Shown here: positions 1 through 64,000 of the stretch, in pieces | Numbering within the stretch: the stretch's first letter is position 1 | Layout: each line of letters begins with the position of its first letter | IMG/VR virus record: IMGVR_UViG_3300028394_002328 | Span: 62,001 to 126,000 of that record | DNA length: 64,000 nt | Direction: 5' to 3' (one strand) | The notes under the pieces: model-generated | What the model was told of the DNA's origin: nothing | The model's database searches: none | What the model saw: the letters and a program-made list of their open reading frames with translations, nothing else | Program-made: the position numbers and the translations under genes

Positions 1-2706
1 CCTAATAAAGAAAATTTTACTATAATAGATAATATTATTGTTGCTCATTTTGACTATAGTTGGCATCCTGACGAAACCGAAGAACTATATGTATATGTAT
101 TTGGTAATAATTATTATCCAGCAGAGATAATGCCAACTGTTCAATACATACCTAAAGGTGCGATAATATCGGCATCAGGTAACCCCATTGAACAAATAAA
201 ATATGTTAGTGGTGTGGTCGCTATACTAGGTGAAAATAAAACCAATTGGATAATACCTAAAGATATTGATCAACCCTCTTTTGATTTTAGTTGGGTTCCG
301 CACCCAAACGATGAACCTTACATATATCAATTTGGTACACAACATCAAAAAACAGGTGGGCCGCAGTATGTACCAACTGCTATACCTAGGTTAGCATCAG
401 GTTCTGCAATTGGTCAGGTTAAATATGTTGATGGTATAAAGGCTAAAAAGCTACCTAATAAAACTAATTGGACTAATCCTAGCAAAGTGGACGTTAGTAC
501 ATTTGATTTCAGTTGGCACCCGGATGATACGTCACCTCCTTACATATATCAATTTGGTACATTATTAGATAGAGAAGATGGACCTAGGTATATGACTCCA
601 AAGACTAATGGAGTGATTGTTTATTTGGAAAAAGTTGAAAAGGAAATTGAGGAAGTAGTAGAAGAAATTGTAAAAGACACTTTTCCCAAATATTATATTA
701 CTACTACACTTGATGATTTAGTAAAACAACATCCAAATGAAATGTTTTGGGCATTAAACCCTGATTTGGATTATAGTGAATTTGATTTTGATTGGAGACC
801 CAATATTGACAGATCACAATATGAGTCTGAATACGTTCATGCATTTGGTTCGAGTGAAAGTGAAAAAACACAAACTTATCTAGTTAATAGTACAATGTGG
901 GAGAAAGGTCTTAGAGAATTAAATTGGGTTGTTGATAAAAAACTTGATGATGAAACCTTGTTTAAAATGTTCAAAAAGCCTGACATATTCTTCGTAGATA
1001 AAAGCAACCTAGAATCTCAAGCAAGGTACGAACAACTTAAAACTAAGTTTCCCAACATACAAAAAACACGTTACCTAAACAGTTGGGTCGATACTATCAA
1101 TCGTTGCATCAACAGGGCAAGTAATAACTTGTGTTGGATATTAAACAGCGAGCTAGACTATACTAATTTTGATTTTGATTATTATCCTAATCCATGGCAA
1201 ATGAAAATGGTCCATGTATTTGGAACACAATGGAGTCATTGGGGAACTACATTCATGATCAACCGTGAGACATTTGCTGAAGATACCAAGTGGATTAAAA
1301 TAATAGAGCATTTGAATAATCTTAATTTCGTAAAAGATAGAACTGCAATTGCTACTGATAATATATATGACATATATGTAGTAGACCATGGTAATAAAGA
1401 AACTGCAAAAGTTGTTCAACAATTAACCAATAAAGCATCAGGTAAATTAGTTAATACTATACCATACTCTGAAAATTATCTACTGACCTTTAAGAAATTA
1501 TTAAAACAACTTCTAGAAAAGAAAGAACACTATATTTGGATATGCAGTAGCATATGTGATTATAGCGATTTTGATTTTAGTTATGTTTGTGATCCTTTTG
1601 CCCGTGAGCAATTACATGTATTTCCTAGCGATAAACAAAAGTTAGGTGATACCTTTTTAGTTAATATTAATAAGTTTCGTGAATTAATTGATAATATGAC
1701 TTTATTAAATGAGTATAATAAAATCAATTATAACCAACATCAAACCGTTAAAAGATTAGATTCACCTACTATAATTACTAATTACGATTCGCATGTATTA
1801 AGTGTAATGGAAGACTTTGACTTCCCGTATGCTGTATTCTTATCAGAAGATAATAAAGATTTAAAAGTTACCGATGAAGAACCAATTAGTTTATGGAGTA
1901 GTGATACTAAGAACATTGTTATTACTAGTACTGGTGGAACAAGAATAGTAGTTCCTAAAGAAGCTAAAAATTATGTAGACACACAATTGTATGATTATCC
2001 CTACATTAAAAAGGCTAGCAGACTTGTGCCAAGTAACACACTAGACATTGTATTTTTAAGTAATGGAGAGCCTAATGCTGATGAAAACTATGAAAACTTA
2101 TTAAAACTAACTCGTGGTTTACCGAATAAAGTTACTAGAATAGAAGGGATAAATGGTAGAGTAGCCGCTTATCATAAAACAGCAGAGGCTAGCCAAACTA
2201 ATTGGTATTTTGTTGTTTGGGGTAAACTATTTGTTAATCCAAAATTTGATTGGTCATGGCAACCTGATAGATTACAAATTCCTAAGAATTATATATTCCA
2301 TGCTAAAAATCCATTAAATGGGTTAGTATATGGACATCAATCAGTTGTTGCATATAATAAAAAATTGGCATTATCTACTAAAGGTAATCAATTAGACTTT
2401 ACTATGGAAAGCCCACATCAGGTAGTACCTATATTATCAGGGACAGCCAATTATAATAGTGATGCATGGACTACATGGAGAACTGCATTTAGAGAGTGTA
2501 TTAAACTTAGATATGATAATACTGAAGAAAGTAAAAATAGATTAAAAATATGGTTAACTACCGCTAATGGAAATTTTGCAGACTTTAGTATTCAGGGTGC
2601 TAATGACGCTATAGAATACTTTGATAGTGTGGATGGTGAGTATTCTAAACTCAAATTGAGTTATGAATGGGATTGGCTGAGAGAAAAGTTCCAAAAATTT
2701 GACTAA
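1..2706 (+). CDS. Large repeat-containing glycosyltransferase-like protein, 5'-truncated by the window edge
   Basis: The frame is open from base 1 (PNKENF...HFDYSWHPDETEELYVYVFG...), so the true start is upstream of 130. It carries at least 7 degenerate FD(F/Y/W)xW/YxP...F(G) repeats and a C-terminal DIVFLSNGEPNADENY domain resembling phage GT-A-like proteins. Confidence 0.55.
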   Translation, partial: PNKENFTIIDNIIVAHFDYSWHPDETEELYVYVFGNNYYPAEIMPTVQYIPKGAIISASGNPIEQIKYVSGVVAILGENKTNWIIPKDIDQPSFDFSWVPHPNDEPYIYQFGTQHQKTGGPQYVPTAIPRLASGSAIGQVKYVDGIKAKKLPNKTNWTNPSKVDVSTFDFSWHPDDTSPPYIYQFGTLLDREDGPRYMTPKTNGVIVYLEKVEKEIEEVVEEIVKDTFPKYYITTTLDDLVKQHPNEMFWALNPDLDYSEFDFDWRPNIDRSQYESEYVHAFGSSESEKTQTYLVNSTMWEKGLRELNWVVDKKLDDETLFKMFKKPDIFFVDKSNLESQARYEQLKTKFPNIQKTRYLNSWVDTINRCINRASNNLCWILNSELDYTNFDFDYYPNPWQMKMVHVFGTQWSHWGTTFMINRETFAEDTKWIKIIEHLNNLNFVKDRTAIATDNIYDIYVVDHGNKETAKVVQQLTNKASGKLVNTIPYSENYLLTFKKLLKQLLEKKEHYIWICSSICDYSDFDFSYVCDPFAREQLHVFPSDKQKLGDTFLVNINKFRELIDNMTLLNEYNKINYNQHQTVKRLDSPTIITNYDSHVLSVMEDFDFPYAVFLSEDNKDLKVTDEEPISLWSSDTKNIVITSTGGTRIVVPKEAKNYVDTQLYDYPYIKKASRLVPSNTLDIVFLSNGEPNADENYENLLKLTRGLPNKVTRIEGINGRVAAYHKTAEASQTNWYFVVWGKLFVNPKFDWSWQPDRLQIPKNYIFHAKNPLNGLVYGHQSVVAYNKKLALSTKGNQLDFTMESPHQVVPILSGTANYNSDAWTTWRTAFRECIKLRYDNTEESKNRLKIWLTTANGNFADFSIQGANDAIEYFDSVDGEYSKLKLSYEWDWLREKFQKFD

Positions 2707-2757
2707 ATATACAGAAGGTGATATACTGTATTCATCGGTAACACAACGGAGTTCAAC

Positions 2758-3012
2758 ATGAAACGAGTTCTTGGTCTTGTCGTAGCGTTAGGTCTTGGTG
2801 CAAGTGCTACTGGTTGCGCCAGTCATCAGGTTGCCCCCGCCCTCGTAGGAGCGGTGGTTGGAGTAGCGGTTGCAGATGCGGCTTACCGTCGTCCTGTAGT
2901 GGTTCAAGGTCCTGTTATTATTCAACAACGTCCGTATCCTACAAATTATAATCGTCAGCCAATTTATGTGTGTGACTACTACAGTATCCCCAATCGTTGT
3001 TTTTGGCAATAA
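2758..3012 (+). CDS. Small secreted/lipoprotein-like hypothetical protein
   Basis: GGAG RBS, signal peptide ending in ...ASATGC (lipobox-like), glycine-zipper-like GAVVG and PVVVQ segment. Confidence 0.6.
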   Translation: MKRVLGLVVALGLGASATGCASHQVAPALVGAVVGVAVADAAYRRPVVVQGPVIIQQRPYPTNYNRQPIYVCDYYSIPNRCFWQ

Positions 3013-3026
3013 TAGGAGGTCGTACA

Positions 3027-3347
3027 ATGAAAACAAAAATTCTAGCCGCTGTGCTAGCCATGTCTCCACTAAGTGGCATGGCTCAACACCATCATGGTAT
3101 GAGACATTTTGACCATCATCAACACCATAGAGGTGGATGGGGTTGGGTAGCACCAGCCGTAATTGGTGGTGCTGTAGTATATGGACTAACCCGCCCTGCA
3201 CCAGTAATCGTTCAACAACCGCCAGTTTATATTCAACAATCTACTATAGTAGACTCATCACAGGTTGTAATCATTGATGGGGTATCTTACATTAAACAAG
3301 CCATGGTTATCAATGGAGTAACACAAGAGGTATTGGTACGCCAATAA
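3027..3347 (+). CDS. Small secreted His/Gly-rich hypothetical protein, paralog-like to 2758..3012
   Basis: AGGAGG RBS before ATG 3027, signal peptide, HHHHRGGWGW, then IGGAVV and PVIVQQPPVY. Confidence 0.65.
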   Translation: MKTKILAAVLAMSPLSGMAQHHHGMRHFDHHQHHRGGWGWVAPAVIGGAVVYGLTRPAPVIVQQPPVYIQQSTIVDSSQVVIIDGVSYIKQAMVINGVTQEVLVRQ

Positions 3348-3353
3348 TAAACA

Positions 3354-3503
3354 ATGCTTAAATTTCAATTGTGGGTTAGAATTAACGACTATCAAACTGT
3401 TCATACTGTAGTTTGGGCTAGTAATGCATGGGAAGCCAAACTGTTAGGTGAAGCGCAGTATGGTGCGGGTAATGTGTTGAATTATACGCAGATAGATGAA
3501 TAA
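3354..3503 (+). CDS. 49-aa hypothetical protein (not in ORF track)
   Basis: ATG 3354 to TAA 3503, MLKFQLWVRINDYQTVHTVVWASNAWEAKLLGEAQYGAGNVLNYTQIDE; it exactly fills the gap between neighbours. Confidence 0.6.
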   Translation: MLKFQLWVRINDYQTVHTVVWASNAWEAKLLGEAQYGAGNVLNYTQIDE

Positions 3504-3509
3504 CCTATA

Positions 3510-4661
3510 ATGAATAATTTTATAGTTTATAACCCATCAACTTTGGATGGGACAGTATACAATATATTTTTTAATATTTTTGGTAGATATACAGATATCG
3601 TAGAAGATGTTAAACTGTTTAGTGGTATTTCAGTCTTAACATTAAGAGAAGATTTATTGTTAACAAAAAATCCACTAATGTTTAATTATTATGAAATTTA
3701 CATGTACAGAAAATCTAAAGGGTTACCTACAAAAATTATCATTGATTGGTCATTAGAGGGTCAATGTCATAATTCAAGTTTATCAACTTTATTCAAGGAA
3801 AACGAACTTAATATTGATAAAGATATATTATTTGTACATAATGATTCTTCTAATAGAATTTGGGTTCCGTTTAATATTGGACAACAGTTAACTATTGATT
3901 ACCATGCATTAGATGCATATAAAAGGTGTATTATTACCTCTAGCAATTTGACCGATACTACTTTAATTAAAGATAGAAAAAATGGATTAAATTTATTAAT
4001 AGGTAAACTTAAAACAAAACACGCTAGATTTTTAGCGGCGTATTATTTTTACAAACATGATCTACTTGATAATACTATTTTAGGTTTACATGTACTACCA
4101 GAAGATATTTTAGCAAGAATGAAACAATATCCTAAGTACGATGATATAGATTTTTATAACAAAATTATACCATTAATAGGACCAGCGGATTCAGTTTCTA
4201 AAATACACGATACGGATGAAGGTTGTACAGCAGAAGATGGCGGGTGGCCATTTGATCCAAACATATTTAAAAATTCTAGTATAAGCTATGTTTGTGAAAC
4301 CTATGATATTGACAAAGGAATTTTTCCATACTTAGTGACAGAAAAATTTTATAGGTCTATTATTAATAAACATCCGTTTGTAGTGCAAGCCGGTTCAGGT
4401 CAATTAAACACTGTTAAATCTTTGGGGTTTGAAACCTTTTCATCTATCATTGATGAAAGTTATAATTATTATGATGTTCTTGATTATTCACATGTTGAAA
4501 AAACTGTATTAGCCGCAAAGGATTTTTTATCAAAACTACCTAATAATGCTGATAAAATACAAGAAATTGTAGACTATAATTATAATCGTTGGCTATCAAG
4601 AAGTAAGGATGAATATGATAAGACTACTGATTTTTTTATCAGATTTATAAATAATCAGTAA
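3510..4661 (+). CDS. Hypothetical protein with glycosyltransferase-like (GT-B/GT10-like) C-terminal half
   Basis: Motif TEKFYRSIINKHPFVV...LGFETFSSIIDESY resembles the C-terminal lobe of fucosyltransferase-like proteins; judged by eye only. Confidence 0.4.
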   Translation: MNNFIVYNPSTLDGTVYNIFFNIFGRYTDIVEDVKLFSGISVLTLREDLLLTKNPLMFNYYEIYMYRKSKGLPTKIIIDWSLEGQCHNSSLSTLFKENELNIDKDILFVHNDSSNRIWVPFNIGQQLTIDYHALDAYKRCIITSSNLTDTTLIKDRKNGLNLLIGKLKTKHARFLAAYYFYKHDLLDNTILGLHVLPEDILARMKQYPKYDDIDFYNKIIPLIGPADSVSKIHDTDEGCTAEDGGWPFDPNIFKNSSISYVCETYDIDKGIFPYLVTEKFYRSIINKHPFVVQAGSGQLNTVKSLGFETFSSIIDESYNYYDVLDYSHVEKTVLAAKDFLSKLPNNADKIQEIVDYNYNRWLSRSKDEYDKTTDFFIRFINNQ

Positions 4662-4681
4662 ATAAAAGTATTGTTGTAAAA

Positions 4682-4980
4682 GCCGTGAGGAAAGAAGCAA
4701 GTCAAAAGACGGGCAAGACGGGGGTGCGAATCCCCCCACCTCCACCAAAAGCATACTAGAGTGACGCTGGGGAAGAGTAATAGGCAGCGGTTAATAAATC
4801 TTCCAAGTATGCTTCTGATGGGGGTGACTAGAATCGATTGACGGATGAGTAGATGAGTGGACAACACGAGAGGCGATGGACGTAATCCAAGCAAAATCTA
4901 TAAATGCCAACGATGAGGTATTTTCTTTAGCCGCATGAGGCTGAGACGGAGTAGGACAGACTCTGTAAAATAACCAACCT
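4682..4980 (+). ncRNA. ssrA: Circularly permuted (two-piece) tmRNA gene
   Basis: The acceptor piece ends GGGGG-TGCGAAT-CCCCC (T-arm, 4720-4736) CACCTCC-A-CCA (4737-4747). After a 72-nt intervening segment, GGGGGTG at 4820-4826 pairs with CACCTCC, giving G3:U70. The tag ORF at 4906-4938 reads ANDEVFSLAA-stop, and a terminator follows. The outer ends are approximate. Confidence 0.93.
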
Positions 4981-4981
4981 G

Positions 4982-5009
4982 TAATAGGCCCGCAAGGGCC
5001 TATTATTTT
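4982..5009 (+). terminator. Rho-independent terminator after tmRNA
   Basis: TAATAGGCCC-GCAA-GGGCCTATTA 10-bp stem followed by TTTT. Confidence 0.85.
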
Positions 5010-5036
5010 GTTGTTTTTTCGCAACAAACCCAAAAT

Positions 5037-5065
5037 TTGACATTAATTCGGCATAAGCGTATACT
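5037..5065 (+). promoter_or_regulatory. sigma70-type early promoter
   Basis: TTGACA, 17-nt spacer, TATACT. Confidence 0.85.
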
Positions 5066-5095
5066 ATATCTATAGTGAGAAACAAGGAGAGCGAA

Positions 5096-5467
5096 ATGAG
5101 CGAACTGACTTACAAGACTTGGGAAGAGTACACTCCGCTTGAGCAGGCCGCAATGACCTACTGGGACATGTACAAGGACGCTTACAATTTCCGCCCCCGT
5201 AGTGTAGACACGTCCACATGGACGCTGGCCGACTTCCAAAAGGAGTTCGAAACCCTTCAGTTTATCATCGACCGTGATGAGGCCCAGCGTATCGAGGACG
5301 AGGCTGCGGCTGTGACTCGGTTCGAAGCCCGTATTGCTAGCATCATCCAACTTGGTGCTCGGGACCGTGCAATGGCTCTGCGTTGGATTCACGAGGCTGA
5401 GGACACCGGCGGCGACGATGAGTACCTCTGCTACACGGTTGGCATCCCTTATGGATACTTCAAATGA
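5096..5467 (+). CDS. Hypothetical early protein
   Basis: AAGGAG RBS before ATG 5096, downstream of a strong promoter, GC-richer codon usage. Confidence 0.75.
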   Translation: MSELTYKTWEEYTPLEQAAMTYWDMYKDAYNFRPRSVDTSTWTLADFQKEFETLQFIIDRDEAQRIEDEAAAVTRFEARIASIIQLGARDRAMALRWIHEAEDTGGDDEYLCYTVGIPYGYFK

Positions 5468-5577
5468 CATTCACTTTAACTACCCCAACCGGTAAGGTCA
5501 TGCGGTTCTATTTGCAGGCTATGGCCGAGTTGTATCAGGAAATTTATCAAAGCACAATCACTAAGGTTTCTGCTTGA
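5464..5577 (+). CDS. 37-aa hypothetical protein (not in ORF track)
   Basis: ATGA overlap with the upstream stop; MTFTLTTPTGKVMRFYLQAMAELYQEIYQSTITKVSA. Confidence 0.45.
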   Translation: MTFTLTTPTGKVMRFYLQAMAELYQEIYQSTITKVSA

Positions 5578-5602
5578 CATTAATTCAGGCAGTTGCTATA
5601 AT
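5574..5602 (+). promoter_or_regulatory. sigma70-type early promoter
   Basis: TTGACA, 17 nt, TATAAT with extended TG. Confidence 0.85.
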
Positions 5603-5636
5603 CTTTTTATCGTAGTTTTTTCAACAGGAGTAAGAA

Positions 5637-6737
5637 ATGGCTCAAGTATCTGACAATCTCACCGTTACTAGTGTTCAGGCCCGTAAAGCAATTCTCAAGG
5701 CTTTCAAGGTCAAGCGTCCCGTGTTTCTCTGGGGCCCTCCCGGAATCGGTAAGTCTGAGGTTGTTTCCGAAATCACCGAGGAGCTTGGTGGTTTTATGAT
5801 TGATTTGCGTATGGCGCAAATGGAACCCACTGACATTCGTGGTATTCCCTTCTTCAACAAAGACATTGGCAAGATGGACTGGGCGCCCCCGGTTGATCTT
5901 CCTGACGAGGAACTTGCTAGTCAGTATCCTATCGTCTGTCTATTCTTGGACGAGATGAACTCGGCTGCGCCTGCTGTACAGGCTGCAGGCTATCAGTTGA
6001 TTCTCAATCGCCGTGTTGGTAAGTACAAACTTCCTGACAACGTGGTTATTGTTGCGGCAGGTAACCGTGACAGTGACAAGGGTGTTACTTATCGTATGCC
6101 GATGCCCCTTGCTAATCGGTTCTTGCATATTGAAATGCGTCCTGATTTCACTTCGTGGCAGAACTGGGCAGTTAACAAAGGCATCCACAAGGATGTGGTT
6201 GGTTATCTGTCATTCGCTAAACAGGATCTCTATGACTTTGATTCAAAGTCCTCTAGCCGCGCATTTGCTACTCCCCGTAGTTGGTGCTTTGTCAGCGATT
6301 TGCTGAATGATGAAGAGGACACGGACTCTGATACCCTGTTCAACTTGGTTGCAGGTTCTGTTGGTGAAGGTCTTGCTGTTAAGTTTATGGCACACCGTAA
6401 GGTTGCAGGTCAGATGCCCGAGCCTAGCGACATTCTCGCAGGTAAGGTCAAGGAACTCCGTGTCAAGGAAGTGTCGGCAATGTACTCCCTCACGATTAGC
6501 CTGTGCTATGAATTGAAGGATGCGCTTGACAACAAGCGTGTATCTAACAAACAGTTCCATGAAATGGCTGATAATTTCTTCAGTTACATCATGGCTAACT
6601 TTGAAACTGAGTTGGTCGTAATGGGTGCAAAGGTCGCTCTGAAAACTTATCGTCTTCCGATCGAACCCAGTCAGTTGAAGCATTTTGATGACTTCCACAA
6701 GAAATACGGCAAGTACATTGTAGAAGCAGGTAACTGA
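5637..6737 (+). CDS. MoxR-like AAA+ ATPase
   Basis: Walker A GPPGIGKS, Walker B FLDEMN, sensor AAGNR, arginine finger ANRF; adjacent to a VWA gene. Confidence 0.85.
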   Translation: MAQVSDNLTVTSVQARKAILKAFKVKRPVFLWGPPGIGKSEVVSEITEELGGFMIDLRMAQMEPTDIRGIPFFNKDIGKMDWAPPVDLPDEELASQYPIVCLFLDEMNSAAPAVQAAGYQLILNRRVGKYKLPDNVVIVAAGNRDSDKGVTYRMPMPLANRFLHIEMRPDFTSWQNWAVNKGIHKDVVGYLSFAKQDLYDFDSKSSSRAFATPRSWCFVSDLLNDEEDTDSDTLFNLVAGSVGEGLAVKFMAHRKVAGQMPEPSDILAGKVKELRVKEVSAMYSLTISLCYELKDALDNKRVSNKQFHEMADNFFSYIMANFETELVVMGAKVALKTYRLPIEPSQLKHFDDFHKKYGKYIVEAGN

Positions 6738-6740
6738 TCA

Positions 6741-6764
6741 AAGGGGAGGCAACTCCCCTTTTTT
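6741..6764 (+). terminator. Rho-independent terminator
   Basis: AAGGGGAG-GCAA-CTCCCCTT followed by TTTT. Confidence 0.8.
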
Positions 6765-6767
6765 CAT

Positions 6768-6796
6768 TTGCAATTAAATACGGTATATGTTACAAT
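6768..6796 (+). promoter_or_regulatory. sigma70-type promoter
   Basis: TTGCAA, 17 nt, TACAAT, directly after the terminator. Confidence 0.6.
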
Positions 6797-6824
6797 ATAG
6801 CATATATACGATAAAGGAGTAGGT

Positions 6825-8108
6825 ATGAGCGAAGTAATTGCCCCGACTAAAAAGCGTAAACGCAGTAAAAAATTTGAGAACTTGGTCGGTCCTACCGACG
6901 CTAAAGTAGACTTCAATGCCCGTGAGCGGTTGGTAACTGCCCGCATTGGTCTGCTTCTCCGTCATTCATTCTTTGGTAACCTTGCGACCCGTATGCAACT
7001 GGTTAACGCCGATGAATGGTGTAGTACAGCCGCTACCGACGGCTTGAAATTCTATTACAATTCTCGGTTCATTATGATGCTCAAGCCTAAAGAAGTTGAA
7101 TTCTTGGTTGGGCATGAAGTACTACATGTGGTCTACGATCATATCGGTCGTCGAGGCACCCGCGATCCCCAGCTTTGGAATATTGCTGATGACTACGCCG
7201 TTAATGCCGACCTGAAACGGCACAAGGTCGGTGAGTTTATCAAAACAGTTCCTTGTTTGTATGAAGCAAAGTACGACGGTAAGTCTGCCGAAGAAATCTA
7301 TGATGACCTTTATGAGAAGGCAGAAAAGATTAACGTCGAGGATCTTATCGACCAAATGATTGATGATCATATGGAAGGTGAAAGTCAAGGCGAGAGTGAC
7401 GGCGAAGAGGTTGACGGTAGTGGTAAGGTTAAAGGTCGTCCTAAGATGAGCCCTGAGGAGCGTGAGCGTGTCCGTCAGGAAGTCAAGCAGGCTATCATCA
7501 ATGCCGCACAAGGTGCAGAAGCAGGTTCTGTTCCTAAAGGTGTTGAGCGGTTGATCAAGCATCATACTAACCCAGTTATGCCTTGGCGTGAATTGATTCA
7601 AACTAATTTGACAAGTGCTATTCGTACCGACTTTAGTTTCATGCGTCCTAATCGTCGCGGTTGGCACATGGATGCTATCATGCCTGGTATGACCCCGGGT
7701 GAAGAAATTGATGTTGTAGTTAGTCTTGATATGTCAGGGTCTATCACTGATAAACAAGGACAGGCATTCTTGGGTGAGATTGCAGGTATGATGGATGCCT
7801 TTGACGGATACAAAGTACATGTATTCTGCTTTGATACAGAGACTTATAATCCGCAAGACTTCACTAGCGAGAACATGGACACAATTGATTCATATGAACC
7901 AGTTGGTGGAGGTGGTACTGACTTTGATTGTGTCTTTGGTTATCTTAAAGAAAATGCAATTGTACCCAAACGTTTGATTGTGTTCACGGATGGCTACCCT
8001 TGTGGTAGTTGGGGAGATCCTGATTATTGTGATACGACATGGATCATTCACGGTGATAAGGATCCTAATCCCCCGTTTGGTACATTCGCAATTTATGACG
8101 AGAAGTGA
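6825..8108 (+). CDS. Metallopeptidase-like plus VWA domain protein (DUF2201-like), MoxR partner
   Basis: HEVLH zincin motif, MIDAS DMSGS, GGGGTDF and VFTDG. Confidence 0.85.
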   Translation: MSEVIAPTKKRKRSKKFENLVGPTDAKVDFNARERLVTARIGLLLRHSFFGNLATRMQLVNADEWCSTAATDGLKFYYNSRFIMMLKPKEVEFLVGHEVLHVVYDHIGRRGTRDPQLWNIADDYAVNADLKRHKVGEFIKTVPCLYEAKYDGKSAEEIYDDLYEKAEKINVEDLIDQMIDDHMEGESQGESDGEEVDGSGKVKGRPKMSPEERERVRQEVKQAIINAAQGAEAGSVPKGVERLIKHHTNPVMPWRELIQTNLTSAIRTDFSFMRPNRRGWHMDAIMPGMTPGEEIDVVVSLDMSGSITDKQGQAFLGEIAGMMDAFDGYKVHVFCFDTETYNPQDFTSENMDTIDSYEPVGGGGTDFDCVFGYLKENAIVPKRLIVFTDGYPCGSWGDPDYCDTTWIIHGDKDPNPPFGTFAIYDEK

Positions 8109-8343
8109 CCTGATATATGAATCCCCCGATAAGGGGGAAACTATATATGCTAGAAAAGCGGGATCTACAGAAAGGGTGTTAATATCAATGAGTGAAAAGG
8201 CTTGGTCTCGTATCAATGAACAAGAGCAAGCCGAAGTTTGGAAAGATATTAGAGGATTGGCAAAAACCAATCCATCATTGAATGATGTATTGGATAGGTT
8301 GTTAGTAGTTTATAATCTTATTAAAAAAGAAAATTCACTATGA
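8095..8343 (+). CDS. Hypothetical protein
   Basis: In-frame ATG at 8095 (MTRSDLIYESPDKGETIYARK); tightly packed with neighbours. Confidence 0.6.
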   Translation: MTRSDLIYESPDKGETIYARKAGSTERVLISMSEKAWSRINEQEQAEVWKDIRGLAKTNPSLNDVLDRLLVVYNLIKKENSL

Positions 8344-8747
8344 TGTATATTGGTGGTAGTTTGGGCGGCTGCTTACAGAGTATCCTAAGGGGCGAAGTGT
8401 CCGAGGACCAAGTTTTGATGATTATTACTAGGACTAAGTGTGAAACCTATGAGCAATATGTTGGGGTAATTAAGTTATATTATGATGACGGTAATCAATA
8501 CGCTAGGAATTCTCAAAGGTACGACTTCTCAAGATTTGATTTTGAAACCGTTATGGAATTGGCTTCCAAACTTTACAATTCAGGCAGGATTCATCAACCT
8601 AGATTATACTCAGAGGGTGAGTATTTACCTATTACCTTTGCTTTTCGAGACCTTTGGTTAGAAGTAGTGCCAACCAATACAAATTCTTCACCTGCAGTAG
8701 TAGAGGCGTATGAAAAATATAAAATGCTAGATACACTAACACGATAA
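8340..8747 (+). CDS. Hypothetical protein
   Basis: Overlapping start/stop with neighbours, 135 aa. Confidence 0.65.
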   Translation: MMYIGGSLGGCLQSILRGEVSEDQVLMIITRTKCETYEQYVGVIKLYYDDGNQYARNSQRYDFSRFDFETVMELASKLYNSGRIHQPRLYSEGEYLPITFAFRDLWLEVVPTNTNSSPAVVEAYEKYKMLDTLTR

Positions 8748-8977
8748 TGGGTATTGATCCTATCACTTGGTTTTCTTATAGGCAATTAAATTTTAAGCCA
8801 ACGCATTTTGTATTGGCTAAAACTGCGATAACCGCTAAATCTATAGCATGGATCGCTACCACTCTTAACGGTAGGTATTCTTTAGTTACTATGATGGATG
8901 AAGATTATCAAAAATTTCAGGTTCCTGCATTTGAGGATCCTGGAGAAGCCGTATTATACGAACTAACTTGGTCATAA
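8747..8977 (+). CDS. Small hypothetical protein related to the C-terminal FxLRW family
   Basis: Ends FEDPGEAVLYELTWS, matching the F-x-D-x-x-D/E-A-x-x-F/Y-x-L-x-W pattern. Confidence 0.6.
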   Translation: MGIDPITWFSYRQLNFKPTHFVLAKTAITAKSIAWIATTLNGRYSLVTMMDEDYQKFQVPAFEDPGEAVLYELTWS

Positions 8978-9033
8978 TAAATTTTACAATGTAGTCAAAA
9001 TTTATTAAATAATTATATAATCAGGAGATTGAA

Positions 9034-9705
9034 ATGAGTTTCTTAAGACATGTAGGCAAACACGGTGATCGTAAAATAGCAGTTATCTTTAGGGAGGTCC
9101 CTGGAGAGCCACATATGTGTTTGGTAACATACACTGAAACATTGAATATGCACGTTCACGACCCAATGATTCAATGTATTGAAAGTGACATTGGTCAGAA
9201 TAGTGAAAACTTAGCAGACGCTCTTAACAGAACATACACCAAAGACGGTAAACCTATTCTTCATGTACTTCACCATGAAGGTCAACTTAAAAAGGTTAAT
9301 ACAGAACAAATCGTAATGACACCTCAACCCAATACTAGAATCAAGTTAAATGAATTAAACAAGATTCTAAACGAAATGCAACAGGGTGAGGATGCAGTCC
9401 GTCGATTGGCCGAAATGGATAAAAGCATGGGATTACAAGATCCAGCTGATGTAGTACGCAGAATGCGTGGTCCACAATCTGGTGTTCAAGGATCAAGTGA
9501 TATCTTAGGTGATAGTTCATTAGCACAACAAAGAATTGAACAAGCACAGAAAATGGAACGTGAAGCACAGGGCCTATTAGCTGAATCAAGGCGTTTAATG
9601 GAAGAAGCTAAATCATTAGATCCCGGTATTGGTGCATCTTCAACACCAGTTGTTGACGCAACTCCAGTTAAAGCAAGAAAATCAAGAGCAAAAGTTAGTG
9701 CATAA
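9034..9705 (+). CDS. Conserved-looking hypothetical protein
   Basis: AGGAG RBS, 223-aa ORF with coiled-coil C-terminus. Confidence 0.7.
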   Translation: MSFLRHVGKHGDRKIAVIFREVPGEPHMCLVTYTETLNMHVHDPMIQCIESDIGQNSENLADALNRTYTKDGKPILHVLHHEGQLKKVNTEQIVMTPQPNTRIKLNELNKILNEMQQGEDAVRRLAEMDKSMGLQDPADVVRRMRGPQSGVQGSSDILGDSSLAQQRIEQAQKMEREAQGLLAESRRLMEEAKSLDPGIGASSTPVVDATPVKARKSRAKVSA

Positions 9706-10001
9706 TGTCACCAGAATTTATCGCCAAATGGGAACACATCCTTGAGGATGTTGAAAAACAAAAGATCCCGGTAGAATTTATTAAAAAAGTGGTTATTAAA
9801 TTACAGGGTAAACGCCAACAAACAATTAACATTGAGAAGTTTCTAAGCCAAGGATTGGATCCAAATCAAATTGAAGAGGCAGTAAGTAGAAAGCTTCATG
9901 AACTTGACGATTCCATTACTAGTATAGAGTTTATTCTTAATGTTCAAAGTATTGCTGATGCGGTGCAACCTGAAACAGATAGGCTGTTGGGTAATTTATG
10001 A
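9705..10001 (+). CDS. Hypothetical protein
   Basis: Translationally coupled to its neighbours. Confidence 0.65.
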   Translation: MSPEFIAKWEHILEDVEKQKIPVEFIKKVVIKLQGKRQQTINIEKFLSQGLDPNQIEEAVSRKLHELDDSITSIEFILNVQSIADAVQPETDRLLGNL

Positions 10002-10495
10002 ATTTGATTATAGCCTGTGATCCAAAAGGTGGTATAGGCTATCATAACAGATTGCCTTGGAGTAAAATCGAGGGCGATTTGTCAAGATTCAAAAAATTAA
10101 CTCAGGATAAAACTGTAGTTATGGGTCGTAATACTTGGGATAGTCTTCCAGTAAAACCATTACCTCACAGAATTAATGTTGTAGTTACTACAAAACCAAT
10201 TATACTACCTAATAATGTTAAAACAATTGCTCATCTAGATGACCTAGAATATTTTCATGAACCATGGATAATGGGCGGGGCAGCATTAATTAAATCATGT
10301 TGGGGAAAGATTACTAAAATTCATTTGACTACTACCTTTGCTGAATACGCATGTGATACTTTTATAGACTTAATAAAATTGCGCGGTGAGTTTAGAATTT
10401 CACATGAAGAGGTTCATAGTGACCATATATATGAAATTTGGGGCAGAGATCATCCTGATTATTGGAAATACACACAAAAATGCAATTATACTTAG
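9998..10495 (+). CDS. folA: Dihydrofolate reductase
   Basis: IIACDPKGGIG...LPW...DL..FK...VMGRNTWDSLP..PLP.RINVV, GGA motif; adjacent to thyA. Confidence 0.93.
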   Translation: MNLIIACDPKGGIGYHNRLPWSKIEGDLSRFKKLTQDKTVVMGRNTWDSLPVKPLPHRINVVVTTKPIILPNNVKTIAHLDDLEYFHEPWIMGGAALIKSCWGKITKIHLTTTFAEYACDTFIDLIKLRGEFRISHEEVHSDHIYEIWGRDHPDYWKYTQKCNYT

Positions 10496-11379
10496 ATTTG
10501 CTTAAAGACATATTAGAGAACGGCGAAACAAAAAACGACAGAACTGGTGTAGGAACACTATCGGTATTTGGTAGACAATTACGGTTTGATTTACGCAAAG
10601 GTTTTCCTGCTGTTACTACTAAAAAATTAGCTTGGAAAGCCTGTGTAGGTGAACTTTTGTGGTTCATTGAAGGTAGTAACGATGAGCGTAGACTAGCTGA
10701 AATCACACATGGCACTAGAGAAGGTGTTGTTACAATTTGGACTCCTAATGCTTTAGCACCTTATTGGAAAGATAAAGCAAAATTTGACGGAGACTTAGGA
10801 CCAGTTTATGGAGTGCAATGGCGTCATTGGAACAAGTACCGTATTGAAAAAGATATGGGTTCTGCACACAAAGGTGGCACACGACTTGCAGTTGACCAAA
10901 TTGAAGTAGACCAACTTAAAAATCTAATCGATGGATTAAAGAATGATCCTAATGGTCGTAGACATATTCTCAGTGCATGGAATGTTGGCGAATTAGATCA
11001 AATGGCATTGCCACCTTGTCATGTTATGAGTCAATTCTATGTGAACAAGAACCGTGAATTGAGTTGTCATATGTATCAAAGGTCAGTGGATGTTTTCTTG
11101 GGATTGCCCTTTAATATTGCTAGTTATGCTCTACTAACTCATTTGATTGCTCATCATTGTGGTTACAAAGTTGGTGAATTAATTATCAGTACCGGTGATA
11201 CACATATCTATACCAATCATGTTGAACAGGTTAAAGAACAATTATCCCGTGATCCATTGCCCTTACCTACATTAATGCTACCCGTAGAAAAGAAAGATAT
11301 TTTTGAAATGACTATGAATGATATTCATTTAGAAGGATATAGTAGTCATGGACCAATCAAAGCGGAAATGGCTGTATGA
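10480..11379 (+). CDS. thyA: Thymidylate synthase
   Basis: DRTGVGT, ELLWFI, LGPVYGVQWR, RRHILSAWN, LPPCH catalytic Cys, YQRSVD..LGLPFNIASY, GDTHIY. Likely start is ATG 10480. Confidence 0.97.
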   Translation: MQLYLDLLKDILENGETKNDRTGVGTLSVFGRQLRFDLRKGFPAVTTKKLAWKACVGELLWFIEGSNDERRLAEITHGTREGVVTIWTPNALAPYWKDKAKFDGDLGPVYGVQWRHWNKYRIEKDMGSAHKGGTRLAVDQIEVDQLKNLIDGLKNDPNGRRHILSAWNVGELDQMALPPCHVMSQFYVNKNRELSCHMYQRSVDVFLGLPFNIASYALLTHLIAHHCGYKVGELIISTGDTHIYTNHVEQVKEQLSRDPLPLPTLMLPVEKKDIFEMTMNDIHLEGYSSHGPIKAEMAV

Positions 11380-11624
11380 AAGACTACATTAAAACTAAAG
11401 TTCATACATTCAGTATAGGTGATGCTGATGATCCTGATATCTATGCTTCTCAACCTCTTTGGGAATTCCAACAATCAGAAAAAGGTAAGTGGATTATGGA
11501 TAATGCTATAGAGCAACCAACTTGGCATAGACATGTTGATCATACTCTTTTTGGTTATGTGTATACTATTACGGCTAAATTGCCTAAAGAAAAATATACA
11601 TTTTTCAAACTTAAGTTTGATTAA
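11376..11624 (+). CDS. Small hypothetical protein (FxLKF-terminal, possibly related to the FxLRW family)
   Basis: ATGA overlap; ends YTFFKLKFD. Confidence 0.6.
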   Translation: MKDYIKTKVHTFSIGDADDPDIYASQPLWEFQQSEKGKWIMDNAIEQPTWHRHVDHTLFGYVYTITAKLPKEKYTFFKLKFD

Positions 11625-11649
11625 TTGATTCCTGTAGATAAATACGGGC

Positions 11650-12117
11650 ATGTGGATATTATCTGTTCTACCTGATTACGCTATACATGGTTTATTAACT
11701 GTTGGTATTATTGGTGTGATTCTAGGCTTTGTATTAGGGTTTATACCATTTGTTGGTAAGTATAAACTACCTATTCAAATTATCAGTATATTCGTACTAA
11801 CACTTGCCTTATACTTAGAAGGTGGGTTAGAAAATGAACACATATGGCAATCGAAAGTAAAAGAAGTAGAAGCTAAAGTTGCTGTATCAGAAGTCAAAGC
11901 TGTAGAAAAAACTGTAGAAATACAAGAAAAGATTGTAAACAAAACCAAGGTCATCAAACAAAAGGGCGATGATATAATAAAATATATTGATAAAGAAATC
12001 ATTAAAAAAGAAGAGATTATCAAATATATAGAAAATTGTCCAGTGCCTCAAGAAATCATTGAGCAACATAATAAGATTGTAAACTTATCTAGTCAATCCT
12101 CAGGAGAGAAAAAATGA
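11650..12117 (+). CDS. Putative inner-membrane spanin (Rz-like)
   Basis: N-terminal transmembrane segments followed by a long coiled-coil periplasmic region; immediately upstream of a lipoprotein. Confidence 0.65.
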   Translation: MWILSVLPDYAIHGLLTVGIIGVILGFVLGFIPFVGKYKLPIQIISIFVLTLALYLEGGLENEHIWQSKVKEVEAKVAVSEVKAVEKTVEIQEKIVNKTKVIKQKGDDIIKYIDKEIIKKEEIIKYIENCPVPQEIIEQHNKIVNLSSQSSGEKK

Positions 12118-12383
12118 GGACGTTAATACCAGTAATATTATTGTTATCTGCTTGTGCTACCGCCCCTGTTCCAATAGAGCGTAAATTTCCTCCTTATCCT
12201 AGCGCATTAGCAGAAAAATGCGAACCGTTAAAACCTATTGAGCCTGGTGATAAAGTACCTATTACAGACATGTTAAAAGTTGTAGTAGAAAACTATGTGA
12301 GATATTATAATTGTGCAACCAAAGTTGAGAGTTGGCAAGAATGGTATACTGAGCAGAAAAAAATATTTGAAAGCGTGAAATAA
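12114..12383 (+). CDS. Putative outer-membrane spanin lipoprotein (Rz1-like)
   Basis: Lipobox LLLSAC, Pro-rich segment PVPIERKFPPYP, further Cys residues. Confidence 0.7.
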   Translation: MRTLIPVILLLSACATAPVPIERKFPPYPSALAEKCEPLKPIEPGDKVPITDMLKVVVENYVRYYNCATKVESWQEWYTEQKKIFESVK

Positions 12384-12441
12384 TTCTCAGTTTACAAAAG
12401 CCTACTGTGTGATAAATACTATATAGATTTGGAACATAGAT

Positions 12442-12972
12442 ATGGCCACACTTGAAGTCATTAATGTAGGGGCAACAGCCAATGATGGTGACGGCGATCC
12501 CTTACGCACTGCCTTTCAAAAGGTAAACAATAACTTTGCGAATATTAATGCGGTAAACTTCTCTACATTACAAAGTATTACTGTTGGTGTAGATCCGCAA
12601 TTAATTCTAAGTACCCCTGCTAATGCTTTTACTCAAGCAACTATGCAGATTAATTCTAGTAATGTTCTCAATGATGATAGCCAAAATATTATAATATATT
12701 CGGCTATTAATAATAGTTTAACCGATGTTAATTGGGCAGAACAAAGTCAACAATATTTTGGAAATCTTATAACAGAATATGATATGGTTGTAGAAAATGG
12801 TAATGTTAACTTGTATGCACTACCATTAGGTAATTCAGCAAATACCACTATTGTACATTTTATCTCTTATCAGATAACATTCAATGCTATAGTCCCAGGA
12901 AGTATATTAACACTTACACAAGACACTGATTACGAGTTAGCAACTAACAATGGGTTAATAATTACAACATGA
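12442..12972 (+). CDS. Virion/baseplate-type structural protein
   Basis: N-terminus INVGATANDGDGDPLRTAFQKVNNNF resembles T4 gp9/gp10-type baseplate N-terminal motif; late motif GATAAATA upstream. Confidence 0.6.
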   Translation: MATLEVINVGATANDGDGDPLRTAFQKVNNNFANINAVNFSTLQSITVGVDPQLILSTPANAFTQATMQINSSNVLNDDSQNIIIYSAINNSLTDVNWAEQSQQYFGNLITEYDMVVENGNVNLYALPLGNSANTTIVHFISYQITFNAIVPGSILTLTQDTDYELATNNGLIITT

Positions 12973-13361
12973 GAGCTAGAGAATTTATTACAGAAGCAAC
13001 CGGATCTATTCAGCCTGCAGTAGAGCGAACATTACCTGCTGCATGGGTTATTGATAAATTAAAAAATAATGATTTTTATACTCAATATAGATTTGGTGTA
13101 GGGTTAGCAGGAGCAAAAGGTGCTAAACAGCGTCAAGAGGATGCTGTACCCGAGTTCGCTAAAGAAACTCCATGGGGAGAAAATTTAGTTATAGTATCAT
13201 ACGCAGGCATAGATCCATTGCAAGGATATCTAGATGATACAATGCATGAAATGGGAATGAAAACAAGTGATGCAAAACTAATTACAACACCTAAAAGTGA
13301 AGAGCCGGTAGATACTGGTACTAAGAGTACTTTAAAACCCTTTAAAGGGTATAAAAAATGA
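12969..13361 (+). CDS. Putative internal head protein, paralog A
   Basis: Starts MRAREFITE; shares C-terminal KSEEPxDTxTKS...FKGYKK with the next gene. Confidence 0.5.
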   Translation: MRAREFITEATGSIQPAVERTLPAAWVIDKLKNNDFYTQYRFGVGLAGAKGAKQRQEDAVPEFAKETPWGENLVIVSYAGIDPLQGYLDDTMHEMGMKTSDAKLITTPKSEEPVDTGTKSTLKPFKGYKK

Positions 13362-13729
13362 GAGCCCATGAATTTTTAACTGAAAGTGATGGTAAACCTA
13401 ACCACAACCATACTCAAGTATCTAAGGGCATATATAAAGTTCGTGATAAAGGTGGATATGATAGAACATATCATTTAAATCGTTTATGGATGGCTATGGC
13501 AATGGCTGATGGTAAGAGTCAAGATGCAGTAGAAATGGATAATGCTAGTTTTATTGAGAAGTATAATTCAGTTCATCCATATACTGAAGAAGAATACAAT
13601 ATGTTTATAGCAGCCACAAAGACTATACCTACAGAAGTACACGAAGTAATTCCTTATTCCAAGAGTGAAGAACCCGAAGATACTAATACCAAGAGTATTG
13701 CTGTAGGATTTAAAGGGTATAAAAAATAA
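13358..13729 (+). CDS. Putative internal head protein, paralog B
   Basis: Starts MRAHEFLTE; shares C-terminal motif with the previous gene. Confidence 0.5.
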   Translation: MRAHEFLTESDGKPNHNHTQVSKGIYKVRDKGGYDRTYHLNRLWMAMAMADGKSQDAVEMDNASFIEKYNSVHPYTEEEYNMFIAATKTIPTEVHEVIPYSKSEEPEDTNTKSIAVGFKGYKK

Positions 13730-13759
13730 TTTATCTTGCGTTTGCGAATAAATATATGT

Positions 13760-14383
13760 ATGGAGACGGTTGCATATGTATATAAGTGGATTCATCTACC
13801 TACTGGTAAATGGTATATAGGGTCCCGAACTAGAGCGGGAAGCCATCCTGAAGATGGCTATTACTGTTCAAGTAAAATAGTCAAACCATTAATACTATCA
13901 AATCCAAATGAATGGAAACGAGAAATACTAGCAACTGGTACACCTGCTGATATGTATGCGTTAGAAACTAAATTACTACAGGATTCAAATGCTAAACATG
14001 ATTCAGCAAGTTACAATCAACATAATAATGATCGCTCACCGATTCGTACCGGTATCCCCCACACACCGCAATCAATAGATAAAATGAGTGGCCCGCGCAA
14101 GCCTTATGGTCCGCAAACACCAAACCATATTGAAAAACGAGCAGTCAAAAAAAGAGGAATAGGTAGGCCTGATTTAGGCCTATTGAATAGGTCTAGAGTC
14201 GGAATCAATAATCCAAACTTTGGAAAAATACAGTCCGATGAATGGAAGCTAAAAAATAGTATAGCCAATTCAGGTAAACCCAAACCACAAATTAACTGTC
14301 CACATTGTGGAGTTACAGGTGGTACTGGGGTGATGTCTAGATGGCATTTTAATAACTGTAAACAAAAGAAAGACCAACCATGA
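13760..14383 (+). mobile_element. Free-standing GIY-YIG homing endonuclease gene
   Basis: AYVYKW...GKWYIGSR (GIY-YIG variant), NUMOD3-like segments and C-terminal CPHCG...WHFNNC. The start is likely ATG 13760. Confidence 0.75.
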
Positions 14384-15069
14384 TTGATGTTAACCAAATA
14401 TTTGACACTGTTAAACTTAAGTTTTATTATGAATATCTAGTAAACTGTCACATTTATAGTGAGGGTGAAAGCAAGTTCCACAAACAGTTAACTACAGAAG
14501 TTATAAAAACTTATATAGATCCATTAGATTTACCTAAAGATTCTAAAATTTTAGATTTAGGTTGTGGCCCGGGCTATTTCCTAGACGAAATGAAAGAGCG
14601 TGGTTACACAGATGTAACTGGAGTAACTCTAAGTCCTGAAGATGTAAAAATTTGTGAGGATAAAGGTCATACTATCAAGAAGTATGATTTAAGTTTCTTA
14701 CCACAAAAAGATGGCTATTATGATGAGTCAGTAGATTTTATATTTCTACGACATGCGTTAGAGCATAGTCCATATCCTATCTTTAGTTTAATGGAATATA
14801 ACCGTGTACTTAAACAAGGTGGCAAGATGTATATTGAAGTACCTGCCCCAAACTGTGAAAGACAGCATGAGTTTAACTTAAATCATTACAGTATCTTAGG
14901 AGAGGCTCAGTTATTAGCATTATTCATACGAACTGGGTTTGATACTAACATATTCAATAGTATTGAGTTTGATTTAGGTAGTCCTGGCGAAAATGGTGAA
15001 ATTAAGAACTTTAAAGAAAAGTTTTACTGTATTGTTCTTACAAAAACTAGACCCTTAGATATTAAATAA
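14380..15069 (+). CDS. Class I SAM-dependent methyltransferase
   Basis: ILDLGCGPG motif I, VDFIFLRHALEH, RVLKQGG. Confidence 0.85.
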   Translation: MIDVNQIFDTVKLKFYYEYLVNCHIYSEGESKFHKQLTTEVIKTYIDPLDLPKDSKILDLGCGPGYFLDEMKERGYTDVTGVTLSPEDVKICEDKGHTIKKYDLSFLPQKDGYYDESVDFIFLRHALEHSPYPIFSLMEYNRVLKQGGKMYIEVPAPNCERQHEFNLNHYSILGEAQLLALFIRTGFDTNIFNSIEFDLGSPGENGEIKNFKEKFYCIVLTKTRPLDIK

Positions 15070-15074
15070 ACGAT

Positions 15075-15104
15075 AAATACTCACTATGTAGTGAGTATTT
15101 TTTT
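15075..15104 (+). terminator. Probable terminator hairpin
   Basis: AAATACTCACT-ATGT-AGTGAGTATTT followed by TTTT. Confidence 0.6.
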
Positions 15105-15149
15105 AAGATAAATATTAGTTTGGGAAGACGCCCAAACTAAATAATAATT

Positions 15150-16697
15150 ATGAGTGGATCACCATCATTAGTTAAGACCCCCTATGTAAAAACTAAATTC
15201 GCAACACAAAAAGAATTAGATGATTTTGTTAAGTGTTGCGACCCAGTTACTGGTTATCTATACTTCATGGATAACTTTTTTATGATTCAACACCCTACTA
15301 AGGGCAGCATGGTATATCATCCATGGCCTTATCAAGAACGGTTAATTCATACATACCATAATTATCGTTTTAGTATTAGTTTGATGCCTCGTCAAAGTGG
15401 TAAATCTACTAGTGCTGCCGGCTATCTACTTTGGTACGCTATGTTCGTGCCCGATTCTACTATCCTTATAGCAGCACATAAGTATACAGGCGCACAAGAA
15501 ATCATGCAGCGTATTCGCTACGCATATGAAAATTGCCCTGACTATATTAAAGCAGGTGTTACTACTTATAACAAAGGCTCATTAGACTTTGAAAACGGTA
15601 GTCGTATAGTTTCAGCCACTACTACGGAAAATACAGGTCGTGGTATGTCTATCACACTACTATACCTAGATGAGTTTGCGTTCGTTCGACCTACTATTGC
15701 TGAACAGTTTTGGACTTCTATTACACCTACACTATCAACTGGTGGTAAAGCAATTATCACTAGCACTCCAAATAGTGACGAAGACCAGTTTGCTCTTATT
15801 TGGAAAGGTGCTAATAAAACAGAAGATTCATATGGCAATCAAACTGAATTAGGTGTAAACGGATTTAGAGCATATAGGGCACATTGGACTGAGCAACCTG
15901 GCAGGGATCAAAAATGGGCTGATGAAATGAAAGCCCAACTAGGAGAAGATAGATTCCGTCGTGAAATAGGCTGCGAATTTATTATCGCAGATGAAACTCT
16001 TATTAGTCCTAGTACATTAATTGATTTAGAAGGTATTGAGCCTATCACCCGTATGGGCCAAGTTCGTTGGTATAAAAAACCTGAGAAGGGTAATATTTAC
16101 GCAGTAGGATTAGATCCAAGTTTAGGAACAGGTGGAGATCCTGCTGCTATACAAATCTTTGAAGCCAACACTACCACCCAAATTGGTGAATGGAAACATA
16201 ATAAAACAGACATACCTAATCAGATTAAATTACTAGCACAAATAAACAAGTATATCGTAGAATGTACAGGGGAAACTGATAATCTATATTATAGTATAGA
16301 GAATAATTCTATTGGTGAAGCTTCTCTAATATCATTAGCAGAATATGGTGAAACTAATATACCAGGTATTTTTTTAAGTGAGTCAGGCAAAAAGCGTAGA
16401 GGATACAATACTACACAAAAGTCTAAAATCACTGCCTGTGCTAAATTTAAAACGCTATTAGAAAGCAAGAAAATGAAAATTTATAGCAAAAGTTTGATAT
16501 CAGAATTAAAGACTTTTGTTGCTAGTGGTGGTAGTTATGCGGCTAAGATAGGTGATACTGATGATTTGATTATGGCATCATTGCTAACAGTTAGAATGCT
16601 ACAATCTTTAAGTGATTACTATCATGACTTGGGAGAACAAATTCGTGACCATGATGAATACATTCAACCATTACCATTCTTCGCCGTCTTAAGTTAA
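15150..16697 (+). CDS. terL: Terminase large subunit (T4 gp17-like)
   Basis: PRQSGKST Walker A, TGRGMS, LYLDEFAF Walker B, ITSTPN coupling motif, nuclease GLDPS and DDLIMA. Confidence 0.95.
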   Translation: MSGSPSLVKTPYVKTKFATQKELDDFVKCCDPVTGYLYFMDNFFMIQHPTKGSMVYHPWPYQERLIHTYHNYRFSISLMPRQSGKSTSAAGYLLWYAMFVPDSTILIAAHKYTGAQEIMQRIRYAYENCPDYIKAGVTTYNKGSLDFENGSRIVSATTTENTGRGMSITLLYLDEFAFVRPTIAEQFWTSITPTLSTGGKAIITSTPNSDEDQFALIWKGANKTEDSYGNQTELGVNGFRAYRAHWTEQPGRDQKWADEMKAQLGEDRFRREIGCEFIIADETLISPSTLIDLEGIEPITRMGQVRWYKKPEKGNIYAVGLDPSLGTGGDPAAIQIFEANTTTQIGEWKHNKTDIPNQIKLLAQINKYIVECTGETDNLYYSIENNSIGEASLISLAEYGETNIPGIFLSESGKKRRGYNTTQKSKITACAKFKTLLESKKMKIYSKSLISELKTFVASGGSYAAKIGDTDDLIMASLLTVRMLQSLSDYYHDLGEQIRDHDEYIQPLPFFAVLS

Positions 16698-16715
16698 TAC
16701 AAAGATAAATACTAT

Positions 16716-18458
16716 ATGCCCATTAAAACAGACTCATTAAACCGCGATTTATACAAATTACTCAAGGTAAGGGGTTACGATCCTATACCAAAAGGCAGCG
16801 ATGGGGAAACAGTACCTGTTCCTGATGAAGCCGAAGTTTTTAAATTTACTTTCAAAAAAGATGGTAACCCTGTAGACACTGCTTGGGTAACTATTGACAG
16901 TAACCAAGACTTAAAAATATATTATGATGATGATATTACTGACTCTACTAACGAAGATTTAGAATCAGGATCGTTTGATGATAGTTGGACTGGGTTTTTA
17001 CAACAATTAAAGATGTGGAGTCAACGCCGTCAGTTAGGCTTTGACACCGAAAACAAAGACCATTTAGCAAGTGATATGGCACAGAGGGATCATATGAAAA
17101 AGAAAGAAAACATAGCAGAAGGGTATTATCCAATGGGTAAACAAGCCAGTTATAGTGACGCTATACCTAGTGTCAAAATAATATTACAACATAACCGTAA
17201 ACTTGAAGAAGGTGAACAGCGTTATCGTAATATTTCTAGAATTTTCGTTGAAAATGCTAATGGCGAACGCTTTTTACTTAACACTACTAAGCCAGGTCTT
17301 GCCCGAGTATATGCTAGACATATCGCAGAGGGTGGCACACCATATGATGACCGCGCTAGTCATATTCAATCATTGGTTGAAGAATATGAAAAAATGGCAG
17401 GATTTGTTCGTGCTACCCGCAATGGACAATTTAATGAAAGTACCCAACGCTTAGTACTAGAAGGTGCTAATCATTATCAATCATTAAAAGAAACACTAAG
17501 CCGCATGACAGGTCGTCGCGGATACAATATGTATTTTGAAAGTTGGACTCCTGCTCTAATGGAAGATGATAGTGAAGTATCAGGTATTAATGAATTATTC
17601 GTTCAGGAAACACTAGATCCTAGAATTGAAAACGCTATGCCAATTCTTAAAAAATTACACAAGAAACTTGGTGAGATTAAAGAAGTTTCTCAGTTAGAAG
17701 AGTGGGCAGATAGTTTAATAAATGAATATAAGCAGGGTGATGACAGTGGTTATATTCAGTTATTACAAAGCAAATTAAAAGCAGGCAAGCCATTAACTGC
17801 CCAAGAAAAAGAAAAACTTAAAGCATATCTATCTGCTAAACAGTTAGGTCTAAAAGAAGAAGGTGATAGTGGTCAAACAGCACTTAATCCAGTTGGTATT
17901 CCTGAAGATGAACTAGATGAAGGCAAGGGTGCTATAAGAAAGTTCTTAGCAGGTTTAGGAATCATAGGTGCTTTAGGCGCACATATCAGTAGTGAAGACG
18001 AAGCCATAATACAAAGAATGGCTGTGAAATATGACCAAGCGCAGACTCCACAAGAGAAAGCACAAATCAAGCATGACATTGAAAGAGTTACAAAAGGTAG
18101 TTTAGTTAAAGAAGAAGATATAGAAGAAAGCGGGCTACAGGCATATCTTGGTAATAAGAAATATGGCAAAGAAGGTATGGATGCTTTACGCAAAGCAGGT
18201 CGTGATGGTGCTAGTAAAGAAAAGATGGCATCAATTCGTTCTAAGTATGACAAACTAGATGAAGTTGAAATGGACGAAGGCTTAGATGCTAACCAAAAGC
18301 GTGTAGGACAATTAGGCCCAACCGAAAAGGTAGGACCTAAAGGCGCAGTTGGTAAACTAGTTGGTGCTAATGAAAACTTTATCAATACAGTTGACCAAGC
18401 AGTAACGACTGAAGGTGTAGAAGAATTGGCTGCACTAAAACGATTATTGGGTAAATAA
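16716..18458 (+). CDS. Large acidic late protein, probable head-associated/prohead core protein
   Basis: Late motif directly upstream; Glu-rich low-complexity C-terminal half; function inferred only. Confidence 0.45.
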   Translation: MPIKTDSLNRDLYKLLKVRGYDPIPKGSDGETVPVPDEAEVFKFTFKKDGNPVDTAWVTIDSNQDLKIYYDDDITDSTNEDLESGSFDDSWTGFLQQLKMWSQRRQLGFDTENKDHLASDMAQRDHMKKKENIAEGYYPMGKQASYSDAIPSVKIILQHNRKLEEGEQRYRNISRIFVENANGERFLLNTTKPGLARVYARHIAEGGTPYDDRASHIQSLVEEYEKMAGFVRATRNGQFNESTQRLVLEGANHYQSLKETLSRMTGRRGYNMYFESWTPALMEDDSEVSGINELFVQETLDPRIENAMPILKKLHKKLGEIKEVSQLEEWADSLINEYKQGDDSGYIQLLQSKLKAGKPLTAQEKEKLKAYLSAKQLGLKEEGDSGQTALNPVGIPEDELDEGKGAIRKFLAGLGIIGALGAHISSEDEAIIQRMAVKYDQAQTPQEKAQIKHDIERVTKGSLVKEEDIEESGLQAYLGNKKYGKEGMDALRKAGRDGASKEKMASIRSKYDKLDEVEMDEGLDANQKRVGQLGPTEKVGPKGAVGKLVGANENFINTVDQAVTTEGVEELAALKRLLGK

Positions 18459-18467
18459 CTTTCTAAA

Positions 18468-18491
18468 AAACCTCACTTTTTAGTGAGGTTT
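18468..18491 (+). terminator. Terminator-like hairpin
   Basis: AAACCTCACT-TTTT-AGTGAGGTTT inverted repeat after the stop codon. Confidence 0.55.
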
Positions 18492-18503
18492 ACCATATCC
18501 GGC

Positions 18504-18542
18504 ATAAATACACTTGACGCAGCATGAAAGTTGTTATATACT
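18504..18542 (+). promoter_or_regulatory. Tandem late (ATAAATA) and sigma70 (TTGACG-17-TATACT) promoters for SSB
   Basis: ATAAATA at 18504-18510, TTGACG at 18514-18519, TATACT at 18537-18542. Confidence 0.6.
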
Positions 18543-18625
18543 TAGTACTGTGTTAGTTGTCTCCTGACAACGACATTTAAATCATATTTAGGCTCAAATT
18601 AGGCACATTTTTAAGGAGAAAACAA

Positions 18626-19606
18626 ATGGCAAGTCTAGCAGAAATCCGCGCTCGTATTTCAGCGCAAGAAAACAAGTCAACCAAGGGCTCTAACGCCCAA
18701 TCAGATAACGCAATCTACCCCCACTGGAACATGGATGAAGGTACTTCAGCTACCCTTCGTTTTATTCCAGATGCTAATCCAAAGAATGAATTCTTTTGGG
18801 TAGAGCGAGCGATGATTAAACTCCCATTCAACGGAGTTAAAGGTGATTCTAATACTAAACAAATTCAGGTACAAGTCCCATGCGTAGAAATGTATGGTGA
18901 TAACTGCCCTATTTTGGCAGAAGTTCGTCCATGGTATAAGGACGAAAGTCTTAAGGAAATGGCTAACAAGTATTGGAAGAAACGCAGTTATATTTTTCAA
19001 GGGTTCGTTCGTCAAAACCCTATTCAGGATGACAAGACTCCTGCGAATCCTATTCGTAGGTTTATTATCAGCCCACAAATTATTCCTATTATCCGTACTG
19101 GTTTGATGGATCCCGAGATCCTAGAACTTCCTACTGATTATGTTCGTGGATTGGATTTTAAAATTATTAAAACCAGCAAAGGTGGTTATGCTGACTACAG
19201 TACCAGTAATTGGTCTCGTAGGGAAAGCGCACTGACCGAAGCCGAGCAACAAGCAATTGAAGAACACGGTCTTTTCAACTTGGTAGACTTCTTGCCCAAG
19301 AAGCCTAGTGAGGCTGAATTGCGTATTATCAAAGAAATGTTTGAAGCAAGTGTTGAAGGTCGTCCATACGATAATGATCGTTGGGGAGCATACTATCGTC
19401 CATATGGTCTAGAAGCACCTGCAGGAGCAACAGCGGTACAAACACAAGCGACTACTAGTAGCGCACCCGCAACAGCACCCGTAGCAGATCCACATGATGA
19501 CCATGATGATGAAGCATCAAGTCCAGTTGTAGTTCCCAAAAATGCTCAAAGCGATAAAGCGCAAGACATTTTGGCAATGATCCGAGCCAGACAAAAATCT
19601 GCTTAA
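18626..19606 (+). CDS. Single-stranded DNA-binding protein (T4 gp32-like)
   Basis: LRFIPD, CVEMYGDNCPI, KKRSYIFQG, RGLDFKIIKT.KGGYADYSTS and acidic tail. Confidence 0.85.
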   Translation: MASLAEIRARISAQENKSTKGSNAQSDNAIYPHWNMDEGTSATLRFIPDANPKNEFFWVERAMIKLPFNGVKGDSNTKQIQVQVPCVEMYGDNCPILAEVRPWYKDESLKEMANKYWKKRSYIFQGFVRQNPIQDDKTPANPIRRFIISPQIIPIIRTGLMDPEILELPTDYVRGLDFKIIKTSKGGYADYSTSNWSRRESALTEAEQQAIEEHGLFNLVDFLPKKPSEAELRIIKEMFEASVEGRPYDNDRWGAYYRPYGLEAPAGATAVQTQATTSSAPATAPVADPHDDHDDEASSPVVVPKNAQSDKAQDILAMIRARQKSA

Positions 19607-19649
19607 TAGGAGTTAGGGAGCATCTGCTCCCTTACTTAGGAGAATTCCC

Positions 19650-19886
19650 ATGACATTACCAGACGAAAGATTCCGTGCCCTTAAGCAAGGCAAAAAACTA
19701 CTTGAGGAGTTATGCGATCCAGGTCGCACTCCTCGTGTTCCCAGCTTAGTCAGGGATAAGGCAAGGGCCGCTCTAAGACATTATCCTAGTGATTACGAAT
19801 TGGATCGCATTGCGGATCAATGTCCAGATATCCTTGACAAATTATCGTTTGCTGATAAACTATATGCTAGTGGAATACACAAATAA
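19650..19886 (+). CDS. Hypothetical protein
   Basis: AGGAG RBS; MTLPDERFRAL...PRVP..VR..AR..LRHYP. Confidence 0.7.
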   Translation: MTLPDERFRALKQGKKLLEELCDPGRTPRVPSLVRDKARAALRHYPSDYELDRIADQCPDILDKLSFADKLYASGIHK

Positions 19887-19899
19887 TAAGGAAATGAAA

Positions 19900-20091
19900 A
19901 TGACAAAATTGAACAAACTAGAAAAAGTAAACGAATCGTTTACTGTGAATCGTTACGATAATGGTTACATGATTGAAGTAACTGGTCGTGACCAAGAAAA
20001 TGATTGGAAAACTTGTAAAATCCTTTGTACTTCAGATGAAGAATTGTTTGAGGTAATCAAAGAAGCATTGGCAATGGAATTGGATAGTTAA
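19900..20091 (+). CDS. Hypothetical protein
   Basis: AAGGA RBS; MTKLNKLEKVNESFTVNRYDNGYMIEV. Confidence 0.65.
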   Translation: MTKLNKLEKVNESFTVNRYDNGYMIEVTGRDQENDWKTCKILCTSDEELFEVIKEALAMELDS

Positions 20092-20092
20092 G

Positions 20093-21160
20093 ATGGCAAA
20101 ACCTTTTGATGTATCAAAATTTAGAAAGGATATCACAAAGTCTATTGAAGGACTTTCAATTGGATTTAATGATCCAACAGATTGGATCAGTACAGGAAAT
20201 TATGCTCTCAACTACCTCATTAGTGGTGATTTTAATAAAGGCGTTCCTCTTGGAAAGGTTACTGTCTTTGCCGGAGAATCAGGTGCAGGTAAATCATTCA
20301 TCTGCTCAGGAAACTTAGTACGCCATGCTCAACAACAAGGTATCTTCGTAGTATTGATTGATACAGAAAATGCCCTTGATGAAAAATGGCTACACGCACT
20401 AGGTGTATCAACTGATGAAGATAAACTTCTGAAATTGAATATGGCTATGATTGATGATGTGGGTAAAACTATATCAGAATTTATGAAATCATATAAAATT
20501 CTACCTGAAACTGATAAGCCAAAGGTCTTGTTTGTACTTGATTCATTGGGTATGTTATTGACACCAACTGATGTTAATCAATTTGAAGCAGGTGATATGA
20601 AAGGTGATATGGGTCGTAAGCCTAAAGCACTAACCGCACTTGTTCGTAACTGTGTTAATATGTTCGGTAATCATAATGTAGGATTAGTTGCTACTAATCA
20701 CACATACGCAAGTCAGGATATGTTTGATCCAGATGATAAAATCAGTGGTGGTCAAGGTTTTGTTTACGCATCTTCAATTGTAGTTGCTATGAAAAAATTG
20801 AAACTCAAAGAAGATGAGGATGGTAATAAAATTAGTGATGTAAGAGGTATTCGTGCATCATGTAAGATTATGAAAACTCGCTATGCGAAACCATTTGAAT
20901 CAGTTCAAGTTAAAATCCCTTATGAAACAGGTATGAGCCCTTATTCAGGAATGCTTGATATGATTGAAAAGGCTGAACTTGTTAAGAAAGAAGGTAACAG
21001 TCTTGTTTACACTACCCTTGATGGTGAAATCATTAAGAAGTTTCGCAAAGCATGGGAAGCAAATACAGATGGTTGCTTGGATAAAGTAATGAGTGAGTAT
21101 AGTCAAAAAACAAATCGTAAGATAAGTAATGTATTACCTGAGGAGGAAAATGCAGAATGA
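20093..21160 (+). CDS. uvsX: RecA-like recombinase (UvsX)
   Basis: GESGAGKS Walker A, LIDTENA, VLDSLG, SGGQGFVYASS. Confidence 0.93.
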   Translation: MAKPFDVSKFRKDITKSIEGLSIGFNDPTDWISTGNYALNYLISGDFNKGVPLGKVTVFAGESGAGKSFICSGNLVRHAQQQGIFVVLIDTENALDEKWLHALGVSTDEDKLLKLNMAMIDDVGKTISEFMKSYKILPETDKPKVLFVLDSLGMLLTPTDVNQFEAGDMKGDMGRKPKALTALVRNCVNMFGNHNVGLVATNHTYASQDMFDPDDKISGGQGFVYASSIVVAMKKLKLKEDEDGNKISDVRGIRASCKIMKTRYAKPFESVQVKIPYETGMSPYSGMLDMIEKAELVKKEGNSLVYTTLDGEIIKKFRKAWEANTDGCLDKVMSEYSQKTNRKISNVLPEEENAE

Positions 21161-21405
21161 GTCTAGATATTATTTCATCCGTGTGGGATGCATTGGTTAC
21201 ACACATTGATTTGAATGAGCGTAAATATGCAGCCGAAACATTAGTTGATTTTTTAATTGATAATGATTTTTCATCAAATGATATTTTAGAGCATTTCCAA
21301 GGTGACTCTGAAATAACTCATGCAATTAAAGGGTGGGTTGATCAATACGGTGATGATAATTATGATGATCCATACGACATCGACGATTATGACGATTGGC
21401 TTTAA
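21157..21405 (+). CDS. Small acidic hypothetical protein
   Basis: Sits between uvsX and uvsY, with an Asp-rich C-terminus. Confidence 0.65.
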   Translation: MSLDIISSVWDALVTHIDLNERKYAAETLVDFLIDNDFSSNDILEHFQGDSEITHAIKGWVDQYGDDNYDDPYDIDDYDDWL

Positions 21406-21864
21406 ATGAATTGGTATACGAAAATATCGCAAGACCTTTCTATTATACCTGATTTCATAACATACTACGAATTAGAACTAGTTTCATCTAAAAAAGAAGT
21501 GACCATATACGGCAATGTTGAAAAAAACATTGCCGGCTTACCCGGTATTACTGAGCATAGATTTAACCAGCTTCAAGAAATTGAGGCTGTGTTAAATTTC
21601 CTCAATATTAAACTTAGGCAAATTCGCCGAAAACATTTTCAAAAATATTTAGAAGCGTATAATAGAGCATTGACTAGCCGTGATGCTGAAAAGTATGTTG
21701 ATGGCGAAGATGAAGTTATTGATTTTGAAACACTTATTAATGAAGTAGCCTTGTTAAGAAATAAATGGTTAGGTGTTATGAAAGGATTAGAATCAAAAAA
21801 CTTTATGCTAGGCCATGTAGTTCGTTTAAGAGCAGCCGGCATGGAAGACATTCAAATAGGATAA
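21406..21864 (+). CDS. uvsY: Recombination mediator (UvsY-like)
   Basis: Helical protein with YLEAYNRALTSRDAEKYVDGE and KGLESKNFML..V.LR.AGMED; next to uvsX. Confidence 0.8.
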   Translation: MNWYTKISQDLSIIPDFITYYELELVSSKKEVTIYGNVEKNIAGLPGITEHRFNQLQEIEAVLNFLNIKLRQIRRKHFQKYLEAYNRALTSRDAEKYVDGEDEVIDFETLINEVALLRNKWLGVMKGLESKNFMLGHVVRLRAAGMEDIQIG

Positions 21865-21867
21865 AAA

Positions 21868-22662
21868 ATGTCAAATATTAGTATTAGAGGGTTAAAGCAA
21901 TATAATTCTCAAGCCGCGGCACTGGCTACTCAACAGTTGTACTGGAATAATATAGCATCAATTCCAGCCATTAATTTAAATGATATACTAACATCTCAAC
22001 CTTATAACACAGACTATGTGAAAAAATACGAAATTATTGAAACTACCGAAGACGCCCTTGTAGTTAGTGTAACACATAAACGGTTAACTTCTACTAAAAA
22101 TTATCGTAGTGGGATTCCTCTTAGAAATATGTTAGATTCGCAAATTTTTGATAACATCACTGATGAGGATCGAGAAATTGCTAATAAAATACGAACTTAT
22201 TACGCTCATCAATTTGTAATGTGGACTCTAAAGGGTATTAGACTTACTAAATTTAGAGATTGTTTGAATAATTATATCAATGGTGATAGTAAACGTTTTA
22301 AAGAAGAATACATTCCTATCATAGCCAAGTTGCCGTATTTTTATGAATATGATATTCAACTAGATGAAATTAAAAGATCCATCGATAGTGAAATTAATAT
22401 TGATAAAAGTTTACAAATAACGGCACATTGTATGACTCCAATTAAATCGTTGGTTCGTAAAAATAAACGAATTAAGTGTATTGAATATTGGCTTAGTGAT
22501 ACAAACAATCATGCTTATAAGATTCAAATAGAAATCAACAATCCATTGCAACATTTGTGGGATAATATTTTTAAACAAGAAATGAAAATTACTGGTATCG
22601 GCGTACCCAAACGCAGAGATGATTTTAAATATTACCAACTTTTAAACTGGTCCATAGCTTGA
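21868..22662 (+). CDS. Hypothetical protein
   Basis: 264-aa ORF with no recognised motif. Confidence 0.65.
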   Translation: MSNISIRGLKQYNSQAAALATQQLYWNNIASIPAINLNDILTSQPYNTDYVKKYEIIETTEDALVVSVTHKRLTSTKNYRSGIPLRNMLDSQIFDNITDEDREIANKIRTYYAHQFVMWTLKGIRLTKFRDCLNNYINGDSKRFKEEYIPIIAKLPYFYEYDIQLDEIKRSIDSEINIDKSLQITAHCMTPIKSLVRKNKRIKCIEYWLSDTNNHAYKIQIEINNPLQHLWDNIFKQEMKITGIGVPKRRDDFKYYQLLNWSIA

Positions 22663-22687
22663 CAGGAAATCAAGTTTGAACTATACT
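22659..22687 (+). promoter_or_regulatory. sigma70-type promoter
   Basis: TTGACA-17-TATACT. Confidence 0.8.
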
Positions 22688-22707
22688 ATACTTTTGATGG
22701 AGAACAC

Positions 22708-22926
22708 ATGAGTAGACTAGCATTTATCGGCCGGCCGTGGGTGGCATTTGAAGCAACAGATCCACAGCACCGTGAGTGGTTTGCAGAATTTCGGAAGTTA
22801 GGCACTTGGGGCAAATGCCCTGTGCGATTCATCATTCCGGATGATCACGGTGATCTTATTACTATGATCCAACGACGGTTGATTGATTTTTATGTAGGTA
22901 AAGAATTTGGATCAACAAATGGCTAG
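22708..22926 (+). CDS. Hypothetical protein
   Basis: GGAG RBS after the promoter. Confidence 0.7.
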   Translation: MSRLAFIGRPWVAFEATDPQHREWFAEFRKLGTWGKCPVRFIIPDDHGDLITMIQRRLIDFYVGKEFGSTNG

Positions 22927-23134
22927 GATTATCCTAAGTTGTGGGCATGAGGTATTTGATTTCAAACATTCATATCATACCATGACCAAAGGTACAGATA
23001 AGTATGGCGACCGAGCCATCGTATATCAAACTGTTTGTGGGACATGTGAAGATCGTTATAGGCAACAGGGTCAGATTTTTGACTTTGAAGAAGTAGCATA
23101 TCAATGGGTTAGTAAAGGTCAAAAAAACACTTAG
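22919..23134 (+). CDS. Small Cys-containing hypothetical protein
   Basis: LSCGH and VCGTC suggest a Zn ribbon. Confidence 0.55.
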   Translation: MARIILSCGHEVFDFKHSYHTMTKGTDKYGDRAIVYQTVCGTCEDRYRQQGQIFDFEEVAYQWVSKGQKNT

Positions 23135-23150
23135 ACTAAGGATTATTGAA

Positions 23151-23459
23151 ATGAAAAAAGTTATCCGTGATGGTAAAGTTGCTGTACTGTATAGCCCGGG
23201 TTATGGAGCAGGGTGGTATTCTTGGCATAGTATTCCTGAACTGATCTATGATCCTGTGGTTGTAGAAATGGTCGAGAATCTAACCCCTTCTGAAGACATT
23301 GTAACATATTGTGAAGATAGATATCCTGAGGGTTACTATGGCGGTGCCGAAGATTTGACCATCTATTGGATTAATGAGGCCGAAGAATTCATCATAGAAC
23401 AATACGATGGTTCAGAAAGCATCCAATTCAAATCTCAAATGAAATGGTTGAAAGCCTAG
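23151..23459 (+). CDS. Hypothetical protein
   Basis: AAGGA RBS; VAVLYSPGYGAGWYSW motif. Confidence 0.7.
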   Translation: MKKVIRDGKVAVLYSPGYGAGWYSWHSIPELIYDPVVVEMVENLTPSEDIVTYCEDRYPEGYYGGAEDLTIYWINEAEEFIIEQYDGSESIQFKSQMKWLKA

Positions 23460-23519
23460 GTTGACATTAAATCTGTGGTAGCGTATACTAAGGTATACAC
23501 TGAGAAAAGGGAGTTAGAT

Positions 23520-23714
23520 ATGAGTGCAATGGGCAGGCTTTATACAGAAATTCAAGAACTCTTAGAAGACGGAGTATTCCCGACGGTGATTGCAAGTCGG
23601 CTTGAGGTTCCCCTAAGTTGGGTAGATCAGATCCGCATGGATTTGGATGAGCCCGATTTGCCCTATGATAGTGAGGAACAGTTCCAAGATTACGATTCAG
23701 CCCTAGAAGGTTGA
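23520..23714 (+). CDS. Small acidic early protein
   Basis: GGGAG RBS, ATG 23520. Confidence 0.65.
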   Translation: MSAMGRLYTEIQELLEDGVFPTVIASRLEVPLSWVDQIRMDLDEPDLPYDSEEQFQDYDSALEG

Positions 23715-23772
23715 CAATAATTTGGTTTGGGCGTATAATCTATACATAGACAGTTAACTAACGGAGCAGAAA

Positions 23773-24039
23773 ATGTTCGTTGTTTTTCACACTGAATTTC
23801 CGAAACAAGACAAGCGTTATTTCAAGACCAAGGCAGGTGCCAAGCGTAGTGCTACCTGTGCTAATCGGAACGCAGGTAAGTTTGTCTACAACTTTGTGGA
23901 AGAATCTTGGTTCGAACTCAAGTATGGCCCGGTGGGTACTAAGGTCGTCAAGAACCTGATGACTGGTAAGGATATTGAAATTGCCGAGGATACTCCTTGG
24001 TGTTGTAACCCCGCTAGCGAAGCGTATTGGAGTAACTAA
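23773..24039 (+). CDS. Early hypothetical protein
   Basis: Own promoter and RBS; ends CCNPASEAYWSN. Confidence 0.75.
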   Translation: MFVVFHTEFPKQDKRYFKTKAGAKRSATCANRNAGKFVYNFVEESWFELKYGPVGTKVVKNLMTGKDIEIAEDTPWCCNPASEAYWSN

Positions 24040-24102
24040 TTATTTGACAATAATTCGGTTTGGGCGTATAATAGATTCATACACTGAGAAAACGGAGTTG
24101 TC

Positions 24103-24432
24103 ATGAATATGCTAGAAAAAGAAACCCAGTTCAAAAGCGCGGGTTACTATGCATGGTGTGCTTCTAGGGACGCAAGTATGCGTAGCGCGGTCAACGCTAG
24201 CCGGTTCAGTAGCGCCCAAAAACTCAGGGCCGACCGAGTAAAATTGGCACTAGAGTTGGTCTATACGGCTAAGGAAGTGTCAATCACTAACTGCCAAAAA
24301 TGGATCCGCGTTAAGGTACATGGTGGGACGGTTCGTGACAAAAAAGCCCTCCAACTGTTGGAAAGTGATTGGGCCATGCAAGGGATCCAAAAAAACATCA
24401 CCCCTCAGGGCGTGATTTATCGTGTTGCTTAA
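24103..24432 (+). CDS. Early hypothetical protein
   Basis: Own promoter and RBS. Confidence 0.75.
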   Translation: MNMLEKETQFKSAGYYAWCASRDASMRSAVNASRFSSAQKLRADRVKLALELVYTAKEVSITNCQKWIRVKVHGGTVRDKKALQLLESDWAMQGIQKNITPQGVIYRVA

Positions 24433-24510
24433 AAACAACAAGCCCAAAATTTGACAATAATTGGGCTTGTCTGTATAATAGATTCATACACTGAGAAAAC
24501 GGAGAAACAA

Positions 24511-24924
24511 ATGGCTTATATCAATCAGGAACGTAAAGCGAAATTGGCCCCCACAATCAAGGCAATCTTGACCAAGTATGGTGTCAAGGGTTCGCTAAGT
24601 GTTCGTAATCACAGCACCCTGGTTCTGACCCTGAAGTCGGGAAAAATTGATTTCATCGGCAGCAGTAACCGAGTTTGCGGTAATGATTTTTACCAAGTTT
24701 CACGTGGTTTCAAGCCTAACACCTCGGGCTACTGTGATGTTAATCCGTACTGGTACAAGGATCACTATGACGGCGTTGCACTGTCCTTTCTCAAGGAAGT
24801 GATTGTAGCCATGAACGATGGCAACCACGACAATTCGGATATTCAATCCGACTATTTTGATGTGGGCTGGTATATTGATGTTAACGTTGGTAAGTGGGAT
24901 AAGCCTTACACTGTTGAAGCCTAA
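24511..24924 (+). CDS. Early hypothetical protein
   Basis: Own promoter and RBS; MAYINQERK...DIQSDYFDVGWY. Confidence 0.8.
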   Translation: MAYINQERKAKLAPTIKAILTKYGVKGSLSVRNHSTLVLTLKSGKIDFIGSSNRVCGNDFYQVSRGFKPNTSGYCDVNPYWYKDHYDGVALSFLKEVIVAMNDGNHDNSDIQSDYFDVGWYIDVNVGKWDKPYTVEA

Positions 24925-24946
24925 TCAGGCATACAAGGAGAACACC

Positions 24947-25159
24947 GTGGGTTACAAAGTTTTGGCAGACAAATTTCAGATGGACGAGATGCGTACCAAA
25001 TATGGCCCACGTAAGGGCTTAGAAGGTCCGTTTAACTTCTCGGGTCGGGTTCTGTACTATGATATGAAGGAGGGTCAATACTATGACCCTAAGACCGACT
25101 TCTACGTGGAACAGGCCGAAATGGATCTGATTCACAATCAGTTAATTGCCAAACTTTGA
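24947..25159 (+). CDS. Early hypothetical protein
   Basis: AAGGAG RBS then GTG 24947; GLEGPF...LYYD.KEGQYYDP.TDFY. Confidence 0.7.
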   Translation: MGYKVLADKFQMDEMRTKYGPRKGLEGPFNFSGRVLYYDMKEGQYYDPKTDFYVEQAEMDLIHNQLIAKL

Positions 25160-25173
25160 TAGGCAATTTAATA

Positions 25174-25338
25174 ATGAAAGCCGCTTTTTATGTACGGTGT
25201 GCCGAGTGTCAGGAACAACATTATGTGGATGAGGTAGAATTCCTCGATGTTGAGGAAGATTATATGGGCCGAGACATTATGCATTTTGTATGCTCGGAAA
25301 CACAGGAAGAATCCAAATCTTTGGTATATAAAGAATGA
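25174..25338 (+). CDS. Small Zn-ribbon-like hypothetical protein
   Basis: CAEC and distal Cys. Confidence 0.5.
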   Translation: MKAAFYVRCAECQEQHYVDEVEFLDVEEDYMGRDIMHFVCSETQEESKSLVYKE

Positions 25339-25363
25339 ATAAATTAGCAGGAGTGAGGTCACT

Positions 25364-25759
25364 GTGGTTCATGAATTATTTGAAGGATTAGAAGAAAATA
25401 CAAAACTTTGCACCATGTGCAATAGAATTTTACCTGTTCATAATTTTGGAAAAGAAGGTAGTAAAGGGTATTTAAGATACGAGTGTAGGCAATGTGCAAA
25501 AAATCAAGTAAGGATTGTGGCGAAAATTAAAAAGTCTGCACCACCAATTCCCAAAGACCACGCTTGTCCAGTATGTCAACGCACAGCAGATAAATTAACT
25601 ACTTACGGAAAGAATAAAAAATCAGTTTGGGTAGCAGACCACAATCACGAGACAGAAGAATTTCGAGGATGGTTATGCCATAAATGTAATTTAGGATTAG
25701 GAAATTTAGGTGATGATGCCGAACGATGTAAACGGGCTTCGGAGTACCTTTCCTTATAA
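25364..25759 (+). CDS. Endonuclease VII-like (His-Me finger) nuclease
   Basis: CPVC...VADHNHETEEFRGWLCHKCNLGLG, plus N-terminal CxxC pairs. Confidence 0.85.
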   Translation: MVHELFEGLEENTKLCTMCNRILPVHNFGKEGSKGYLRYECRQCAKNQVRIVAKIKKSAPPIPKDHACPVCQRTADKLTTYGKNKKSVWVADHNHETEEFRGWLCHKCNLGLGNLGDDAERCKRASEYLSL

Positions 25760-25827
25760 GAAGTGAGGTTGACAATAAATGGTTTTGGGCATATAATAGA
25801 ATCTTAGACAGTTAGATAACGGAGTAA

Positions 25828-26064
25828 GTGATGCAAGTAGGTGATATTGTTAAGTCCTTGGATTTCAATGGTATTGACAATTGCTACATGATCGGTAAGG
25901 TCGTTGGGATTCAATACGACGGTCTCTTCCGAGCAAAATTCATCAAGCGGGTTTGGGAAGGTGTCGAGGATCGCAAATTCAAGACCGACTTTTTTACCGC
26001 TCCTCTTCAGGGAGAACAGTTCATGGATCGTGACGATTCTCCCCGTGTTATCGTAATCGCCTAA
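25828..26064 (+). CDS. Early hypothetical protein
   Basis: Own promoter and GGAG RBS. Confidence 0.7.
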   Translation: MMQVGDIVKSLDFNGIDNCYMIGKVVGIQYDGLFRAKFIKRVWEGVEDRKFKTDFFTAPLQGEQFMDRDDSPRVIVIA

Positions 26065-26075
26065 TAGGAAACATC

Positions 26076-26291
26076 ATGTACACACAATACTCAACCGTTC
26101 TCAGCACTATCCGTCTCAGCGATATCCGTACTGGTAGCATTGTAGTTGTGCGTGGTGACTTTGGCTTGGGAATGTCTCACATTGCCTCGGTAGACTATGT
26201 GGAAGACAACATCAAAAACGGCAAGCCAGGCATTGCTTACGGCCGTAGCTGGGCTTACTTGGATCAAGTAGTTCAGGTGCTCAAGTACTAA
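26076..26291 (+). CDS. Early hypothetical protein
   Basis: AGGA RBS. Confidence 0.65.
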   Translation: MYTQYSTVLSTIRLSDIRTGSIVVVRGDFGLGMSHIASVDYVEDNIKNGKPGIAYGRSWAYLDQVVQVLKY

Positions 26292-26352
26292 CCGGTTGAC
26301 AATAATTGGACCTTCTAGTATACTGTATATATTAACTCAAAAGGAAGATGAA

Positions 26353-26514
26353 ATGACTATTGACTCTGTGACCGATCTCATCATTATTGTTGCCTTTGGA
26401 TTCACCCTGTTCCAAATGGGCCGGTGCTATGAGATTTTGGTAGAAATGCGTAAGAGCAACGAGGAACACCAGCGGAAAATGGATGAAATCAGCATCCCTA
26501 AGTTGGGCTATTGA
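26353..26514 (+). CDS. Small membrane-anchored early protein
   Basis: Hydrophobic stretch LIIIVAFGFTLF; own promoter. Confidence 0.55.
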   Translation: MTIDSVTDLIIIVAFGFTLFQMGRCYEILVEMRKSNEEHQRKMDEISIPKLGY

Positions 26515-26575
26515 TTTGACAATAAATGAGTTTGGGTGTATAATGTATACATACACTGAGAAAACGGAGTAACAA

Positions 26576-27610
26576 GTGGCACAAGTTCTTATCAAATACG
26601 GCGAGTATCGCAATCTGCCCGTGATCAATACCCGATTCACCCTTGTCAAGGACTTTCAGCAAGGCAAGAAAGGTGCTTACATCACCGTTAAGAACGATGG
26701 ACAATTTCCAATCGCTATTAGCGTGGTTAAGGTTAAAGTAAATAATGTTATGAATGTAGAATATCTTGATGGAGAACCTGTGATGGCACAGACCGTAGAA
26801 TTTAAAGCACAAAAAACCCCCGCGGTCGAGACCGAGCAAGAAGCAATGGATCGTATTGCTACCCGTTTTCAGATCCTTGATGACATGTCCAAGGCATGTA
26901 TCAACGGTGATATCCGCGCAATGATTGTGTCAGGTCCTCCGGGAGTTGGCAAATCGTTTGGAGTTGAAAACCAACTAGAAAAATCCTCAACATTTGATCG
27001 GATTGCTAGTAAACGTATCCGTTTTGAAATTGTCAAAGGTGCAATGACTCCAATTGGACTGTACTGTACTCTGTACAAGTACTCTGATCCAAAGAACGTC
27101 CTAGTCTTTGACGATTGCGATTCAGTCTTCCAAGATGATCTGGCTCTGAACATTCTCAAGGCTGCCCTTGACAGTGGTAAACGTCGGCGCATTTGCTGGA
27201 ACTCTGACAGTTCTATGCTTCGCCGTGAAGGCATCCCCGAGTCGTTTGAATTCAAAGGTTCGGCAATCTTTATCACTAACTTGAAGTTTGAGAACCTCAA
27301 GTCTAAGAAACTGCAGGATCACCTCGAGGCTCTGCAAAGTCGGTGTCACTTTCTTGACCTGACTATTGATACAGAGCGTGATAAGATTCTCCGAATCAAG
27401 CAGGTTCATCGTGATTGTGACGGTGGTTTGTTTAAAGACTATGATTTTGAAGGTGACGAGGCTGATCAGATCCTCAACTTCATGGAAGCAAACAAATCCA
27501 AACTCCGTGAGTTGTCGCTACGCATGGCACTAAAGATTGCGGATCTGACTAAAGTGTCAGCCTCAAACTGGCGTGTACTTGCTGAAAGCACTGTGATGAA
27601 GCGCGGTTAA
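26576..27610 (+). CDS. AAA+ ATPase with SRC motif
   Basis: GPPGVGKS, VFDDCD, IFITN, LQSRCH. Confidence 0.8.
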   Translation: MAQVLIKYGEYRNLPVINTRFTLVKDFQQGKKGAYITVKNDGQFPIAISVVKVKVNNVMNVEYLDGEPVMAQTVEFKAQKTPAVETEQEAMDRIATRFQILDDMSKACINGDIRAMIVSGPPGVGKSFGVENQLEKSSTFDRIASKRIRFEIVKGAMTPIGLYCTLYKYSDPKNVLVFDDCDSVFQDDLALNILKAALDSGKRRRICWNSDSSMLRREGIPESFEFKGSAIFITNLKFENLKSKKLQDHLEALQSRCHFLDLTIDTERDKILRIKQVHRDCDGGLFKDYDFEGDEADQILNFMEANKSKLRELSLRMALKIADLTKVSASNWRVLAESTVMKRG

Positions 27611-27627
27611 TAATATTGCTTGGTTTT

Positions 27628-27651
27628 AGGGGGAGAAATCCCCCTTTTTTT
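27628..27651 (+). terminator. Rho-independent terminator
   Basis: AGGGGGA-GAAA-TCCCCCT followed by TTTTTT. Confidence 0.85.
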
Positions 27652-27696
27652 GCCTTTTAACTTGAATAATTTTTTGGATGGCTATATACTTGTAGG

Positions 27697-28713
27697 ATGA
27701 TAAAAGTAACTACCAAGGAAGAACTATTATATTTTATGCAATGCGGGATGATGCGGTTGAGTATGAACGACCTTAGGTTTGTTCATAACATGCATATGAT
27801 TTCTTGTATTAGAGATAAAGCATTGACTTCAAACCAAGTTAAGTTGTTTAATATATTGACAAAGAAATATAAAAAACAATTGGACAAACATAGAATATCT
27901 CAGGGAATGATTGAACATATGCGGTGGAACACTAAAATTGTTTCTAGTGATCCTGAATTTACTAACGCACATATTACTATAGAAAATAATCATATCTATT
28001 TTAGAGCGCCGTTTAATAAAAATTTCTTGATAGCATTACGAAAAGATAATTTAGTTAATACATTTATATGGAATAAAGAACTTAAAAGGTATGAATCACC
28101 TTTTAGTACCCATGCATTAAAGTTAATTGTAACTATTTCACAAGATATTTACAAGACTGTTACTCATTGCGAAGTGACCAAAAAATTGTTAAATACTGTT
28201 AATCAGTATGAGGCATTGTATTGGGATCCTACTCTTATTCCGTTTGATAATAGATATATTATTGCCGCATCTAACTCTTCTTTGGATGAAGCGATTAAAG
28301 ATGTTGAATTGTCTAAGGACATTAAATGTATTTCACAATTATCTGAATATGGAATAACAATTGATCCTAGCATCATCGCCAATATTGGTAAATTAAAATT
28401 TGCTAGTGAATATGAACCAACAATTGACTTTGTAGATTTTGATTTAGTAGGGCTGTGGTTAAAGGAATTAGAATGTGACACCGTATATTATTCAGGTACA
28501 GCAAGAAAAAACTTTATGTATATTACTGAAACTGTAGATAGGATACTGAATAACTTAAAAATTAAACTGAAATTGTATTCTAATAATTTAGATATACCAA
28601 AATCAAACTACAATGTACTATTAGTATTAACAAGTAATACACAGACAATATACAACCATCAATTTAATAAAATAATTAAAATGAAAAACTCAACTCCAAT
28701 CTCAATTAAATGA
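27697..28713 (+). CDS. Hypothetical protein upstream of UvsW
   Basis: 338-aa ORF; TTGAAT-17-TATACT promoter ends 6 nt before ATG. Confidence 0.65.
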   Translation: MIKVTTKEELLYFMQCGMMRLSMNDLRFVHNMHMISCIRDKALTSNQVKLFNILTKKYKKQLDKHRISQGMIEHMRWNTKIVSSDPEFTNAHITIENNHIYFRAPFNKNFLIALRKDNLVNTFIWNKELKRYESPFSTHALKLIVTISQDIYKTVTHCEVTKKLLNTVNQYEALYWDPTLIPFDNRYIIAASNSSLDEAIKDVELSKDIKCISQLSEYGITIDPSIIANIGKLKFASEYEPTIDFVDFDLVGLWLKELECDTVYYSGTARKNFMYITETVDRILNNLKIKLKLYSNNLDIPKSNYNVLLVLTSNTQTIYNHQFNKIIKMKNSTPISIK

Positions 28714-30167
28714 AAAAATGTAAAATTATAATCAAAGACGAAGTTAATGTTAAATTGGAAGGATTGGAATTATCTGACCGCAAAACATTAATGAAGATGT
28801 TTGAATATGAAGATCCATCTGCTAGGTTTAGACCATCATATAAACTTGGTAGATGGAATGGAAAAATCTCATATTTTAGTTTAGGCGGAACAACTTATAT
28901 TAACTTATTACCTGACATTGTTCCACTATTAGACCGTGCAGGATACGATATTGAATTGGAGGACAACAGAGAATACACCACTACTTTTGCTTTCAACAAA
29001 GTGTCCGAAACCGCATTTGAAAGTAAATCATGGCCTGTAGGACATCCTAAAGCAGGTGAGGCAATTATGTTGCGTGATTATCAAGTAGAGATTATTAATA
29101 ACTTCTTATCTAATCCGCAAAGCATTCAAGAGGTAGCAACGGGTGCAGGTAAAACTATTACCACAGCCGCACTAAGTTATAGTGTACAAGATTATGGCCG
29201 TAGTATTGTAATCGTACCTAATAAAAGTTTGGTAGTACAAACGGAAACAGACTACAGAAATTTAGGTTTGGATGTAGGAGTATACTTTGGAGATAGAAAA
29301 GACCTAGGTAAGCAACATACAATTTGTACTTGGCAAAGTCTTAATAACATGCTTAAAGCAACTAAATCAGGAGAAGCAGATATTACCATTGGTGAATTTA
29401 TTGAAGGTGTAGTTTGTGTAATGGTTGATGAGGTCCATAGTGCTAAAGCAGATGGGCTTAAAGCATTGTTAACAGGACCAATGGCATGTATTCCAATTCG
29501 TTGGGGATTGACTGGTACTATACCTAAAGCCAAACACGAGGCTCAGGCATTGTTTGTTAGTTTAGGCAATGTGATCGGTAAGTTAACAGCCAGTGAATTG
29601 CAAGACAAAGGTGTACTTGCTAAGTGCCATGTGAACATCGTACAATTACAAGATGAAGTAGAGTTTACTAATTATCAAAGTGAACTTAAACATTTATTAG
29701 AAGATAAAAACAGGCTTGATACTATTGCTCAATTAATTTTAAAGATTAAAGAAACTGGTAATACTCTAGTATTGGTTGATAGAGTAAATGCAGGAAAAGA
29801 ACTAATTGATAGATTGCCTAATAGTGTATTTGTAAGTGGTGAAACTAAACTAACGGAAAGAAAGGAAGAGTATGATGAAGTGGCGACTGCTACTGACAAG
29901 ATCATTGTGGCGACTTATGGTGTGGCCAGTGTGGGTATTAATATTCCAAGGATTTTTAATTTGGTTCTTTTGGAGCCCGGAAAAAGCTTTGTTAGGGTTA
30001 TCCAAAGTATTGGACGAGGCATCAGAAAAGCTGAGGACAAGGACTTCGTCCAAATTTGGGATATAACTAGCAGTTGTAAATTTGCCAAAAAACATTTGAC
30101 ACAACGAAAGGTCTTTTATAAAGAGGCTGCATATCCATTTGATATTGAAAAACTTAAATATCGGTGA
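28710..30167 (+). CDS. uvsW: SF2 DNA helicase (UvsW-like)
   Basis: LRDYQ, ATGAGKT, VDEVH, GLTGT, VGINIP, QSIGRGIR. Confidence 0.92.
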   Translation: MKKCKIIIKDEVNVKLEGLELSDRKTLMKMFEYEDPSARFRPSYKLGRWNGKISYFSLGGTTYINLLPDIVPLLDRAGYDIELEDNREYTTTFAFNKVSETAFESKSWPVGHPKAGEAIMLRDYQVEIINNFLSNPQSIQEVATGAGKTITTAALSYSVQDYGRSIVIVPNKSLVVQTETDYRNLGLDVGVYFGDRKDLGKQHTICTWQSLNNMLKATKSGEADITIGEFIEGVVCVMVDEVHSAKADGLKALLTGPMACIPIRWGLTGTIPKAKHEAQALFVSLGNVIGKLTASELQDKGVLAKCHVNIVQLQDEVEFTNYQSELKHLLEDKNRLDTIAQLILKIKETGNTLVLVDRVNAGKELIDRLPNSVFVSGETKLTERKEEYDEVATATDKIIVATYGVASVGINIPRIFNLVLLEPGKSFVRVIQSIGRGIRKAEDKDFVQIWDITSSCKFAKKHLTQRKVFYKEAAYPFDIEKLKYR

Positions 30168-30179
30168 TATACTATTATC

Positions 30180-30680
30180 ATGAACATACTATTACTAGAC
30201 AACATCAAATATAATTTAGAAAATCTACCCGATGAAGTAGATGATTTCAGATTTGCTATCTTAGATAACAGTAATCCTAGCAATGTAGATTACCATTATA
30301 TACCTCTTATATTTTTAGAATCATTTAGTGCTCCTGCACTAGTTTTACAGATTGGTAATCATACAATTAAGATGCCTGTAGATTGGCAAATATTGATTGG
30401 AGAAAAGGATCACGGTGATTTAGAAACATTACCATTGACTAGTGTTAATGATAGGGGGTTTAGTGCGTTTGAATTTAATCCACTGAGTTCTTTTAGGCCA
30501 TCATTTCAACCAATTGAAATTGTAGATGTATACCATGATGTAACTTGGTATGCACCTAGATTAAAGAATGGACAGTTTCTTTGCGTACCTATTGAAGATG
30601 GTCATAAACCTAAATGTGTTTATTTTGTAAAAGAAGTTAGTAGGAATTGTGAAATAGTAGACTATAATCAATCATTCTAA
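30180..30680 (+). CDS. Hypothetical beta-rich protein, possibly an inactive Hint fold
   Basis: The hydrophobic pattern parallels intein blocks but catalytic residues are absent; see findings. Confidence 0.55.
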   Translation: MNILLLDNIKYNLENLPDEVDDFRFAILDNSNPSNVDYHYIPLIFLESFSAPALVLQIGNHTIKMPVDWQILIGEKDHGDLETLPLTSVNDRGFSAFEFNPLSSFRPSFQPIEIVDVYHDVTWYAPRLKNGQFLCVPIEDGHKPKCVYFVKEVSRNCEIVDYNQSF

Positions 30681-31270
30681 TGAAAAAATCTGATATACCT
30701 GCCGACGAAAAACTTGAAAATCAAGATTTTGATTTGTTTAATGCTTTAACAGCATTAGATAAAAAAGACTATGGTTATTATGATAGACTGAATCAGGAAC
30801 AACAAAGGAAGTTTGTTCCTTATATGTTGTTGATGTGGATGAGTGCAGTTAAGGGTAGTAAAGACCTACAAAACTATTATATTAGTAGCACTGACTATTA
30901 TGCCAACAAATATATGTTCAATGAAAATGTACAAAAGCATCCTAAATTACAATGGTTAATGCTATGTGCTGCTAGCCCGGGTATTGGAAAACAATTTCAT
31001 CAATGGATTCCTAATATCAGTCCTAGTATTAGTAAATTAAAATCAGCGGCAAAGGTCAAAGATATTAAAGACTATTATGCAAAAATATATCCCAAATTAA
31101 ATAAAGATGATTTGCAGGACTTATCTACTGAGTTTGTAGAAAATCAAAAAAGAAAAATGTATCTTAGTAAAATATATCCTAATTCTAAAATAGAAGATGT
31201 AGAGGTATTAAATCAATTAGTAACAGACATGGATATTGAGCAGTATGAAAAAGACAGAGGAAACGACTAA
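30680..31270 (+). CDS. Putative clamp-loader small subunit (T4 gp62-like)
   Basis: FVPYMLLMWMSAV...QWLML..ASPG.GKQFHQWI resembles the gp62 pattern; replication context. Confidence 0.45.
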   Translation: MKKSDIPADEKLENQDFDLFNALTALDKKDYGYYDRLNQEQQRKFVPYMLLMWMSAVKGSKDLQNYYISSTDYYANKYMFNENVQKHPKLQWLMLCAASPGIGKQFHQWIPNISPSISKLKSAAKVKDIKDYYAKIYPKLNKDDLQDLSTEFVENQKRKMYLSKIYPNSKIEDVEVLNQLVTDMDIEQYEKDRGND

Positions 31271-31946
31271 ACCAAAATTTAGTTGCGAATTTTGTAAACG
31301 GGAGTTTATTCGTGAATCCACGGTATTAAAACATATTTGTGAATATAAACATCGTTGGTTAGAAAAAGACAAACAAAGTAATAGAATAGGGTTTCAGGCT
31401 TGGATGCAATTCTATAAGAAAAATAGCGCATCTAAAAAATATAAAACCTACGAAGAATTTATTCGTAATCCTTATTATACAGCCTTCGCAAAGTTTGGTT
31501 TATATTGTACAGAAGTTAATGTTATTAATGTAAGTAGATACTTAGATTGGTTATTAAAAGACCAAATTAAAATTGATGAATGGTGTTATGACGCGGTATA
31601 CACTAGATTCTTAATAGAATATTTGCGTAATGAAGATCCATTTGATGCTATTCATAGAAGTGTAGAAACTACTATGCAATTTGCCGATACAGAAAGAATC
31701 CAACATAAGGATTATTTACGGTATGGCAATAAAAACAAAATCTGTTATGCCGTGACCAAAGGCAAAATCAGCCCATGGCTGTTGTACCAAAGTGAGTCAG
31801 GTGTCCATTTTCTAGATACAATAAATCCAGACCATGTTAAACTTATCATTGATTACATAAGTCCCGAGCAGTGGACATTAAGATTCAGGCGTGACCCAAA
31901 AGTAGTTAATGATGTTAAGGAATTACTTGGTGCAATCGGCTTATAA
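31245..31946 (+). CDS. Zn-finger-containing replication-region protein
   Basis: N-terminal CEFC...HIC; function unknown. Confidence 0.55.
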   Translation: MKKTEETTKPKFSCEFCKREFIRESTVLKHICEYKHRWLEKDKQSNRIGFQAWMQFYKKNSASKKYKTYEEFIRNPYYTAFAKFGLYCTEVNVINVSRYLDWLLKDQIKIDEWCYDAVYTRFLIEYLRNEDPFDAIHRSVETTMQFADTERIQHKDYLRYGNKNKICYAVTKGKISPWLLYQSESGVHFLDTINPDHVKLIIDYISPEQWTLRFRRDPKVVNDVKELLGAIGL

Positions 31947-32133
31947 ATTTAAGGTTCGTATTCCGTGGCGCAAGGGTATGACGGTAACATCTTGGGATGA
32001 GATTTGTATTTGGGCGCTTGAAAATTATGGTACACCAGGATCTAAATATGTAACAACACTGACTCAAGACTATATGGATTTTATGTTTGCTGATAGTCAG
32101 GACGCAATTCACTTTTCCCTACGCTGGGAATAA
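31930..32133 (+). CDS. FxLRW-family small protein
   Basis: Ends FMFADSQDAIHFSLRWE. Confidence 0.65.
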   Translation: MQSAYKFKVRIPWRKGMTVTSWDEICIWALENYGTPGSKYVTTLTQDYMDFMFADSQDAIHFSLRWE

Positions 32134-32150
32134 TTCTTAAGGGATATGAT

Positions 32151-34166
32151 ATGAAATTTAAAATATTGGCTGCAAGCGTGGCACTAGCCTGTTCTAGTTT
32201 GTCTTATGCTCAGACTACCACAGAATATTCTCTAAGCCGTAGCCTTGATGTAATTAAAGCTAACGCCGCATATGCCCGTGGTTACACAGGTAAAGGTAGT
32301 GTAATTGCTATTTTAGATACAGGTATCGACACCAGCAGTGATGAATTTAAAAACAAAATCCTAGCCATTAAGGACTTCAGCAATAGTGGTACTATCGTTG
32401 ATAAAGTTGGACATGGCACTCATGTTGCAGGTATTGCAGCCGCCGCTAAAAATGGTGTAGGTGTTCAAGGTGTTGCTTATGATGCTAGTTTGATTGTTGG
32501 TAAGATCACCAACACTGGTGCTATGAACACACAAACCGTTCTTACAGCCGCAAGTTGGGCTGCTAGTTTGGGTGCTGATGTTGCTAACATGAGCGTTACA
32601 TTTCCTATTAGTCGTAACACAATTACCCCTGTACTGATTGCCCCGGGTATCTATAAAACATCTTATACTAACACTGGCAAATTGCCCTATGACTTTGACG
32701 CTAAGGTATGGGCGGCTGCTACTAAAGGTGAAATGATCATGGTTGTAGCCGCAGGCAATGAGGCTACAGCATGGTCTAATAGTATTACTCAGTTGGCTAC
32801 TGCTACTGACGCAAATGGTAATTTGTTGTTGGGTGGTAGAATGATTATCGCAGGCAATTGGAACAGTGTTACTAATAAGACCGTTGGTCCATCAACCAAT
32901 GGCGCGGCGCATCTATGCCAAGTTATGGTTAATTCAGTTTGCCAAGACAAGTACAAAGCATATGACTTTTTTCTAATGGCTCCCGGTACTAGCATTATTA
33001 GCACTGGACTTAAGACTCCTATCAATCCAACTGGATTGGTTACTATGTCTGGTACATCTATGGCAGCCCCTGCTATCTCAGGTGGCGCCGCACTAATTCA
33101 TCAGATGTGGCCACAGATGACAGGCTCTAACATTGTAAGGTTATTGCTTGTTACTGCTAACAAGAATCTGCCTGGCTATAGTCTATACACTATGGGTCAG
33201 GGTCTAATGGATCTTGATAAAGCAACTAGCCCAGTTGGTTCGGTTGGTATCCCAACTACAGGTCGATTGTCCGATACTACTCTTGCCAGCGCAAGACCTC
33301 TTGTCTACACTGCAACTGGTAGTGCTAGCACAGGTAAACTAAGTGGCATCATGGTAGTGGATAGTTTTGAGCGTGATTTCTATCTCAATGGCAAATCATT
33401 TACTGCACACAAGAAAGCTGATCCCTTCAATCCTCATCAGGCAATGATGCCCTATGAGTCACACAACCCTTATACATTGTTCAATACATACTATGACCGA
33501 ACTAATGTACAAATAGGCTCATATGAGATGAGCATTTACCGTGACACTACTAACATGTTGGAAACATCACCCATGATGTTGGAAATGGCTTACACTAAAA
33601 ACTTTGGTGATACTAGTGTCAAGTTTTCAGGTGGATTCTTTAACGAAACTAACACTTGGTTGGGTAATAGTGTAGGTAGTTTTGTGGGTGATGGTAAAAA
33701 CAATAACAGCACTACACAGTTTGCCGGTGTTGAACTGAACAAAGCATTTGACACTGGTACTAATCTGTATGCTAATTTTATCCATGGTATCACAAAGACC
33801 AACTCGCATAGTGAAAACATTCAGAAAATTGGAAGTGTCCTAAGTTACGCATGGACCGCAGGTATTGAGCAAAAACTAAATATCAACAATACAATTGGTG
33901 TTATGGTATATCAACCTGTTAGTGTCTACCGTGCTAATGCTGATTTGGTTGCCCCTGTTGGATTGGATAGTTCATTCAATGTCATTCAGAATAGTAGTGT
34001 TAACCTAGCCGCAGATGTACATGAATTTAGAACGGGTGTTTATCATAAGTTCCAAAACTCTAAGGAGTTTAACACTATGGCATTTGTAGAGGCTCGGCAG
34101 AATTATCGTGGTCAACTGGGTCAAAATGACATGGCTGTAGGATTCAAACTTACAAAAACCTTTTGA
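32151..34166 (+). CDS. Subtilisin-like S8 serine protease with signal peptide and probable C-terminal beta-barrel
   Basis: Triad motifs ILDTG, GHGTHVAG and SGTSMAAP; signal peptide; amphipathic beta strands ending in terminal Phe. Confidence 0.88.
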   Translation: MKFKILAASVALACSSLSYAQTTTEYSLSRSLDVIKANAAYARGYTGKGSVIAILDTGIDTSSDEFKNKILAIKDFSNSGTIVDKVGHGTHVAGIAAAAKNGVGVQGVAYDASLIVGKITNTGAMNTQTVLTAASWAASLGADVANMSVTFPISRNTITPVLIAPGIYKTSYTNTGKLPYDFDAKVWAAATKGEMIMVVAAGNEATAWSNSITQLATATDANGNLLLGGRMIIAGNWNSVTNKTVGPSTNGAAHLCQVMVNSVCQDKYKAYDFFLMAPGTSIISTGLKTPINPTGLVTMSGTSMAAPAISGGAALIHQMWPQMTGSNIVRLLLVTANKNLPGYSLYTMGQGLMDLDKATSPVGSVGIPTTGRLSDTTLASARPLVYTATGSASTGKLSGIMVVDSFERDFYLNGKSFTAHKKADPFNPHQAMMPYESHNPYTLFNTYYDRTNVQIGSYEMSIYRDTTNMLETSPMMLEMAYTKNFGDTSVKFSGGFFNETNTWLGNSVGSFVGDGKNNNSTTQFAGVELNKAFDTGTNLYANFIHGITKTNSHSENIQKIGSVLSYAWTAGIEQKLNINNTIGVMVYQPVSVYRANADLVAPVGLDSSFNVIQNSSVNLAADVHEFRTGVYHKFQNSKEFNTMAFVEARQNYRGQLGQNDMAVGFKLTKTF

Positions 34167-34172
34167 TTAACC

Positions 34173-34421
34173 TTGCACTACTATAACATTGAATCATTAA
34201 AAGAATGGGAAGAATGTAAACCAGGTTGGTATGAATGTAAATTACCATTACACAACTCAGGCCCGCAAGAACTTAAATATGTTGAATCAATTATAGATTG
34301 GGTTTTCAATCACATTGAAAAGTGTGAAAAACATGCTAGATGGATGATCACCGATGAATCATTCAATTTTAAATTTAGGTATGAGCGGGACTACTTAATG
34401 TTTGTTTTGCGTTGGTCATGA
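34173..34421 (+). CDS. FxLRW-family small protein
   Basis: Ends FKFRYERDYLMFVLRWS. Confidence 0.7.
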   Translation: MHYYNIESLKEWEECKPGWYECKLPLHNSGPQELKYVESIIDWVFNHIEKCEKHARWMITDESFNFKFRYERDYLMFVLRWS

Positions 34422-34630
34422 ACACTGTTACGGTATATAATAAAACCGGTAATGAAATTAGTTTAATACTTGGTGAATTAAAATCACATGGATTGGTTGC
34501 CAATGAACATTATGAGTTTAGATATTTTCATACTACTTGGGATCCTATGACAGGCGAAGTTCCAAAAAAATGTGAATTTACTTTTAAAGATGATAAACTA
34601 GCAAGTTGGTTTATCTTGAGATGGGGATGA
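34418..34630 (+). CDS. FxLRW-family small protein
   Basis: Ends FTFKDDKLASWFILRWG. Confidence 0.7.
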   Translation: MNTVTVYNKTGNEISLILGELKSHGLVANEHYEFRYFHTTWDPMTGEVPKKCEFTFKDDKLASWFILRWG

Positions 34631-34821
34631 AACTATTAAAAGCCAATCAAGCCGATAGTCTAGTAGTCATCATAAGAGATTATGAATTTTTTGATGGAGA
34701 TACCACCGAAGATATGGATGAATGGTGTTGGCAAACATTTGGGTATCACCCAAGAACTGGCATGGTGTTGACATTTCGTGAACCCAGCCATACTAATTGG
34801 TTTATGTTAAGATGGGGATAG
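34627..34821 (+). CDS. FxLRW-family small protein
   Basis: Ends LTFREPSHTNWFMLRWG. Confidence 0.7.
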   Translation: MKLLKANQADSLVVIIRDYEFFDGDTTEDMDEWCWQTFGYHPRTGMVLTFREPSHTNWFMLRWG

Positions 34822-35057
34822 AGACTAAACGCAAGCGAAGAACACCAGAAGATTGGCATACTGTGTTTACTGGAAAAGCAAATCACTGGAAGGCTACTGA
34901 TTGGTGTACTAAACAATTTGGTCAACGTTGGAGTGTTGTGGATAATAGAGATGGTATATGGTGCTGCTTTTGGGCTGGTCGAGAACAATTTAGTTCATAT
35001 ATTTGGCATTTTGAAAATGAGCGTGATGCCATGTGGTTTAAACTGAGGTGGATCTAA
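34812..35057 (+). CDS. FxLRW-family small protein
   Basis: Ends WHFENERDAMWFKLRWI. Confidence 0.7.
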   Translation: MGIETKRKRRTPEDWHTVFTGKANHWKATDWCTKQFGQRWSVVDNRDGIWCCFWAGREQFSSYIWHFENERDAMWFKLRWI

Positions 35058-35059
35058 AA

Positions 35060-35458
35060 ATGGAAAAACAATTAGAACATATAGATAAAGCGGGAAATAC
35101 GTTAGTAGGCATATTTCATAGACTGGCACTATTTGGTATTGGTGCTGCCACTGTATGGAGCGCTGGCACGAACTTTTTAGAAATGTTTAGCCAAACACGT
35201 GTTGATATAGACGACCTATTACTATTGTTTATATACTTGGAAATCGGAGCTATGGTTGGGATCTACTTTAAAACCAATCATATGCCTGTGCGTTTTCTAA
35301 TTTATATTGCTATCACGGCATTAACTAGACATATGGTAGATTTAATAGCCATTGGCCATGAACAAATGACTAACATATTAATACTGTCTGGAGCCACTTT
35401 GATATTATCTATTAGTTTGTTTTTAATTAGATTGGCCAGTAGTAAATTTTCATCATGA
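35060..35458 (+). CDS. psiE: PsiE-family membrane protein
   Basis: Four hydrophobic segments; LLLFIYLEIGAMVGIYFKTNHMPVRFLIYIAITALTRHM. Confidence 0.8.
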   Translation: MEKQLEHIDKAGNTLVGIFHRLALFGIGAATVWSAGTNFLEMFSQTRVDIDDLLLLFIYLEIGAMVGIYFKTNHMPVRFLIYIAITALTRHMVDLIAIGHEQMTNILILSGATLILSISLFLIRLASSKFSS

Positions 35459-35468
35459 TCATACAACT

Positions 35469-35780
35469 ATGAAATTTAGAATTGATAGAACAGATAAAAG
35501 ACATACCGGGCATGAACAATTCCAATGGTACATAAAAGCCTATGGTGATTGGCGTACTCATAATCAAATTGACAAACTGTCCAGCTTGTTTGATCTGAGA
35601 GAATGGGCGTGGACTACTTGGGGCCCTAGTTGCGAACGTGACTTCTGGCTCTATATTCTACGCTACGACCCTGACTATGCGTTAAATACTCACTGGTGCT
35701 GGCATACAGAATATAAAGAAACTAAACTGTATCTCCGCACCGACAAAGAAGCCGATTGGTTTACGCTGAGGTGGCTATGA
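35469..35780 (+). CDS. FxLRW-family small protein
   Basis: Ends LYLRTDKEADWFTLRWL. Confidence 0.7.
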   Translation: MKFRIDRTDKRHTGHEQFQWYIKAYGDWRTHNQIDKLSSLFDLREWAWTTWGPSCERDFWLYILRYDPDYALNTHWCWHTEYKETKLYLRTDKEADWFTLRWL

Positions 35781-35959
35781 TAGTTACTATACCTTACGAT
35801 CCATTTTGGGAACCATTGAATTGGGCTAAAAAATATTGTTCAAGTTATATTACTAACAATATGCACATGGATGGATACAATACATATGATGCTACAAAAA
35901 TCGATTATCATTTCAGCGACGAAAAAGATGCGGTAATGTTTGCGTTGAGGTGGGCTTGA
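35777..35959 (+). CDS. FxLRW-family small protein
   Basis: Ends YHFSDEKDAVMFALRWA. Confidence 0.7.
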   Translation: MIVTIPYDPFWEPLNWAKKYCSSYITNNMHMDGYNTYDATKIDYHFSDEKDAVMFALRWA

Positions 35960-35966
35960 AAACAGG

Positions 35967-35995
35967 TTGACATTAAATTGACATGTCTGTATAAT
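35967..35995 (+). promoter_or_regulatory. sigma70-type early promoter
   Basis: TTGACA-17-TATAAT followed by a leader ending CCGGAG. Confidence 0.85.
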
Positions 35996-36026
35996 ATATA
36001 CATACGCTGAACAACCGGAGCAAAAG

Positions 36027-36233
36027 ATGAACGAACGAATTAAAGAACTGATAAAACAGGCAACCGAGGAGGAACTGGACTACACTGAAAGCGGTGTGCC
36101 TTTCGTTGTTAGGGAGTTTGTTCCAGAAAAGTTTGCCGAGTTGATCATTTCCGAAACTTGTCGAATGCTGGCAGAGAACAGTGAACTTAGAGCCGCTACT
36201 CTCGTAGGCAAACACTTTCCACTTTGGAAATAA
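36027..36233 (+). CDS. MNERI-family small protein
   Basis: MNERIKEL...EKFAELII. Confidence 0.7.
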   Translation: MNERIKELIKQATEEELDYTESGVPFVVREFVPEKFAELIISETCRMLAENSELRAATLVGKHFPLWK

Positions 36234-36237
36234 TGAG

Positions 36238-36444
36238 ATGAACAAACGAATTCTTGAACTTGCCTTAAAGTCTGGTAGCACACACAAACAGAATCTTGGT
36301 GTGTATCAATTCTATGAAGATGAATTGGAAAAGTTTGCTGAATTGATTGTGAATGAATGTCTGCGACAGGCAAAGGAAGTGGTAATTCCTATTACAGCCG
36401 ATGCTATTGAAAACAAGATTAAAGAACATTTTGGTGTTGAATGA
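36238..36444 (+). CDS. MNERI-family small protein
   Basis: MNKRILEL...EKFAELIVNEC...IKEHFGVE. Confidence 0.7.
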   Translation: MNKRILELALKSGSTHKQNLGVYQFYEDELEKFAELIVNECLRQAKEVVIPITADAIENKIKEHFGVE

Positions 36445-36818
36445 TGAAAATCAGATACAGTACTAATTGGATGGGCCCAGTCAGTATGAATTGGTATGAA
36501 CAACGCGGCCTTGTTGAAACTAAAATGATCACACTAGAAAAAGACTCAGTTATCAGTGGACTTAAGGCCGGCGAAGGATTTAAAATTGATGAAATCACCA
36601 CACATTATAGTTGCGGTAGAATTGATGTAAGAGGAACTGATGATCCTCATGGTGATGAAATAGGCGTGCCTCCAATGACCAGTGAGGATTGGGCTAGGTT
36701 TGGTCTTTGGCTTGAGACTTTTGAAACTGATGCGGTTTGGACATTGGATCAATTAGTTGAACTATACGAGAGAGATAATCCAAAAATTACATGGGACAAT
36801 TATGAACGAACGAATTAG
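36441..36818 (+). CDS. Hypothetical protein
   Basis: Coupled start/stop with neighbours. Confidence 0.65.
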   Translation: MMKIRYSTNWMGPVSMNWYEQRGLVETKMITLEKDSVISGLKAGEGFKIDEITTHYSCGRIDVRGTDDPHGDEIGVPPMTSEDWARFGLWLETFETDAVWTLDQLVELYERDNPKITWDNYERTN

Positions 36819-37029
36819 AGAACTTGCTGAACAGGCTGAATTTTCCGAAAAAGACTTGCACATTCAAGGTGATAATTTTCAAAAGTTCGCCGAGTTGATT
36901 GTCAAGGAATGTATGAGAATGTGTGAGGTTGCTCAAGTGGGGTATCTTACACACGGACTAGAAAAAGAAGCATCGGGTGCTTTTTCTGTCAAACAATACA
37001 TTGAAGAATATCTAGGAGTTGACGAATGA
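36802..37029 (+). CDS. MNERI-family small protein
   Basis: MNERIREL...QKFAELIVKEC...IEEYLGVDE. Confidence 0.7.
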   Translation: MNERIRELAEQAEFSEKDLHIQGDNFQKFAELIVKECMRMCEVAQVGYLTHGLEKEASGAFSVKQYIEEYLGVDE

Positions 37030-37226
37030 ACGAACGAATTCGAGAATGTTGGTTAAAGGCTGCTAGAGAAGATTCCGGTGATAAGTGGGATACGCAAGAA
37101 GAATTTATTGAGCGATTCGCTCGGTTGATTATTAGAAAATGTGCTAAGGTTGCCGATCTTGCTGATGAGAACAAATGCGAATGGATTGGTGGAAATATTC
37201 TAACACATTTCGGAGTCGAAGAATGA
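37026..37226 (+). CDS. MNERI-family small protein
   Basis: MNERIREC...ERFARLIIRKC...ILTHFGVEE. Confidence 0.7.
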   Translation: MNERIRECWLKAAREDSGDKWDTQEEFIERFARLIIRKCAKVADLADENKCEWIGGNILTHFGVEE

Positions 37227-37564
37227 GCTTAACCGTAAGCCTAATGGTGCCCAAACCTGTATCAGTCTATGACAACAACATTACTCATAACTTGAGCAAG
37301 ATGGCCTCCGAAGTCAAATTGTCTAATGGACTCTCACTATACGATGTGTTATGGCGGCCTGATGAACACGAACTGGAATTGGCCGAAGATATTGTAGAAC
37401 TGCTGGACGAAGGCTGGAACATACTAGTCAGTGAGCCTGATCGATTTCGACAACTTAATCCAGAGAATGGCTGGGGCAATTACGACGGTCTTTGTAAGTT
37501 TGTTTATGAATACCGTAATGCCTGCTGGAACGAACCTAATGCTACTATAGAGGTCTGCCGATGA
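37223..37564 (+). CDS. Hypothetical protein
   Basis: MSLTVSL...NITHNLSKMA...NPENGWGNY. Confidence 0.7.
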   Translation: MSLTVSLMVPKPVSVYDNNITHNLSKMASEVKLSNGLSLYDVLWRPDEHELELAEDIVELLDEGWNILVSEPDRFRQLNPENGWGNYDGLCKFVYEYRNACWNEPNATIEVCR

Positions 37565-37809
37565 ACGAACGAATTAGACAACTTGCTGATGAGGCTGGAT
37601 TAAAATATCACAACTGGATCACAAATGAATCCAATATAAACGATGGTTATTTCAAGTATCCAAGATTAGAAGATTACGAAAAGTTCGCCGAGTTGATTGT
37701 TAAAGATTGTTTGGACATTGTTAATAGACACGAGTACAGTTATCATGAGGCTGATCCACTTTGGGAAACTGCTCAATTGATTAAAGAACGTTTTGGAGTT
37801 GAAGAATGA
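37561..37809 (+). CDS. MNERI-family small protein
   Basis: MNERIRQL...EKFAELIVKDC...IKERFGVEE. Confidence 0.7.
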   Translation: MNERIRQLADEAGLKYHNWITNESNINDGYFKYPRLEDYEKFAELIVKDCLDIVNRHEYSYHEADPLWETAQLIKERFGVEE

Positions 37810-38114
37810 AAACATTAGCAGAAGCTTGGGAACTTATTGATTATTTAAACGAACAAGCACACTCAGATGCTTGGGAGAGTTGGGAAGCCGCAGATGAAAT
37901 GGAAGAATCTGATGATGAGGACAGCGGCGAAACGGCTGAACAACTTAGAGAAGAAGCCAGTAATGAACAGGCTGGATACTTCCGTGACAGTTACGAGATG
38001 CTAGACGAAGAAGATCAAGCGGCAATTAAACATTGGCTCAAAGAAGATGAATCATTTAAGGATCAATTTGCTACTTGGTTTGGCTACGACTACTTTGAAG
38101 ATGAATTTGAATGA
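37806..38114 (+). CDS. Highly acidic hypothetical protein
   Basis: Asp/Glu-rich 102-aa ORF. Confidence 0.65.
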   Translation: MKTLAEAWELIDYLNEQAHSDAWESWEAADEMEESDDEDSGETAEQLREEASNEQAGYFRDSYEMLDEEDQAAIKHWLKEDESFKDQFATWFGYDYFEDEFE

Positions 38115-38393
38115 TTGTTTGCGTTAATGACAATAATTAAATCTTTTAAGGATTACGACGATGACGATCCTGAAATAGATCGTAGGAAAAATCGTTGGAA
38201 TTATTGGAACGCACTTAAAAAAATCAGAGTAGAATATCTTGATGGTAAAACAAATTTTGATGCATATGAATTTGAAGAATATATAACAACTGTGTATGGC
38301 ATTAAAATGCACCTAACCGATGGTAAAATTACTGATGGTTACGAGATAGTGGATGAAAAAAAATATGTTGTATTTTTATTAAAGTTTACTTAG
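38115..38393 (+). CDS. Hypothetical protein (C-terminus resembles the FxLRW family)
   Basis: Ends IVDEKKYVVFLLKFT. Confidence 0.6.
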   Translation: MFALMTIIKSFKDYDDDDPEIDRRKNRWNYWNALKKIRVEYLDGKTNFDAYEFEEYITTVYGIKMHLTDGKITDGYEIVDEKKYVVFLLKFT

Positions 38394-38394
38394 T

Positions 38395-39084
38395 ATGAAT
38401 GAATTAATAGATGGAAGTGGCTATGTATTAACTAAGAATTTTATTCCTGAACAATTAATTGACAATGTGGTTAATCGTTTAGATGAAATTTCACCAGTCC
38501 GTGCATCTAGTTCCACAATGGAATATGCTGAAAAAGAAGATATAAAAAACTTACCTGATATAGCGGTATGGTGGTCACAAACTGTTATTAATTGGCTAGA
38601 AGTTTTAGAAATAGAAAAATTATTAAATCCATTAATTAAAAATTACTTACCTAATGCTGAATTTTATTCTAGTGATATTGTAGTAATTGAAAAAGAAAGT
38701 ACTTGGCTAAACCCACATGTGGACACTCCCCACAGATTTAAAAAATATAATTACGATAAAAGACTATTAGGTATACAGTGTATTATTTCACTAAGTGATA
38801 TCAATAAAGATTCTGCTAGCACTGGATTAGTCCCTCAAAGTCAACTAAAGGATTATAATATTAATTTGTGCTACGAGGGTTTATATAATGATTTCTTCTT
38901 AGAACATTGTATTCAACCTGATATGCCCAAAGGATCTATTCTATTTTATAATTGTAGGGTACTACATAGTAGTATGCCTAATCCATTGCCCAAATCAAGA
39001 CCGGCACTATTGCTTCATTACCTAAATGGTGATATAGTTGAAGATGTAAAAGATATTGACAATATTTGGAAAAGCAATAAATGA
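38395..39084 (+). CDS. Fe(II)/2-oxoglutarate dioxygenase (PhyH-like)
   Basis: PHVD (HxD), KGSILFYNCRVLHSS (distal His), SRPALL (Arg). Confidence 0.8.
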   Translation: MNELIDGSGYVLTKNFIPEQLIDNVVNRLDEISPVRASSSTMEYAEKEDIKNLPDIAVWWSQTVINWLEVLEIEKLLNPLIKNYLPNAEFYSSDIVVIEKESTWLNPHVDTPHRFKKYNYDKRLLGIQCIISLSDINKDSASTGLVPQSQLKDYNINLCYEGLYNDFFLEHCIQPDMPKGSILFYNCRVLHSSMPNPLPKSRPALLLHYLNGDIVEDVKDIDNIWKSNK

Positions 39085-39701
39085 AAATTGAATCAGATGT
39101 TGATATTGATTTTGGAGACAGAGAAAAGATTCTTCAACATATCAATTACATTCCAGCAGCAATGCGTAAAGTTAAACCACAGCGTAAACATGCTACGGGT
39201 ATACATATCACACAGATTCCATATGACCCTGTTAATGACATGGCTGCTATTGATTATTCAGATGCGGAACAGCGTGGATACTTTAAATTAGATTTACTAA
39301 ATGTCCATGTATATAATCAAGTTAGAGATGAATTACATTTAGTTGAATTAATGCGTGATCCAAATTGGGATAATTTGAAAGATAAAGAGTTTGTAGAGAA
39401 ATTGATTCATCTAGGAAATCATTATCAATCACTACAAAAAATGCCTGAGCCTGTTAATAGTATCCCTAGGCTAGCAATGTTCTTAGCACTAATTCGTCCT
39501 GCTAAAAAACATTTAATTGGTAAGACTTGGAGAGAAGTAAGTAAAACTATATGGGATAAGGGTGATGATGGTTATGTATTCAAGCGTTCGCATTCTTGTG
39601 CCTACGCAATGTTAGTTGTGGTTCATATGAACTTGCTAGAAGAATCAAGGCATTCTTTTTACAAGAGTGATGCTTCTTCGTTTGCTTCTTCGTTTGTGTA
39701 A
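39081..39701 (+). CDS. Miniature DnaE/PolIII-alpha-like nucleotidyltransferase
   Basis: SDVDIDF, KHATG, GYFKLDLLNV, ALIRPA and GYVFKRSHSCAYA match the DnaE motifs in order within only 206 aa. Confidence 0.8.
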   Translation: MKIESDVDIDFGDREKILQHINYIPAAMRKVKPQRKHATGIHITQIPYDPVNDMAAIDYSDAEQRGYFKLDLLNVHVYNQVRDELHLVELMRDPNWDNLKDKEFVEKLIHLGNHYQSLQKMPEPVNSIPRLAMFLALIRPAKKHLIGKTWREVSKTIWDKGDDGYVFKRSHSCAYAMLVVVHMNLLEESRHSFYKSDASSFASSFV

Positions 39702-40025
39702 TTCGTTCATACTACATACTGGACCATGTAATATTACTAAACTTTTATTTGTAAAAGTTCTTAGATAAGGTTTAAAAGGAAGCCATTCTTCCTTTAAGAA
39801 TAAATTAATGGGAATCAATCTATTTGATTCCCACCACCACGTATCCCCTAATTCTAAAAATCTAGTTCTAGAATTACTATCTATTATTGATCCATAATCA
39901 TATATAGTAGTAACACTGTCATCTTTATTCTGAACTATTCCTACATAATCCTGACTGGCATAGGAACATACCGTTATAAACGGATGTGTTTCACTAAGCT
40001 TTTTAAAAAATTCATTTTGAATCAT
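39645..40025 (-). CDS. Hypothetical protein (convergent, overlaps mini-DnaE 3' end)
   Basis: 126-aa ORF with natural composition; WWWESNR..PI..F; basic C-terminus. Confidence 0.7.
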   Translation of the reverse strand: MIQNEFFKKLSETHPFITVCSYASQDYVGIVQNKDDSVTTIYDYGSIIDSNSRTRFLELGDTWWWESNRLIPINLFLKEEWLPFKPYLRTFTNKSLVILHGPVCSMNELHKRRSKRRSITLVKRMP

Positions 40026-40115
40026 TATTATTTTTACAATACATTCTATTTAATCGGGCAACCAAGAAGATAATAATTTAATATTTTGAGACTAAATACA
40101 TAAAGGAGCTAAACT

Positions 40116-40895
40116 GTGTACTCAACTGCTGTATTTCTTTATACTCAGCGTCAAATTGTTGTACTTTTAACTGGCACATCACCGAGGAGATATATGCCTG
40201 TATACGCAAAACCATTAACTTTAAATAAGGGTGTGGATAATCAAATACAATTTCAATTCTTAAATCAAGAACAAAAACCAGTAGATATTACAGGTAAAGA
40301 AATTTCCTGTAGAGTTATTAGTTATGATGGTAGTGAAGTATTACTTAGAAAAGCATTGACACTTCAATTACCGGCTACGGGTATTGCCGCACTAATATTA
40401 AATGCTGCGGAAATAGAAGATATTCCTGCTCAACAAGGACATTATTCATTAGAAATACCGGTTGGTGCTTTTAATTTCCCTGTGTTTGTTGATCAAAATG
40501 CTGGTGCTCGCGGTGATATGAATATCGTCAACAGCGTGTTACCAGCCTTTGTACCAAGTTCAAATATCACTATTCCTACAGGACAACCTTTCCCTAATAT
40601 TGATTCTAACAATAGTATACAAAATGCGTTACCAAACGCTAATACATATTATAGTAGCGTAATCAATACAGATTCTAACCCAATACTTACTATTCAGACT
40701 CACTACTATCAATTCAACGGTGATGTTACTATAGAAGGTTCTACTATTGTAGATGCTGATTGGTATCCTATAACTACTTCAACTTATAGTAATGTAACTG
40801 ACACTTTTGGATATACTGTTCGTGGATTCCATCCATATATCCGTATGCAATTCGTCAGCAACACTGGTGCGGTAACTAACATATTGGCAAGGTAA
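40116..40895 (+). CDS. Probable virion structural protein
   Basis: AAGGAG RBS, CTAAATA late-like motif, beta-rich Asn/Thr/Ser composition. Confidence 0.5.
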   Translation: MYSTAVFLYTQRQIVVLLTGTSPRRYMPVYAKPLTLNKGVDNQIQFQFLNQEQKPVDITGKEISCRVISYDGSEVLLRKALTLQLPATGIAALILNAAEIEDIPAQQGHYSLEIPVGAFNFPVFVDQNAGARGDMNIVNSVLPAFVPSSNITIPTGQPFPNIDSNNSIQNALPNANTYYSSVINTDSNPILTIQTHYYQFNGDVTIEGSTIVDADWYPITTSTYSNVTDTFGYTVRGFHPYIRMQFVSNTGAVTNILAR

Positions 40896-40903
40896 ACCTG
40901 CTC

Positions 40904-40932
40904 TTGTATTTTACTTCATATTATGCTATAAT
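40904..40932 (+). promoter_or_regulatory. sigma70-type promoter ending 6 nt before the primase ATG
   Basis: TTGTAT-17-TATAAT with extended TG. Confidence 0.7.
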
Positions 40933-40938
40933 CATAAT

Positions 40939-41910
40939 ATGTTTGAAATATTAACTATAGTTCCGGGTAAGAAAAAACTAACACAAAGTGGTTGGCATGG
41001 ATTCAATGCTGTGTGTTGTCATCACCGTGGGCATAAAGCAGATAAAAGAGGTCGTGCTGGTCTACGAATCGATGGCCCAAACTGGAGTGTCCATTGTTTT
41101 AATTGTGGTTTTAAGTGTGGATTCACTCTGGGTAAAAGTATTACCCAAAATGCAAAACATTTCTTACAATGGTGTGGTATAGATGAATCTCAGATACAGC
41201 GTTGGAGCTTAGAAAGTCTACAGAAAAAAGATATATTAGATTTAATACAGGTTAAAAAATCTAAGAAAAAAATTAAATTTAAAGAAGAAACTTTACCTGA
41301 GGGCGAATTACTTGATGTAAATAATCCATTACATAAAGTATATGTTGATTATATACAATCTAGGGGGATAAATCTTAATGACTATCCGTTTATGATCACT
41401 CCAAATGACAAGGGGCGTCAAGGCAATAGAATAATTATCCCTTATACCTACCAAAACAAAATAGTAGGTTACACTAGTCGTTTCTTAGACAACAAAACAC
41501 CTAAGTATATCAATCAACAACAATCGGGTTATGTATTTGGTATTGATTTTCAAAAGCCTGATTATGAAGTTTGTATATTGGTAGAAGGTATTTTTGACGC
41601 ACTAAGTCTTAATTGTTGTGCGTTGACACATAACACAATCAATGATGATCAGGTAGAACTATTAAGCCAATTAAATAGACGAATTATTTTTGTGCCGGAT
41701 CGTGATAAAACTGGATTAGAAACTTGTAGCAGAGCATTAGAGTTAGGATATAGTGTTAGTATTCCGAATTGGGAATCTGATGTAAAAGATGTTAATGATG
41801 CTGTAGTAAGATATGGTAAGTTACCTACATTGTTAAGTATTTTACAGTGGGCAACTACAAGTAAAGTCAAAATAGAAATTCAAAGGAGAAAACTTGAGCA
41901 ACGAATATAA
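40939..41910 (+). CDS. DNA primase (T4 gp61-like)
   Basis: Zn finger CCH...HCFNCG, Toprim VEGIFDAL, PDRD and KDVND. Confidence 0.9.
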   Translation: MFEILTIVPGKKKLTQSGWHGFNAVCCHHRGHKADKRGRAGLRIDGPNWSVHCFNCGFKCGFTLGKSITQNAKHFLQWCGIDESQIQRWSLESLQKKDILDLIQVKKSKKKIKFKEETLPEGELLDVNNPLHKVYVDYIQSRGINLNDYPFMITPNDKGRQGNRIIIPYTYQNKIVGYTSRFLDNKTPKYINQQQSGYVFGIDFQKPDYEVCILVEGIFDALSLNCCALTHNTINDDQVELLSQLNRRIIFVPDRDKTGLETCSRALELGYSVSIPNWESDVKDVNDAVVRYGKLPTLLSILQWATTSKVKIEIQRRKLEQRI

Positions 41911-43297
41911 TAGTGATATGCAGTTATTCTTTTTGCGTATGATGGTCACAAACGCAGAATTATATACAAGGGTCATGAACATCATGAACTCACAAAACTT
42001 TGACCGTAAATTAAAACCAGTAGCAGACTTTTTAGTAGAACATAGTAAAAAATATAATATAATGCCGGATCCTGCTCAAATCAAAGCAGTGACAGGTATA
42101 GATGTAGAGATTCTTAATGAATTAGATGATGGTCATTATAATTGGTTTTTAGATGAATTTGAAAAATTCACAAGACGCCAAGAATTAGAAAGAGCAATTT
42201 TAAAATCAGCCGATTTATTAGAAAAGGGTGATTATGATCCTGTTGAAAAATTAATTAAAGATGCTGTACAAATTAGTTTACAAAAAGACATGGGTACAGA
42301 TTATTTTGCTGATCCTAGGGCTAGGCTTTCTCAACTTAAAAGTAATAACGGACAAAATAGTACAGGATGGCCCTGTATGGATCAGAAACTTTATGGTGGA
42401 TTCAATCGGGGAGAATTGCAAATTTTTGCAGGAGGATCAGGCTCAGGTAAAAGTTTGTTTATGCAAAACTTGTCAGTAAATTGGGTACAAGCAGGATTAA
42501 ATGGTATTTATGTTACACTAGAACTTAGTGAAGGGCTGTGTAGTATGCGTATTGATAGTATGATGACTGATACTAGCAGCCGTGATATCTTTAAAGATAT
42601 TGATAATGTTGAAATGAAAATCAAAATGCTTGCTAAAAAAGCAGGAAAGTTTCAAATTAAATATATGCCAGCACAAAGTACAGTAAATGATTTGCGGGCG
42701 TTTTGTAAAGAATTTCAAATAAAAACAGGTACAAAATTAGATTTCTTGTGTGTAGATTATTTGGATTTGCTTATGCCTGTTAGTGCAAAGGTCAGTCCTT
42801 CAGATTTGTTTGTTAAGGATAAGTATGTCTCTGAAGAATTGCGTAACTTAGCAAAAGAATTAAATGTATTGTTCGTAACAGCAAGTCAGTTGAATCGTAG
42901 TGCAGTTGAAGAAATTGAGTTTGATCATAGTCATATCAGCGGTGGTATTAGTAAAATTAATACAGCAGATAATGTGTTTGGTATCTTTACAAGCCGTAGT
43001 ATGCGTGAACGTGGACAGTATCAATTGCAATTAATGAAAACTAGAAGTAGTAGTGGTGTGGGTCAAAAGATTGAATTAGAGTTTAACATTGAAACTTTGC
43101 GAATTACTGATCCTGATCCTGAGGCTAGTACATATAGACCACCTGCTCCTAGTCCTAATGACATTATTAATAAAATTAAAACTCAATCTACTGTAAATGA
43201 CATGGTACATGCTACTATTGAGCCTGAAAGTAAAAGAGTTATTGCAACTACTGCGGAATCTAGACTAAAGGGTATTCTTAACGGGTTAAAGAAATAA
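41894..43297 (+). CDS. DnaB-like replicative helicase (T4 gp41-like)
   Basis: GGSGSGKS, LELSE, CVDYLDL, TASQLNR, MKTR. Confidence 0.93.
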   Translation: MSNEYNSDMQLFFLRMMVTNAELYTRVMNIMNSQNFDRKLKPVADFLVEHSKKYNIMPDPAQIKAVTGIDVEILNELDDGHYNWFLDEFEKFTRRQELERAILKSADLLEKGDYDPVEKLIKDAVQISLQKDMGTDYFADPRARLSQLKSNNGQNSTGWPCMDQKLYGGFNRGELQIFAGGSGSGKSLFMQNLSVNWVQAGLNGIYVTLELSEGLCSMRIDSMMTDTSSRDIFKDIDNVEMKIKMLAKKAGKFQIKYMPAQSTVNDLRAFCKEFQIKTGTKLDFLCVDYLDLLMPVSAKVSPSDLFVKDKYVSEELRNLAKELNVLFVTASQLNRSAVEEIEFDHSHISGGISKINTADNVFGIFTSRSMRERGQYQLQLMKTRSSSGVGQKIELEFNIETLRITDPDPEASTYRPPAPSPNDIINKIKTQSTVNDMVHATIEPESKRVIATTAESRLKGILNGLKK

Positions 43298-43334
43298 TTA
43301 TCAAATCAGCATAAATACTATTAGGATATTATAT

Positions 43335-43583
43335 ATGCAAAAGAAAACCCGTAGCCTTTTAGAAGAATTAGAATCTATTGGTAGTACCCGTGACATGACA
43401 CATGTTATAGAAAATAGAGCCCATAATATTATCACTAGTGCAATTAATTTAATTGAATTAATTAACAAACACTATGATAAAGATACCTCTGAGGTATTAG
43501 AGCGTAAACTTCTAAGTGCGATAAAAGGCAAGGATCAAAATAGATTTGCTAAAAGCATAAGGAAAAACCATGACACGCCGTAG
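43335..43583 (+). CDS. Hypothetical late protein
   Basis: CATAAATA upstream. Confidence 0.6.
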   Translation: MQKKTRSLLEELESIGSTRDMTHVIENRAHNIITSAINLIELINKHYDKDTSEVLERKLLSAIKGKDQNRFAKSIRKNHDTP

Positions 43584-44568
43584 AATTGATGATGAGGTTC
43601 GCAGTTTAGAAGAAGCATTAAGTAATTGGATAGGTGATTACGGTGCGGCTGCTGCAAAGCAGTTGGGAAATAGAATAACCGGCAAACCTGAAGGTGCAAT
43701 GTCCATTCAAGATAAAATGGCTAAAGAAAAGTTTCTTCAAAACTTTTTAGGTCGTGCAAGTGCTACATTGAATTCAGGTATTGCTAGTGGTAGAATAACA
43801 ACGAATGTAACACCGCAGTCTGCTCCACCAGCTGCACAGCCTGCAGAACCTACTTCACCTGCACCTGCACCAGCAGCACCAGCAGCATCTAAACCTTCTA
43901 TTGCCCCTACTACAGCTCCTCCAAGTAGACCTACCATTGGCAATACTCCAATACATGCAATGCAAGTAAAGTCTATGCAGAACAATATAGCTAGGGATAA
44001 ACGGGTGGCTAACATGCCTCCACCAAACAAAAAGACTTTTGCAGCAGACAAAAGGACACCCGCACAGATTGCACAAATGCGCCGAGCAGGGTTTAGTGAA
44101 AGTTCTACTTATGATAAATTAAACGCAATTTTTGAAAGCATTATGGGTGAGGCTGATCCAGCAGCACCTGCAGCACCTGCTGCCATGACAGCAGCACCTG
44201 CACCAACTGGAGTAGAAACTATATCTCAATTTTTGACTAAATGGGTCAAACAATATATGACTGGCACTAGCCTTGGTGATGCCAATTCTGTGAATCATAT
44301 TAAAAGTTTAATTAAAAATGTAGAAGATACTTATAGTAAAGACAGGGGTAAAGCAGCACTTACAAAATTAGCAAATGATTTGTATGCTGTGTCATATGCA
44401 CAGGATACAGAGCAAAAAGCTGCACCAAGCCAACCTACTCAGCAACCCGCTAGTAGTCCTGCAGCAGCAAAACCAGCAGCACCGGCTAATAATGCTCCAA
44501 GTGATTCATGGGCATCACGAGTAACAGAAAGTAAAAAGAAACCAGTAAAATACTGGGGTCAAAAATGA
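43570..44568 (+). CDS. Pro/Ala-rich probable virion protein
   Basis: PAAPA low-complexity linkers; LEE/FSE/FES potential prohead-protease sites. Confidence 0.55.
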   Translation: MTRRRIDDEVRSLEEALSNWIGDYGAAAAKQLGNRITGKPEGAMSIQDKMAKEKFLQNFLGRASATLNSGIASGRITTNVTPQSAPPAAQPAEPTSPAPAPAAPAASKPSIAPTTAPPSRPTIGNTPIHAMQVKSMQNNIARDKRVANMPPPNKKTFAADKRTPAQIAQMRRAGFSESSTYDKLNAIFESIMGEADPAAPAAPAAMTAAPAPTGVETISQFLTKWVKQYMTGTSLGDANSVNHIKSLIKNVEDTYSKDRGKAALTKLANDLYAVSYAQDTEQKAAPSQPTQQPASSPAAAKPAAPANNAPSDSWASRVTESKKKPVKYWGQK

Positions 44569-45725
44569 ATCTTTCCGAGTCTTTAGCCTCTCTTAGAAAT
44601 AAGTTAGAGACTTTATCTATACCTCCGTTGACAGAAGATAAAGGGCACTTGGACCATCCTGAAGATTTGATATTTTTGGGAGATGTTCAGGGTGCTCAAA
44701 GAGCAGTAGATGCAATCGTAAAAACAGTTTCAAATCCAAAAACTGTTACTATTAAGTGGGATGGGTACCCTGCGCTTATATTTGGCCGTGATTCTAAAGG
44801 TAGATTTAGCATCATGGACAAGCATATGTTTAATAAAAAAGACGGTACAGGCAGACAAGTTTATAGTCCTCAACAATTCAGAGAATATGATTTAGCCCGT
44901 GAAGTAGATCGTTCTGATTTGCATAAACTAATAGCTGAAATATGGCCCGGTTTAGAAAAGGCAAGCGCAGGTACCCAAGGATATTATTGGGGAGATTTAC
45001 TATTCAGCCAACCATTAACAGATAACAATGGTTTGTATAAATTTAAAGCCAATCCTAATGGTATAACATATACCGTGGATGTTGATAGTGAAACTGGTAA
45101 ATTAATGGCAGGCAAAACTGCTGGCATTGCAGTACATCAGTATATAGAACCTGAAGCACCTAACACTGATTCTGCTGTACCACTAGACGGGACAATAGGA
45201 CAACTTAAGAACAACAGCAATGTTGCTATCATTCCTAGTAAGATGCCTGTCACTCCTAACTTAAAGTTGGATCAAAAATTATTAGCAAAAGCCAAACAAG
45301 ATATAGCAAAATATGGTCAAGCAGTTCAACAGTTAATGAATACTGCCCCTCAGGCTAGAAATACATTTAATCAGTTGTTTACAGTTTATGTTAATAAACG
45401 AATCGTTCAAGGAGATTTAAGTAATTTACTAGAAGGATTTATGGAATTTGTTAAATCTAGACCAATGACTGATAAGATGCGGGCTAAGATAGATGAACAT
45501 CTACAAGCCAACGAAGAAGGCTTAATTGGGGCATTTACTATATGGATAGACATATACAATCTTAAGATGAATGTAGTTCAGCAACTAAACAAAGCCGCTG
45601 AAGCCAGTCCTGTAAAAGGATACCTGCAAGATGGTACACAAACCCAAGAAGGATTCGTTTCTAATGGGCTTAAGTTTGTGGATAGAATGGGCTTTAGTAG
45701 ACAGAATTTGGCTGGAAGAGCATAG
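44565..45725 (+). CDS. ATP-dependent ligase-superfamily nucleotidyltransferase (RNA-ligase-like, DUF6267-like)
   Basis: Motif I TIKWDGYPALIFG, WGDLLF, motif IV/V QEGFV...LKFVDR. Confidence 0.65.
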   Translation: MNLSESLASLRNKLETLSIPPLTEDKGHLDHPEDLIFLGDVQGAQRAVDAIVKTVSNPKTVTIKWDGYPALIFGRDSKGRFSIMDKHMFNKKDGTGRQVYSPQQFREYDLAREVDRSDLHKLIAEIWPGLEKASAGTQGYYWGDLLFSQPLTDNNGLYKFKANPNGITYTVDVDSETGKLMAGKTAGIAVHQYIEPEAPNTDSAVPLDGTIGQLKNNSNVAIIPSKMPVTPNLKLDQKLLAKAKQDIAKYGQAVQQLMNTAPQARNTFNQLFTVYVNKRIVQGDLSNLLEGFMEFVKSRPMTDKMRAKIDEHLQANEEGLIGAFTIWIDIYNLKMNVVQQLNKAAEASPVKGYLQDGTQTQEGFVSNGLKFVDRMGFSRQNLAGRA

Positions 45726-45803
45726 TCAAAACCGATATTTTTTGTAACTGGCATAAATAATTGTATGGGACAGTAGGTCTCAACAAATATAAGGAATTTT
45801 AAA

Positions 45804-46214
45804 ATGGCACAATTCACCCGTACACATGGTGACTATCAACCAGTAATGAACTTTGACGCACCTGCGTATACCGTTGGTGCAGTTAATGCAGTAACAGCTA
45901 ACGTAACAGTTCAGCCACAAGGTCCAAAGTTAGATTATTTCACAGTTTTGGCAGCTAGTGGTACATCATTCAGCACAACTCAAGTTAACCTCATTGTACA
46001 AACAGTTCAGCAATTAGCTACTGTTTATATCTATGAGTACAACGATGCAAGCACAAACACATTGGCTTTCGCAGTGTACCCAACAGGTGCATGGGCAATC
46101 GACAATTCATTAGGTGCTAACGCTAATATCGTTGCTGCTGTTAACGCAGCATTGACACAAGCCTCAGTTGCTAATACTACAACTGGTAGTGCATCAGCTA
46201 CATTCAGTAACTAA
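45804..46214 (+). CDS. Probable abundant virion (head decoration-like) protein
   Basis: Late motif at about 45753, AAGGA RBS, Ala/Thr/Asn-rich with optimised codons, followed by a terminator. Confidence 0.45.
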   Translation: MAQFTRTHGDYQPVMNFDAPAYTVGAVNAVTANVTVQPQGPKLDYFTVLAASGTSFSTTQVNLIVQTVQQLATVYIYEYNDASTNTLAFAVYPTGAWAIDNSLGANANIVAAVNAALTQASVANTTTGSASATFSN

Positions 46215-46232
46215 TTTTAGTTTCAATGTATC

Positions 46233-46262
46233 AAAAACCCGAGATTTATTCTCGGGTTTTTT
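46233..46262 (+). terminator. Rho-independent terminator
   Basis: AAAAACCCGAGA-TTTAT-TCTCGGGTTTTT. Confidence 0.8.
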
Positions 46263-46280
46263 ACCATTATAAATATGTGT

Positions 46281-46736
46281 ATGAGTTATAGAATTTCTTG
46301 TTACACAATGTTTGATATTACACATACTGGAGTATTAAACCGATCTAGACCTAATGAAGGTCAAGATTTGAATGAGTGGGTTCAAAAAAGAAATACTCAG
46401 TGCAATTTTGATACAGTATTACAAGTCATATCACTAAGGTCACAGCCTGAGATAATTAACATGCCTTCTAAGATAGAAATTAGGTTTGATAATTTTGAGA
46501 ATTTTGGGTTTTTATTTGAACAGATAGAAAACGAATTATATCCATGTTGGACATTTGACTTTGATGTACAGCACCCAAGTGTGTTTGATGATGGTGTAAC
46601 AGAATTGGGCGCATTATACGGAGATTGCGATGGTGTTCCTATGATATTATGCGGAACAGAATGGAACAAACTTCCATCTTTTTTAGACGCTTCTCCTGAA
46701 TTAAAAAACATATATTTTACAGTACATCATGGATGA
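46281..46736 (+). CDS. Hypothetical late protein
   Basis: TATAAATA 5 nt before ATG 46281. Confidence 0.65.
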   Translation: MSYRISCYTMFDITHTGVLNRSRPNEGQDLNEWVQKRNTQCNFDTVLQVISLRSQPEIINMPSKIEIRFDNFENFGFLFEQIENELYPCWTFDFDVQHPSVFDDGVTELGALYGDCDGVPMILCGTEWNKLPSFLDASPELKNIYFTVHHG

Positions 46737-47205
46737 CAAAAAGGCTATAGCCAAATTAAATGATTTCTTTTCTAAAGAATTTTTACACGGATCAGGTGGC
46801 ATTTCTATTTTTAGAAATGATGACGGTTCGTATCAGGTCTTTAACACCTATACATTGTATAACCATCAACATGGTTGCGTAGTTAATAGTAAAACCAATG
46901 ACGATTCTTTGGTATTTTCTTCAGCGAAACATGCTATGACTTGGTGCATATTTGAAAAAAGAAATAAAATTCAGACGGCTGACAGAATTGCTCACTTAGA
47001 CCGTATGATAACTGGTATAGATGTATCAATTGAAATGCATAGGAAATTGATAAAAAAGACTAAAGATTTGAATTCAAAAATAATTTATTTGGCTAAATTA
47101 ACAGAAGAACAAGAAAAAAGAAAACTTATGATAAAAGAATTTGATAGGTATGTTAATGATTCTAAAATTTGGCAAATACGGCAATTTGCTGAAAGAACAA
47201 AATAA
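46729..47205 (+). CDS. Hypothetical protein
   Basis: 158-aa ORF with coiled-coil C-terminus. Confidence 0.65.
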   Translation: MDDKKAIAKLNDFFSKEFLHGSGGISIFRNDDGSYQVFNTYTLYNHQHGCVVNSKTNDDSLVFSSAKHAMTWCIFEKRNKIQTADRIAHLDRMITGIDVSIEMHRKLIKKTKDLNSKIIYLAKLTEEQEKRKLMIKEFDRYVNDSKIWQIRQFAERTK

Positions 47206-47250
47206 ATAGCCAATATGATAAATACTATATAAAGTTTGGAACCAAAAACT

Positions 47251-47964
47251 ATGAGATTAAACGACTTAAACAACAAAGTTCATGCTGCCCAAGCATTGAA
47301 AGAAAATTATAAAATGGCATTTAACCTTAATAAAATGTCATTGAATGAAACTAAATCAATGCTAAAGAAGGTACGCTCATTAGCTAATGAGGCTAAACAA
47401 TCACCTGATTTTTACAAAGATCAGTCTAATCCATCTTATATGAAATTAGTATTTATGGAACAGGCATTGGTTACTCATCATAACCAATTAGCATCAAGAC
47501 CTGCTACAAGAATTGTAGTAGAGAATGAGAAAATAGAAGAATCACAAGTTTACTTAGCCGCACAGGATTTAGTAGACACTGTTCAGAAAATGCTAGAAGA
47601 AGTGGGGCAAATGCAAGTTAAGGAATTACCTGCATTAGTTTCTAGTATTGAAAGCGAGATTGGTGTTAATGAAAGTCAATCATTCAATGACCAAGTATCT
47701 CAGCAGCTAGATGCGCTAAGTGCTACTTTAAAAGAGTCAATGGCAGGATTAAAATCCGCAGTTAATGGTTTAACTGGTCAAGAAGCTGGAATGGCTTTTA
47801 ATGAACCACCAGTTGATGATGCACAAATGGGAGCAGATATTGGTGCTGATGTAGGCGCAGAAATGGGTGCAGATATCGGCGCTGATTTAGGTGCTGAAGC
47901 GGGAGAAGAAATTGAACCTCCTGAGCCACAACCTGTCGGTGGAGTTGGACGAGCAAAGAGGTAA
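47251..47964 (+). CDS. Probable prohead core/scaffold-like protein
   Basis: Late motif upstream; coiled-coil, acidic; GADIGAD/GAEMGAD repeats at C-terminus. Confidence 0.45.
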   Translation: MRLNDLNNKVHAAQALKENYKMAFNLNKMSLNETKSMLKKVRSLANEAKQSPDFYKDQSNPSYMKLVFMEQALVTHHNQLASRPATRIVVENEKIEESQVYLAAQDLVDTVQKMLEEVGQMQVKELPALVSSIESEIGVNESQSFNDQVSQQLDALSATLKESMAGLKSAVNGLTGQEAGMAFNEPPVDDAQMGADIGADVGAEMGADIGADLGAEAGEEIEPPEPQPVGGVGRAKR

Positions 47965-47966
47965 GT

Positions 47967-48302
47967 ATGCGCCTCTTTGAATTAGATGGTATTGACCCGT
48001 TAGTAGTAAAATTAATTGCAGTTTCGGATCAGTTACATACCGATTTATTAAATGGTAAAACTGATCCTGAAATGACTACGGATGAACTATTGCAATATCT
48101 TCAGAAATATGATATAGTATTAGATAAAACTGATCTATACAAAATGATTAAAAAACCACCACTCAATAAGATAATTAGCAACATCCAATCAGATAAAATA
48201 GTATTTAAGGATATGGGTACTCCCGAAGCACCTGATCAAGAACAAAATAACCAAATTGTTAAACAAATGGCAAACCAAGCTGCCGCTAATATGCAAACAT
48301 GA
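47967..48302 (+). CDS. Hypothetical late protein
   Basis: Starts MRLFELD. Confidence 0.6.
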   Translation: MRLFELDGIDPLVVKLIAVSDQLHTDLLNGKTDPEMTTDELLQYLQKYDIVLDKTDLYKMIKKPPLNKIISNIQSDKIVFKDMGTPEAPDQEQNNQIVKQMANQAAANMQT

Positions 48303-48619
48303 TAAGTGCTACTCCGTTTGCAGCCGATAAAATAAAATATTTTTTAGAAAAAAGAGGAAAAGGTCTAGGAATTAAAGTAGGCGTGAAAACTACTGGATGT
48401 AGTGGTCTAGCTTACACACTAGAATTCATAGACCAACCTGATTCTACCTATGCTGTATATGAATCTCAAGGTGTAATGATTTGGGTAAGCCCTAAAGATA
48501 TAGTTTATTTAAAAGGGTTAACCGTAGATTATGCCAAACAAGGACTAAATGAAGGTTTTGAATTTATTAACCCTCAGGAAAAAGATCGTTGCGGATGCGG
48601 CGAAAGTTTTAGAATATGA
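48299..48619 (+). CDS. iscA: A-type Fe-S cluster carrier (IscA/HesB family)
   Basis: GVKTTGCSGLAY and CGCGESF. Confidence 0.93.
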   Translation: MISATPFAADKIKYFLEKRGKGLGIKVGVKTTGCSGLAYTLEFIDQPDSTYAVYESQGVMIWVSPKDIVYLKGLTVDYAKQGLNEGFEFINPQEKDRCGCGESFRI

Positions 48620-49299
48620 TAGTAGAAAAATTTAAATATAAAGCCCTTGAAAGAGCCACAGTTGATGGTAGTAGAAAATATGCAACACCTGATGGAGAAA
48701 AACTCCCTAGTGTTACTACTATATTAGATGCAACAAAATCAGAAGAAAGTAAACAAGCACTAGCTAATTGGCGTAGGCGTGTAGGACATGCCAAAGCCCA
48801 AGAGATTACTACTGAAGCGGCTGGTCGTGGTACAAGGATGCACAAATGGCTTGAAGACTATATCAAAACAGGTGTAATAGGTGAACCTGGTAGTAATCCA
48901 TACAGCATTCAAAGTCATCTGATGGCTAGGTCAATCATTGATCAGGGACTAAGCAAGTGTAATGAATTTTGGGGAACAGAAGTATCATTGTATTTTCCTA
49001 AAATTTATGCTGGTACAACAGACTTGGTAGGGTTGCATGAAGGTAGTGAATCTATTATGGATCACAAACAAACCAACAAGCCTAAAAAGCGTGAATGGAT
49101 TGAAGATTATTTTGTTCAGTTAGCAGCATATGCTAATGCTCATAATGAAGTATATGGCACAAAAATACGCAAAGGCGTTATTTTTATGTGTTCAGCGGCC
49201 AATGAATATCAAGAATTTATTCTTGAAGGTGCTGATTTTGATACCTATACAGACAAGTGGTTTAATAGGGTAGAACAGTACTACATGCAATTCATCTGA
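48616..49299 (+). CDS. PD-(D/E)XK exonuclease
   Basis: LPSVTTIL, GTRMHKWLE, YAGTTDL, MDHKQT, QLAAYA. Confidence 0.85.
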   Translation: MIVEKFKYKALERATVDGSRKYATPDGEKLPSVTTILDATKSEESKQALANWRRRVGHAKAQEITTEAAGRGTRMHKWLEDYIKTGVIGEPGSNPYSIQSHLMARSIIDQGLSKCNEFWGTEVSLYFPKIYAGTTDLVGLHEGSESIMDHKQTNKPKKREWIEDYFVQLAAYANAHNEVYGTKIRKGVIFMCSAANEYQEFILEGADFDTYTDKWFNRVEQYYMQFI

Positions 49300-49338
49300 T
49301 ATTTGTGATAAATAAATGTAATTGAGAAGATTACATTT

Positions 49339-51933
49339 ATGGCTATAATACAGATCAGCAAGATACAACAACGATCGGGTAATATCGTTGATTTACCTCA
49401 GTTGGATGAAGCAGAATTTGGTTGGGCAACAGATTCTAAACAGCTTTATATAGGTAAATCTGACCCCAATGAAAACATTGAAGTATTAACTTCTTACTCG
49501 GCGATTGATTTTGATCAAATAACTGGCGCTGTTGGCAATTTAGACATTGATGGTGCTAATATTGGCAATGGTCAAATACTTACCTATAATGGGTCTGATT
49601 GGACTAATCGTGGTGGTACTGTAGGTGGACTAATCACTTTGGGTAATGTTAGCAATGTTAAAATTGACGGTGGTTCTATTGGTTATGTATTAGAAACTGA
49701 TGGAACAGGTAATTTAAGTTGGACTCCTAAATCTACTATTAGTGCAAATATTAGTAATATTACTAAAGCTAATCCTGCTGTAGTTACTACAGCGGCTGAT
49801 AACTTTTTCACTGAAGGCGCATTAGTTACTATTACAGGTGTAGTGGGAATGACTCAGGTTAATGGTAATAGTTACTATGCCAATGTCATTACTGCTAATA
49901 CTTTTTCATTATATTCAGATCCCTCATTAACTACTCCTGTCAATTCTTCAGGGTACTCAACATATACTAGCGGTGGTAGAGCTATTTCGGCTGTAGGTGG
50001 TTCAGGATCTGTGGCAGCAGGTGGTTCTAATACAACTATTCAATTTAATAATAATAATTTATTAGATGGTGACGCAGATTTTACTTGGAATTATACTACA
50101 AATTTACTAACAGTTAACGGCAATGCTAATGTAGCAAACCTTAATGCTACTGGAATAGTTACCGCTACTAGATTGTTTTCTAATGTAGCAACAGGTACTA
50201 CTCCTATTGTTGTCACTTCTACTACCCGCGTAGCTAATTTAAATGTAAATTACGCTAACGTAAGTGATTTTGAAGTAGTCACAACTCAAACAACAGGTAC
50301 ATTTTATCCAGTATTTGTAAATGGTAATACTACTGCTAACTATGCATTGGGTTCTAATGCTAATATATCTTTTAACGCCGCAACAGGAAATTTATCAGCA
50401 ACACTTTTAAATTCAAATAGCAATATAACGGCTACAGGTAATATAACTGGTGGTAACATCATTGGTATTATAGCAGCAGGTGCGAACACTATTACTACAA
50501 CAGGTAATGCTAATGTAGGTAACTTAGGCTTTGGCACTGGAGTAATAACTGGCACAGGTAACATAACTGGCGGTAACATCATTGGTATTATAGCAGCAGG
50601 TGCCAATACAATCAGTACTACTGGTAATGCTAACGTTGGTAACTTAGGATTTGGTAGTGGGGTTATAGTTGGTACAGGTAATATAACTGGTGGTAACATC
50701 ATTGGTATTATAGCAGCAGGTGCGAACACTATTACTACAACAGGTAATGCTAATGTAGGTAACTTAGGCTTTGGTACTGGAGTAATTGTAGGGACTGGCA
50801 ATATCACCGGTGGTAACTTTATAGGAACGCTTGCAAATGGTAATAGCAATGTTAATATTCCTGCAGCCAATGGAAATATTACACTAAGTGTTGCAGGCAA
50901 TGCAAATATTATTGTAGCTACTGGCACTGGAGTAAACGTAGCAGGATATCTGACAGTAACAGGAAATGTAGGTGCTAACAATGTAAATGCTACTAATAGT
51001 GTAGTAGCCAGCACTTTAACTTCTAATGTAGCAATAGGCACTGCACCTTTAACAGTAACTAGTACTACCCGTGTTACTAATTTAAATGTAGCATACTCTA
51101 ATGTTAGCGATTACGGTGTAGTAACCGCACAAAGTTCAGGAGTGTATTATGTTTCGTTTGTAAATGGTAGTACTACTGCAAATCGTGCATTAGGTGCAAA
51201 TGCAAATTTGTCATTTGATGCAGGTACAGGTCAACTATCAGCAACTTTATTAACAGGTACATTAACAACCGCATCACAGGGAAATATTACCACTGTAGGT
51301 ACATTAGGTAGTCTTTCGGTGACTGCTAATGTGTCAACTGGTGGTATAAAGACTGATAATTATTATTATGCTAATGGTGCAGCAATTAGTTTTGCAGGAA
51401 CATATGGTGATAGTAATGTTGCTTCATATTTGCCAACTTACACAGGTCAAGTGGGAACAGGAGTGGCAACATTTTATGGGGCGAATCTCACTACAGGGGC
51501 TAATTCTAATGTAGGAACAATTACAGGCAATTGGTCTTTGAGTGCAGGATCAAGATTAAATGCTACATACGCTGACTTAGCAGAATACTATGAAGCAGAT
51601 TATGATTATGAACCAGGTACTGTATTAGAGTTTGGTGGGGATAAAGAAGTCACATTAGCTACTGATGAAACAATGAAAGTAGCAGGTGTAGTGTCATCTA
51701 ATCCTGCATATGTAATGAACGCTACATGTCAAGGTATAGCAGTTCCTATAGCACTACAAGGTAGAGTTCCTTGTAAAGTACGAGGTGTAATTCGTAAAGG
51801 CGATATGATGATTAGCGGTGGAAATGGTTATGCACGACCTACACATAGTCCTACTATAGGTACAGTAATTGGTAAGGCATTAGAAAACTTCTCAGGCGAG
51901 GGTATCATTGAAATCGCCATAGGTAGACTATAA
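49339..51933 (+). CDS. Tail fibre/spike-like protein with internal repeats and C-terminal chaperone-like domain
   Basis: N-terminal LPQLDEAEFGWATD..QLYIG; Gly/Asn/Thr-rich beta repeats; C-terminal YADLAEYY...GRVPCKV...GTVIGKALE. Confidence 0.75.
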   Translation: MAIIQISKIQQRSGNIVDLPQLDEAEFGWATDSKQLYIGKSDPNENIEVLTSYSAIDFDQITGAVGNLDIDGANIGNGQILTYNGSDWTNRGGTVGGLITLGNVSNVKIDGGSIGYVLETDGTGNLSWTPKSTISANISNITKANPAVVTTAADNFFTEGALVTITGVVGMTQVNGNSYYANVITANTFSLYSDPSLTTPVNSSGYSTYTSGGRAISAVGGSGSVAAGGSNTTIQFNNNNLLDGDADFTWNYTTNLLTVNGNANVANLNATGIVTATRLFSNVATGTTPIVVTSTTRVANLNVNYANVSDFEVVTTQTTGTFYPVFVNGNTTANYALGSNANISFNAATGNLSATLLNSNSNITATGNITGGNIIGIIAAGANTITTTGNANVGNLGFGTGVITGTGNITGGNIIGIIAAGANTISTTGNANVGNLGFGSGVIVGTGNITGGNIIGIIAAGANTITTTGNANVGNLGFGTGVIVGTGNITGGNFIGTLANGNSNVNIPAANGNITLSVAGNANIIVATGTGVNVAGYLTVTGNVGANNVNATNSVVASTLTSNVAIGTAPLTVTSTTRVTNLNVAYSNVSDYGVVTAQSSGVYYVSFVNGSTTANRALGANANLSFDAGTGQLSATLLTGTLTTASQGNITTVGTLGSLSVTANVSTGGIKTDNYYYANGAAISFAGTYGDSNVASYLPTYTGQVGTGVATFYGANLTTGANSNVGTITGNWSLSAGSRLNATYADLAEYYEADYDYEPGTVLEFGGDKEVTLATDETMKVAGVVSSNPAYVMNATCQGIAVPIALQGRVPCKVRGVIRKGDMMISGGNGYARPTHSPTIGTVIGKALENFSGEGIIEIAIGRL
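50433..50820 (+). repeat. 120-bp tandem repeat, three copies plus a partial (40-aa unit)
   Basis: Unit TGNITGGNIIGIIAAGANTITTTGNANVGNLGFGTGVIxG; 50433-50534 is identical to 50673-50774. Confidence 0.95.
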
Positions 51934-51960
51934 GATAAATACTAGACAGGAAATAAGAAA

Positions 51961-52518
51961 ATGGCATCATACGCATATACCGCAAGTTCAGCAGTAGCAA
52001 CATCAGGAAATATCGCTACAGATAAAATAATGATATCAACTACTAGTAGCCCTATTCAATATACTACTAGTTTTCCAAATGTTGCATTAACTGGAACAGT
52101 AACCTGTGCTACTAACAGCAATACGGTTACAGGTTCAGGAACTGCATTTACTACTCAGTTAAATATTGGAGCTTGGATAGGTAATACTAGTGGCAATACT
52201 GTTGGTATTGTTAAAGCAATTGCTAATAATACAAGTTTAACATTAACCGCAAATGCAGCAGTAGCAATTAGCGGAGCAACAGCGAGATATAACCCATATG
52301 GAGTTGCCTATACTGTGGCTACTGCCAATAGTACAATAATTCCTGCTAATACCGTAGCGAATAGTATTATTGTAGGTCAAGGCAATATAGTATCATTTTT
52401 AGAAGTAAGCGGTGTAACATCTGCACCATTTACTATTACAGAATTAGGTGCTGCACATCCTAATACAGGCACTACTGGTGTTTTAGCGACACCATCTGCC
52501 GGTGGACCTAACAACTAA
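51961..52518 (+). CDS. Probable virion structural protein
   Basis: GATAAATA and AGGA upstream; Thr/Ala/Asn-rich beta composition. Confidence 0.55.
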   Translation: MASYAYTASSAVATSGNIATDKIMISTTSSPIQYTTSFPNVALTGTVTCATNSNTVTGSGTAFTTQLNIGAWIGNTSGNTVGIVKAIANNTSLTLTANAAVAISGATARYNPYGVAYTVATANSTIIPANTVANSIIVGQGNIVSFLEVSGVTSAPFTITELGAAHPNTGTTGVLATPSAGGPNN

Positions 52519-52623
52519 AACTACGCAAAAAAGATAAATATATTCATATACTCTCATGGTGAGAGTTTATGCGGTCCCCGCCGCGTAGTGGCTAGAACCC
52601 ACACATAATAAGGAGAAAAACAA

Positions 52624-54015
52624 ATGGGACGCCCTTTAAAGATTGCCAAAGCGGTAATGTTAACATTGACCGCAACAAATGGTACAACTGAAGTTGTTAC
52701 AGTAAGTGAAAATTTAAATACTCTAAATGTTATCGCAGGAATGCCTTTTGTAGTTGCTACTACAACAGGAGGACTAACAGCAGGTACAACATATTGGATT
52801 TTAGAAGTACTAACAGCTAATACTTTTACAGTATCAGCTACAGAAACAAGTGCTAATCCTAGTTATACTAAGGTTAACCTATCAAATGCTGGTCCAGTAA
52901 CAGTGAAGGTATCGGTTGGTGTAGTAGACACAGGTTTTCAAAATCCTGATTCTACAGCACAATCAGGTGGTACATCTACTAACCCTGGCGCAAGTTATGG
53001 TGTAGTTGGTGGTAACACAACAATTTATGGCTCACAAGTATTAACACGAGTTGCTATTGGTATTCAAGGAACAGGTACAATTTATGCATCTACTGGTAGT
53101 GCATTAGTATTTGGTGATGCTAATACTAATTTTGATACTGACTTTGTAGCAGGTACTGCTATTCAAGTAGGTACTGCTAACATTAATGGTACATCTACTA
53201 ATTATGCTGATGTAGGATTTGTCTCTTCTACGGGCAACACTGATGTAACAGTGGCTAATACTGTCGTATCAGGTAGCTTTATTGGTGTGTCAGCTGGTGA
53301 TGCTACTAATTTATCTGCAAACAATCCAATACAATTTGTTGCTAATATAGGTACTCTAGTAGCAGGCACAACATATTTTGTTAAGACTATTGCTAATTCG
53401 GCTGCGTTTACTGTTTCAACATCAATTGGTGGCCCTGCATTAGCAATGACAGCAAATACTTCTGCAACTACTGGAAGACAGCAAGTTGCATATTTAGCTG
53501 GTCCGGCATCACTTGTAAATGCAGTTGGCAATACGTATGTTTATGCAAATGATGAAGCAGGATATATTGTTCGTCAAAAAGGTAAGCAAAAATATCTAGT
53601 AACAGGTTTAACATCTGGTTTAACTGCACAATGTACAACAGCTAATGTTGCAAATGCAGCATTAACACCAAATACAATGAGTATTACTGCAACAACAGCA
53701 GCACCTGCAACAGTGTATGTACAGTCAGTAAACAATTATCAAACAGAATTGTTTGAAGTTACAGTTGCTCCTAGTGCATTGTCAGTTGGTACAGCTTACA
53801 CCATTACTAGTGTAGGTACTACAAATTGGACAGCAGTTGGTGCTTCTGCTAATATTACTGGTGTATCATTCGTTGCAACTGCAACTGGTTCAGGTACAGG
53901 TACAGCGATATTGACTACAGCGAATCCTGATGTTATTGCTACATTCAACACAGCATACGCTGCTAATACATACGATGGACAACCTAACCCAATCGTTGTA
54001 GTTAATAACGCATAA
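52624..54015 (+). CDS. Probable virion structural protein
   Basis: Late motif, structured leader, AAGGAG RBS; Thr/Ala/Gly-rich. Confidence 0.6.
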   Translation: MGRPLKIAKAVMLTLTATNGTTEVVTVSENLNTLNVIAGMPFVVATTTGGLTAGTTYWILEVLTANTFTVSATETSANPSYTKVNLSNAGPVTVKVSVGVVDTGFQNPDSTAQSGGTSTNPGASYGVVGGNTTIYGSQVLTRVAIGIQGTGTIYASTGSALVFGDANTNFDTDFVAGTAIQVGTANINGTSTNYADVGFVSSTGNTDVTVANTVVSGSFIGVSAGDATNLSANNPIQFVANIGTLVAGTTYFVKTIANSAAFTVSTSIGGPALAMTANTSATTGRQQVAYLAGPASLVNAVGNTYVYANDEAGYIVRQKGKQKYLVTGLTSGLTAQCTTANVANAALTPNTMSITATTAAPATVYVQSVNNYQTELFEVTVAPSALSVGTAYTITSVGTTNWTAVGASANITGVSFVATATGSGTGTAILTTANPDVIATFNTAYAANTYDGQPNPIVVVNNA

Positions 54016-54017
54016 TC

Positions 54018-54329
54018 ATGGCAAATACTAGAGCATTATCCGTTAATACATCGGACACTGATATTGCCGTCCTTCAAGTTCAAGTTAATAATATTGAAAC
54101 AAAAATCAATGAATTAAAAGATGACTTGAGGGAAGTGCATGAATGCCTTGACAAAAATGCGGAAGAAACTCACAAGTTAATAAAAGAGTTGCAAGAAACT
54201 AATGACGCTTCTCATAAAGCATTAACTGACAAGGTTAGTTCATTAGAAAAGTGGCGTTGGATGATGATGGGAGCAGGTGTAGTTATCGGCTCAATGGGAT
54301 TTGATACTCTAGCAAAACTGCTAAAATAA
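54018..54329 (+). CDS. Coiled-coil protein with C-terminal membrane anchor (XhlA/holin-like)
   Basis: Heptad-rich N-terminus then WMMMGAGVVIGSMGF. Confidence 0.5.
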   Translation: MANTRALSVNTSDTDIAVLQVQVNNIETKINELKDDLREVHECLDKNAEETHKLIKELQETNDASHKALTDKVSSLEKWRWMMMGAGVVIGSMGFDTLAKLLK

Positions 54330-54356
54330 AAAAAGGGACTTTAAAGTCCCTTTTTT
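54328..54356. terminator. Bidirectional terminator between convergent genes
   Basis: AAAAAAAGGGACT-TTAA-AGTCCCTTTTTT. Confidence 0.85.
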
Positions 54357-54757
54357 ATTAGTGTGTTTAATTTTTTTTGTACTACATCAAAATTTACTGT
54401 ACTAAACAATCCAGGATGTAATGGTTTGGGGTATTGACCTTCACCTACCCAAGCATATCCGCAATGCTCTTCATTTAATACAGGAATAAATTCTTCTTCT
54501 ATAGCAGAAAAAAAGGTATGGTATGTAAAGTTATTATTTACAAATTTTTGAATAGGTACTAGTTTAGGATTGTCGGGCCAATAACCAACCTCTTCTACAC
54601 TTTCTCGCTCTAACCCGTCTAATAGAGTTTCATCACTTTCTATTTTACCACCGGGAATACCCCAATTACCTGGATTCTTAGCGTCAGTTCTAAGTAAATA
54701 CAGGAATCGTCCAGTGTTTTTACTGTAAAAGAATATTCCAGCCGATATGTTATTCAT
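54341..54757 (-). CDS. Nudix hydrolase
   Basis: Nudix box GGKIESDETLLDGLERESVEEVG. Confidence 0.9.
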   Translation of the reverse strand: MNNISAGIFFYSKNTGRFLYLLRTDAKNPGNWGIPGGKIESDETLLDGLERESVEEVGYWPDNPKLVPIQKFVNNNFTYHTFFSAIEEEFIPVLNEEHCGYAWVGEGQYPKPLHPGLFSTVNFDVVQKKLNTLIKKGL

Positions 54758-54781
54758 CTACAAATTGTATCATATTATTAA

Positions 54782-56149
54782 TTAGATTACAATACTGTAG
54801 TCACCCTCATTATACCATCCATCAACTGCTTTTACCCAATTGCCATCTGTCCAACGATATTGCATGTTGGTAGTTAAATTAGTAACATATTCAATAGAAG
54901 TTGTATTTTCAGAATCAAACGCAACTTGCCATACTCCTAAGCTACTATTAAATTGTATTATATCATTAGCATTGGCTTTTAGATTTCCCCAAGCTACAGT
55001 AGAAGAATCGCCCCCTACACTCTCTACAATTAAATATCTTCTACCATTAATAGGTCCTGGCAAGCCTGCATTAGGACCAGTTAATTGTGGATTAATTATA
55101 CTGGCTACAGGATTTAAAGTATTTTGTGGCAGTGTATCAGGGTCTATGTTGTATAATAAAAATCTATCATCAAGTGGATCAGGAACTATTGTTCCTACAA
55201 TTTCTGTATCCATATATGGGTTTTGTAACCATATTTGTGATATACCTGGTTTTATAACTCCATAGGCATTTAAATAAGAAGTCCAATATAATGAAGTATT
55301 TGGAGCTTCAGGAATAGCAAACTCATCATTAGGTGGATCAAATGGTTGATTAGAAGGTAATAATTGTAATGTATTACCTAATAATAATACTTGGTATCCA
55401 TATGGACTAATTTTTTGTCTAGTGCCTAATAGTAAATCATCATCTTGTATATCTTGTAAGGTACTTCCTCTAAAAATACTATAGATAATTTTTTCAATAA
55501 CACCCATTTTCTTAAGCTTACTAGTTGTGCTTAACCATATGGGCATGTAGAATTTCCAAGTCATAACATCAATAGGGTTTCCTGTTCCTTGTGGAATACT
55601 ACGGCTAGTAAATGTTAATCCATCTTGATATACTATGCTTAAAGAAGTCCAATCTAAAAAGTTATCTGTACTTTGAATTTCTAATCCAGGATTGAACAAT
55701 GTTCCTAATTGTTCAATAATTTCTAATTTTTGATTATAATTTGTAGTCCAAAAATCAACAGTAACTCTTAGCGTATAAGGTACTGGCATTAATCTTTCCA
55801 CAGTAAATGCTTGACCCTGTGTAGTTTCATATGTTTGTGAATCAGCATTATATGCTCGTTGACGAATTTGTGTTTTTTCAACGAATGTAGGATTTTGAGT
55901 TCTATTTTGATTATATTCTAATCCACTTATGTAATAGGTTATCAATGGAGCTGATGGTAAATTACTAGCCGAGTTGTTAGCAATTATAGTAGAAGCCTGT
56001 CTGCTACTATCGCCATACATAATAGGTACTCTAACATATATTGTATTACCAGCAGGATCTTTTCCTTTAGTCACATACCAATTGGAAAATATTTTTGCAA
56101 ATTGAATTAAAAATCTGCGAATCTGATTATCATAAAAAAACTGTGCCAA
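54782..56149 (-). CDS. Tail completion/terminator protein (T4 gp15-like) with C-terminal extension
   Basis: FFYDNQIRRFLIQFAKIFS...VPIMYG...PVPY.L...FWT; TTG start. Confidence 0.7.
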   Translation of the reverse strand: MAQFFYDNQIRRFLIQFAKIFSNWYVTKGKDPAGNTIYVRVPIMYGDSSRQASTIIANNSASNLPSAPLITYYISGLEYNQNRTQNPTFVEKTQIRQRAYNADSQTYETTQGQAFTVERLMPVPYTLRVTVDFWTTNYNQKLEIIEQLGTLFNPGLEIQSTDNFLDWTSLSIVYQDGLTFTSRSIPQGTGNPIDVMTWKFYMPIWLSTTSKLKKMGVIEKIIYSIFRGSTLQDIQDDDLLLGTRQKISPYGYQVLLLGNTLQLLPSNQPFDPPNDEFAIPEAPNTSLYWTSYLNAYGVIKPGISQIWLQNPYMDTEIVGTIVPDPLDDRFLLYNIDPDTLPQNTLNPVASIINPQLTGPNAGLPGPINGRRYLIVESVGGDSSTVAWGNLKANANDIIQFNSSLGVWQVAFDSENTTSIEYVTNLTTNMQYRWTDGNWVKAVDGWYNEGDYSIVI

Positions 56150-56164
56150 TTGAATTACCTTTGT

Positions 56165-57856
56165 TTATGGAATTGGTGGGATAGGATCTAACGGAGGTTG
56201 CAATATTGAAGATAATGGTTGTGCTTCAGCGATAGTAGTACCATTTGTCAATACAGTTACATTAGAGTCATTGATAAATCCGGACAATAATGACTTATCT
56301 GAAGCAGTAAATCCTGTATCTGTTCTAACATTTTCGGAAATTCTTATCCATAATTTACCATCCCATCTATACAATAATTGTGGTAAATAATCTATTCGTA
56401 AGAAATAATCACCTACTTGTGGGTTTTGCGGGAATGATATACCAGTACCAACTGGATATCCATTTGGTGCTGCTGCTGTACCTGTTAAATAGCCTGCACT
56501 ATATCCGAATGTTCTAGGACTTGATCTAGCAATATATTGGAATGCAGGATCGCAATCAGCACGGTAATTCATTTGTGGTGTTACCGTACCAGTGAAACCG
56601 GGTGCTACTGGGTTTTGATCACCTGTTGCATATGTATTATCAGAAGTTCCATATGGACCAGTAACTGGGCCATTAGACTCTAATGAAAGAATATAATCAC
56701 CTTCAACTTGTCCTGAATCATTACCTATTCTTTTTGGTGCTAATTGAAGTACCTCTAAATTAATTTGAGTAGAAACATTTATAGCATCTACTGTTATGTC
56801 CCATATACTTTGTAATGCTTTTTTAGATATTTTAACTACAGGACTTGCAATTTTGTAATTAGGATTACGAATCATTGCTACTGTACCTGTAGTAGGTTCT
56901 CCACTTGAGCTAGTAATTAAGTTAATAGGTGGTGAAGGTTGATCATTCTTTCCTGATAATACACCATTTGATTCATATTCACCATATGTTGGGGCAATAT
57001 ATAAACTACTACGATTGTATCCTGATTGCGGAACGATTCTAGCGGCTTCTTGTAATGCAGCATTATTAATGTCAAGATTCTTGTTATATGTAGCAAGTAT
57101 ATCTTTAAGATTCTGTTCTGTAGATAACTGCCAATATGCTGGATTTGGTGGATATACACCAGCAGGAACATCTGTAATTGATTCGTAATTCTTGTCGCCA
57201 TAAGTGATTATATAACCAGGTGGATAAGTTTTATCTTTATCCCATAAACCTAAATAATTATCCTGATCAATAGGCTCTTGTAGTATTTGACTGAATTCTT
57301 GACTATCAACCATTGGCTCGCATTTAATGCGCCATAGATGGGGATACCATGTTACAGAGAATCCTTCACTAGCATAATTAGAATCAGTTATTTGATAGAA
57401 TCTTTTTAATGCTACTGGTATTGTTTCTTTTAATGGGTTGTAATCAAGTAAATGCGGCAATTCTAATACATCACCTACCATTAACTTTCTACCTATAAGT
57501 TCAATCATGTCATTATAATGTACTGTAATAAAGATAATGTCATTATTCAAAAACAATCCAAATTGACTTAAATCAAAGTCTAAGTTTTGTACATTGTAAT
57601 GTCCACGCAACCGATATATACTAGTATCGTATGTTCTATCACGGTTTTCTAAAAACAACAGGTCTTGTATATTAGTGGGATTTAGTGTAGAATACTCAGG
57701 TTGAGTATAATCAACGCTTGCACCTTGATTAGTAGGACCTAAATATTTATGTATGTATAAATCAGTTCCACCAACAGTTAACATTTCCGATATGGATCTA
57801 TCTAAAAATCTATAGTCGTTTTGTTTATTGGAACGGTAGAGGCTAAGTCTTGGCAT
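56165..57856 (-). CDS. Neck/head-completion protein (T4 gp14-like) with extensions
   Basis: MPRLSLY...DLLFLENRDR.Y...FDLSQFGLFL..D; true start is ATG 57856, 5 nt after ATAAATA. Confidence 0.6.
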   Translation of the reverse strand: MPRLSLYRSNKQNDYRFLDRSISEMLTVGGTDLYIHKYLGPTNQGASVDYTQPEYSTLNPTNIQDLLFLENRDRTYDTSIYRLRGHYNVQNLDFDLSQFGLFLNNDIIFITVHYNDMIELIGRKLMVGDVLELPHLLDYNPLKETIPVALKRFYQITDSNYASEGFSVTWYPHLWRIKCEPMVDSQEFSQILQEPIDQDNYLGLWDKDKTYPPGYIITYGDKNYESITDVPAGVYPPNPAYWQLSTEQNLKDILATYNKNLDINNAALQEAARIVPQSGYNRSSLYIAPTYGEYESNGVLSGKNDQPSPPINLITSSSGEPTTGTVAMIRNPNYKIASPVVKISKKALQSIWDITVDAINVSTQINLEVLQLAPKRIGNDSGQVEGDYILSLESNGPVTGPYGTSDNTYATGDQNPVAPGFTGTVTPQMNYRADCDPAFQYIARSSPRTFGYSAGYLTGTAAAPNGYPVGTGISFPQNPQVGDYFLRIDYLPQLLYRWDGKLWIRISENVRTDTGFTASDKSLLSGFINDSNVTVLTNGTTIAEAQPLSSILQPPLDPIPPIP

Positions 57857-57880
57857 ATATGTATTTATCATGCACGAGGC

Positions 57881-57909
57881 TTGACAATAAATGGCAGATC
57901 GTGTATCAT
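57881..57909 (+). promoter_or_regulatory. sigma70-type promoter, back-to-back with a minus-strand late promoter (57862-57868)
   Basis: TTGACA-17-TATCAT. Confidence 0.8.
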
Positions 57910-57938
57910 TGATATATAGATCGTAAACAGGAGTGATC

Positions 57939-59138
57939 ATGGTTAGGAAAGCTAGCAAGAAAGCCGTAGAAGAAGTTGGTTTGGTCCGTAGTCTGACCCC
58001 CAAGGATGAAGATGTCAAATATTTTGGTGAAGAGCCTTCGTTCCTGATTCAGCCTACTGAGGATGATCGCGGTATAGCACTATCCCGAGCGTTCAATTGG
58101 TACAACAAATTTTATAACAAGAAAGACGCCAAAGAATTTTTGGCACAGTACCTAGACTTGAATGCCAAAACTACTGAAGCTAAAACTATCAGGCGTGTTG
58201 CTGACAACGAAATCATCCCAACGATTGGTTGGTTGTCTCGTATGACACTCCGTGGTCTAGTATTAGTAGAATATGAAAAACAGACCTTGGACAATGAAAT
58301 CGGTAGGTTGTTGAATACAATCTATAAACCCGAAGTCAAAGAGGCTAGCCGCACAGGTGGCCCAGTTAAGTCTGAGGCGCCGGCTGTCAATCGGCCTAAT
58401 GTACAAGAAATCATGCGGGAAAAGGCTAGTGAAGCCGCAGGTGAATTGGAAGGCTTGCTAGATGATTTCATTCAAGCAGGTGCACCTACTAAACATACAT
58501 ACCGCCCAATTGATGAATTGGCTAAAAAGAATGTATTGCCTCAGCATGTTAGTTTCATGGTTGAAACTTGGAATAAAAAACTCATTGAGTTTACCGAGGT
58601 ACAAGAAGGTAAAGATGACCAACTTGTACAAGGTTACATGCATTTGAGTAAGCAACAAATCAAAAACATTATTAAGTTTATTGAATTGGTTCTTAGCGAA
58701 ATCGGTAGTTATGTTACTGTTAAAAAGGTTAGCAAAGCTCCTCGTAAACGCAAAGCAGTTCCAGTTGAAAAGCAAGTATCTAAACTTAAATATTTGCGTG
58801 AATTTGTAGATGCGGCTACTAAACTTAATCTAACAAGTTTACACCCAACTAAACTACATGGTGCAAGTGAAGCGTGGGTTTATGATACTTCACGGCGTAA
58901 ACTTCATCACTACATTGCTGACGAATATAGTAAATACTTTACTGTCAAAGGTAATACGCTATTAGGGTTTGATACTACCCAAAGTGAATGTAAAACACTG
59001 CGTAAACCAGCAGAACAGATCAAAGAAATTATGGGTAGCAAGCCGGCTGCTCGTAAATACTTTAAAGAAATTAAGGCAGTGTCCGTTACTCCTACAGGAA
59101 GGTTCAACGAACACATGGTCATTTTAAAAGCATTTTAA
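57939..59138 (+). CDS. Hypothetical early/middle protein
   Basis: AGGAG RBS; 400-aa ORF with basic C-terminal domain. Confidence 0.7.
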   Translation: MVRKASKKAVEEVGLVRSLTPKDEDVKYFGEEPSFLIQPTEDDRGIALSRAFNWYNKFYNKKDAKEFLAQYLDLNAKTTEAKTIRRVADNEIIPTIGWLSRMTLRGLVLVEYEKQTLDNEIGRLLNTIYKPEVKEASRTGGPVKSEAPAVNRPNVQEIMREKASEAAGELEGLLDDFIQAGAPTKHTYRPIDELAKKNVLPQHVSFMVETWNKKLIEFTEVQEGKDDQLVQGYMHLSKQQIKNIIKFIELVLSEIGSYVTVKKVSKAPRKRKAVPVEKQVSKLKYLREFVDAATKLNLTSLHPTKLHGASEAWVYDTSRRKLHHYIADEYSKYFTVKGNTLLGFDTTQSECKTLRKPAEQIKEIMGSKPAARKYFKEIKAVSVTPTGRFNEHMVILKAF

Positions 59139-59150
59139 TAAGGATAAAAA

Positions 59151-59585
59151 ATGAGTGTAGATTTAAACAAGTATAGCGAATTTGTAGAGGCAGTTACTAG
59201 TAGACCTAGTAATTATTTGACAGATTTTATTAATAGGTTAGACCAATTGTCTGATAATAGGGATGACTCTATTGAGGAGTATGGTCCGCAAGTTAATATG
59301 CCTTTGTTAATTACAGGGGCATTAGGACTTAGTTCTGAGTGTGGTGAGTTCAATGAAATCGTAAAGAAAATGATTTTTCAAGGGAAGCCACTAACCAAGG
59401 AAAATCTATTTCATATGGAGCGTGAATTAGGTGATATCATGTGGTACTGGATCAACACCTGCAGGGCGCTTGGCTTTGATCCTAATAAAGTCATTGAGGG
59501 CAATGTTGATAAGTTGATGAGTCGCTATCCAAGTGGTGTATTTGATGTAACTAAAAGCGAGAATAGAAAAGAGAATGACCTGTAA
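59151..59585 (+). CDS. MazG-like nucleotide pyrophosphohydrolase
   Basis: GLSSECGEFNEIVKK...RELGDIMWY (ExxE...ELGD). Confidence 0.88.
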   Translation: MSVDLNKYSEFVEAVTSRPSNYLTDFINRLDQLSDNRDDSIEEYGPQVNMPLLITGALGLSSECGEFNEIVKKMIFQGKPLTKENLFHMERELGDIMWYWINTCRALGFDPNKVIEGNVDKLMSRYPSGVFDVTKSENRKENDL

Positions 59586-59619
59586 TCCTGATAAATAACA
59601 TATATCAGGATTACAAAAA

Positions 59620-60405
59620 ATGACCGCAAATATATTATCCACACCTACTAATCTAAACTTAGATGAATTAAAAGAATCATTATTCACTAACCTAAGATTA
59701 CGATTAGGTGATGGTATTATAGATATTGAACTAGATCCTCAGCATTATGAGGCTGCATTCAATTATACCATTAAACTATATCGTCAGCGGGCACAAAATG
59801 CTACCGCTGAATCGTATACATTAATGACGGTTATTCAAAACATAGACACTTACACCTTACCTCAAGAATTTATTAATGTAAGGGCACTATTTCGTAGAAC
59901 AGTAGGACTTGAAACAGGTACTGGTTCTACATCTTTTGATCCTTTCTCAAGTGCTATTCTTAACACTTACTTGTTAAATTATAACTATACCGGTGGCATG
60001 GCAACATATGATTTTTATGCCGGTTATGTTGAATTGGCAGCAAGAATGTTTGGTGGTTATGTCAATTATACTTTTGATCCAGTTACTAAAGTTCTTAGAG
60101 TAGTTAGAGATTTTAAGGGAACTGGAGAACGCATATTAGTTTGGGCTGATGTGCAAAGACCTGTTGAAGTTCTATTGCAAGATCCAGGTGCTGGAGTTTG
60201 GATTGGTGACTATGTTCTAGCAGTTCTAAAAGGTATCATTGGAGAAGCCCGCGAAAAATTTGGTACTATTGCTGGTCCAGGTGGCGGCACTACTTTAAAT
60301 GGTACTGCGATGAAAGCTGAATCCAAAGCGTTGCAAGAAGCACTATTGGACGATCTGAGAAAATATCAAGACTATTCTCAGCCATTGACTTGGATTCAAG
60401 GTTAA
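59620..60405 (+). CDS. Neck protein (T4 gp13-like)
   Basis: LRLRLGDGIIDIELD...AIKLYRQR...GEAREKF...GGTTLNG..MKAE; late motif upstream. Confidence 0.7.
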   Translation: MTANILSTPTNLNLDELKESLFTNLRLRLGDGIIDIELDPQHYEAAFNYTIKLYRQRAQNATAESYTLMTVIQNIDTYTLPQEFINVRALFRRTVGLETGTGSTSFDPFSSAILNTYLLNYNYTGGMATYDFYAGYVELAARMFGGYVNYTFDPVTKVLRVVRDFKGTGERILVWADVQRPVEVLLQDPGAGVWIGDYVLAVLKGIIGEAREKFGTIAGPGGGTTLNGTAMKAESKALQEALLDDLRKYQDYSQPLTWIQG

Positions 60406-60466
60406 CCTAAATACTTTATTTTGTAAAGCTCCTGTAATATAATATATATTTACAGGAGCTTACCAT

Positions 60467-61102
60467 ATGATCATTGGAATTACCGGGTTGATAAATTCTG
60501 GCAAGGACACCATAGCAGATTATCTGACTACATTTCATGGCTATAAAAGATTAAGCTTTGCCGCTTCTCTAAAAGATGCTGTAGCAGCGGTATTTAACTG
60601 GGATCGTGAAATGCTAGAGGGCACTACCAAGTCTAGCAGAGAATGGCGTGAACAAGTTGATCAATGGTGGGCAGAACGATTAGGCATGCCTCATCTTACT
60701 CCACGATGGATTCTACAGTATTGGGGAACAGAAGTTTGCCGTAACGCATTTCATAGTGACATTTGGGTAGCATCAGTAGAAAACAAATTAAGAACTTCTG
60801 CTGATAATATTGTATTAACAGATTGTAGATTCTACAATGAGGTAGGGGCTATTAAAAATGCAGGTGGAATTACTATTAGAGTTGAAAGAGGTGCTAACCC
60901 TGAATGGTATTCACATGCAATAAACTTTAATAAAGGTGAAAACGGTAATTTAGGCTGGGCTCTTGGGAGAAATCATCTTGAACAATTAGGTATTCATGCT
61001 AGTGAATATAGTAGCGTTGGATTAGAGTATGACTATATCATTGCTAATGATGGGACAATAGATGACCTACATAAAAAAATTCAATCAATAGTCAACTTGT
61101 AA
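60467..61102 (+). CDS. Deoxynucleoside monophosphate kinase (T4 gp1-like)
   Basis: IIGITGLINSGKDT, SFAASLK, TPRWILQYWGTE, TDCRFYNE, HASE. Confidence 0.9.
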   Translation: MIIGITGLINSGKDTIADYLTTFHGYKRLSFAASLKDAVAAVFNWDREMLEGTTKSSREWREQVDQWWAERLGMPHLTPRWILQYWGTEVCRNAFHSDIWVASVENKLRTSADNIVLTDCRFYNEVGAIKNAGGITIRVERGANPEWYSHAINFNKGENGNLGWALGRNHLEQLGIHASEYSSVGLEYDYIIANDGTIDDLHKKIQSIVNL

Positions 61103-61438
61103 GTCACCGCGTTTCCAAGTAACTTCTTTTTTCTTTACTACTTCAACACAATTCAAACATATGCTACGCAAATTACTTAATACAATATTTTCTAAATTAC
61201 CGTCAATATGAAATACGGTAATTTGCGTTGGAAATACACTACGAAACCCACATAAATCACATGTGGGTTTTTTCTTGTATCCTGATTTTTCCCAATTATA
61301 AATTCTAGGTTTTTTCTTAGCCCTAGTCTTACCACACCCATCGCAAATACTACGGTAGTGAGTTATGTCATTCCTTTTGTAATTAATAGCACAATAATTC
61401 TTGTTGCAAGTATTACAGATAGGCCTTTTTATTGTCAT
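61085..61438 (-). CDS. HNH-like Zn-binding protein
   Basis: CNTC, CDGC, CDLCGF, HIDGN..N...NL..ICLNC; TATAAATA 4 nt before ATG. Confidence 0.7.
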   Translation of the reverse strand: MTIKRPICNTCNKNYCAINYKRNDITHYRSICDGCGKTRAKKKPRIYNWEKSGYKKKPTCDLCGFRSVFPTQITVFHIDGNLENIVLSNLRSICLNCVEVVKKKEVTWKRGDLQVDY

Positions 61439-61559
61439 GTTGTATTTATATCTTCACCTTCGAAGGTTCGCTTAAATGGCTGTTTTTGAAAAAATAAAAT
61501 AAATAAGAATATGCAAACTAGGTGGTAAACCTCATAATTTTACAATAAGGAAAAATAAA

Positions 61560-64000
61560 ATGGCATTAACAAGTCCTGGCGTTGAAGTTACAATCGTTGA
61601 CCAAAGTCAATATCTTCCAGCCGCAACCGGTTCCGTACCTTTCGTATTAGTCGCAACAGCACAAAATAAAGCTGATCCAACTGGTACGGGAGTAGCAGTT
61701 GCTACTACAGCAGCAAATGCAGGTAAATTATATCAAGTAACAAGCCAGCGTGATCTTGTTACATTATATGGCAATCCGTTCTTCTATACAACAACCGCAG
61801 GTACCCCTATTCAGGGTTATGAACTTAATGAATATGGCTTATTAGCAGCGTACTCATTATTGGGTGTCACTAACCGTTGTTATGTATTAAGAGCTGATAT
61901 TGATTTAGCTAGTTTAGTAGGTCAAACAGGTCGTCCAACTGGTGCCCCTGATAATGGTGCATGGTGGTTAGATACAACCACTTCAACTTGGGGCATATAT
62001 CAGTTTAATGCCACAACTGGACAATTTACACTACAAAATCCTATTGTTATTACTGATGAAGCTTATATAAGTGCTGGATCCCCTGTTAACAGTATAGGTA
62101 ATATCGGCGACTACGCAGTAATAGCTAATCAACTAACCGGGACTCCAACTTCTGCAAAACAATTCTTTTACAAGACTAGTAGCAATACTTGGACATTTAT
62201 TGGCTCTTCTGCATGGAAAGCAGATTGGCCCACAATTCAAGGTACCGCTTCAAATCCTGTATTAAACGCAGGCGACACATTTGATCTTCTTATATCCGAT
62301 GGTTCTAATGTTACTATTACTGTTCCTGATGCTGGAGGTGGTAATGGCACAGTTTCCGGAGTTGCAAGTGCAATCAATGCTTTGGGTTGGGGAAATATGT
62401 CTGCTTCTGTAAGAAGTGGAAAACTTTGTATATTTGGAAAAAGCACTGAATACATAGATGATAATCCACAATATGTCAGTATCACAAATAACAGTGGTAC
62501 TGCTCTTGACGATATGGGAATTGCTGAGGGTTACTATTATCAGCCTTTACTGGAATCAGGAACTTCAGCACAACAACCTTTATGGCAAACTGGACAAACT
62601 TATCCTCGTCCTACTGGTTCGGTGTGGATGAAAATTGGATCAGCCGGTACTGGACTACAGCCATATGTTTCTCAATGGGATTCTACCATAGCATCTTGGG
62701 TAAATAGAAATGTATCATTAGCTACAAGTGACTGGGCTGCTTCAGCAGCACTAGATGCTACCGGTGGTCAAGCTATTCCTGCAGGAACAGTGTATGGTCA
62801 ATATCAATTTAACGATACGTTAAGACCTAGTCCTTTATTTTTATGGGAAAGATATGCAACAGGTCCTACAGTAGTTACTGGCACAAATACTAGCCCATCA
62901 TTTACAGCCGGGCCCTATACTTTAACAGTTTATGTTTCTATTCCAGGTAGTACATCCCTGTCTAGTGGTTATACTATGTCTTTAGGTGATAATACTGATG
63001 CTACTGATTTTGTTACAGCATGGTCAGCGGCTGGTATTGATTATACTACTGCTAGTGTAACAACTGATGGTGCAATACAATTAACACATACTGAAGGTGG
63101 TGAGATTGTTCTTGATGATGTAATTGCTGCAACAGGAGTTTCTTCTGGATTGATAACCGAAGCTGGATTTGTTATCGGTGATACTAATGTTAAATATGGA
63201 TCTCCTATAACAACATCATTTAGTAACGTCGCGGTTACCGGTGGAGCAGGTACGAGTGGTGTAGTAAATGTTTCAATAATTAGTGGTAACTATGTTGATA
63301 TCACAGCATCGGGCGGAACTAGTTATGTTGTGGGCAACACACTTACAGTTTTAGGGGCTAATCTAGGGGGAGCTACTCCTGCAAATAACTTAGTTTTAAA
63401 AGTTACAGCAATTGGAGGTAGCGGAAGCTTATCTGAAGTAACTTACGTGTCTGGCACTCCAAATATAGATTTTGCGGTGCAACTAAGCAATTGGTCTGAA
63501 TTTACTTATACAGCAAACGAAGGTGCCCCTGTTGCAGCTCCTGCTAACAATACAAATTGGTTCTACAGTGTTGTTAACCAAGTTGATATTATGGTAAATA
63601 TCCCAGTTGATGGTTGGGTAGGCTATAAAATGATTAACTATGATTCCAATGGTTTCCCAATTCCAACAGGTAGTAATACTACTGATCCAGCTGGGCCAAT
63701 AGTAAGTCCAACTGAGCCAACTACACAAAGTGATGGAACAGCATTGGAATATGGTGATATATGGGTTAACACTACTAACTTAGAAGATTATCCTGTCATT
63801 TCTCGTTGGCAATCAGTTGATGGTACAGATACATGGGTTCTAATAGATAATACAGATCAAGTTAATAGTACTGGTATAGTATTTGCGGATGCTCGTTGGG
63901 CAACTAACGATAATACGAATCCAGCAGATGATCCTATTCCAACAATAGCAAGTTTGTTAAGTAGTGATTATTTAGATTTAGATGCACCAAGCTCAAGTCT
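61560..64000 (+). CDS. Tail sheath protein (T4 gp18-like), 3'-truncated by the window edge and absent from the ORF track
   Basis: ATG 61560 after AAGGA: MALTSPGVEVTIVDQSQYLP...SQRDLVTLYGNP...NEYGLLAAYS. Confidence 0.88.
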   Translation, partial: MALTSPGVEVTIVDQSQYLPAATGSVPFVLVATAQNKADPTGTGVAVATTAANAGKLYQVTSQRDLVTLYGNPFFYTTTAGTPIQGYELNEYGLLAAYSLLGVTNRCYVLRADIDLASLVGQTGRPTGAPDNGAWWLDTTTSTWGIYQFNATTGQFTLQNPIVITDEAYISAGSPVNSIGNIGDYAVIANQLTGTPTSAKQFFYKTSSNTWTFIGSSAWKADWPTIQGTASNPVLNAGDTFDLLISDGSNVTITVPDAGGGNGTVSGVASAINALGWGNMSASVRSGKLCIFGKSTEYIDDNPQYVSITNNSGTALDDMGIAEGYYYQPLLESGTSAQQPLWQTGQTYPRPTGSVWMKIGSAGTGLQPYVSQWDSTIASWVNRNVSLATSDWAASAALDATGGQAIPAGTVYGQYQFNDTLRPSPLFLWERYATGPTVVTGTNTSPSFTAGPYTLTVYVSIPGSTSLSSGYTMSLGDNTDATDFVTAWSAAGIDYTTASVTTDGAIQLTHTEGGEIVLDDVIAATGVSSGLITEAGFVIGDTNVKYGSPITTSFSNVAVTGGAGTSGVVNVSIISGNYVDITASGGTSYVVGNTLTVLGANLGGATPANNLVLKVTAIGGSGSLSEVTYVSGTPNIDFAVQLSNWSEFTYTANEGAPVAAPANNTNWFYSVVNQVDIMVNIPVDGWVGYKMINYDSNGFPIPTGSNTTDPAGPIVSPTEPTTQSDGTALEYGDIWVNTTNLEDYPVISRWQSVDGTDTWVLIDNTDQVNSTGIVFADARWATNDNTNPADDPIPTIASLLSSDYLDLDAPSSS

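What the first reader, a model, noticed from the sequence alone, without database searches (positions are those of the whole stretch)
4682..5009. Phage-encoded circularly permuted (two-piece) tmRNA with an intact proteolysis tag
Seen in sequence: the tmRNA 3' end (T-arm plus CACCTCC-A-CCA, ending 4747) lies UPSTREAM of its 5' end (GGGGGTG at 4820). The halves form a 7-bp acceptor stem with G3:U70, and TTGAC (4838) can pair with GTCAA (4701). ATAAAT precedes a tag ORF reading ANDEVFSLAA-stop (4906-4938), and a strong terminator follows. Established: G3:U70 is the AlaRS identity element, and the E. coli tag is ANDENYALAA with C-terminal LAA read by ClpXP. Permuted ssrA genes occur in alphaproteobacteria, some betaproteobacteria and some cyanobacteria. 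Inference: the phage supplies its own trans-translation RNA to rescue ribosomes stalled by mRNA/tRNA-cleaving defences, relying on host SmpB (no smpB in this window). One-piece phage tmRNAs are known; I cannot verify whether a permuted phage version has been described.
Basis: partly seen in the sequence, partly recalled or inferred. Interest (0 to 1): 0.9.

Follow-up and report, generated by a model that had tools for sequence, protein, structure and literature searches.

The report
Two-piece tmRNA gene in jumbo phage
A large uncultivated freshwater phage carries a complete, selectively maintained "permuted" tmRNA gene (the RNA that frees stalled ribosomes and tags the unfinished protein for destruction); this is real, but phages with such genes are already known, so it is a new member of a known kind.

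Summary
Window 4671-5006 (+) is a circularly permuted tmRNA gene. Rfam scores it 111.5 bits on tmRNA_permuted (cut-off 47) and 98 bits on beta_tmRNA (cut-off 84). The window is part of a 335-kb IMG/VR jumbo-phage contig with a large terminase, virion and tail-fibre genes.

Comparison with seven related phage tmRNAs shows strong covariation: 87% of cells pair, against 39-49% when partners are slid, and 27 pairs show double changes. G3:U70 is invariant. The tag differs from a relative's by 9 of 30 bases, all synonymous, so it is translated.

The novelty is overrated. Permuted tmRNAs are published for Caulobacter, Pelagibacter, OM43 and cyanobacterial phages, and tmRNAs for huge phages. More than 120 IMG/VR contigs share this acceptor signature.

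Points not in the finding:
- ARAGORN misses this gene.
- The true 5' end reaches about 4671.
- The GTCAA:TTGAC pairing has no comparative support.
- The gene is mosaic. Its contiguous tRNA-like cassette (4717-4837) matches T4-like phage contigs at 88-95%. Its body matches a sister phage at 89-97%, and that sister carries a different cassette.

No smpB lies in the window. The anti-defence rationale is untested.

The parts
4671..4747 (+). Acceptor piece of the two-piece tmRNA. It runs from the 5' strand of the distal P2 helix to the encoded CCA end.
   Evidence: Rfam beta_tmRNA alignment covers 4649-5008. The 5' limit is set by covariation of the distal P2 helix.
4672..4677 (+). Distal P2 helix, 5' strand (TGTTGT). 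It pairs with ACAACA at 4861-4866.
   Evidence: Relatives show TGCTGT/ACAGCA, TGTTGT/ACAACA and GATCGT/ACGATC. Helix 1 has 4 of 6 pairs with changes on both sides and 94% of cells paired.
4679..4693 (+). A 15-nt insertion relative to most relatives. It forms a mini hairpin CC-GTGA-GG with a GNRA-type loop (4683-4690).
   Evidence: Absent from 26 relatives in A1 and 7 in A2. Shared with sister contig L246, where the loop is GTAA. The MFE fold predicts the hairpin.
4710..4716 (+). Proximal P2 helix (P2a), acceptor-piece strand CGGGCAA. It pairs with TTGACGG at 4838-4844 with 5 of 7 Watson-Crick pairs.
   Evidence: Position is homologous to TGTTCTG/CAGGGCA in relatives. Helix 2 has 93% of cells paired and 4 pairs with double changes. 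The window itself has two mismatches.
4717..4837 (+). Contiguous tRNA-like-domain cassette: GAC linker, T-arm, acceptor 3' strand, CCA, intervening segment, acceptor 5' strand and D-loop analogue. This is the recombined module.
   Evidence: The cassette is 88-95% identical to L055, L028 and L075. It is only 38-51% identical to sister contig L246, whose flanking tmRNA parts are 89-97% identical.
4720..4736 (+). T-arm: 5-bp stem GGGGG/CCCCC with 7-nt loop TGCGAAT, which has G where tRNAs have U55.
   Evidence: Helix 3 is 100% paired. The same loop occurs in 14 extracted relatives.
4737..4747 (+). Acceptor 3' strand CACCTCC, discriminator A4744 and encoded CCA (4745-4747).
   Evidence: Helix 4 is 100% paired, with the G:U pair present in 8 of 8 sequences while 3 neighbouring pairs covary.
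4748..4819 (+). Intervening segment of 72 nt, removed on maturation. A 9-bp stem (4749-4757 with 4806-4814) extends the acceptor helix. The conserved leader TTCTGAT lies just before G4820.
   Evidence: Leader and trailer are nearly invariant in 27 relatives, while the interior is hypervariable in length (27-144 nt) and sequence.
4820..5006 (+). Coding piece: acceptor 5' strand, D-loop analogue, P2 3' strands, PK1, tag ORF, two hairpins and the terminator.
   Evidence: Rfam alignments and covariation.
4820..4826 (+). Acceptor 5' strand GGGGGTG. G4822 pairs with T4741, giving G3:U70. The predicted RNase P cut is 5' of G4820.
   Evidence: The cleavage site is inferred from how tRNA and permuted tmRNA precursors are known to be processed.
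4867..4889 (+). Pseudoknot PK1. Stem 1 is CG 4867-4868 with CG 4881-4882. Stem 2 is TGGA 4877-4880 with TCCA 4886-4889.
   Evidence: Stem 2 covaries as CTGA/TCAG, CTAA/TTAG, AGAA/TTCT and TGGA/TCCA. Helix 6 has 3 of 4 pairs with double changes. The Rfam alignment forces a different, mismatched hairpin here.
4906..4938 (+). Tag reading frame: resume codon GCC, ten codons reading ANDEVFSLAA, then TGA. The conserved TAAAT lies just upstream.
   Evidence: Against L161 there are 9 base differences in 7 codons, all synonymous.
4926..4945 (+). Hairpin holding the end of the tag and the stop codon (7 bp, loop GCATGA).
   Evidence: MFE fold. Relatives show AGCAG/CTGCT and AGCCG/CGGCT by eye. The formal count is weak because the alignment is poor here (helix 7, 49% paired).
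4946..4966 (+). 3' hairpin: 7-bp stem with loop AGGACAG.
   Evidence: L161 and L150 have the loop AGGAAAG on covarying stems. Helices 8-9 are 75-80% paired, with 4 pairs showing double changes.
4981..5016 (+). Intrinsic terminator: 11-bp hairpin 4981-5006 plus a T-rich tail. It forms the 3' end of the coding piece.
   Evidence: Helix 10 has 5 pairs with double changes.

Best explanation
Window 4671-5006 is a functional, phage-borne, circularly permuted ssrA gene of the betaproteobacterial structural type.

Proposed mechanism:
1. The gene is transcribed as one precursor that ends at the terminator (4981-5016). Its start is unresolved. The gene begins 10 nt after the stop of the upstream ORF, so read-through plus processing, or a weak promoter inside that ORF's 3' end, are both possible.
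2. In the precursor the acceptor stem is extended by the 9-bp intervening stem. Host RNase P cuts 5' of G4820, and host nucleases trim back to the encoded CCA at 4747. The 72-nt intervening segment is released.
3. Two RNAs remain: an acceptor piece of about 77 nt and a coding piece of about 190 nt. They are held together by the acceptor stem and the P2 helices.
4. Host AlaRS charges the CCA end through G3:U70. Host SmpB and EF-Tu deliver the complex to ribosomes stalled at mRNA 3' ends.
5. Translation resumes at GCC 4906 and adds ANDEVFSLAA. The C-terminal LAA directs the product to ClpXP-type proteases.

The net effect is extra ribosome-rescue capacity in the infected cell. A long jumbo-phage infection that degrades or truncates mRNAs and may shut off host ssrA synthesis would need it.

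Shown here: the gene's identity, its phage location, selection on its structure, and selection on its tag peptide. Inferred: processing sites, charging, dependence on host SmpB, and the physiological benefit.

The gene is also mosaic. Its contiguous tRNA-like cassette (4717-4837) was exchanged by recombination with that of another phage tmRNA lineage.
For: - Rfam covariance models score above their gathering cut-offs.
- All sequence elements are at the stated positions.
- The setting is a phage. TerL, virion and tail-fibre proteins are present. The window equals positions 62001-126000 of the 335,035-bp contig IMGVR_UViG_3300028394_002328. The closest cultured relatives are PA5oct-like jumbo phages at about 49% amino-acid identity.
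- The same phage was assembled independently in another metagenome (L247, 100% over 461 nt).
- At least 18 of 79 related jumbo-phage loci carry a permuted tmRNA on the same strand upstream of the conserved ATPase. L047 is syntenic.
- Covariation across 8 sequences gives 87.4% of cells paired against 39-49% for slid controls, 27 pairs with double changes, and 0 of 500 shuffles as high. G3:U70 is invariant.
- The tag differs from L161's at 9 of 30 bases, all synonymous, including Ser TCT versus AGC.
- The tag ANDEVF[A/S/T]LAA occurs in more than 120 metagenome contigs.
- The terminator is strong.
- No SmpB is found among the window's ORFs of 100-264 aa.
- The mosaic pattern is shown.
Against: - No expression, processing, charging or tagging data exist.
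- No convincing promoter was found. Only a weak TTATCA-17-TAAATA lies upstream (read by eye; the scan does not list it), and the nearby TATAAATA motif is not enriched in the window.
- P2a in the window has only 5 of 7 Watson-Crick pairs.
- The window's Rfam scores are at the low end of the family (98 and 111 bits, against 133-163 for several relatives).
- ARAGORN rejects it.
- The eight closest ATPase relatives checked with Rfam have no tmRNA within 10 kb, so the gene is dispensable for this phage family.
- Only 64 kb, plus about 5 kb upstream, of the 335-kb contig was examined for smpB.
Confidence: 0.8

Rival explanations
1. The RNA is made, but its main role is not general ribosome rescue. 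It could act as a competitor or regulator: displacing the host tmRNA on SmpB, retargeting which proteins are tagged, or reporting translational stress to time lysis. It could also serve specifically as a counter-measure to RNA-cleaving defence systems.
For: - A tRNA-like-domain-only tmRNA of mycobacteriophage DS6A inhibits the host tmRNA in E. coli, as cited in PMC11915505.
- PMC7162821 states that phages use tmRNA to sense host state.
- PMC9004378 suggests selective tagging of host proteins.
- The gene is patchily distributed among relatives, as accessory and counter-defence genes often are.
- It lies in a hypervariable region just upstream of the conserved core.
Against: - The gene keeps every part needed for full trans-translation.
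- The tag peptide itself is under purifying selection, which a pure decoy would not need.
- No defence or anti-defence gene was identified next to it. The neighbours p383 and p123 have no Pfam match.
Confidence: 0.12
2. It is a decaying, non-functional passenger copy of a tmRNA gene picked up by recombination.
For: - Rfam scores are the lowest of the family.
- ARAGORN misses it.
- P2a has two mismatches.
- There is a 15-nt insertion in P2.
- The T-loop is non-canonical (G at position 55).
- The cassette is mosaic.
- The gene is absent from the closest ATPase relatives that were checked.
Against: - All helices are intact or nearly so, and they covary with relatives.
- The tag ORF is intact and shows only synonymous differences from L161.
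- The 15-nt insertion is conserved in L246 with a GNRA-to-GNRA loop change.
- The T-loop variant is shared by many relatives and changes together with the D-loop.
- An identical copy exists in a second metagenome.
Confidence: 0.05
3. It is not a phage gene. It could be host DNA joined to phage DNA by mis-assembly, or the partial ssrA copy (attP) that temperate phages carry for integration into the host ssrA gene.
For: tmRNA genes are common integration sites for prophages and genomic islands (PMC4383910, listed; PMC9004378). Some IMG/VR contigs are prophages with host flanks.
Against: - The gene is complete, not a 3' fragment.
- Phage genes lie on both sides, on the same strand, within a 335-kb contig.
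- The same junctions occur in an independent assembly (L247) and, with substitutions, in L246.
- No integrase domain is present in the flanking ORFs tested.
- The exact 28-nt T-arm-plus-acceptor sequence was found in no betaproteobacterial species genome. It occurs only in Elusimicrobiaceae MAGs and Rhodobacter capsulatus.
Confidence: 0.02

Closest known systems
Betaproteobacterial two-piece tmRNA (Rfam RF01850 beta_tmRNA; Sharkady and Williams 2004, as cited in PMC9004378)
   Same: Permuted gene order, G3:U70 acceptor stem, encoded CCA, a long P2 helix joining the two pieces, PK1, an ANDE...LAA-type tag preceded by TAAAT, and a terminal hairpin. It is the best-scoring clan member, at 98 bits against a cut-off of 84.
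   Different: It is carried by a phage. The P2 5' strand aligns to the model only with deletions. It has a 15-nt GNRA mini-hairpin insertion. The T-loop is TGCGAAT. The 3' domain is a hairpin plus a terminator. The exact T-arm-plus-acceptor sequence was not found in any betaproteobacterial species genome.
Published phage-encoded permuted tmRNAs: OM43 phage Melnitz, Pelagibacter phages HTVC008M and Mosig, Caulobacter phages phiCbK, CcrSC and CcrBL9, and Synechococcus myophages (PMC9004378 and its Table S1)
   Same: A complete two-piece-type ssrA gene in a lytic-looking aquatic phage, including jumbo Caulobacter phages of 308-322 kb. Function is assumed to depend on the host trans-translation machinery.
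   Different: Buchholz et al. place Melnitz's ssrA in the alphaproteobacterial lineage, and the Pelagibacter, Caulobacter and Synechococcus phages infect alphaproteobacterial or cyanobacterial hosts; their Rfam types were not tested here. By blastn the window shares only a 36-nt T-arm-plus-acceptor stretch with Caulobacter phages. A close relative's tmRNA (L059) shares only 60-70 nt with Pelagibacter phage Mosig and Xanthomonas phage Rb1. No glutamine riboswitch was detected here. ARAGORN, the tool used in those surveys, does not detect this one.
tmRNA and SmpB genes of huge phages (Al-Shayeb et al. 2020, PMC7162821)
   Same: A jumbo phage carrying translation-maintenance RNAs. The rationale is the same: keeping ribosomes available during a long infection.
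   Different: That survey relied on ARAGORN and did not describe permuted forms or gene structure. No smpB is found in this window.
Uncultivated T4-like aquatic myophage tmRNAs in IMG/VR (L055, L059, L075 and L088)
   Same: Beta-type permuted tmRNAs. The T-arm, acceptor, leader and trailer cassette is nearly identical (88-95%), including the TGCGAAT T-loop.
   Different: They have their own TTGAC/TATAAT promoter, no 15-nt insertion, a different PK1 and 3' pseudoknot domain, and different tags such as ANDESFALAA. Their genomic setting (PhoH, T4 RNase H, GP88) is unrelated to the window's phage.

Membership tests
Permuted (two-piece) tmRNA, Rfam RF04321 / RF01850 | Covariance-model score at or above the curated gathering score | tested here: met
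   RF04321 scores 111.5 bits against 47. RF01850 scores 98 bits against 84.
Permuted (two-piece) tmRNA, Rfam RF04321 / RF01850 | Permuted gene order: T-arm, acceptor 3' strand and CCA lie upstream of the acceptor 5' strand, separated by an intervening segment | tested here: met
   CCA ends at 4747 and GGGGGTG starts at 4820, leaving a 72-nt intervening segment with a 9-bp closing stem.
Permuted (two-piece) tmRNA, Rfam RF04321 / RF01850 | 7-bp acceptor stem with G3:U70 (the AlaRS identity element) and an A discriminator | tested here: met
   G4822:T4741 is present. The G:U pair occurs in 8 of 8 relatives while three neighbouring pairs covary.
Permuted (two-piece) tmRNA, Rfam RF04321 / RF01850 | T-arm with a tRNA-like T-loop, and a D-loop analogue ending in TCGA | tested here: met
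   The 5-bp stem is intact and paired in all 8 sequences. The loop is TGCGAAT (G for U55). This variant is shared with relatives and changes together with the D-loop: TT loops go with GGTTTCGA in 9 of 14 cases, TG loops in 0 of 19.
Permuted (two-piece) tmRNA, Rfam RF04321 / RF01850 | P2 helices that hold the acceptor and coding pieces together | tested here: met
   The distal helix 4672-4677/4861-4866 has 6 pairs and is supported by covariation. The proximal helix 4710-4716/4838-4844 has only 5 of 7 pairs in the window but covaries in relatives.
Permuted (two-piece) tmRNA, Rfam RF04321 / RF01850 | Pseudoknot PK1 between P2 and the resume codon | tested here: met
   Stem 2 (4877-4880/4886-4889) shows four different complementary versions among relatives. 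Stem 1 is only 2-3 bp.
Permuted (two-piece) tmRNA, Rfam RF04321 / RF01850 | Tag reading frame that starts at an Ala resume codon, ends in a hydrophobic ...LAA C-terminus and is followed by a stop | tested here: met
   GCC 4906 to TGA 4938 reads ANDEVFSLAA. Differences from L161 are synonymous only.
Permuted (two-piece) tmRNA, Rfam RF04321 / RF01850 | Precursor is processed into two RNAs, is alanylated, binds SmpB and tags non-stop products | not testable with these tools
   This needs RNA-seq or Northern blots, in vitro charging and a reporter assay.
Phage-encoded tmRNA (as opposed to a host gene or an attP fragment) | Complete gene embedded among phage genes and recurring in related phages | tested here: met
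   Phage genes flank it. The contig is 335 kb. At least 18 of 79 related loci carry one. Independent assemblies L247 and L246 contain it.
Prophage attP copy of the ssrA 3' end | Only a 3' fragment of ssrA, lying next to an integrase | tested here: not met
   The gene is full length. No integrase domain is present in the neighbouring ORFs.
Phage tmRNA with its own SmpB partner (some huge phages, PMC7162821) | smpB encoded by the same phage | tested here: inconclusive
   No SmpB Pfam hit appears among the 64 window ORFs of 100-264 aa. About 270 kb of the contig was not available.

The most novel reading that the evidence does not exclude
In permuted tmRNA genes the whole tRNA-like domain is one contiguous DNA cassette: T-arm, both acceptor strands, D-loop analogue, leader and trailer. 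Aquatic phages may exchange this cassette as a unit between otherwise unrelated tmRNA bodies. This window would carry a T4-like-phage cassette in a jumbo-phage body, while its sister phages L246 and L283 carry other cassettes on a nearly identical messenger domain. If this swapping is adaptive, for example matching a new host's SmpB, AlaRS or RNase P, or escaping a host factor that targets tmRNA, phage tmRNAs would be a modular host-range or counter-defence determinant rather than a passively captured host gene.
Probability: 0.12. Interest if true: 0.6.

Novelty: new member of a known kind. Interest (0 to 1): 0.3.

Why it matters
It adds a well-supported example of a beta-type permuted tmRNA in an uncultivated freshwater jumbo phage. 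That class has no close counterpart among deposited phage genomes by BLAST.

It has a practical consequence. ARAGORN-based phage annotation, used in the published phage tmRNA surveys read here, misses this gene, whereas the Rfam tmRNA_permuted model finds it. Surveys of phage tmRNAs are therefore probably undercounts.

The synonymous-only divergence of the tag is direct comparative evidence that phage tmRNA tags are translated.

The mosaic cassette structure suggests that permuted genes make the tRNA-like domain exchangeable as a unit.

None of this changes the general picture that large aquatic phages carry translation-maintenance RNAs.

Tried and rejected
- ARAGORN on the window found no genes. 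One trial with the T-loop G changed to T still gave no detection, so the T-loop is not the cause. I did not pursue further edited variants.
- Megablast of window 1-20000 against deposited phages gave no match.
- A scan of species genomes for the exact 28-nt T-arm-plus-acceptor sequence, hoping to name the donor or host, hit only Elusimicrobiaceae MAGs and Rhodobacter capsulatus.
- Single-sequence MFE folding of the precursor and of the two pieces did not recover the P2 helices. They came from comparative analysis.
- MAFFT misaligned the window's 5' strand in both alignments because of the 15-nt insertion. The distal P2 helix was therefore scored on the relatives' columns, and the window counts as unpaired there.
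- The promoter search failed. The sigma-70 scan lists no site upstream of the gene outside the coding sequence of the preceding ORF. TATAAATA at 4646 is not enriched (3 found, 11.7 expected). TAAATAAAAGT is not enriched either.
It may still form as an alternative.
- The supplements of the tmRNA database paper held no phage table to consult.
Full report

Yes. The raw sequence holds every element at the stated coordinates:
- T-arm GGGGG-TGCGAAT-CCCCC at 4720-4736.
- Acceptor 3' strand CACCTCC at 4737-4743, discriminator A at 4744, CCA at 4745-4747.
- Acceptor 5' strand GGGGGTG at 4820-4826, 72 nt downstream. This gives seven pairs, including G4822:T4741 (G3:U70).
- ATAAAT at 4900-4905.
- The frame GCC AAC GAT GAG GTA TTT TCT TTA GCC GCA TGA at 4906-4938, which reads ANDEVFSLAA-stop.
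- An 11-bp terminator hairpin at 4981-5006 followed by a T-run.

Rfam gives two matches above the curated thresholds. tmRNA_permuted (RF04321) scores 111.5 bits against a cut-off of 47 (E=6e-21, 4686-4938). beta_tmRNA (RF01850) scores 98 bits against 84 (E=1.6e-28, 4649-5008).

**2. Is it in a phage?**

Yes.
- The window encodes a T4-type large terminase (15150-16697), virion structural proteins and a tail-fibre-like protein. Nearly all genes lie on one strand, and G+C is about 36%.
- The window is identical to part of IMG/VR contig IMGVR_UViG_3300028394_002328, which is 335,035 bp long. Window position 1 is contig position 62001.
- The closest deposited phages are PA5oct-like Pseudomonas jumbo phages, at about 49% amino-acid identity for the terminase and the ATPase. 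There is no nucleotide-level match.
- An independent metagenome contig (L247) carries the same 461 nt at 100% identity with the same flanking genes. L246 is a sister phage whose ATPase and p123 are 98% identical at the protein level.
- Mis-assembly and host contamination are therefore very unlikely. The gene is complete and has no integrase beside it, so it is not an attP fragment.

**3. Anatomy from comparison**

Nearly all have tags ending in LAA. Ten that were tested all score as beta-type permuted tmRNAs.

The relatives closest by BLAST (L055, L059, L075, L088) sit in T4-like myophage settings with PhoH, T4 RNase H and GP88. They have their own TTGAC/TATAAT promoter.

A second set came from the conserved ATPase at 5637-6737. 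It yielded 79 related loci besides the window's own, on contigs of up to 364 kb.
- The core ATPase-DUF2201-p135-p223 is conserved, and the region upstream of it is variable.
- At least 18 of the 79 relatives carry a permuted tmRNA there, on the same strand.
- Eight of the closest relatives have none within 10 kb.
- The gene is therefore an accessory gene of this phage family and sits in a hypervariable slot.

Alignment with seven of these jumbo-phage tmRNAs (A2), scored against a structure I defined from the window, gave the following:
- 87.4% of cells paired, against 39-49% when the 3' partners are slid by 1-3 columns.
- 27 pairs with changes on both sides.
- 0 of 500 shuffles as high.

The eight sequences are related, so the shuffle control is generous. 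The slide control and the number of double changes are the stronger evidence.

The structure is as follows.
- Distal P2: 4672-4677 with 4861-4866. Relatives show TGCTGT/ACAGCA, TGTTGT/ACAACA and GATCGT/ACGATC.
- Proximal P2a: 4710-4716 with 4838-4844. The window has 5 of 7 pairs.
- T-arm and acceptor stem: fully paired in every sequence, with G3:U70 invariant in 8 of 8 while its neighbours covary.
- PK1: stem 2 (4877-4880 with 4886-4889) appears as TGGA/TCCA, CTGA/TCAG, CTAA/TTAG and AGAA/TTCT.
- A hairpin holding the end of the tag and the stop codon.
- A 3' hairpin with the conserved loop AGGA[A/C]AG.
- The terminator.

This corrects three details.
- The gene starts near 4671, not 4682 or 4686.
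- The Rfam alignments mis-model P2 and PK1 in this sequence.

A 15-nt insertion (4679-4693) forms a CC-GTGA-GG mini-hairpin. Sister contig L246 has it with a GTAA loop, so both loops are of the GNRA type.

**4. Is the tag used?**

The tags of the window and of L161 both read ANDEVFSLAA. They differ at 9 of 30 bases in 7 codons, and every difference is synonymous, including Ser TCT versus AGC. L203 and L206 differ from each other at 9 codons, again all synonymous. These tags are joined to at least eight acceptor-stem classes. Selection at the peptide level means that ribosomes read this frame.

**5. Mosaic structure**

Identities to the window, by segment:

| Compared with | 5' P2 strand | P2/PK1 | Tag and 3' domain | tRNA-like cassette (two halves) |
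|---|---|---|---|---|
| L246 (sister phage) | 89% | 97% | 90% | 51% and 38% |
| L055, L028, L075 (T4-like phage contigs) | 42-53% | 34-68% | 18-69% | 93-95% and 88-94% |

L283 shares the tag and 3' domain with the window at 89% but has yet another tRNA-like domain and another P2.

In a permuted gene the two halves of the tRNA-like domain, their leader and their trailer are contiguous (4717-4837). One recombination event can therefore replace the whole domain. Which lineage was the recipient cannot be told from these data. Part of the similarity could also reflect strong constraint on the tRNA-like domain. However, the processed-out leader and trailer are shared too.

**6. How it most likely works**

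The mechanism follows established tmRNA biology; Keiler et al. 2000 showed a working two-piece tmRNA in Caulobacter (as cited in PMC9004378).
1. A single precursor is made.
2. Host RNase P cuts 5' of G4820, and host nucleases trim to the encoded CCA.
3. The two pieces stay paired.
4. AlaRS charges the RNA through G3:U70.
5. SmpB and EF-Tu deliver it to stalled ribosomes.
6. Translation resumes at GCC 4906, and ClpXP-type proteases recognise the LAA end.

All of these steps are inferred here. Gene integrity and selection are what is shown.

The promoter is unresolved. The gene begins 10 nt after the stop of ORF 3510-4661. Only a weak TTATCA-17-TAAATA, read by eye, lies upstream, and the nearby TATAAATA is not an enriched motif. 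Strong sigma-70-type promoters follow immediately downstream, at 5037 and 5574. The tmRNA therefore closes the preceding transcription unit.

No SmpB is encoded in the window. The rest of the contig could not be examined.

The benefit to the phage is untested. It could be general rescue capacity, replacement of a host RNA that is no longer made, amino-acid recycling, or counter-defence.

**7. Comparison with what is known, and novelty**

Permuted tmRNA genes in phages are published. Buchholz et al. 2022 (PMC9004378) describe one in OM43 phage Melnitz and counted 53 two-piece forms among 133 unique phage tmRNAs. Their Table S1 lists phiCbK-like and 308-322-kb CcrSC-type Caulobacter phages, Pelagibacter phages and Synechococcus myophages as permuted. 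Al-Shayeb et al. 2020 report tmRNA and SmpB in huge phages. The 2025 tmRNA database holds 79 phage sequences.

What is particular here:
- It is of the beta type.
- It has no BLAST-detectable full-length relative among 50,697 deposited phage records.
- ARAGORN fails to find it.
- Its cassette is mosaic.

It is a new member of a known kind.

**8. Verdict**

The identity is supported. The novelty and the defence rationale are not. Interest is 0.3.

Noticed in passing
window 52550-52626 (+): Rfam freshwater-2 RNA motif (RF02980) scores 65.1 bits against a cut-off of 49.9. It ends at the ATG of ORF 52624-54015 (463 aa), so it is a cis-regulatory candidate in a phage.
   Followed up: no
window 5037-5065 and 5574-5602 (+): Two near-perfect sigma-70-type promoters (TTGACA-17-TATACT, and TTGACA-17-TATAAT with an extended TG) lie directly downstream of the tmRNA terminator, ahead of ORF 5096-5467 and the ATPase. 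The tmRNA itself has no comparable promoter.
   Followed up: partly
window 4725-4731 and 4827-4837; loci L001-L120: T-loop position 2 and the D-loop analogue change together across the viral tmRNAs. TT loops go with GGTTTCGA in 9 of 14 unique sequences. TG loops never do (0 of 19); they go with AG[A/T][A/T]TCGA or GGTTCGA instead. This may be tertiary covariation of the G18:U55 type. It is not controlled for phylogeny.
   Followed up: partly
L246 2601-3030 (-), sister phage contig Ga0136644_10029565: Its tmRNA has a different tRNA-like domain: T-loop TTCGATT, acceptor GGGGCCG/CGGTTCC with two G:U pairs, only about 8 nt between the acceptor strands, and no encoded CCA. The rest of the gene is 89-97% identical to the window's, and the tag reads ANDEVFTLAA.
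   Followed up: partly
L148 8940-9030, L149, L194, L196: Several related jumbo-phage tmRNAs have a non-canonical T-loop (GGCAGTG or GGCAGTT). In L148 the intervening segment contains a canonical-looking T-arm (GGGTTCGATTCCCC). This may be a remnant of a replaced cassette.
   Followed up: no
L205 3860-3960, L196 2200-2290: Some relatives encode tags of about 30 residues that end in LAV, far longer than the window's 10-residue tag.
   Followed up: no
window 1-560; L053 1992-4806; L047 9570-10420: The N-terminal 110-180 residues or so of the 858-aa protein (130-2706) are repeated several times, at 65-78% nucleotide identity, just upstream of the window in the same contig. They are also repeated in the related contig L047. 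This looks like a tandem array of paralogous modules.
   Followed up: no
window, whole: Auxiliary genes found by Pfam include DHFR, PsiE, MazG, NUDIX, Fe-S cluster biosynthesis, dNMP kinase, endonuclease VII, a class I methyltransferase, a subtilase (32151-34166), and a MoxR-like ATPase plus DUF2201/VWA pair (5637-8108). No tRNA gene occurs in the 64 kb, despite the tmRNA.
   Followed up: no
window 3510-4661 (+): The 383-aa ORF just upstream of the tmRNA has no Pfam or PHROG match. It is absent from nearly all 79 related loci and from L246 and L283, where the tmRNA directly follows a homologue of ORF 2997-3347. It appears to be a recent insertion beside the tmRNA.
   Followed up: partly

What the first reader, a model, noticed from the sequence alone, without database searches (positions are those of the whole stretch)
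11638..61449. Widespread leaderless mRNAs from both late and sigma70 promoters
Seen: ATAAATA lies only 4-5 nt before the ATG, with no Shine-Dalgarno, for six genes: 11650, 13760, 16716, 46281, 57856 (minus) and 61438 (minus, perfect TATAAATA). A sigma70 -10 box ends exactly 6 nt before the ATG for four more: 27697, 30180, primase 40939 and Nudix 54757 (minus); three of these have an extended TG. Established: T4 late promoters are TATAAATA with the start a few bases downstream, and sigma70 starts about 6-7 nt after -10. Leaderless mRNAs initiate on 70S ribosomes with little dependence on anti-SD pairing. Inference: the phage routes selected replication and morphogenesis genes through leaderless initiation, perhaps robust to host translation shut-off. 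Early accessory genes, by contrast, use strong GGAG leaders.
Basis: partly seen in the sequence, partly recalled or inferred. Interest (0 to 1): 0.6.

Follow-up and report, generated by a model that had tools for sequence, protein, structure and literature searches.

The report
Promoters fused to start codons
In this uncultured 335 kb freshwater jumbo phage and its close relatives, dozens of genes have a promoter placed so that transcription should begin at the A of the ATG, implying mRNAs with no ribosome-binding leader; no RNA 5' end has yet been mapped.

Summary
All ten sites are as described. Genome-wide, 22 of 110 ATAAATA motifs lie 4-5 nt before an ORF-opening ATG. None lies 9-15 nt away, and a second cluster sits 16-26 nt away, many with a GGAG/AGGA-type SD-like stretch. 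Permuted motifs give 0-8. Strong sigma70-like promoters peak exactly 6 nt before an ATG.

Orthologues in IMG/VR contigs keep the geometry while the spacer sequence drifts. For the primase, 43 of 44 distinct upstream sequences have TAnnnT ending 6 nt before the start. Some relatives have a leader plus SD at the same gene.

Five large uncultured relatives share the enrichment. T4 and five cultured relatives (PA5oct, Atu_ph07, Serratia BF, SCTP-2, XaC1) do not. The late class is mostly morphogenesis genes and the sigma70 class is mostly replication genes.

Best reading: promoter-start codon fusions giving leaderless mRNAs for about 12-14% of genes, a clade-specific trait. No TSS was mapped, because the only RNA run was too sparse. 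The idea of robustness to host shut-off is untested. This is a new variant of a known kind: leaderless phage mRNAs are known from lambda cI and Thermus phages.

The parts
11638..11652 (+). ATAAATA (11638-11644), 5-nt spacer, then the ATG of a 155-aa gene (11650-12117; weak PHROG match labelled 'signal peptide motif')
13748..13762 (+). ATAAATA (13748-13754), 5-nt spacer, then the ATG of a homing-endonuclease-like gene (13760-14383). The frame is also open upstream to a TTG at 13736, so this start is the least certain.
15108..15152 (+). Large terminase gene (15150-16697) with two motifs: ATAAATA at 15108-15114 (35-nt leader with an inverted repeat, no SD) and CTAAATA at 15137-15143, 6 nt before the ATG
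16705..16718 (+). ATAAATA (16705-16711), 4-nt spacer, then the ATG of a 580-aa virion structural protein (16716-18458)
   Evidence: In the orthologues the motif is nearly always present with a 4-8 nt spacer of variable sequence; five relatives have a ~24-nt leader with AGGA instead.
27662..27699 (+). TTGAAT (-35), 17 nt, TATACT (-10, 27685-27690), 6 nt, then the ATG of a 338-aa gene of unknown function (27697-28713)
   Evidence: 8 of 11 distinct orthologue upstreams keep the -10 box exactly 6 nt from the start.
30145..30182 (+). TTGAAA (-35), 17 nt, TG-extended TATACT (30168-30173), 6 nt, then the ATG of a 166-aa phrog_11279 protein (30180-30680). The extended TG is also the TG of the upstream gene's TGA stop.
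   Evidence: 55 of 64 distinct upstreams keep the 6-nt spacing, with 35 different discriminators.
40904..40941 (+). TTGTAT (-35), 17 nt, TG-extended TATAAT (40927-40932), 6 nt, then the ATG of the DNA primase gene (40939-41910)
   Evidence: 43 of 44 distinct upstreams keep the geometry; with the A of ATG as +1 the elements sit at -35..-33, -15/-14 and -12..-7.
46238..46283 (+). Intrinsic terminator hairpin plus T-run (about 46238-46262), TATAAATA (46268-46275), 5-nt spacer, then the ATG of a 151-aa gene (46281-46736)
   Evidence: hairpin -17.7 kcal/mol, z = -6.4
54755..54792 (-). TTGTAA (-35, 54787-54792), 17 nt, TG-extended TACAAT (54764-54769), 6 nt, then the ATG (54757) of the Nudix hydrolase gene (54341-54757)
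   Evidence: Only 6 of 29 distinct orthologue upstreams keep 6 nt; the relatives listed at about 82-84% identity have TATAAT plus 10 nt.
57854..57868 (-). ATAAATA (57862-57868), 5-nt spacer, then the ATG (57856) of a 563-aa virion structural protein (56165-57856, phrog_11591)
   Evidence: Orthologues: 39 of 49 at 4-5 nt, 9 at 17-20 nt, none between. PA5oct, Serratia BF and XaC1 have ATAAATA (Atu_ph07 has TAAATA) followed by a 22-34 nt leader with a GGAG-type SD.
61436..61450 (-). TATAAATA (61443-61450), 4-nt spacer, then the ATG (61438) of a 117-aa gene (61085-61438). It lies in a 121-nt divergent intergenic region.
61499..61562 (+). Contrast case: ATAAATA (61499-61505) with a 54-nt leader carrying AAGGA before the ATG at 61560 (1183-aa gene)
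51935..51963 (+). Contrast case: ATAAATA with a 19-nt leader (AGGAAA) before the ATG at 51961. Similar leadered late-type sites lie at 12412, 43311, 45753, 47218, 49308 and 59591.

Best explanation
These are promoter-start codon fusions. In this phage lineage two kinds of promoter are repeatedly placed so that RNA polymerase should start at, or within one to three bases of, the A of the ATG. The resulting mRNA has no 5' leader and no Shine-Dalgarno site, and would be translated by recognition of its 5'-terminal AUG.

One kind is the T4-type late promoter (A/C)TAAATA, read by host RNA polymerase carrying a phage gp55-like sigma. The other is an ordinary host sigma70 promoter with a -35, a 17-nt spacer and an extended -10.

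Late-type fusions serve mainly morphogenesis genes: portal, baseplate wedge, tail fibres, virion proteins and probably the large terminase. Sigma70-type fusions serve replication-type genes: primase, a DNA polymerase piece, Nudix and a homing endonuclease. Roughly 38-47 of about 330 genes are affected, and about 40% of the putative late promoters.

The trait is shared by a clade of 250-364 kb uncultured freshwater phages. Individual genes switch between the fused state and a short leader with an SD.

Shown here: the motifs, their geometry, their statistics and their conservation. Inferred: the start sites and the mode of translation.
For: 1. Geometry matches the canon. T4 late motifs span -13 to -6 (PMC2988020), so a 5-nt spacer puts the A of ATG at +1. 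For the sigma70 type, with the A as +1, the conserved columns fall at -35..-33, -15/-14 and -12..-7.
2. Statistics. This genome has 28 ATAAATA-N4-5-ATG matches against 4 for the reversed control.
3. Bimodal distances with an empty 9-15 nt zone, both genome-wide and within one orthologous gene family (39 at 4-5 nt, 9 at 17-20 nt).
4. Spacing is conserved while the spacer sequence is not: primase 43/44 with 24 discriminators; the 30180 gene 55/64 with 35 discriminators; the 27697 gene 8/11; the 16716 gene.
5. ATAAATA behaves as a promoter rather than a ribosome-binding site. ATAAATA (TAAATA in Atu_ph07) stands 20-34 nt upstream with an SD-like stretch in between at orthologous genes of some relatives and of cultured cousins. 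It is 13-fold enriched upstream of genes. It was already proposed as the late promoter of Rak2-like phages (PMC5259590).
6. A gp55-like sigma is present in the four uncultured relatives searched, three of them complete (E about 1e-45).
7. No SD at these starts (mean pairing -0.34 kcal/mol against -1.71 at random positions); only ATG at 4-5 nt (22 ATG, 0 GTG/TTG, against 15% non-ATG among SD-led genes); the first 40 nt are less structured (-1.8 against -3.5 kcal/mol, p = 4e-5).
8. Contexts that exclude read-through. Three divergent intergenic regions of 44, 60 and 46 nt each hold two opposed motifs 4-7 nt from their ATGs. A strong terminator ends about 5 nt before the TATAAATA at 46268.
9. The start codons are right. 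Orthologues align from residue 1. PHROG profiles match from position 1-3. No downstream in-frame start with a good SD exists for the eight sites where this was checked; 57856 and 61438 were not checked this way.
10. The gene classes fit the promoter classes.
Against: No 5' end has been mapped. The only RNA data were a few 150-nt contigs from one lake metatranscriptome. One of them (16682-16833) runs across the motif and the ATG, so RNA read through from upstream, or DNA carried in the library, also exists.

The gp55-like sigma was not found in this record. Its absence is explained by an assembly break, but that is an inference.

Spacers of 6-8 nt, and 10 nt in most Nudix orthologues, imply 1-4 nt leaders rather than strictly leaderless mRNAs.

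The cultured relatives infect Proteobacteria, where leaderless translation is usually held to be inefficient (my own knowledge). The host here is unknown.

Many of the fused genes sit inside co-directional gene arrays and could also be translated from polycistronic RNA.
Confidence: 0.75

Rival explanations
1. The promoters are real, but the proteins are made mainly from longer transcripts that start upstream and read through. Internal initiation would be SD-independent, through AU-rich unstructured RNA, protein S1 or re-initiation after the upstream stop. The fused promoter would chiefly feed downstream genes, and its own first ORF would be poorly translated from that RNA.
For: One metatranscriptome contig spans 16682-16833, across the motif and the ATG. 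Many fused genes follow a co-directional gene by only 15-25 nt, for example the tail-fibre array and 16716 after the terminase. SD use is modest genome-wide, 43% of first starts at -4 kcal/mol or better, so SD-independent initiation must exist anyway.
Against: It does not explain why the spacing is fixed at 4-5 or 6 nt, why 9-15 nt never occurs, why only ATG is used, or why the 5' coding ends are weakly structured. It is impossible for the 44-60 nt divergent pairs and unlikely behind the terminator at 46238-46262.
Confidence: 0.13
2. AUAAAUA acts at the RNA level as a ribosome-binding or enhancer element that replaces the SD at about -12 to -6. It would not be a promoter at these sites.
For: The motif occupies the position an SD would take. 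It is AU-rich, as S1-dependent enhancers are (my own knowledge).
Against: The same motif stands 17-54 nt upstream, often with an SD-like stretch in between, at other genes and at orthologues of the same genes. It occurs back-to-back on both strands in divergent regions. It matches the T4-family late promoter, and the clade has the matching sigma. This rival also cannot explain the sigma70-type cases, whose -35, TG and -10 elements are all conserved at promoter spacing.
Confidence: 0.06
3. Chance co-occurrence in an AT-rich genome, or wrongly chosen start codons whose true starts have SD sites.
For: The genome is 63% A+T. One site (13760) has an alternative upstream TTG in frame.
Against: Permutation and reversed-pattern controls, conservation across hundreds of related contigs, N-terminal alignment from residue 1, and no SD-led alternative starts.
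Confidence: 0.02

Closest known systems
Thermus phages phiYS40 and Lalka27a (leaderless transcription strategy)
   Same: [quoted passage not shown] In Lalka27a this includes a distinct late promoter class thought to depend on a phage factor (bioRxiv 10.64898/2026.04.20.719267, which cites earlier work on phiYS40).
   Different: There most transcripts are leaderless and the host phylum (Deinococcus-Thermus) itself uses this mode widely (PMC12340547). Here only about 12-14% of genes are affected, the rest use leaders (many with SD), the late motif is the T4-type ATAAATA, and the host is unknown but shows canonical sigma70 and SD signals. Those cases are mapped experimentally; this one is not.
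-10 region adjacent to ORFs in Deinococcus-Thermus, and leaderless genes generally
   Same: A -10 element at a fixed short distance from the start codon, with no SD, is the accepted sequence signature of leaderless genes and has been validated with reporters (PMC12340547).
   Different: That is a cellular, phylum-wide habit. Here it is a phage-lineage trait that also uses a phage-specific late promoter.
T4 late promoters (TATAAATA, gp55/gp33/gp45)
   Same: Same core motif at the -10 position, with no conserved -35 apparent in the orthologue listings, preceding morphogenesis genes. A gp55-like sigma is present in the clade.
   Different: T4 itself shows no motif-ATG fusion: 2 matches against 2 in the control. 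gp33 and clamp dependence were not examined here.
ATAAATA late promoters predicted in Rak2-like jumbo phages (CBB, GAP32) and relatives such as PA5oct
   Same: Same family of phages by shared structural proteins. The same motif stands upstream of structural genes (PMC5259590).
   Different: In the five cultured relatives tested the motif is not enriched 4-5 nt from ATGs: 9, 6, 4, 14 and 0 matches against controls of 6, 6, 4, 16 and 5. Their orthologous gene carries a 22-34 nt leader with an SD-like stretch.
Lambda cI mRNA from PRM
   Same: The classic phage leaderless mRNA from a sigma70 promoter, with the start at the A of AUG (my own knowledge; cited in PMC12340547).
   Different: That is a single regulatory gene in a temperate phage, not a class of dozens of lytic-cycle genes.

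Membership tests
Leaderless genes (promoter -10 element abutting the start codon) | -10-type element at a fixed 5-7 nt from the start codon | tested here: met
   sharp peaks at 4-5 nt (late type) and 6 nt (sigma70 type), conserved in orthologues.
Leaderless genes (promoter -10 element abutting the start codon) | No Shine-Dalgarno sequence upstream of the start | tested here: met
   mean anti-SD pairing -0.34 kcal/mol; 3 of 47 reach -4.5 kcal/mol or better. Random positions average -1.71.
Leaderless genes (promoter -10 element abutting the start codon) | AUG (rarely GUG) as the 5'-terminal codon | tested here: met
   22 ATG and no GTG/TTG at 4-5 nt. ATG in 155 of 157 distinct orthologue sequences, GTG in two primase orthologues.
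Leaderless genes (promoter -10 element abutting the start codon) | Primary transcript 5' end at the start codon | tested here: inconclusive
   one lake metatranscriptome, held as contigs at depth 2-7, cannot show 5' ends.
Leaderless genes (promoter -10 element abutting the start codon) | Translation initiates on the 5'-terminal AUG | not testable with these tools
   Needs toeprinting, ribosome profiling or reporters.
T4-type late promoters | (T)ATAAATA core at the -10 position, with no conserved -35 | tested here: met
   the motif is present in nearly all orthologues. By eye, upstream sequence varies apart from the coding end of the previous gene; no per-column statistic was computed for the late-type sites.
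T4-type late promoters | Phage-encoded gp55-like sigma | tested here: inconclusive
   Not found in this record. Found in G001, G002, G003 and G005. In the three complete relatives (G001-G003) it lies between the portal and a wedge-like gene, exactly where this contig is broken, with about 8 kb missing.
T4-type late promoters | Co-activator gp33 and sliding-clamp dependence | not tested
   Not searched. The CBB paper reports no gp33 or gp45 homologue in that relative.
T4-type late promoters | Precede late (morphogenesis) genes | tested here: met
   portal, baseplate wedge, tail fibres, virion proteins, terminase.
Sigma70 extended -10 promoters | TTGACA-like -35, 17 +/- 1 nt spacer, TGn, TATAAT-like -10 | tested here: met
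phiYS40-type strategy (most phage transcripts leaderless) | The majority of transcription units are leaderless | tested here: not met
   About 38-47 of about 330 genes. 34 ATAAATA sites have 16-26 nt leaders.

The most novel reading that the evidence does not exclude
Late in infection this phage clade deliberately shifts the cell towards SD-independent, 5'-AUG-dependent initiation. Its leaderless morphogenesis mRNAs would then out-compete host and early messages. The shift could come from remodelling ribosomes: the phage encodes ribosomal protein bS21, which sits beside the anti-SD, behind its own ATAAATA promoter. It could also come from another late function. The repeated switching of orthologous genes between fused and leadered states would then be a tuning knob for expression timing or level.
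Probability: 0.1. Interest if true: 0.85.

Novelty: new variant of a known kind. Interest (0 to 1): 0.6.

Why it matters
Leaderless mRNAs are usually treated as a habit of particular cellular phyla or as isolated phage curiosities such as lambda cI. Here a T4-type late promoter, which depends on a phage sigma, appears to have been fused to the start codons of highly expressed structural genes across a whole clade of about 350 kb freshwater phages. T4 and the cultured cousins do not do this.

If the start sites are confirmed, three things follow.
- Leaderless initiation can carry bulk virion production in a phage whose other genes use leaders, many with SD sequences.
- The clade offers dozens of natural matched pairs: the same gene fused in one phage and leadered in another. 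These could be used to measure what each initiation mode costs and buys.
- Gene callers that rely on SD models will misplace starts in such genomes.

It also raises a testable question about the unknown host's translation apparatus and about the phage-encoded bS21.

Tried and rejected
- Megablast of two window segments against cultured phage genomes found nothing. The record is an uncultured IMG/VR contig.
- T4 gp55 gave a weak hit (E = 0.006) to a 384-aa frame at 291-292 kb. I rejected it as a sigma candidate because PHROGs and Pfam find nothing in that protein.
- PHROG gp55 families, Pfam Sigma70_r2 and a home-made profile of the gp55-like proteins of four cultured relatives all found nothing in this record. 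tblastx of the relatives' sigma neighbourhood against this genome also found nothing. Together with the gene order, this points to an assembly break rather than true absence.
- RNA evidence: one metatranscriptome holds about 20% of the sampled words, and only short low-depth contigs could be laid. It gives no information on 5' ends.
- Host inference from a TctC-like phage gene failed, with only a 22%-identical hit in a Clostridia MAG.
- Bacteroidetes-type TAnnTTTG promoters are not enriched upstream of genes. The Bacteroidetes bS21-phage clade of PMC9723584 differs in GC content and in bS21 gene context. I therefore did not adopt a Bacteroidetes host.
- No tRNA genes in the window.
- No S1, IF3 or MazF/PemK homologues in six genomes of the clade.
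- The simple terminator scan missed the hairpin at 46238-46262, which direct folding shows clearly.
- I did not use the large protein searches, structure prediction or complex prediction.

Full report
**What the window is.** The window is bases 62001-126000 of a single 335,035-bp contig with 37% G+C. It is an uncultured IMG/VR virus record, linear, and CheckV rates it about 95% complete. No cultured phage matches it at the DNA level. A virion structural protein (phrog_11591) ties it to the jumbo-phage group that includes PA5oct, the Rak2-like phages (Serratia BF and others), Atu_ph07, SCTP-2 and Xanthomonas XaC1. Near-identical sequence occurs in a lake-water metatranscriptome, and hundreds of related contigs exist in IMG/VR.

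**Checking the observation.** Two details differ. Both 46281 and 61438 have a perfect TATAAATA. All four sigma70-type sites also have a TTGnnn -35 at exactly 17 nt.

I then asked whether the pattern exceeds chance, using the whole genome.
- ATAAATA occurs 110 times on both strands. That makes it the rarest of its 21 letter permutations, which occur 126-275 times.
- Even so, 22 copies have an ATG opening an ORF of at least 50 codons at 4-5 nt. The permutations give 0-8, and the 8 are the same sites read one base shifted.
- The full histogram has 30 sites at 4-8 nt, none at 9-15 nt and 34 at 16-26 nt. Many of the second group have a GGAG/AGGA-type stretch between motif and ATG.
- I scored complete sigma70-type promoters on -35, spacing, -10 and extended TG. 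The 156 best sites include 6 with an ORF-opening ATG exactly 6 nt after the -10 box, 1 at 5 nt and none at 3, 4 or 7 nt. A separate broad cluster lies at 25-36 nt.

Allowing A, C or T at the first motif position gives 39 late-type fused genes, and there are 8 sigma70-type ones. My crude gene caller finds about 314-330 genes in total.

**What the motifs are.**
- ATAAATA is 13-fold enriched in the 100 nt upstream of genes.
- At the orthologue of the 57856 gene, PA5oct, Serratia BF and XaC1 carry ATAAATA, and Atu_ph07 carries TAAATA. In all four it lies 22-34 nt upstream with a GGAG-type SD in between.
- The CBB paper had already proposed ATAAATA as the T4-like late promoter of Rak2-like phages, and reported a gp55-like sigma (PMC5259590).
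- T4 late promoters span -13 to -6 (PMC2988020). A 5-nt spacer therefore puts the A of the ATG at +1, and a 4-nt spacer puts it at -1.
- For the sigma70 type I aligned 44 distinct sequences upstream of primase orthologues on the start codon. The conserved columns fall at -35 to -33 (TTG), -15/-14 (TG) and -12 to -7 (TAnAnT), which are the textbook coordinates if the A of the ATG is +1.

**The sigma factor.** I could not find a gp55-like gene in this record by any route. The PA5oct gp55-like protein does find clear homologues (E about 1e-45, 304-309 aa) in the four uncultured relatives searched, three of which are complete. In the three complete genomes the gene lies between the portal gene and a baseplate-wedge-like gene. 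In this record those two genes sit 4.5 kb from the right end and 4.8 kb from the left end. About 8 kb is missing between them compared with the relatives. I infer that the sigma gene lies in the assembly break.

**Comparative evidence.** This is the strongest part of the case.
- 16716 gene: the motif is present in nearly all of about 30 distinct upstream sequences from relatives at 47-100% protein identity. The 4-8 nt spacer varies freely. Five relatives instead have a ~24-nt leader with AGGA.
- 57856 gene: 49 distinct sequences give 39 at 4-5 nt, 9 at 17-20 nt and none in between, all starting with ATG.
- Primase: 43 of 44 have TAnnnT ending exactly 6 nt before the start, 43 have the extended TG and 39 have the -35 TTG. 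There are 24 different discriminators, and two relatives use GTG.
- 30180 gene: 55 of 64 keep the 6-nt spacing with 35 discriminators. Some relatives have unrelated upstream sequence that still rebuilds TTGACA-17-TATAAT-6-ATG.
- 27697 gene: 8 of 11 keep it.
- Nudix gene: this is the exception. Only the closest relatives keep 6 nt, and the relatives listed at about 82-84% identity have TATAAT plus 10 nt, which implies a leader of about 4 nt with no SD.
- Portal gene: fused in this phage, but it has a 20-24 nt leader behind CTAAATA in three complete relatives.

Genes therefore switch between the two states. Intermediate spacings are avoided, as expected if a leader must be either absent or long enough to hold a ribosome-binding site.

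**How far the trait extends.** The pattern ATAAATA-N4-5-ATG, compared with its reversed control, gives 28 against 4 in this genome. In five large uncultured relatives it gives 29/8, 23/3, 25/7, 14/7 and 15/4. In PA5oct, Atu_ph07, Serratia BF, SCTP-2 and XaC1 it gives only 9/6, 6/6, 4/4, 14/16 and 0/5, and in T4 2/2. The trait belongs to this freshwater clade and not to T4-type late promoters in general.

**Supporting features.**
- The fused starts have no SD. Mean pairing is -0.34 kcal/mol, against -1.71 at random positions.
- All 22 starts at 4-5 nt are ATG, whereas 15% of my SD-led set use GTG or TTG.
- The first 40 nt of the fused genes fold more weakly than those of SD-led genes: -1.8 against -3.5 kcal/mol, p = 4e-5.
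- Three divergent intergenic regions of 44, 60 and 46 nt each hold two opposed motifs 4-7 nt from their ATGs. That leaves no room for leaders and no co-directional upstream gene to read through from.
- A strong intrinsic terminator (-17.7 kcal/mol, z = -6.4) ends about 5 nt before the TATAAATA that precedes 46281.
- Orthologues align from residue 1, and PHROG profiles match from position 1-3, so the start codons are right.

**Which genes are affected.** The late-type fusions precede the following:
- the portal, baseplate-wedge-like proteins, four tail-fibre paralogues and four virion structural proteins;
- the large terminase, through a CTAAATA variant;
- a few non-structural genes: an epimerase, a radical-SAM protein, a phosphoesterase and a homing endonuclease;
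- several genes of unknown function.

The sigma70-type fusions precede primase, a DNA-polymerase-related protein, Nudix, phrog_11279, a GIY-YIG endonuclease and unknowns.

**What is not shown.** No start site was observed. The single RNA run gave a handful of 150-nt contigs at depth 2-7. One spans 16682-16833, so read-through RNA or contaminating DNA exists there too. The host is unknown. The genome shows sigma70-type and SD signals and no Bacteroidetes-type promoters, and one attempt at host inference failed.

**Comparison with what is known.**
- Leaderless phage mRNAs are known from lambda cI and, at scale, from Thermus phages phiYS40 and Lalka27a, where most transcripts are leaderless.
- The rule that a -10 box adjacent to an ORF marks a leaderless gene has been validated in Deinococcus-Thermus (PMC12340547).
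- phiKZ has no leaderless transcripts, and AR9 has leaders of 26-491 nt.
- The PA5oct and CBB papers do not mention leaderless transcripts, and no paper in the library holds both 'TATAAATA' and 'leaderless'.

I therefore class this as a new variant of a known kind. The mechanism is familiar. Its coupling to the T4-type late promoter, its scale in a jumbo phage, its restriction to one clade and the repeated switching at orthologous genes are new as far as I can tell.

**Verdict.** The leaderless reading is well supported in silico (confidence about 0.75) but unproven, and the proposed purpose remains open. Interest is 0.6.

Noticed in passing
G000:C1:244718-244983 (outside the window): The phage encodes ribosomal protein bS21 (Pfam PF01165, 59 bits, above the family cut-off; a 73-aa ORF starting at 244762). 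It follows an ATAAATA at 244718 with a 37-nt leader and no obvious SD, so it is probably a late gene. bS21 is also present in relatives G001 and G002 but not in G003-G005, which show the same promoter-ATG enrichment. bS21 is therefore not required for the trait.
   Followed up: partly
Ends of the contig (G000:C1:1-4835 and 330511-335035): In three complete relatives the gene order is portal, gp55-like sigma, wedge-like gene. In this record the contig is broken between the portal and the wedge-like gene, with about 8 kb missing. The late sigma gene is probably lost to the assembly break, and the record is circularly permuted relative to G001.
   Followed up: yes
window 15108-15152: The large terminase gene has two late-type motifs. 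ATAAATA lies 35 nt upstream, followed by an inverted repeat (tttggg...cccaaa) and no SD. CTAAATA lies 6 nt from the ATG. This may be a dual start arrangement.
   Followed up: no
window 13748-14383, and G000:C1:269905-270246 (-): Two homing-endonuclease-like genes carry their own promoter-ATG fusions. One follows ATAAATA. The other follows a perfect TTGACA-17-TGcTATAAT-6-ATG, the best sigma70 consensus in the genome. Mobile genes may travel with a minimal leaderless expression signal.
   Followed up: no
Whole genome: ATAAATA is the rarest of its 21 permutations (110 copies against 126-275), and only a minority of copies lie inside same-strand coding sequence. This looks like selection against spurious late promoters.
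   Followed up: partly
G000:C1:168066-175031 and 199124-202575: An array of tail-fibre paralogues (859, 736, 714 and 474 aa, sharing phrog_2295). At least two are preceded by the previous gene's conserved C-terminal '...tggtaa', a few bases and then ATAAATA-N5-ATG. The fused promoter seems to have been duplicated along with the gene.
   Followed up: no
L137 and L141 (IMG/VR primase orthologues): Two relatives have GTG instead of ATG at the position 6 nt after the -10 box. These would be GUG-initiated leaderless mRNAs, which are poorly translated in E. coli but are used in some leaderless-rich bacteria.
   Followed up: no
L393-L460 (Nudix orthologues): Most Nudix orthologues have TGcTATAAT followed by 10 nt before the ATG, implying a leader of about 4 nt with no SD. 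This intermediate state is otherwise avoided.
   Followed up: partly
window 1-2706 (the ORF starts about 4.2 kb before the window): A very large ORF of about 2,298 codons runs into the window. It was not examined.
   Followed up: no
G000:C1:290403-291314 (-) (L002:255-1166): A TctC-family (tripartite tricarboxylate transporter receptor, PF03401) protein is encoded by the phage. Its only bacterial match in the genome collection was 22% identical, so it gave no host clue.
   Followed up: partly
G004 (IMG/VR relative, 267 kb): IMG/VR classes this relative as a provirus. If that is right, its flanks could name the host. Not examined.
   Followed up: no

What the first reader, a model, noticed from the sequence alone, without database searches (positions are those of the whole stretch)
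44565..45725. RNA-ligase-family enzyme embedded among late head genes, possibly packaged and injected
Seen: KWDG (KxDG adenylation motif I), WGDLLF and EGFV...K motifs of the ligase/capping nucleotidyltransferase superfamily. A short N-terminal leader ends in ...PPLTE, and the gene lies between probable virion genes. Established: the T4 prohead protease cleaves after Glu, and T4 Rnl1 repairs tRNA cut by the PrrC anticodon nuclease. Inference: this may be a virion-delivered RNA-repair or RNA/protein-adenylating enzyme. With the tmRNA it would form a two-part translation-rescue kit (tRNA repair plus ribosome rescue).
Basis: partly seen in the sequence, partly recalled or inferred. Interest (0 to 1): 0.62.

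Follow-up and report, generated by a model that had tools for sequence, protein, structure and literature searches.

The report
Hidden ligase-like enzyme family in phages
This gene of a 335-kb freshwater jumbo phage encodes a very divergent relative of RNA/DNA ligases from an uncharacterised family (DUF6267) that is also found in nearly all marine cyanomyophages; it sits beside replication genes rather than head genes, and delivery inside the virion is possible but unproven.

Summary
They fall on the most conserved columns of Pfam DUF6267, a family with no published function.

- **Location.** The gene is not among head genes. It follows primase and DnaB helicase, a synteny shared with cyanophage gp41. 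The portal, protease and capsid genes lie ~218 kb away.
- **Leader.** The 24-residue leader ends in L-T-E in a predicted disordered linker. Such an h-x-E occurs in 129 of 133 family representatives, and the phage encodes a T4-type (S77) prohead protease, so cleavage and capsid targeting are plausible.
- **Against packaging.** Leaderless cyanophage orthologues were not listed in published virion proteomes, although their neighbour, an NMNAT-like "cytidylyltransferase" with a T4-CTS-like N-terminus, was.
- **Partners.** Relatives are fused to that NMNAT-like domain, to a Pol-beta-type nucleotidyltransferase and to ART-PolyVal.
- **tmRNA.** The tmRNA "kit" idea is unsupported.

Verdict: a new family within a known superfamily; its substrate is unknown.

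The parts
44565..45725 (+). DUF6267 gene, 386 aa: a divergent ligase-superfamily nucleotidyltransferase
   Evidence: ORF. Pfam PF19782, E 1.8e-37. AF2 model pLDDT 93.5. Ligase NTase domains dominate the structural matches.
44565..44636 (+). N-terminal leader, residues 1-24: helix 3-16, then a disordered linker ending L-T-E; a candidate propeptide or capsid-targeting segment
   Evidence: pLDDT is below 50 for residues 17-25. E24 is at least 90% conserved. An h-x-E lies upstream of HxED in 129/133 representatives versus 29% of control windows.
44640..44666 (+). Conserved K-G-H-L-D-H-P-E-D segment (residues 26-34) at the start of the domain
   Evidence: H31, E33 and D34 are at least 90% conserved. 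Role unknown.
44754..44765 (+). Motif I, K64-W-D-G; K64 is the predicted nucleotidyl-accepting lysine
   Evidence: K64, D66 and G67 are at least 90% conserved. The motif follows strand 62-64 and precedes strand 70-75 in the model.
44979..45005 (+). Motif III-like strand G-Y-Y-W-G-D-L-L-F (residues 139-147) with invariant D144
45033..45080 (+). Motif IIIa-like strands (residues 157-172) with conserved F160, P164 and Y169
45273..45599 (+). Helical insertion (residues 237-345, five helices) between motifs IIIa and IV; contains invariant K334
45642..45692 (+). Motif IV (E362-G-F-V) and motif V-like K370...R374 on a tight beta-hairpin
   Evidence: E362, G363, K370 and R374 are invariant. Strands 363-366 and 369-371.
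43570..44568 (+). Upstream P/A-rich 332-aa ORF whose stop overlaps the DUF6267 start (ATGA); probably co-transcribed and translationally coupled
   Evidence: The same arrangement occurs in clade relatives. Homology is detected only within the clade.
40939..43297 (+). Primase and DnaB-like helicase genes immediately upstream; this is the conserved context
   Evidence: Pfam and PHROG matches. The same gp41-to-DUF6267 order is seen in S-PM2, S-SZBM1 and P-SSM4.

Best explanation
The gene encodes a deeply divergent member of the covalent nucleotidyltransferase (ATP-dependent RNA/DNA ligase) superfamily, currently filed only as Pfam DUF6267.

**Architecture.** The catalytic core is residues ~26-236 plus 346-386. 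It carries the ligase motifs in the canonical order:
- motif I: K64-x-D-G
- motif III: G143-D144
- motif IIIa: F160 / Y169
- motif IV: E362-G363
- motif V: K370, plus R374

A ~110-residue helical insert with an invariant K334 interrupts the core. There is no OB or other C-terminal domain.

**Inferred mechanism (not shown).** K64 attacks ATP (or possibly NAD+) to form enzyme-AMP. The AMP is then passed to a 5'-phosphate end, which is sealed to a 3'-OH. RNA is the somewhat likelier substrate, because nick-sealing and tRNA-type RNA ligases are the best structural matches.

**Partners.** The enzyme is functionally tied to an NMNAT/NadD-like HIGH-motif nucleotidyltransferase. The two are fused in the closest multidomain relatives and in S-PM2, adjacent in cyanophages, and separate in this genome (G000:189878-190564). 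In other phages the family is also joined to a Pol-beta-type nucleotidyltransferase.

**Genomic setting.** The gene sits with the replication genes, not the head genes.

**Leader.** The 24-residue leader ending L-T-E is most simply a propeptide or linker recognised by the phage's T4-type prohead protease. That would place the protein in the capsid, but this step is a hypothesis.

**My odds.**
- ligase-superfamily fold: 0.85
- active through K64: 0.7
- RNA ends as substrate: 0.4
- DNA ends as substrate: 0.25
- packaged in virions: 0.4
For: **Motifs and fold**
- The motifs lie on invariant or at least 90%-conserved columns of a 59-sequence alignment.
- The AF2 model has pLDDT 93.5 and pTM 0.88.
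- The aligned ranges place K370 and E362 near NgrRnl K326 and E312. This is arithmetic on the ranges, so it is an inference.
- Beyond the family itself, BFVD returns phage RNA ligases (Atu_ph07, E 2e-3).
- The only named non-DUF6267 neighbour in the ESM Atlas feature search is a PF09414 RNA_ligase cluster (score 0.75, a lead only).

**Fusions**
- Of 150 representatives, 49 have N-terminal and 32 have C-terminal extensions of at least 100 aa.
- The two recurrent partners are a HIGH-motif NTase and a Pol-beta-type NTase. ART-PolyVal, Sigma70_r4, NT5C and Sod_Cu also occur.
- The genome's own HIGH NTase matches the fused domain of P0125 at E 3.8e-65. Its model best matches NadD/NMNAT (1k4k, E 1.8e-5).

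**Synteny**
- gp41 helicase ... DUF6267 ... cytidylyltransferase in S-PM2, S-SZBM1 and P-SSM4.

**Leader**
-; S77 protease.
- T4 capsid-targeting sequences read from the T4 record resemble many family N-termini.
- They also resemble the N-termini of the virion-detected cyanophage cytidylyltransferase (PMC9146016; PMC3037559 Table S8).
Against: **Homology rests on structure only**
- Pfam scans of all 59 members give nothing except one PF09511 hit at E 0.15.
- PDB sequence and profile searches find nothing.
- hhalign against T4 Rnl1, Rnl2 and gp30 finds nothing.
- hhalign against a 34-sequence Rnl2 profile gives probability 0.3%.
- Foldseek on the PDB gave no significant match.

**Departures from canonical ligases**
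- Motif III has Asp where ligases usually have Glu.
- The spacing between motifs IV and V is unusually short.
- There is no OB domain.

**Against RNA repair**
- No T4 Pnkp homologue and no PF09414 ligase in the genome.

**Against packaging**
- The gene lies ~218 kb from the head module.
- No other protein in the genome shares the leader.
- Cyanophage orthologues lack any leader and are absent from the published virion protein lists.
- The h-x-E is usually 5-7 residues before the conserved His, so it could be part of the domain rather than a cleavage site.
Confidence: 0.6

Rival explanations
1. This is a virion-packaged, injected RNA-repair enzyme: cleaved after Glu24 by the prohead protease and ejected with the DNA. 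It mends tRNA cut by host anticodon nucleases and forms a translation-rescue kit with the phage tmRNA.
For: - Ligase fold with RNA ligases as the top matches.
- L-T-E at the end of a disordered leader.
- S77 protease present.
- CTS-like N-termini across the family.
- Relatives fused to ART-PolyVal and Sigma70_r4 in a polyvalent-protein architecture.
- The neighbouring cyanophage cytidylyltransferase is a virion protein.
- The tmRNA is real.
Against: - No Pnkp-type end-healing partner was found.
- The tmRNA is ~40 kb away. It is shared only within the clade and absent from S-PM2 and S-SZBM1, which carry the family.
- The gene is in the replication neighbourhood.
- The orthologues are not listed in cyanophage virion proteomes.
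- The leader is unique in the genome.
Confidence: 0.12
2. A replication-linked nick-sealing DNA ligase, or DNA-end adenylyltransferase, made in the cytoplasm together with primase and helicase. In cyanomyophages it would be the 'missing' DNA ligase.
For: - The position directly after primase/helicase is conserved in this clade and in S-PM2, S-SZBM1 and P-SSM4.
- Those three cyanophages have neither an ATP-dependent (PF01068) nor an NAD-dependent (PF01653) ligase.
- The family is present in 464 phage records, nearly all cyanomyophages.
Against: - This phage and its close relatives already have a canonical ATP-dependent DNA ligase.
- There is no OB domain.
- RNA ligases outrank DNA ligases structurally.
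- Fusions to NMNAT-like, Pol-beta NTase, ART, sigma region 4 and Sod_Cu domains are not what a replicative ligase shows.
Confidence: 0.2
3. An NAD+-linked enzyme rather than a classical ligase. It might use NAD+ as the AMP donor, with the NMNAT-like partner regenerating NAD+. Alternatively it might adenylylate or cap a protein or RNA target as part of host take-over or counter-defence against NAD+-depleting immunity.
For: - The recurrent fusion or adjacency partner is NadD/NMNAT-like.
- There are further fusions to ART-PolyVal, an NAD+-using ADP-ribosyltransferase, and to sigma-70 region 4.
- Some HIGH-NTase relatives are fused to HD/HD_4 domains.
Against: - No NAD+-ligase Ia-type domain was detected.
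- The HIGH-NTase fold match has only moderate TM-scores (0.45-0.5) and also hits PPAT.
- The AI docking test of the two proteins gave no verdict.
- There is no biochemical data.
Confidence: 0.15
4. Not an enzyme of this kind at all. On this view the fold resemblance is a common arrangement, the conserved residues serve a structural or binding role, and the leader is simply part of the domain.
For: - All sequence-profile tests against ligases were negative.
Against: - The invariant residues coincide with the ligase motif order, including a Lys in a K-x-D-G loop and an E-G...K hairpin.
Confidence: 0.07

Closest known systems
Rnl5-type nick-sealing RNA ligases (Naegleria gruberi NgrRnl, PDB 5cot/6vt0)
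   Different: NgrRnl has an N-terminal OB-like domain, whereas this protein has only a 24-residue leader. This protein has a ~110-residue helical insert before motif IV. Sequence identity is 8%, and there is no Pfam PF09414 match.
T4 RNA ligase 1 (Rnl1, gp63) and T4 RNA ligase 2 (Rnl2, gp24.1)
   Different: The Rnl1 tRNA-specific and Rnl2 C-terminal domains are absent. hhalign and Pfam find no similarity. No Pnkp partner is present in the genome.
ATP-dependent DNA ligases (T4 gp30, T7, Chlorella virus, LigIII/IV)
   Different: No OB domain or motif VI. The phage has its own canonical PF01068 ligase elsewhere.
T4 internal proteins and Alt (capsid-targeting sequence cut by gp21 after L/I-x-E)
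   Same: The leader ends in L-T-E in a disordered linker, and the genome encodes an S77 protease. Many family members begin with M-(K/R)-h-x-E-h-h-x-E, like IPIII (MKTYQEFIAE) and Alt (MELITELFDE).
   Different: This protein's leader is 24 residues long, and only loosely resembles a CTS. No virion data exist. The gene is not near the head genes.
Polyvalent proteins of phages (Iyer et al. 2017, PMC5512222)
   Same: Relatives such as P0125 combine HIGH-NTase, DUF6267, ART-PolyVal and Sigma70_r4 domains in one 1089-aa protein.
   Different: The window's protein is a single domain. The paper does not describe this domain: searching it for 'ligase' found only ATP-grasp RNA ligases, in another context.

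Membership tests
Pfam DUF6267 (PF19782) | Full-length match above the gathering score | tested here: met
   130 bits against a cut-off of 27; residues 28-382 cover profile positions 3-372 of 376.
Covalent nucleotidyltransferase superfamily (ATP-dependent ligases / capping enzymes) | Motif I, K-x-D-G, with a conserved lysine nucleophile | tested here: met
   K64, D66 and G67 are at least 90% conserved. The motif lies in a loop between strands 62-64 and 70-75.
Covalent nucleotidyltransferase superfamily (ATP-dependent ligases / capping enzymes) | Motifs III, IIIa, IV and V present in collinear order | tested here: met
   D144, F160/Y169, E362-G363 and K370 are invariant or conserved and occur in that order. 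Deviations: Asp rather than Glu in motif III, 8 residues between motifs IV and V, and a helical insert before motif IV.
Covalent nucleotidyltransferase superfamily (ATP-dependent ligases / capping enzymes) | NTase (adenylyltransferase) fold | tested here: met
   [not shown]
Covalent nucleotidyltransferase superfamily (ATP-dependent ligases / capping enzymes) | Detectable sequence or profile homology to known members | tested here: not met
   hmmscan, phmmer and hhalign were all negative. HHpred against full PDB/Pfam profile libraries was not available.
Covalent nucleotidyltransferase superfamily (ATP-dependent ligases / capping enzymes) | Formation of a covalent enzyme-NMP intermediate | not testable with these tools
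   Needs a labelling assay with a K64 mutant control.
Rnl1 family (T4 gp63) | PF09511 NTase plus a C-terminal tRNA-specificity domain | tested here: not met
   No PF09511 match for this protein. Only 1 of 59 members gives a hit, at E 0.15. No extra C-terminal domain in the model.
Rnl2 / Rnl5 families (PF09414) | PF09414 NTase plus a C-terminal (Rnl2) or N-terminal OB-like (Rnl5) accessory domain | tested here: not met
   No PF09414 match. No accessory domain is present; the helical insert stands in its place.
ATP-dependent DNA ligases (PF01068 + OB) | PF01068 adenylation domain followed by an OB domain with motif VI | tested here: not met
   No PF01068 match to this protein. The protein ends 12 residues after R374. 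A canonical ligase lies elsewhere in the genome.
T4-type capsid-targeted internal proteins | N-terminal propeptide ending (L/I)-x-E, and a gp21-family protease in the phage | tested here: met
   L22-T23-E24 lies in a linker with pLDDT below 50. A Peptidase_S77 gene scores 98 bits.
T4-type capsid-targeted internal proteins | Presence of the processed protein in virions | not testable with these tools
   No proteome exists for this phage. Leaderless cyanophage orthologues are not listed in the S-SZBM1 proteome or in Table S8 for S-SM1, S-PM2 and Syn9.
Polyvalent proteins | Several effector domains in one virion-delivered polypeptide | tested here: not met
   The window's protein has a single domain. 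Only relatives are polyvalent.

The most novel reading that the evidence does not exclude
DUF6267 is a new, very widespread branch of the ligase superfamily that works as a pair with an NMNAT-like enzyme. In many phages the pair, or fusions of it with Pol-beta NTase and ADP-ribosyltransferase domains, would be loaded into the capsid through T4-type targeting peptides and injected as an early nucleic-acid-repair or NAD-linked counter-defence kit. In marine cyanomyophages, which show no canonical DNA ligase, it would be the only ligase-type enzyme the virus carries.
Probability: 0.25. Interest if true: 0.8.

Novelty: new variant of a known kind. Interest (0 to 1): 0.6.

Why it matters
**Reach of the family.** It has 870 clusters at 50% identity. 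It occurs in 464 isolate genomes, including nearly all marine cyanomyophages, plus Methylophilales, Pelagibacter and Vibrio phages. More than 546 IMG/VR loci belong to this freshwater jumbo-phage clade alone. Every record I saw names it 'hypothetical protein'.

**What the assignment gives.** Placing it in the ligase superfamily yields a concrete chemistry to test on a core cyanophage gene (T4-GC71).

**Why that is useful.**
- It may explain how cyanomyophages manage without a recognisable DNA ligase.
- It links the gene to the virion-borne 'cytidylyltransferase', whose role is also unknown.
- If the leader is a true capsid-targeting peptide, phages far from T4 use that system to deliver enzymes.

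Tried and rejected
**Searches for ligase homology that found nothing**
- Foldseek against the PDB gave nothing significant. Only the exhaustive VIA-align search showed the ligase fold.
- phmmer and hmmsearch against PDB sequences found nothing relevant.
- hhalign of the family profile against single T4 Rnl2, Rnl1 and gp30 sequences gave probabilities below 1%.
- hhalign against a 34-sequence Rnl2 profile gave 0.3%. That alignment happens to pair E-G-F-V with the Rnl2 E-G-Y-V, but it is not significant.
- A lenient Pfam scan of all 59 members showed no recurring ligase family.

**Protein-protein test**
- Complex prediction of DUF6267 (residues 25-386) with the genome's NMNAT-like protein scored 0.00. 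That is no verdict, and counts neither for nor against binding.

**Leader and expression**
- An HMM of the clade's leader found no other protein in the genome.
- The T4 late-promoter word TATAAATA is under-represented, and none lies in front of the gene.
- The sigma-70 and terminator scans were uninformative.

**Searches that returned nothing or failed**
- T4 Pnkp against the genome: no match.
- PF09414 in the genome: no match.
- tblastn of the NMNAT-like protein against phage isolates: no match at 1e-5.
- The search for related loci with the wide alignment failed for lack of a conserved stretch. The narrower alignment returned only close relatives, so leader presence could not be tested against protease type across independent lineages.
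- BLAST between the window's neighbours and the cyanophage module found only the shared DUF6267.
- A global alignment of fused relatives to the NMNAT-like protein (A3) was unusable.

**Not used**
- The reads tools were not used.
- No alternative genetic code was needed.
Full report
**1. The observation**

The window holds an ORF at 44565-45725 (+) of 386 aa.
- K-W-D-G at residues 64-67
- W-G-D-L-L-F at residues 142-147
- E-G-F-V at residues 362-365, followed by K370
- a 24-residue N-terminus ending P-P-L-T-E

The protein is a full-length member of Pfam DUF6267 (E 1.8e-37) and of PHROG 455; both are annotated as of unknown function. A full-text literature search for 'DUF6267' found no paper.

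I aligned 59 homologues with mean column identity 28%.
- Invariant columns: G74, D144, Y169, K334, E362, G363, K370, R374.
- Columns at least 90% conserved: E24, H31, E33, D34, K64, D66, G67.

**2. The host genome**

The window is bases 62001-126000 of a 335,035-bp virus record judged 95% complete. The record carries:
- a Betaproteobacteria-type tmRNA and a 'freshwater-2' RNA motif
- a T4 gp21-family prohead protease (Peptidase_S77, 98 bits)
- a canonical ATP-dependent DNA ligase (PF01068)

It has no NAD-dependent ligase, no PF09414 RNA ligase and no T4 Pnkp homologue. More than 546 IMG/VR loci encode relatives at 70% identity or more, on contigs of up to 352 kb. This is an abundant freshwater jumbo-phage clade.

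**3. Fold**

An AlphaFold2 model built from the alignment is confident: pLDDT 93.5, pTM 0.88. Only residues 17-25 fall below 50.

Foldseek against the PDB found nothing significant. The exhaustive VIA-align search gave a different picture.
- RNA ligases lead:

|---|---|
| Naegleria NgrRnl (186 residues, 4.2 A) | 7.6 |
| T4 Rnl1 | 6.7 |
| fungal Trl1 | 6.2 |
| archaeal Rnl3 | 6.0 |
| trypanosome REL1 | 6.0 |
| DNA ligases | at most 5.9 |

- No capping enzyme is listed.

The secondary structure fits the ligase plan.
- Strand-K64xDG-strand forms motif I.
- A strand carries G143-D144 (motif III).
- Further strands carry F160 and Y169 (motif IIIa).
- A tight hairpin carries E362-G363 and K370 (motifs IV and V).

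From the aligned ranges (model 21-384 against NgrRnl 120-339), K370 and E362 fall within a few residues of NgrRnl K326 and E312. The PDB titles name these, along with K170, as the mutated active-site residues. This is arithmetic on ranges, not a superposition.

Two features depart from known ligases. A five-helix insert (residues 237-345, with invariant K334) lies between motifs IIIa and IV. No OB or other accessory domain is present.

Outside the family itself:
- BFVD returns phage RNA ligases next.
- The Atlas feature search returns one PF09414 cluster, at a score that counts only as a lead.

All sequence-profile tests against ligases were negative.

**4. Context**

The gene is not among head genes.
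- Directly upstream are a primase (40939-41910), a DnaB-like helicase (41894-43297), an 82-aa ORF and a P/A-rich 332-aa ORF whose stop overlaps the start codon (ATGA).
- Downstream are small unknown ORFs, an IscA-like protein, a PD-(D/E)XK nuclease and a fibre-like protein.
- The portal, S77 protease and major head protein lie at about 324.5-330.5 kb, some 218 kb away.

The order helicase ... DUF6267 recurs in clade relatives. It also recurs in T4-like cyanophages:
- S-PM2: gp43, uvsX, gp41, mazG, a small ORF, d138.
- S-SZBM1: recA, 2OG oxygenase, gp41, mazG, ORFs 143 and 142, ORF 141.
- P-SSM4: uvsX, 2OG oxygenase, gp41, mazG..., PSSM4_154, which is T4-GC71.

tblastn with the S-SZBM1 protein finds the family in 464 isolate records. 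Nearly all are cyanomyophages. The rest include Methylophilales phage Melnitz, Pelagibacter phages and a 349-kb Vibrio phage.

**5. Partners**

Of 150 representatives at 50% identity, 49 have N-terminal and 32 have C-terminal extensions of at least 100 aa. Two partner domains recur.
- **HIGH-motif nucleotidyltransferase** (Pfam CTP_transf_like). It is present in the closest fused relatives (54-62% identical in the DUF6267 part) and in S-PM2 d138.
- **Pol-beta-type nucleotidyltransferase**, with a G-S...D-L-D-L signature. It is absent from this genome.

Other fusions include ART-PolyVal with sigma-70 region 4, NT5C, DUF5661 and Cu/Zn superoxide dismutase.

This genome encodes the HIGH-motif enzyme separately, at G000:189878-190564. 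It matches the fused domain at E 3.8e-65. Its model (pLDDT 80) best matches NaMN/NMN adenylyltransferases (E. coli NadD, E 1.8e-5), and PPAT after that.

In cyanophages the 'cytidyltransferase' (T4-GC190) is the next gene after DUF6267. Fusion and adjacency together argue for a functional pair. A docking test gave no verdict.

**6. The leader and packaging**

*Evidence for a cleaved leader*
- The model shows a helix at residues 3-16, then a disordered linker ending at E24.
- An h-x-E lies within 25 residues upstream of the conserved H-x-E-D in 129 of 133 representatives, against 29% of control windows.
- This holds both when the domain is N-terminal (79 of 83) and when it follows another domain (50 of 50).
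- The spacing varies from 3 to 15 residues, most often 5-7.
- Among N-terminal-class proteins, 57 of 80 have an h-x-E by residue 12, against 20% of this genome's ORFs.
- Many begin M-(K/R)-h-x-E-h-h-x-E. That resembles the T4 capsid-targeting sequences read from the T4 record: IPII and IPIII (MKTYQEFIAE) and Alt (MELITELFDE).
- In T4 the first ten residues suffice for head targeting, and gp21 removes them (PMC9026906).
- S77 proteases are present in this phage, in two relatives and in three cyanophages.

*Evidence from cyanophage virions*
- The cytidylyltransferase begins M-R-F-R-Q-F-I-I-E in S-SZBM1 and M-K-K-F-S-A-F-L-K-E in P-SSM4.
- It was detected in purified virions of S-SZBM1 (PMC9146016, Table 1) and of S-SM1 (25 peptide counts; PMC3037559, Table S8).

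*Evidence against packaging*
- The cyanophage DUF6267 proteins start directly at the conserved H-L-E-H-(L/P)-E-D segment, with no leader.
- They are not listed in those proteomes.
- This clade's 24-residue leader resembles a T4 CTS only loosely.
- The leader corresponds to a helix (L-A-R-L-R-D-R-I-V-like) that in multidomain relatives lies between domains.
- No other protein in the genome shares it.

I rate packaging of this particular protein at about 0.4.

**7. The tmRNA idea**

The tmRNA is real: 4649-5008, beta_tmRNA 98 bits and the permuted model 111.5 bits. ARAGORN did not call it.
- It lies ~40 kb from the gene.
- Three related jumbo phages also have one, 41-53 kb from their DUF6267 gene.
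- S-PM2 and S-SZBM1 have none.

The co-occurrence is explained by shared ancestry within one clade. No end-healing enzyme was found. The 'two-part kit' is not supported.

**8. What it most likely does**

*Shown*
- The fold class.
- Conserved ligase-type residues.
- Linkage to an NMNAT-like enzyme.
- The replication-gene neighbourhood.
- A conserved h-x-E before the domain.

*Inferred*
- K64 forms a covalent AMP adduct, and the enzyme adenylylates and seals a 5'-phosphate end.
- RNA is somewhat favoured by the structural ranking.
- DNA nick sealing remains a live alternative for the family. S-PM2, S-SZBM1 and P-SSM4 show neither PF01068 nor PF01653, so DUF6267 is the only ligase-type protein seen in them.
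- This phage, however, has its own canonical ligase.
- The NMNAT-like and ADP-ribosyltransferase partners keep an NAD+-linked chemistry open.

**9. Novelty**

The superfamily is known. This family has not been assigned to it in anything I could search. Its architecture (helical insert, no OB domain, NMNAT-like and Pol-beta partners) is new. I file it as a new variant of a known kind.

Noticed in passing
window 4649-5008 (+): A phage-encoded tmRNA. Rfam beta_tmRNA scores 98 bits and the tmRNA_permuted model 111.5 bits, yet ARAGORN reports no tmRNA or tRNA anywhere in the window. Three related jumbo phages also carry one.
   Followed up: partly
window 52550-52626 (+): Rfam 'freshwater-2' cis-regulatory RNA motif (65 bits against a gathering score of 49.9), just upstream of the 463-aa ORF at 52624-54015.
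   Followed up: no
G000:C1:189878-190564 (+) (L007:1379-2065): A stand-alone HIGH-motif (H-x-G-H) nucleotidyltransferase whose model best matches NadD/NMNAT. It is the split counterpart of the domain fused to DUF6267 in relatives. Some of its homologues are fused to HD/HD_4 (SpoT-like hydrolase) domains.
   Followed up: partly
L012:6257-7345 (S-SZBM1_140) and L135:4908-6059 (PSSM4_155): The cyanophage core 'cytidylyltransferase' (T4-GC190), detected in virions by two published proteomes, starts with a sequence very like the T4 capsid-targeting peptide (M-R-F-R-Q-F-I-I-E and M-K-K-F-S-A-F-L-K-E). This suggests it is an internal head protein loaded the T4 way.
   Followed up: partly
S-PM2, S-SZBM1 and P-SSM4 whole records (W01-W03): None of the three cyanomyophages has a PF01068 or PF01653 DNA ligase. 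The DUF6267 gene in their replication cluster is the only ligase-superfamily candidate seen.
   Followed up: partly
window 43570-44568 (+): A Pro/Ala-rich, low-complexity 332-aa protein whose stop overlaps the DUF6267 start (ATGA). It is conserved only within the clade (465 aa in a relative), and its function is unknown.
   Followed up: partly
[not shown]
   Followed up: no
window 49339-51933 (+): An 864-aa repeat-rich, fibre-like protein with a Pfam E1_FCCH domain match (E 1.5e-8), which is unusual for a phage fibre.
   Followed up: no
window 38395-39084, 48299-48619, 48616-49299 (+): Auxiliary genes around the replication cluster: a PhyH-type dioxygenase, an IscA/HesB Fe-S assembly protein and a PD-(D/E)XK nuclease. 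The IscA gene recurs a few genes downstream of DUF6267 in distant relatives (L010, L095).
   Followed up: no
L009:8001-11270 (protein P0125): A 1089-aa polyvalent protein combining an NMNAT-like domain, DUF6267, ART-PolyVal and sigma-70 region 4. This looks like an Alt-like RNA-polymerase-directed effector. A DUF5661 protein is encoded next to it, and ClpB-like and DnaJ genes lie upstream.
   Followed up: no
window 47236-47964 (+): A 242-aa protein with an acidic G-A-D/E repeat tail. It matches PHROG 14154 'virion structural protein' (E 2.8e-11) and is the only decent virion-type match near the finding.
   Followed up: no
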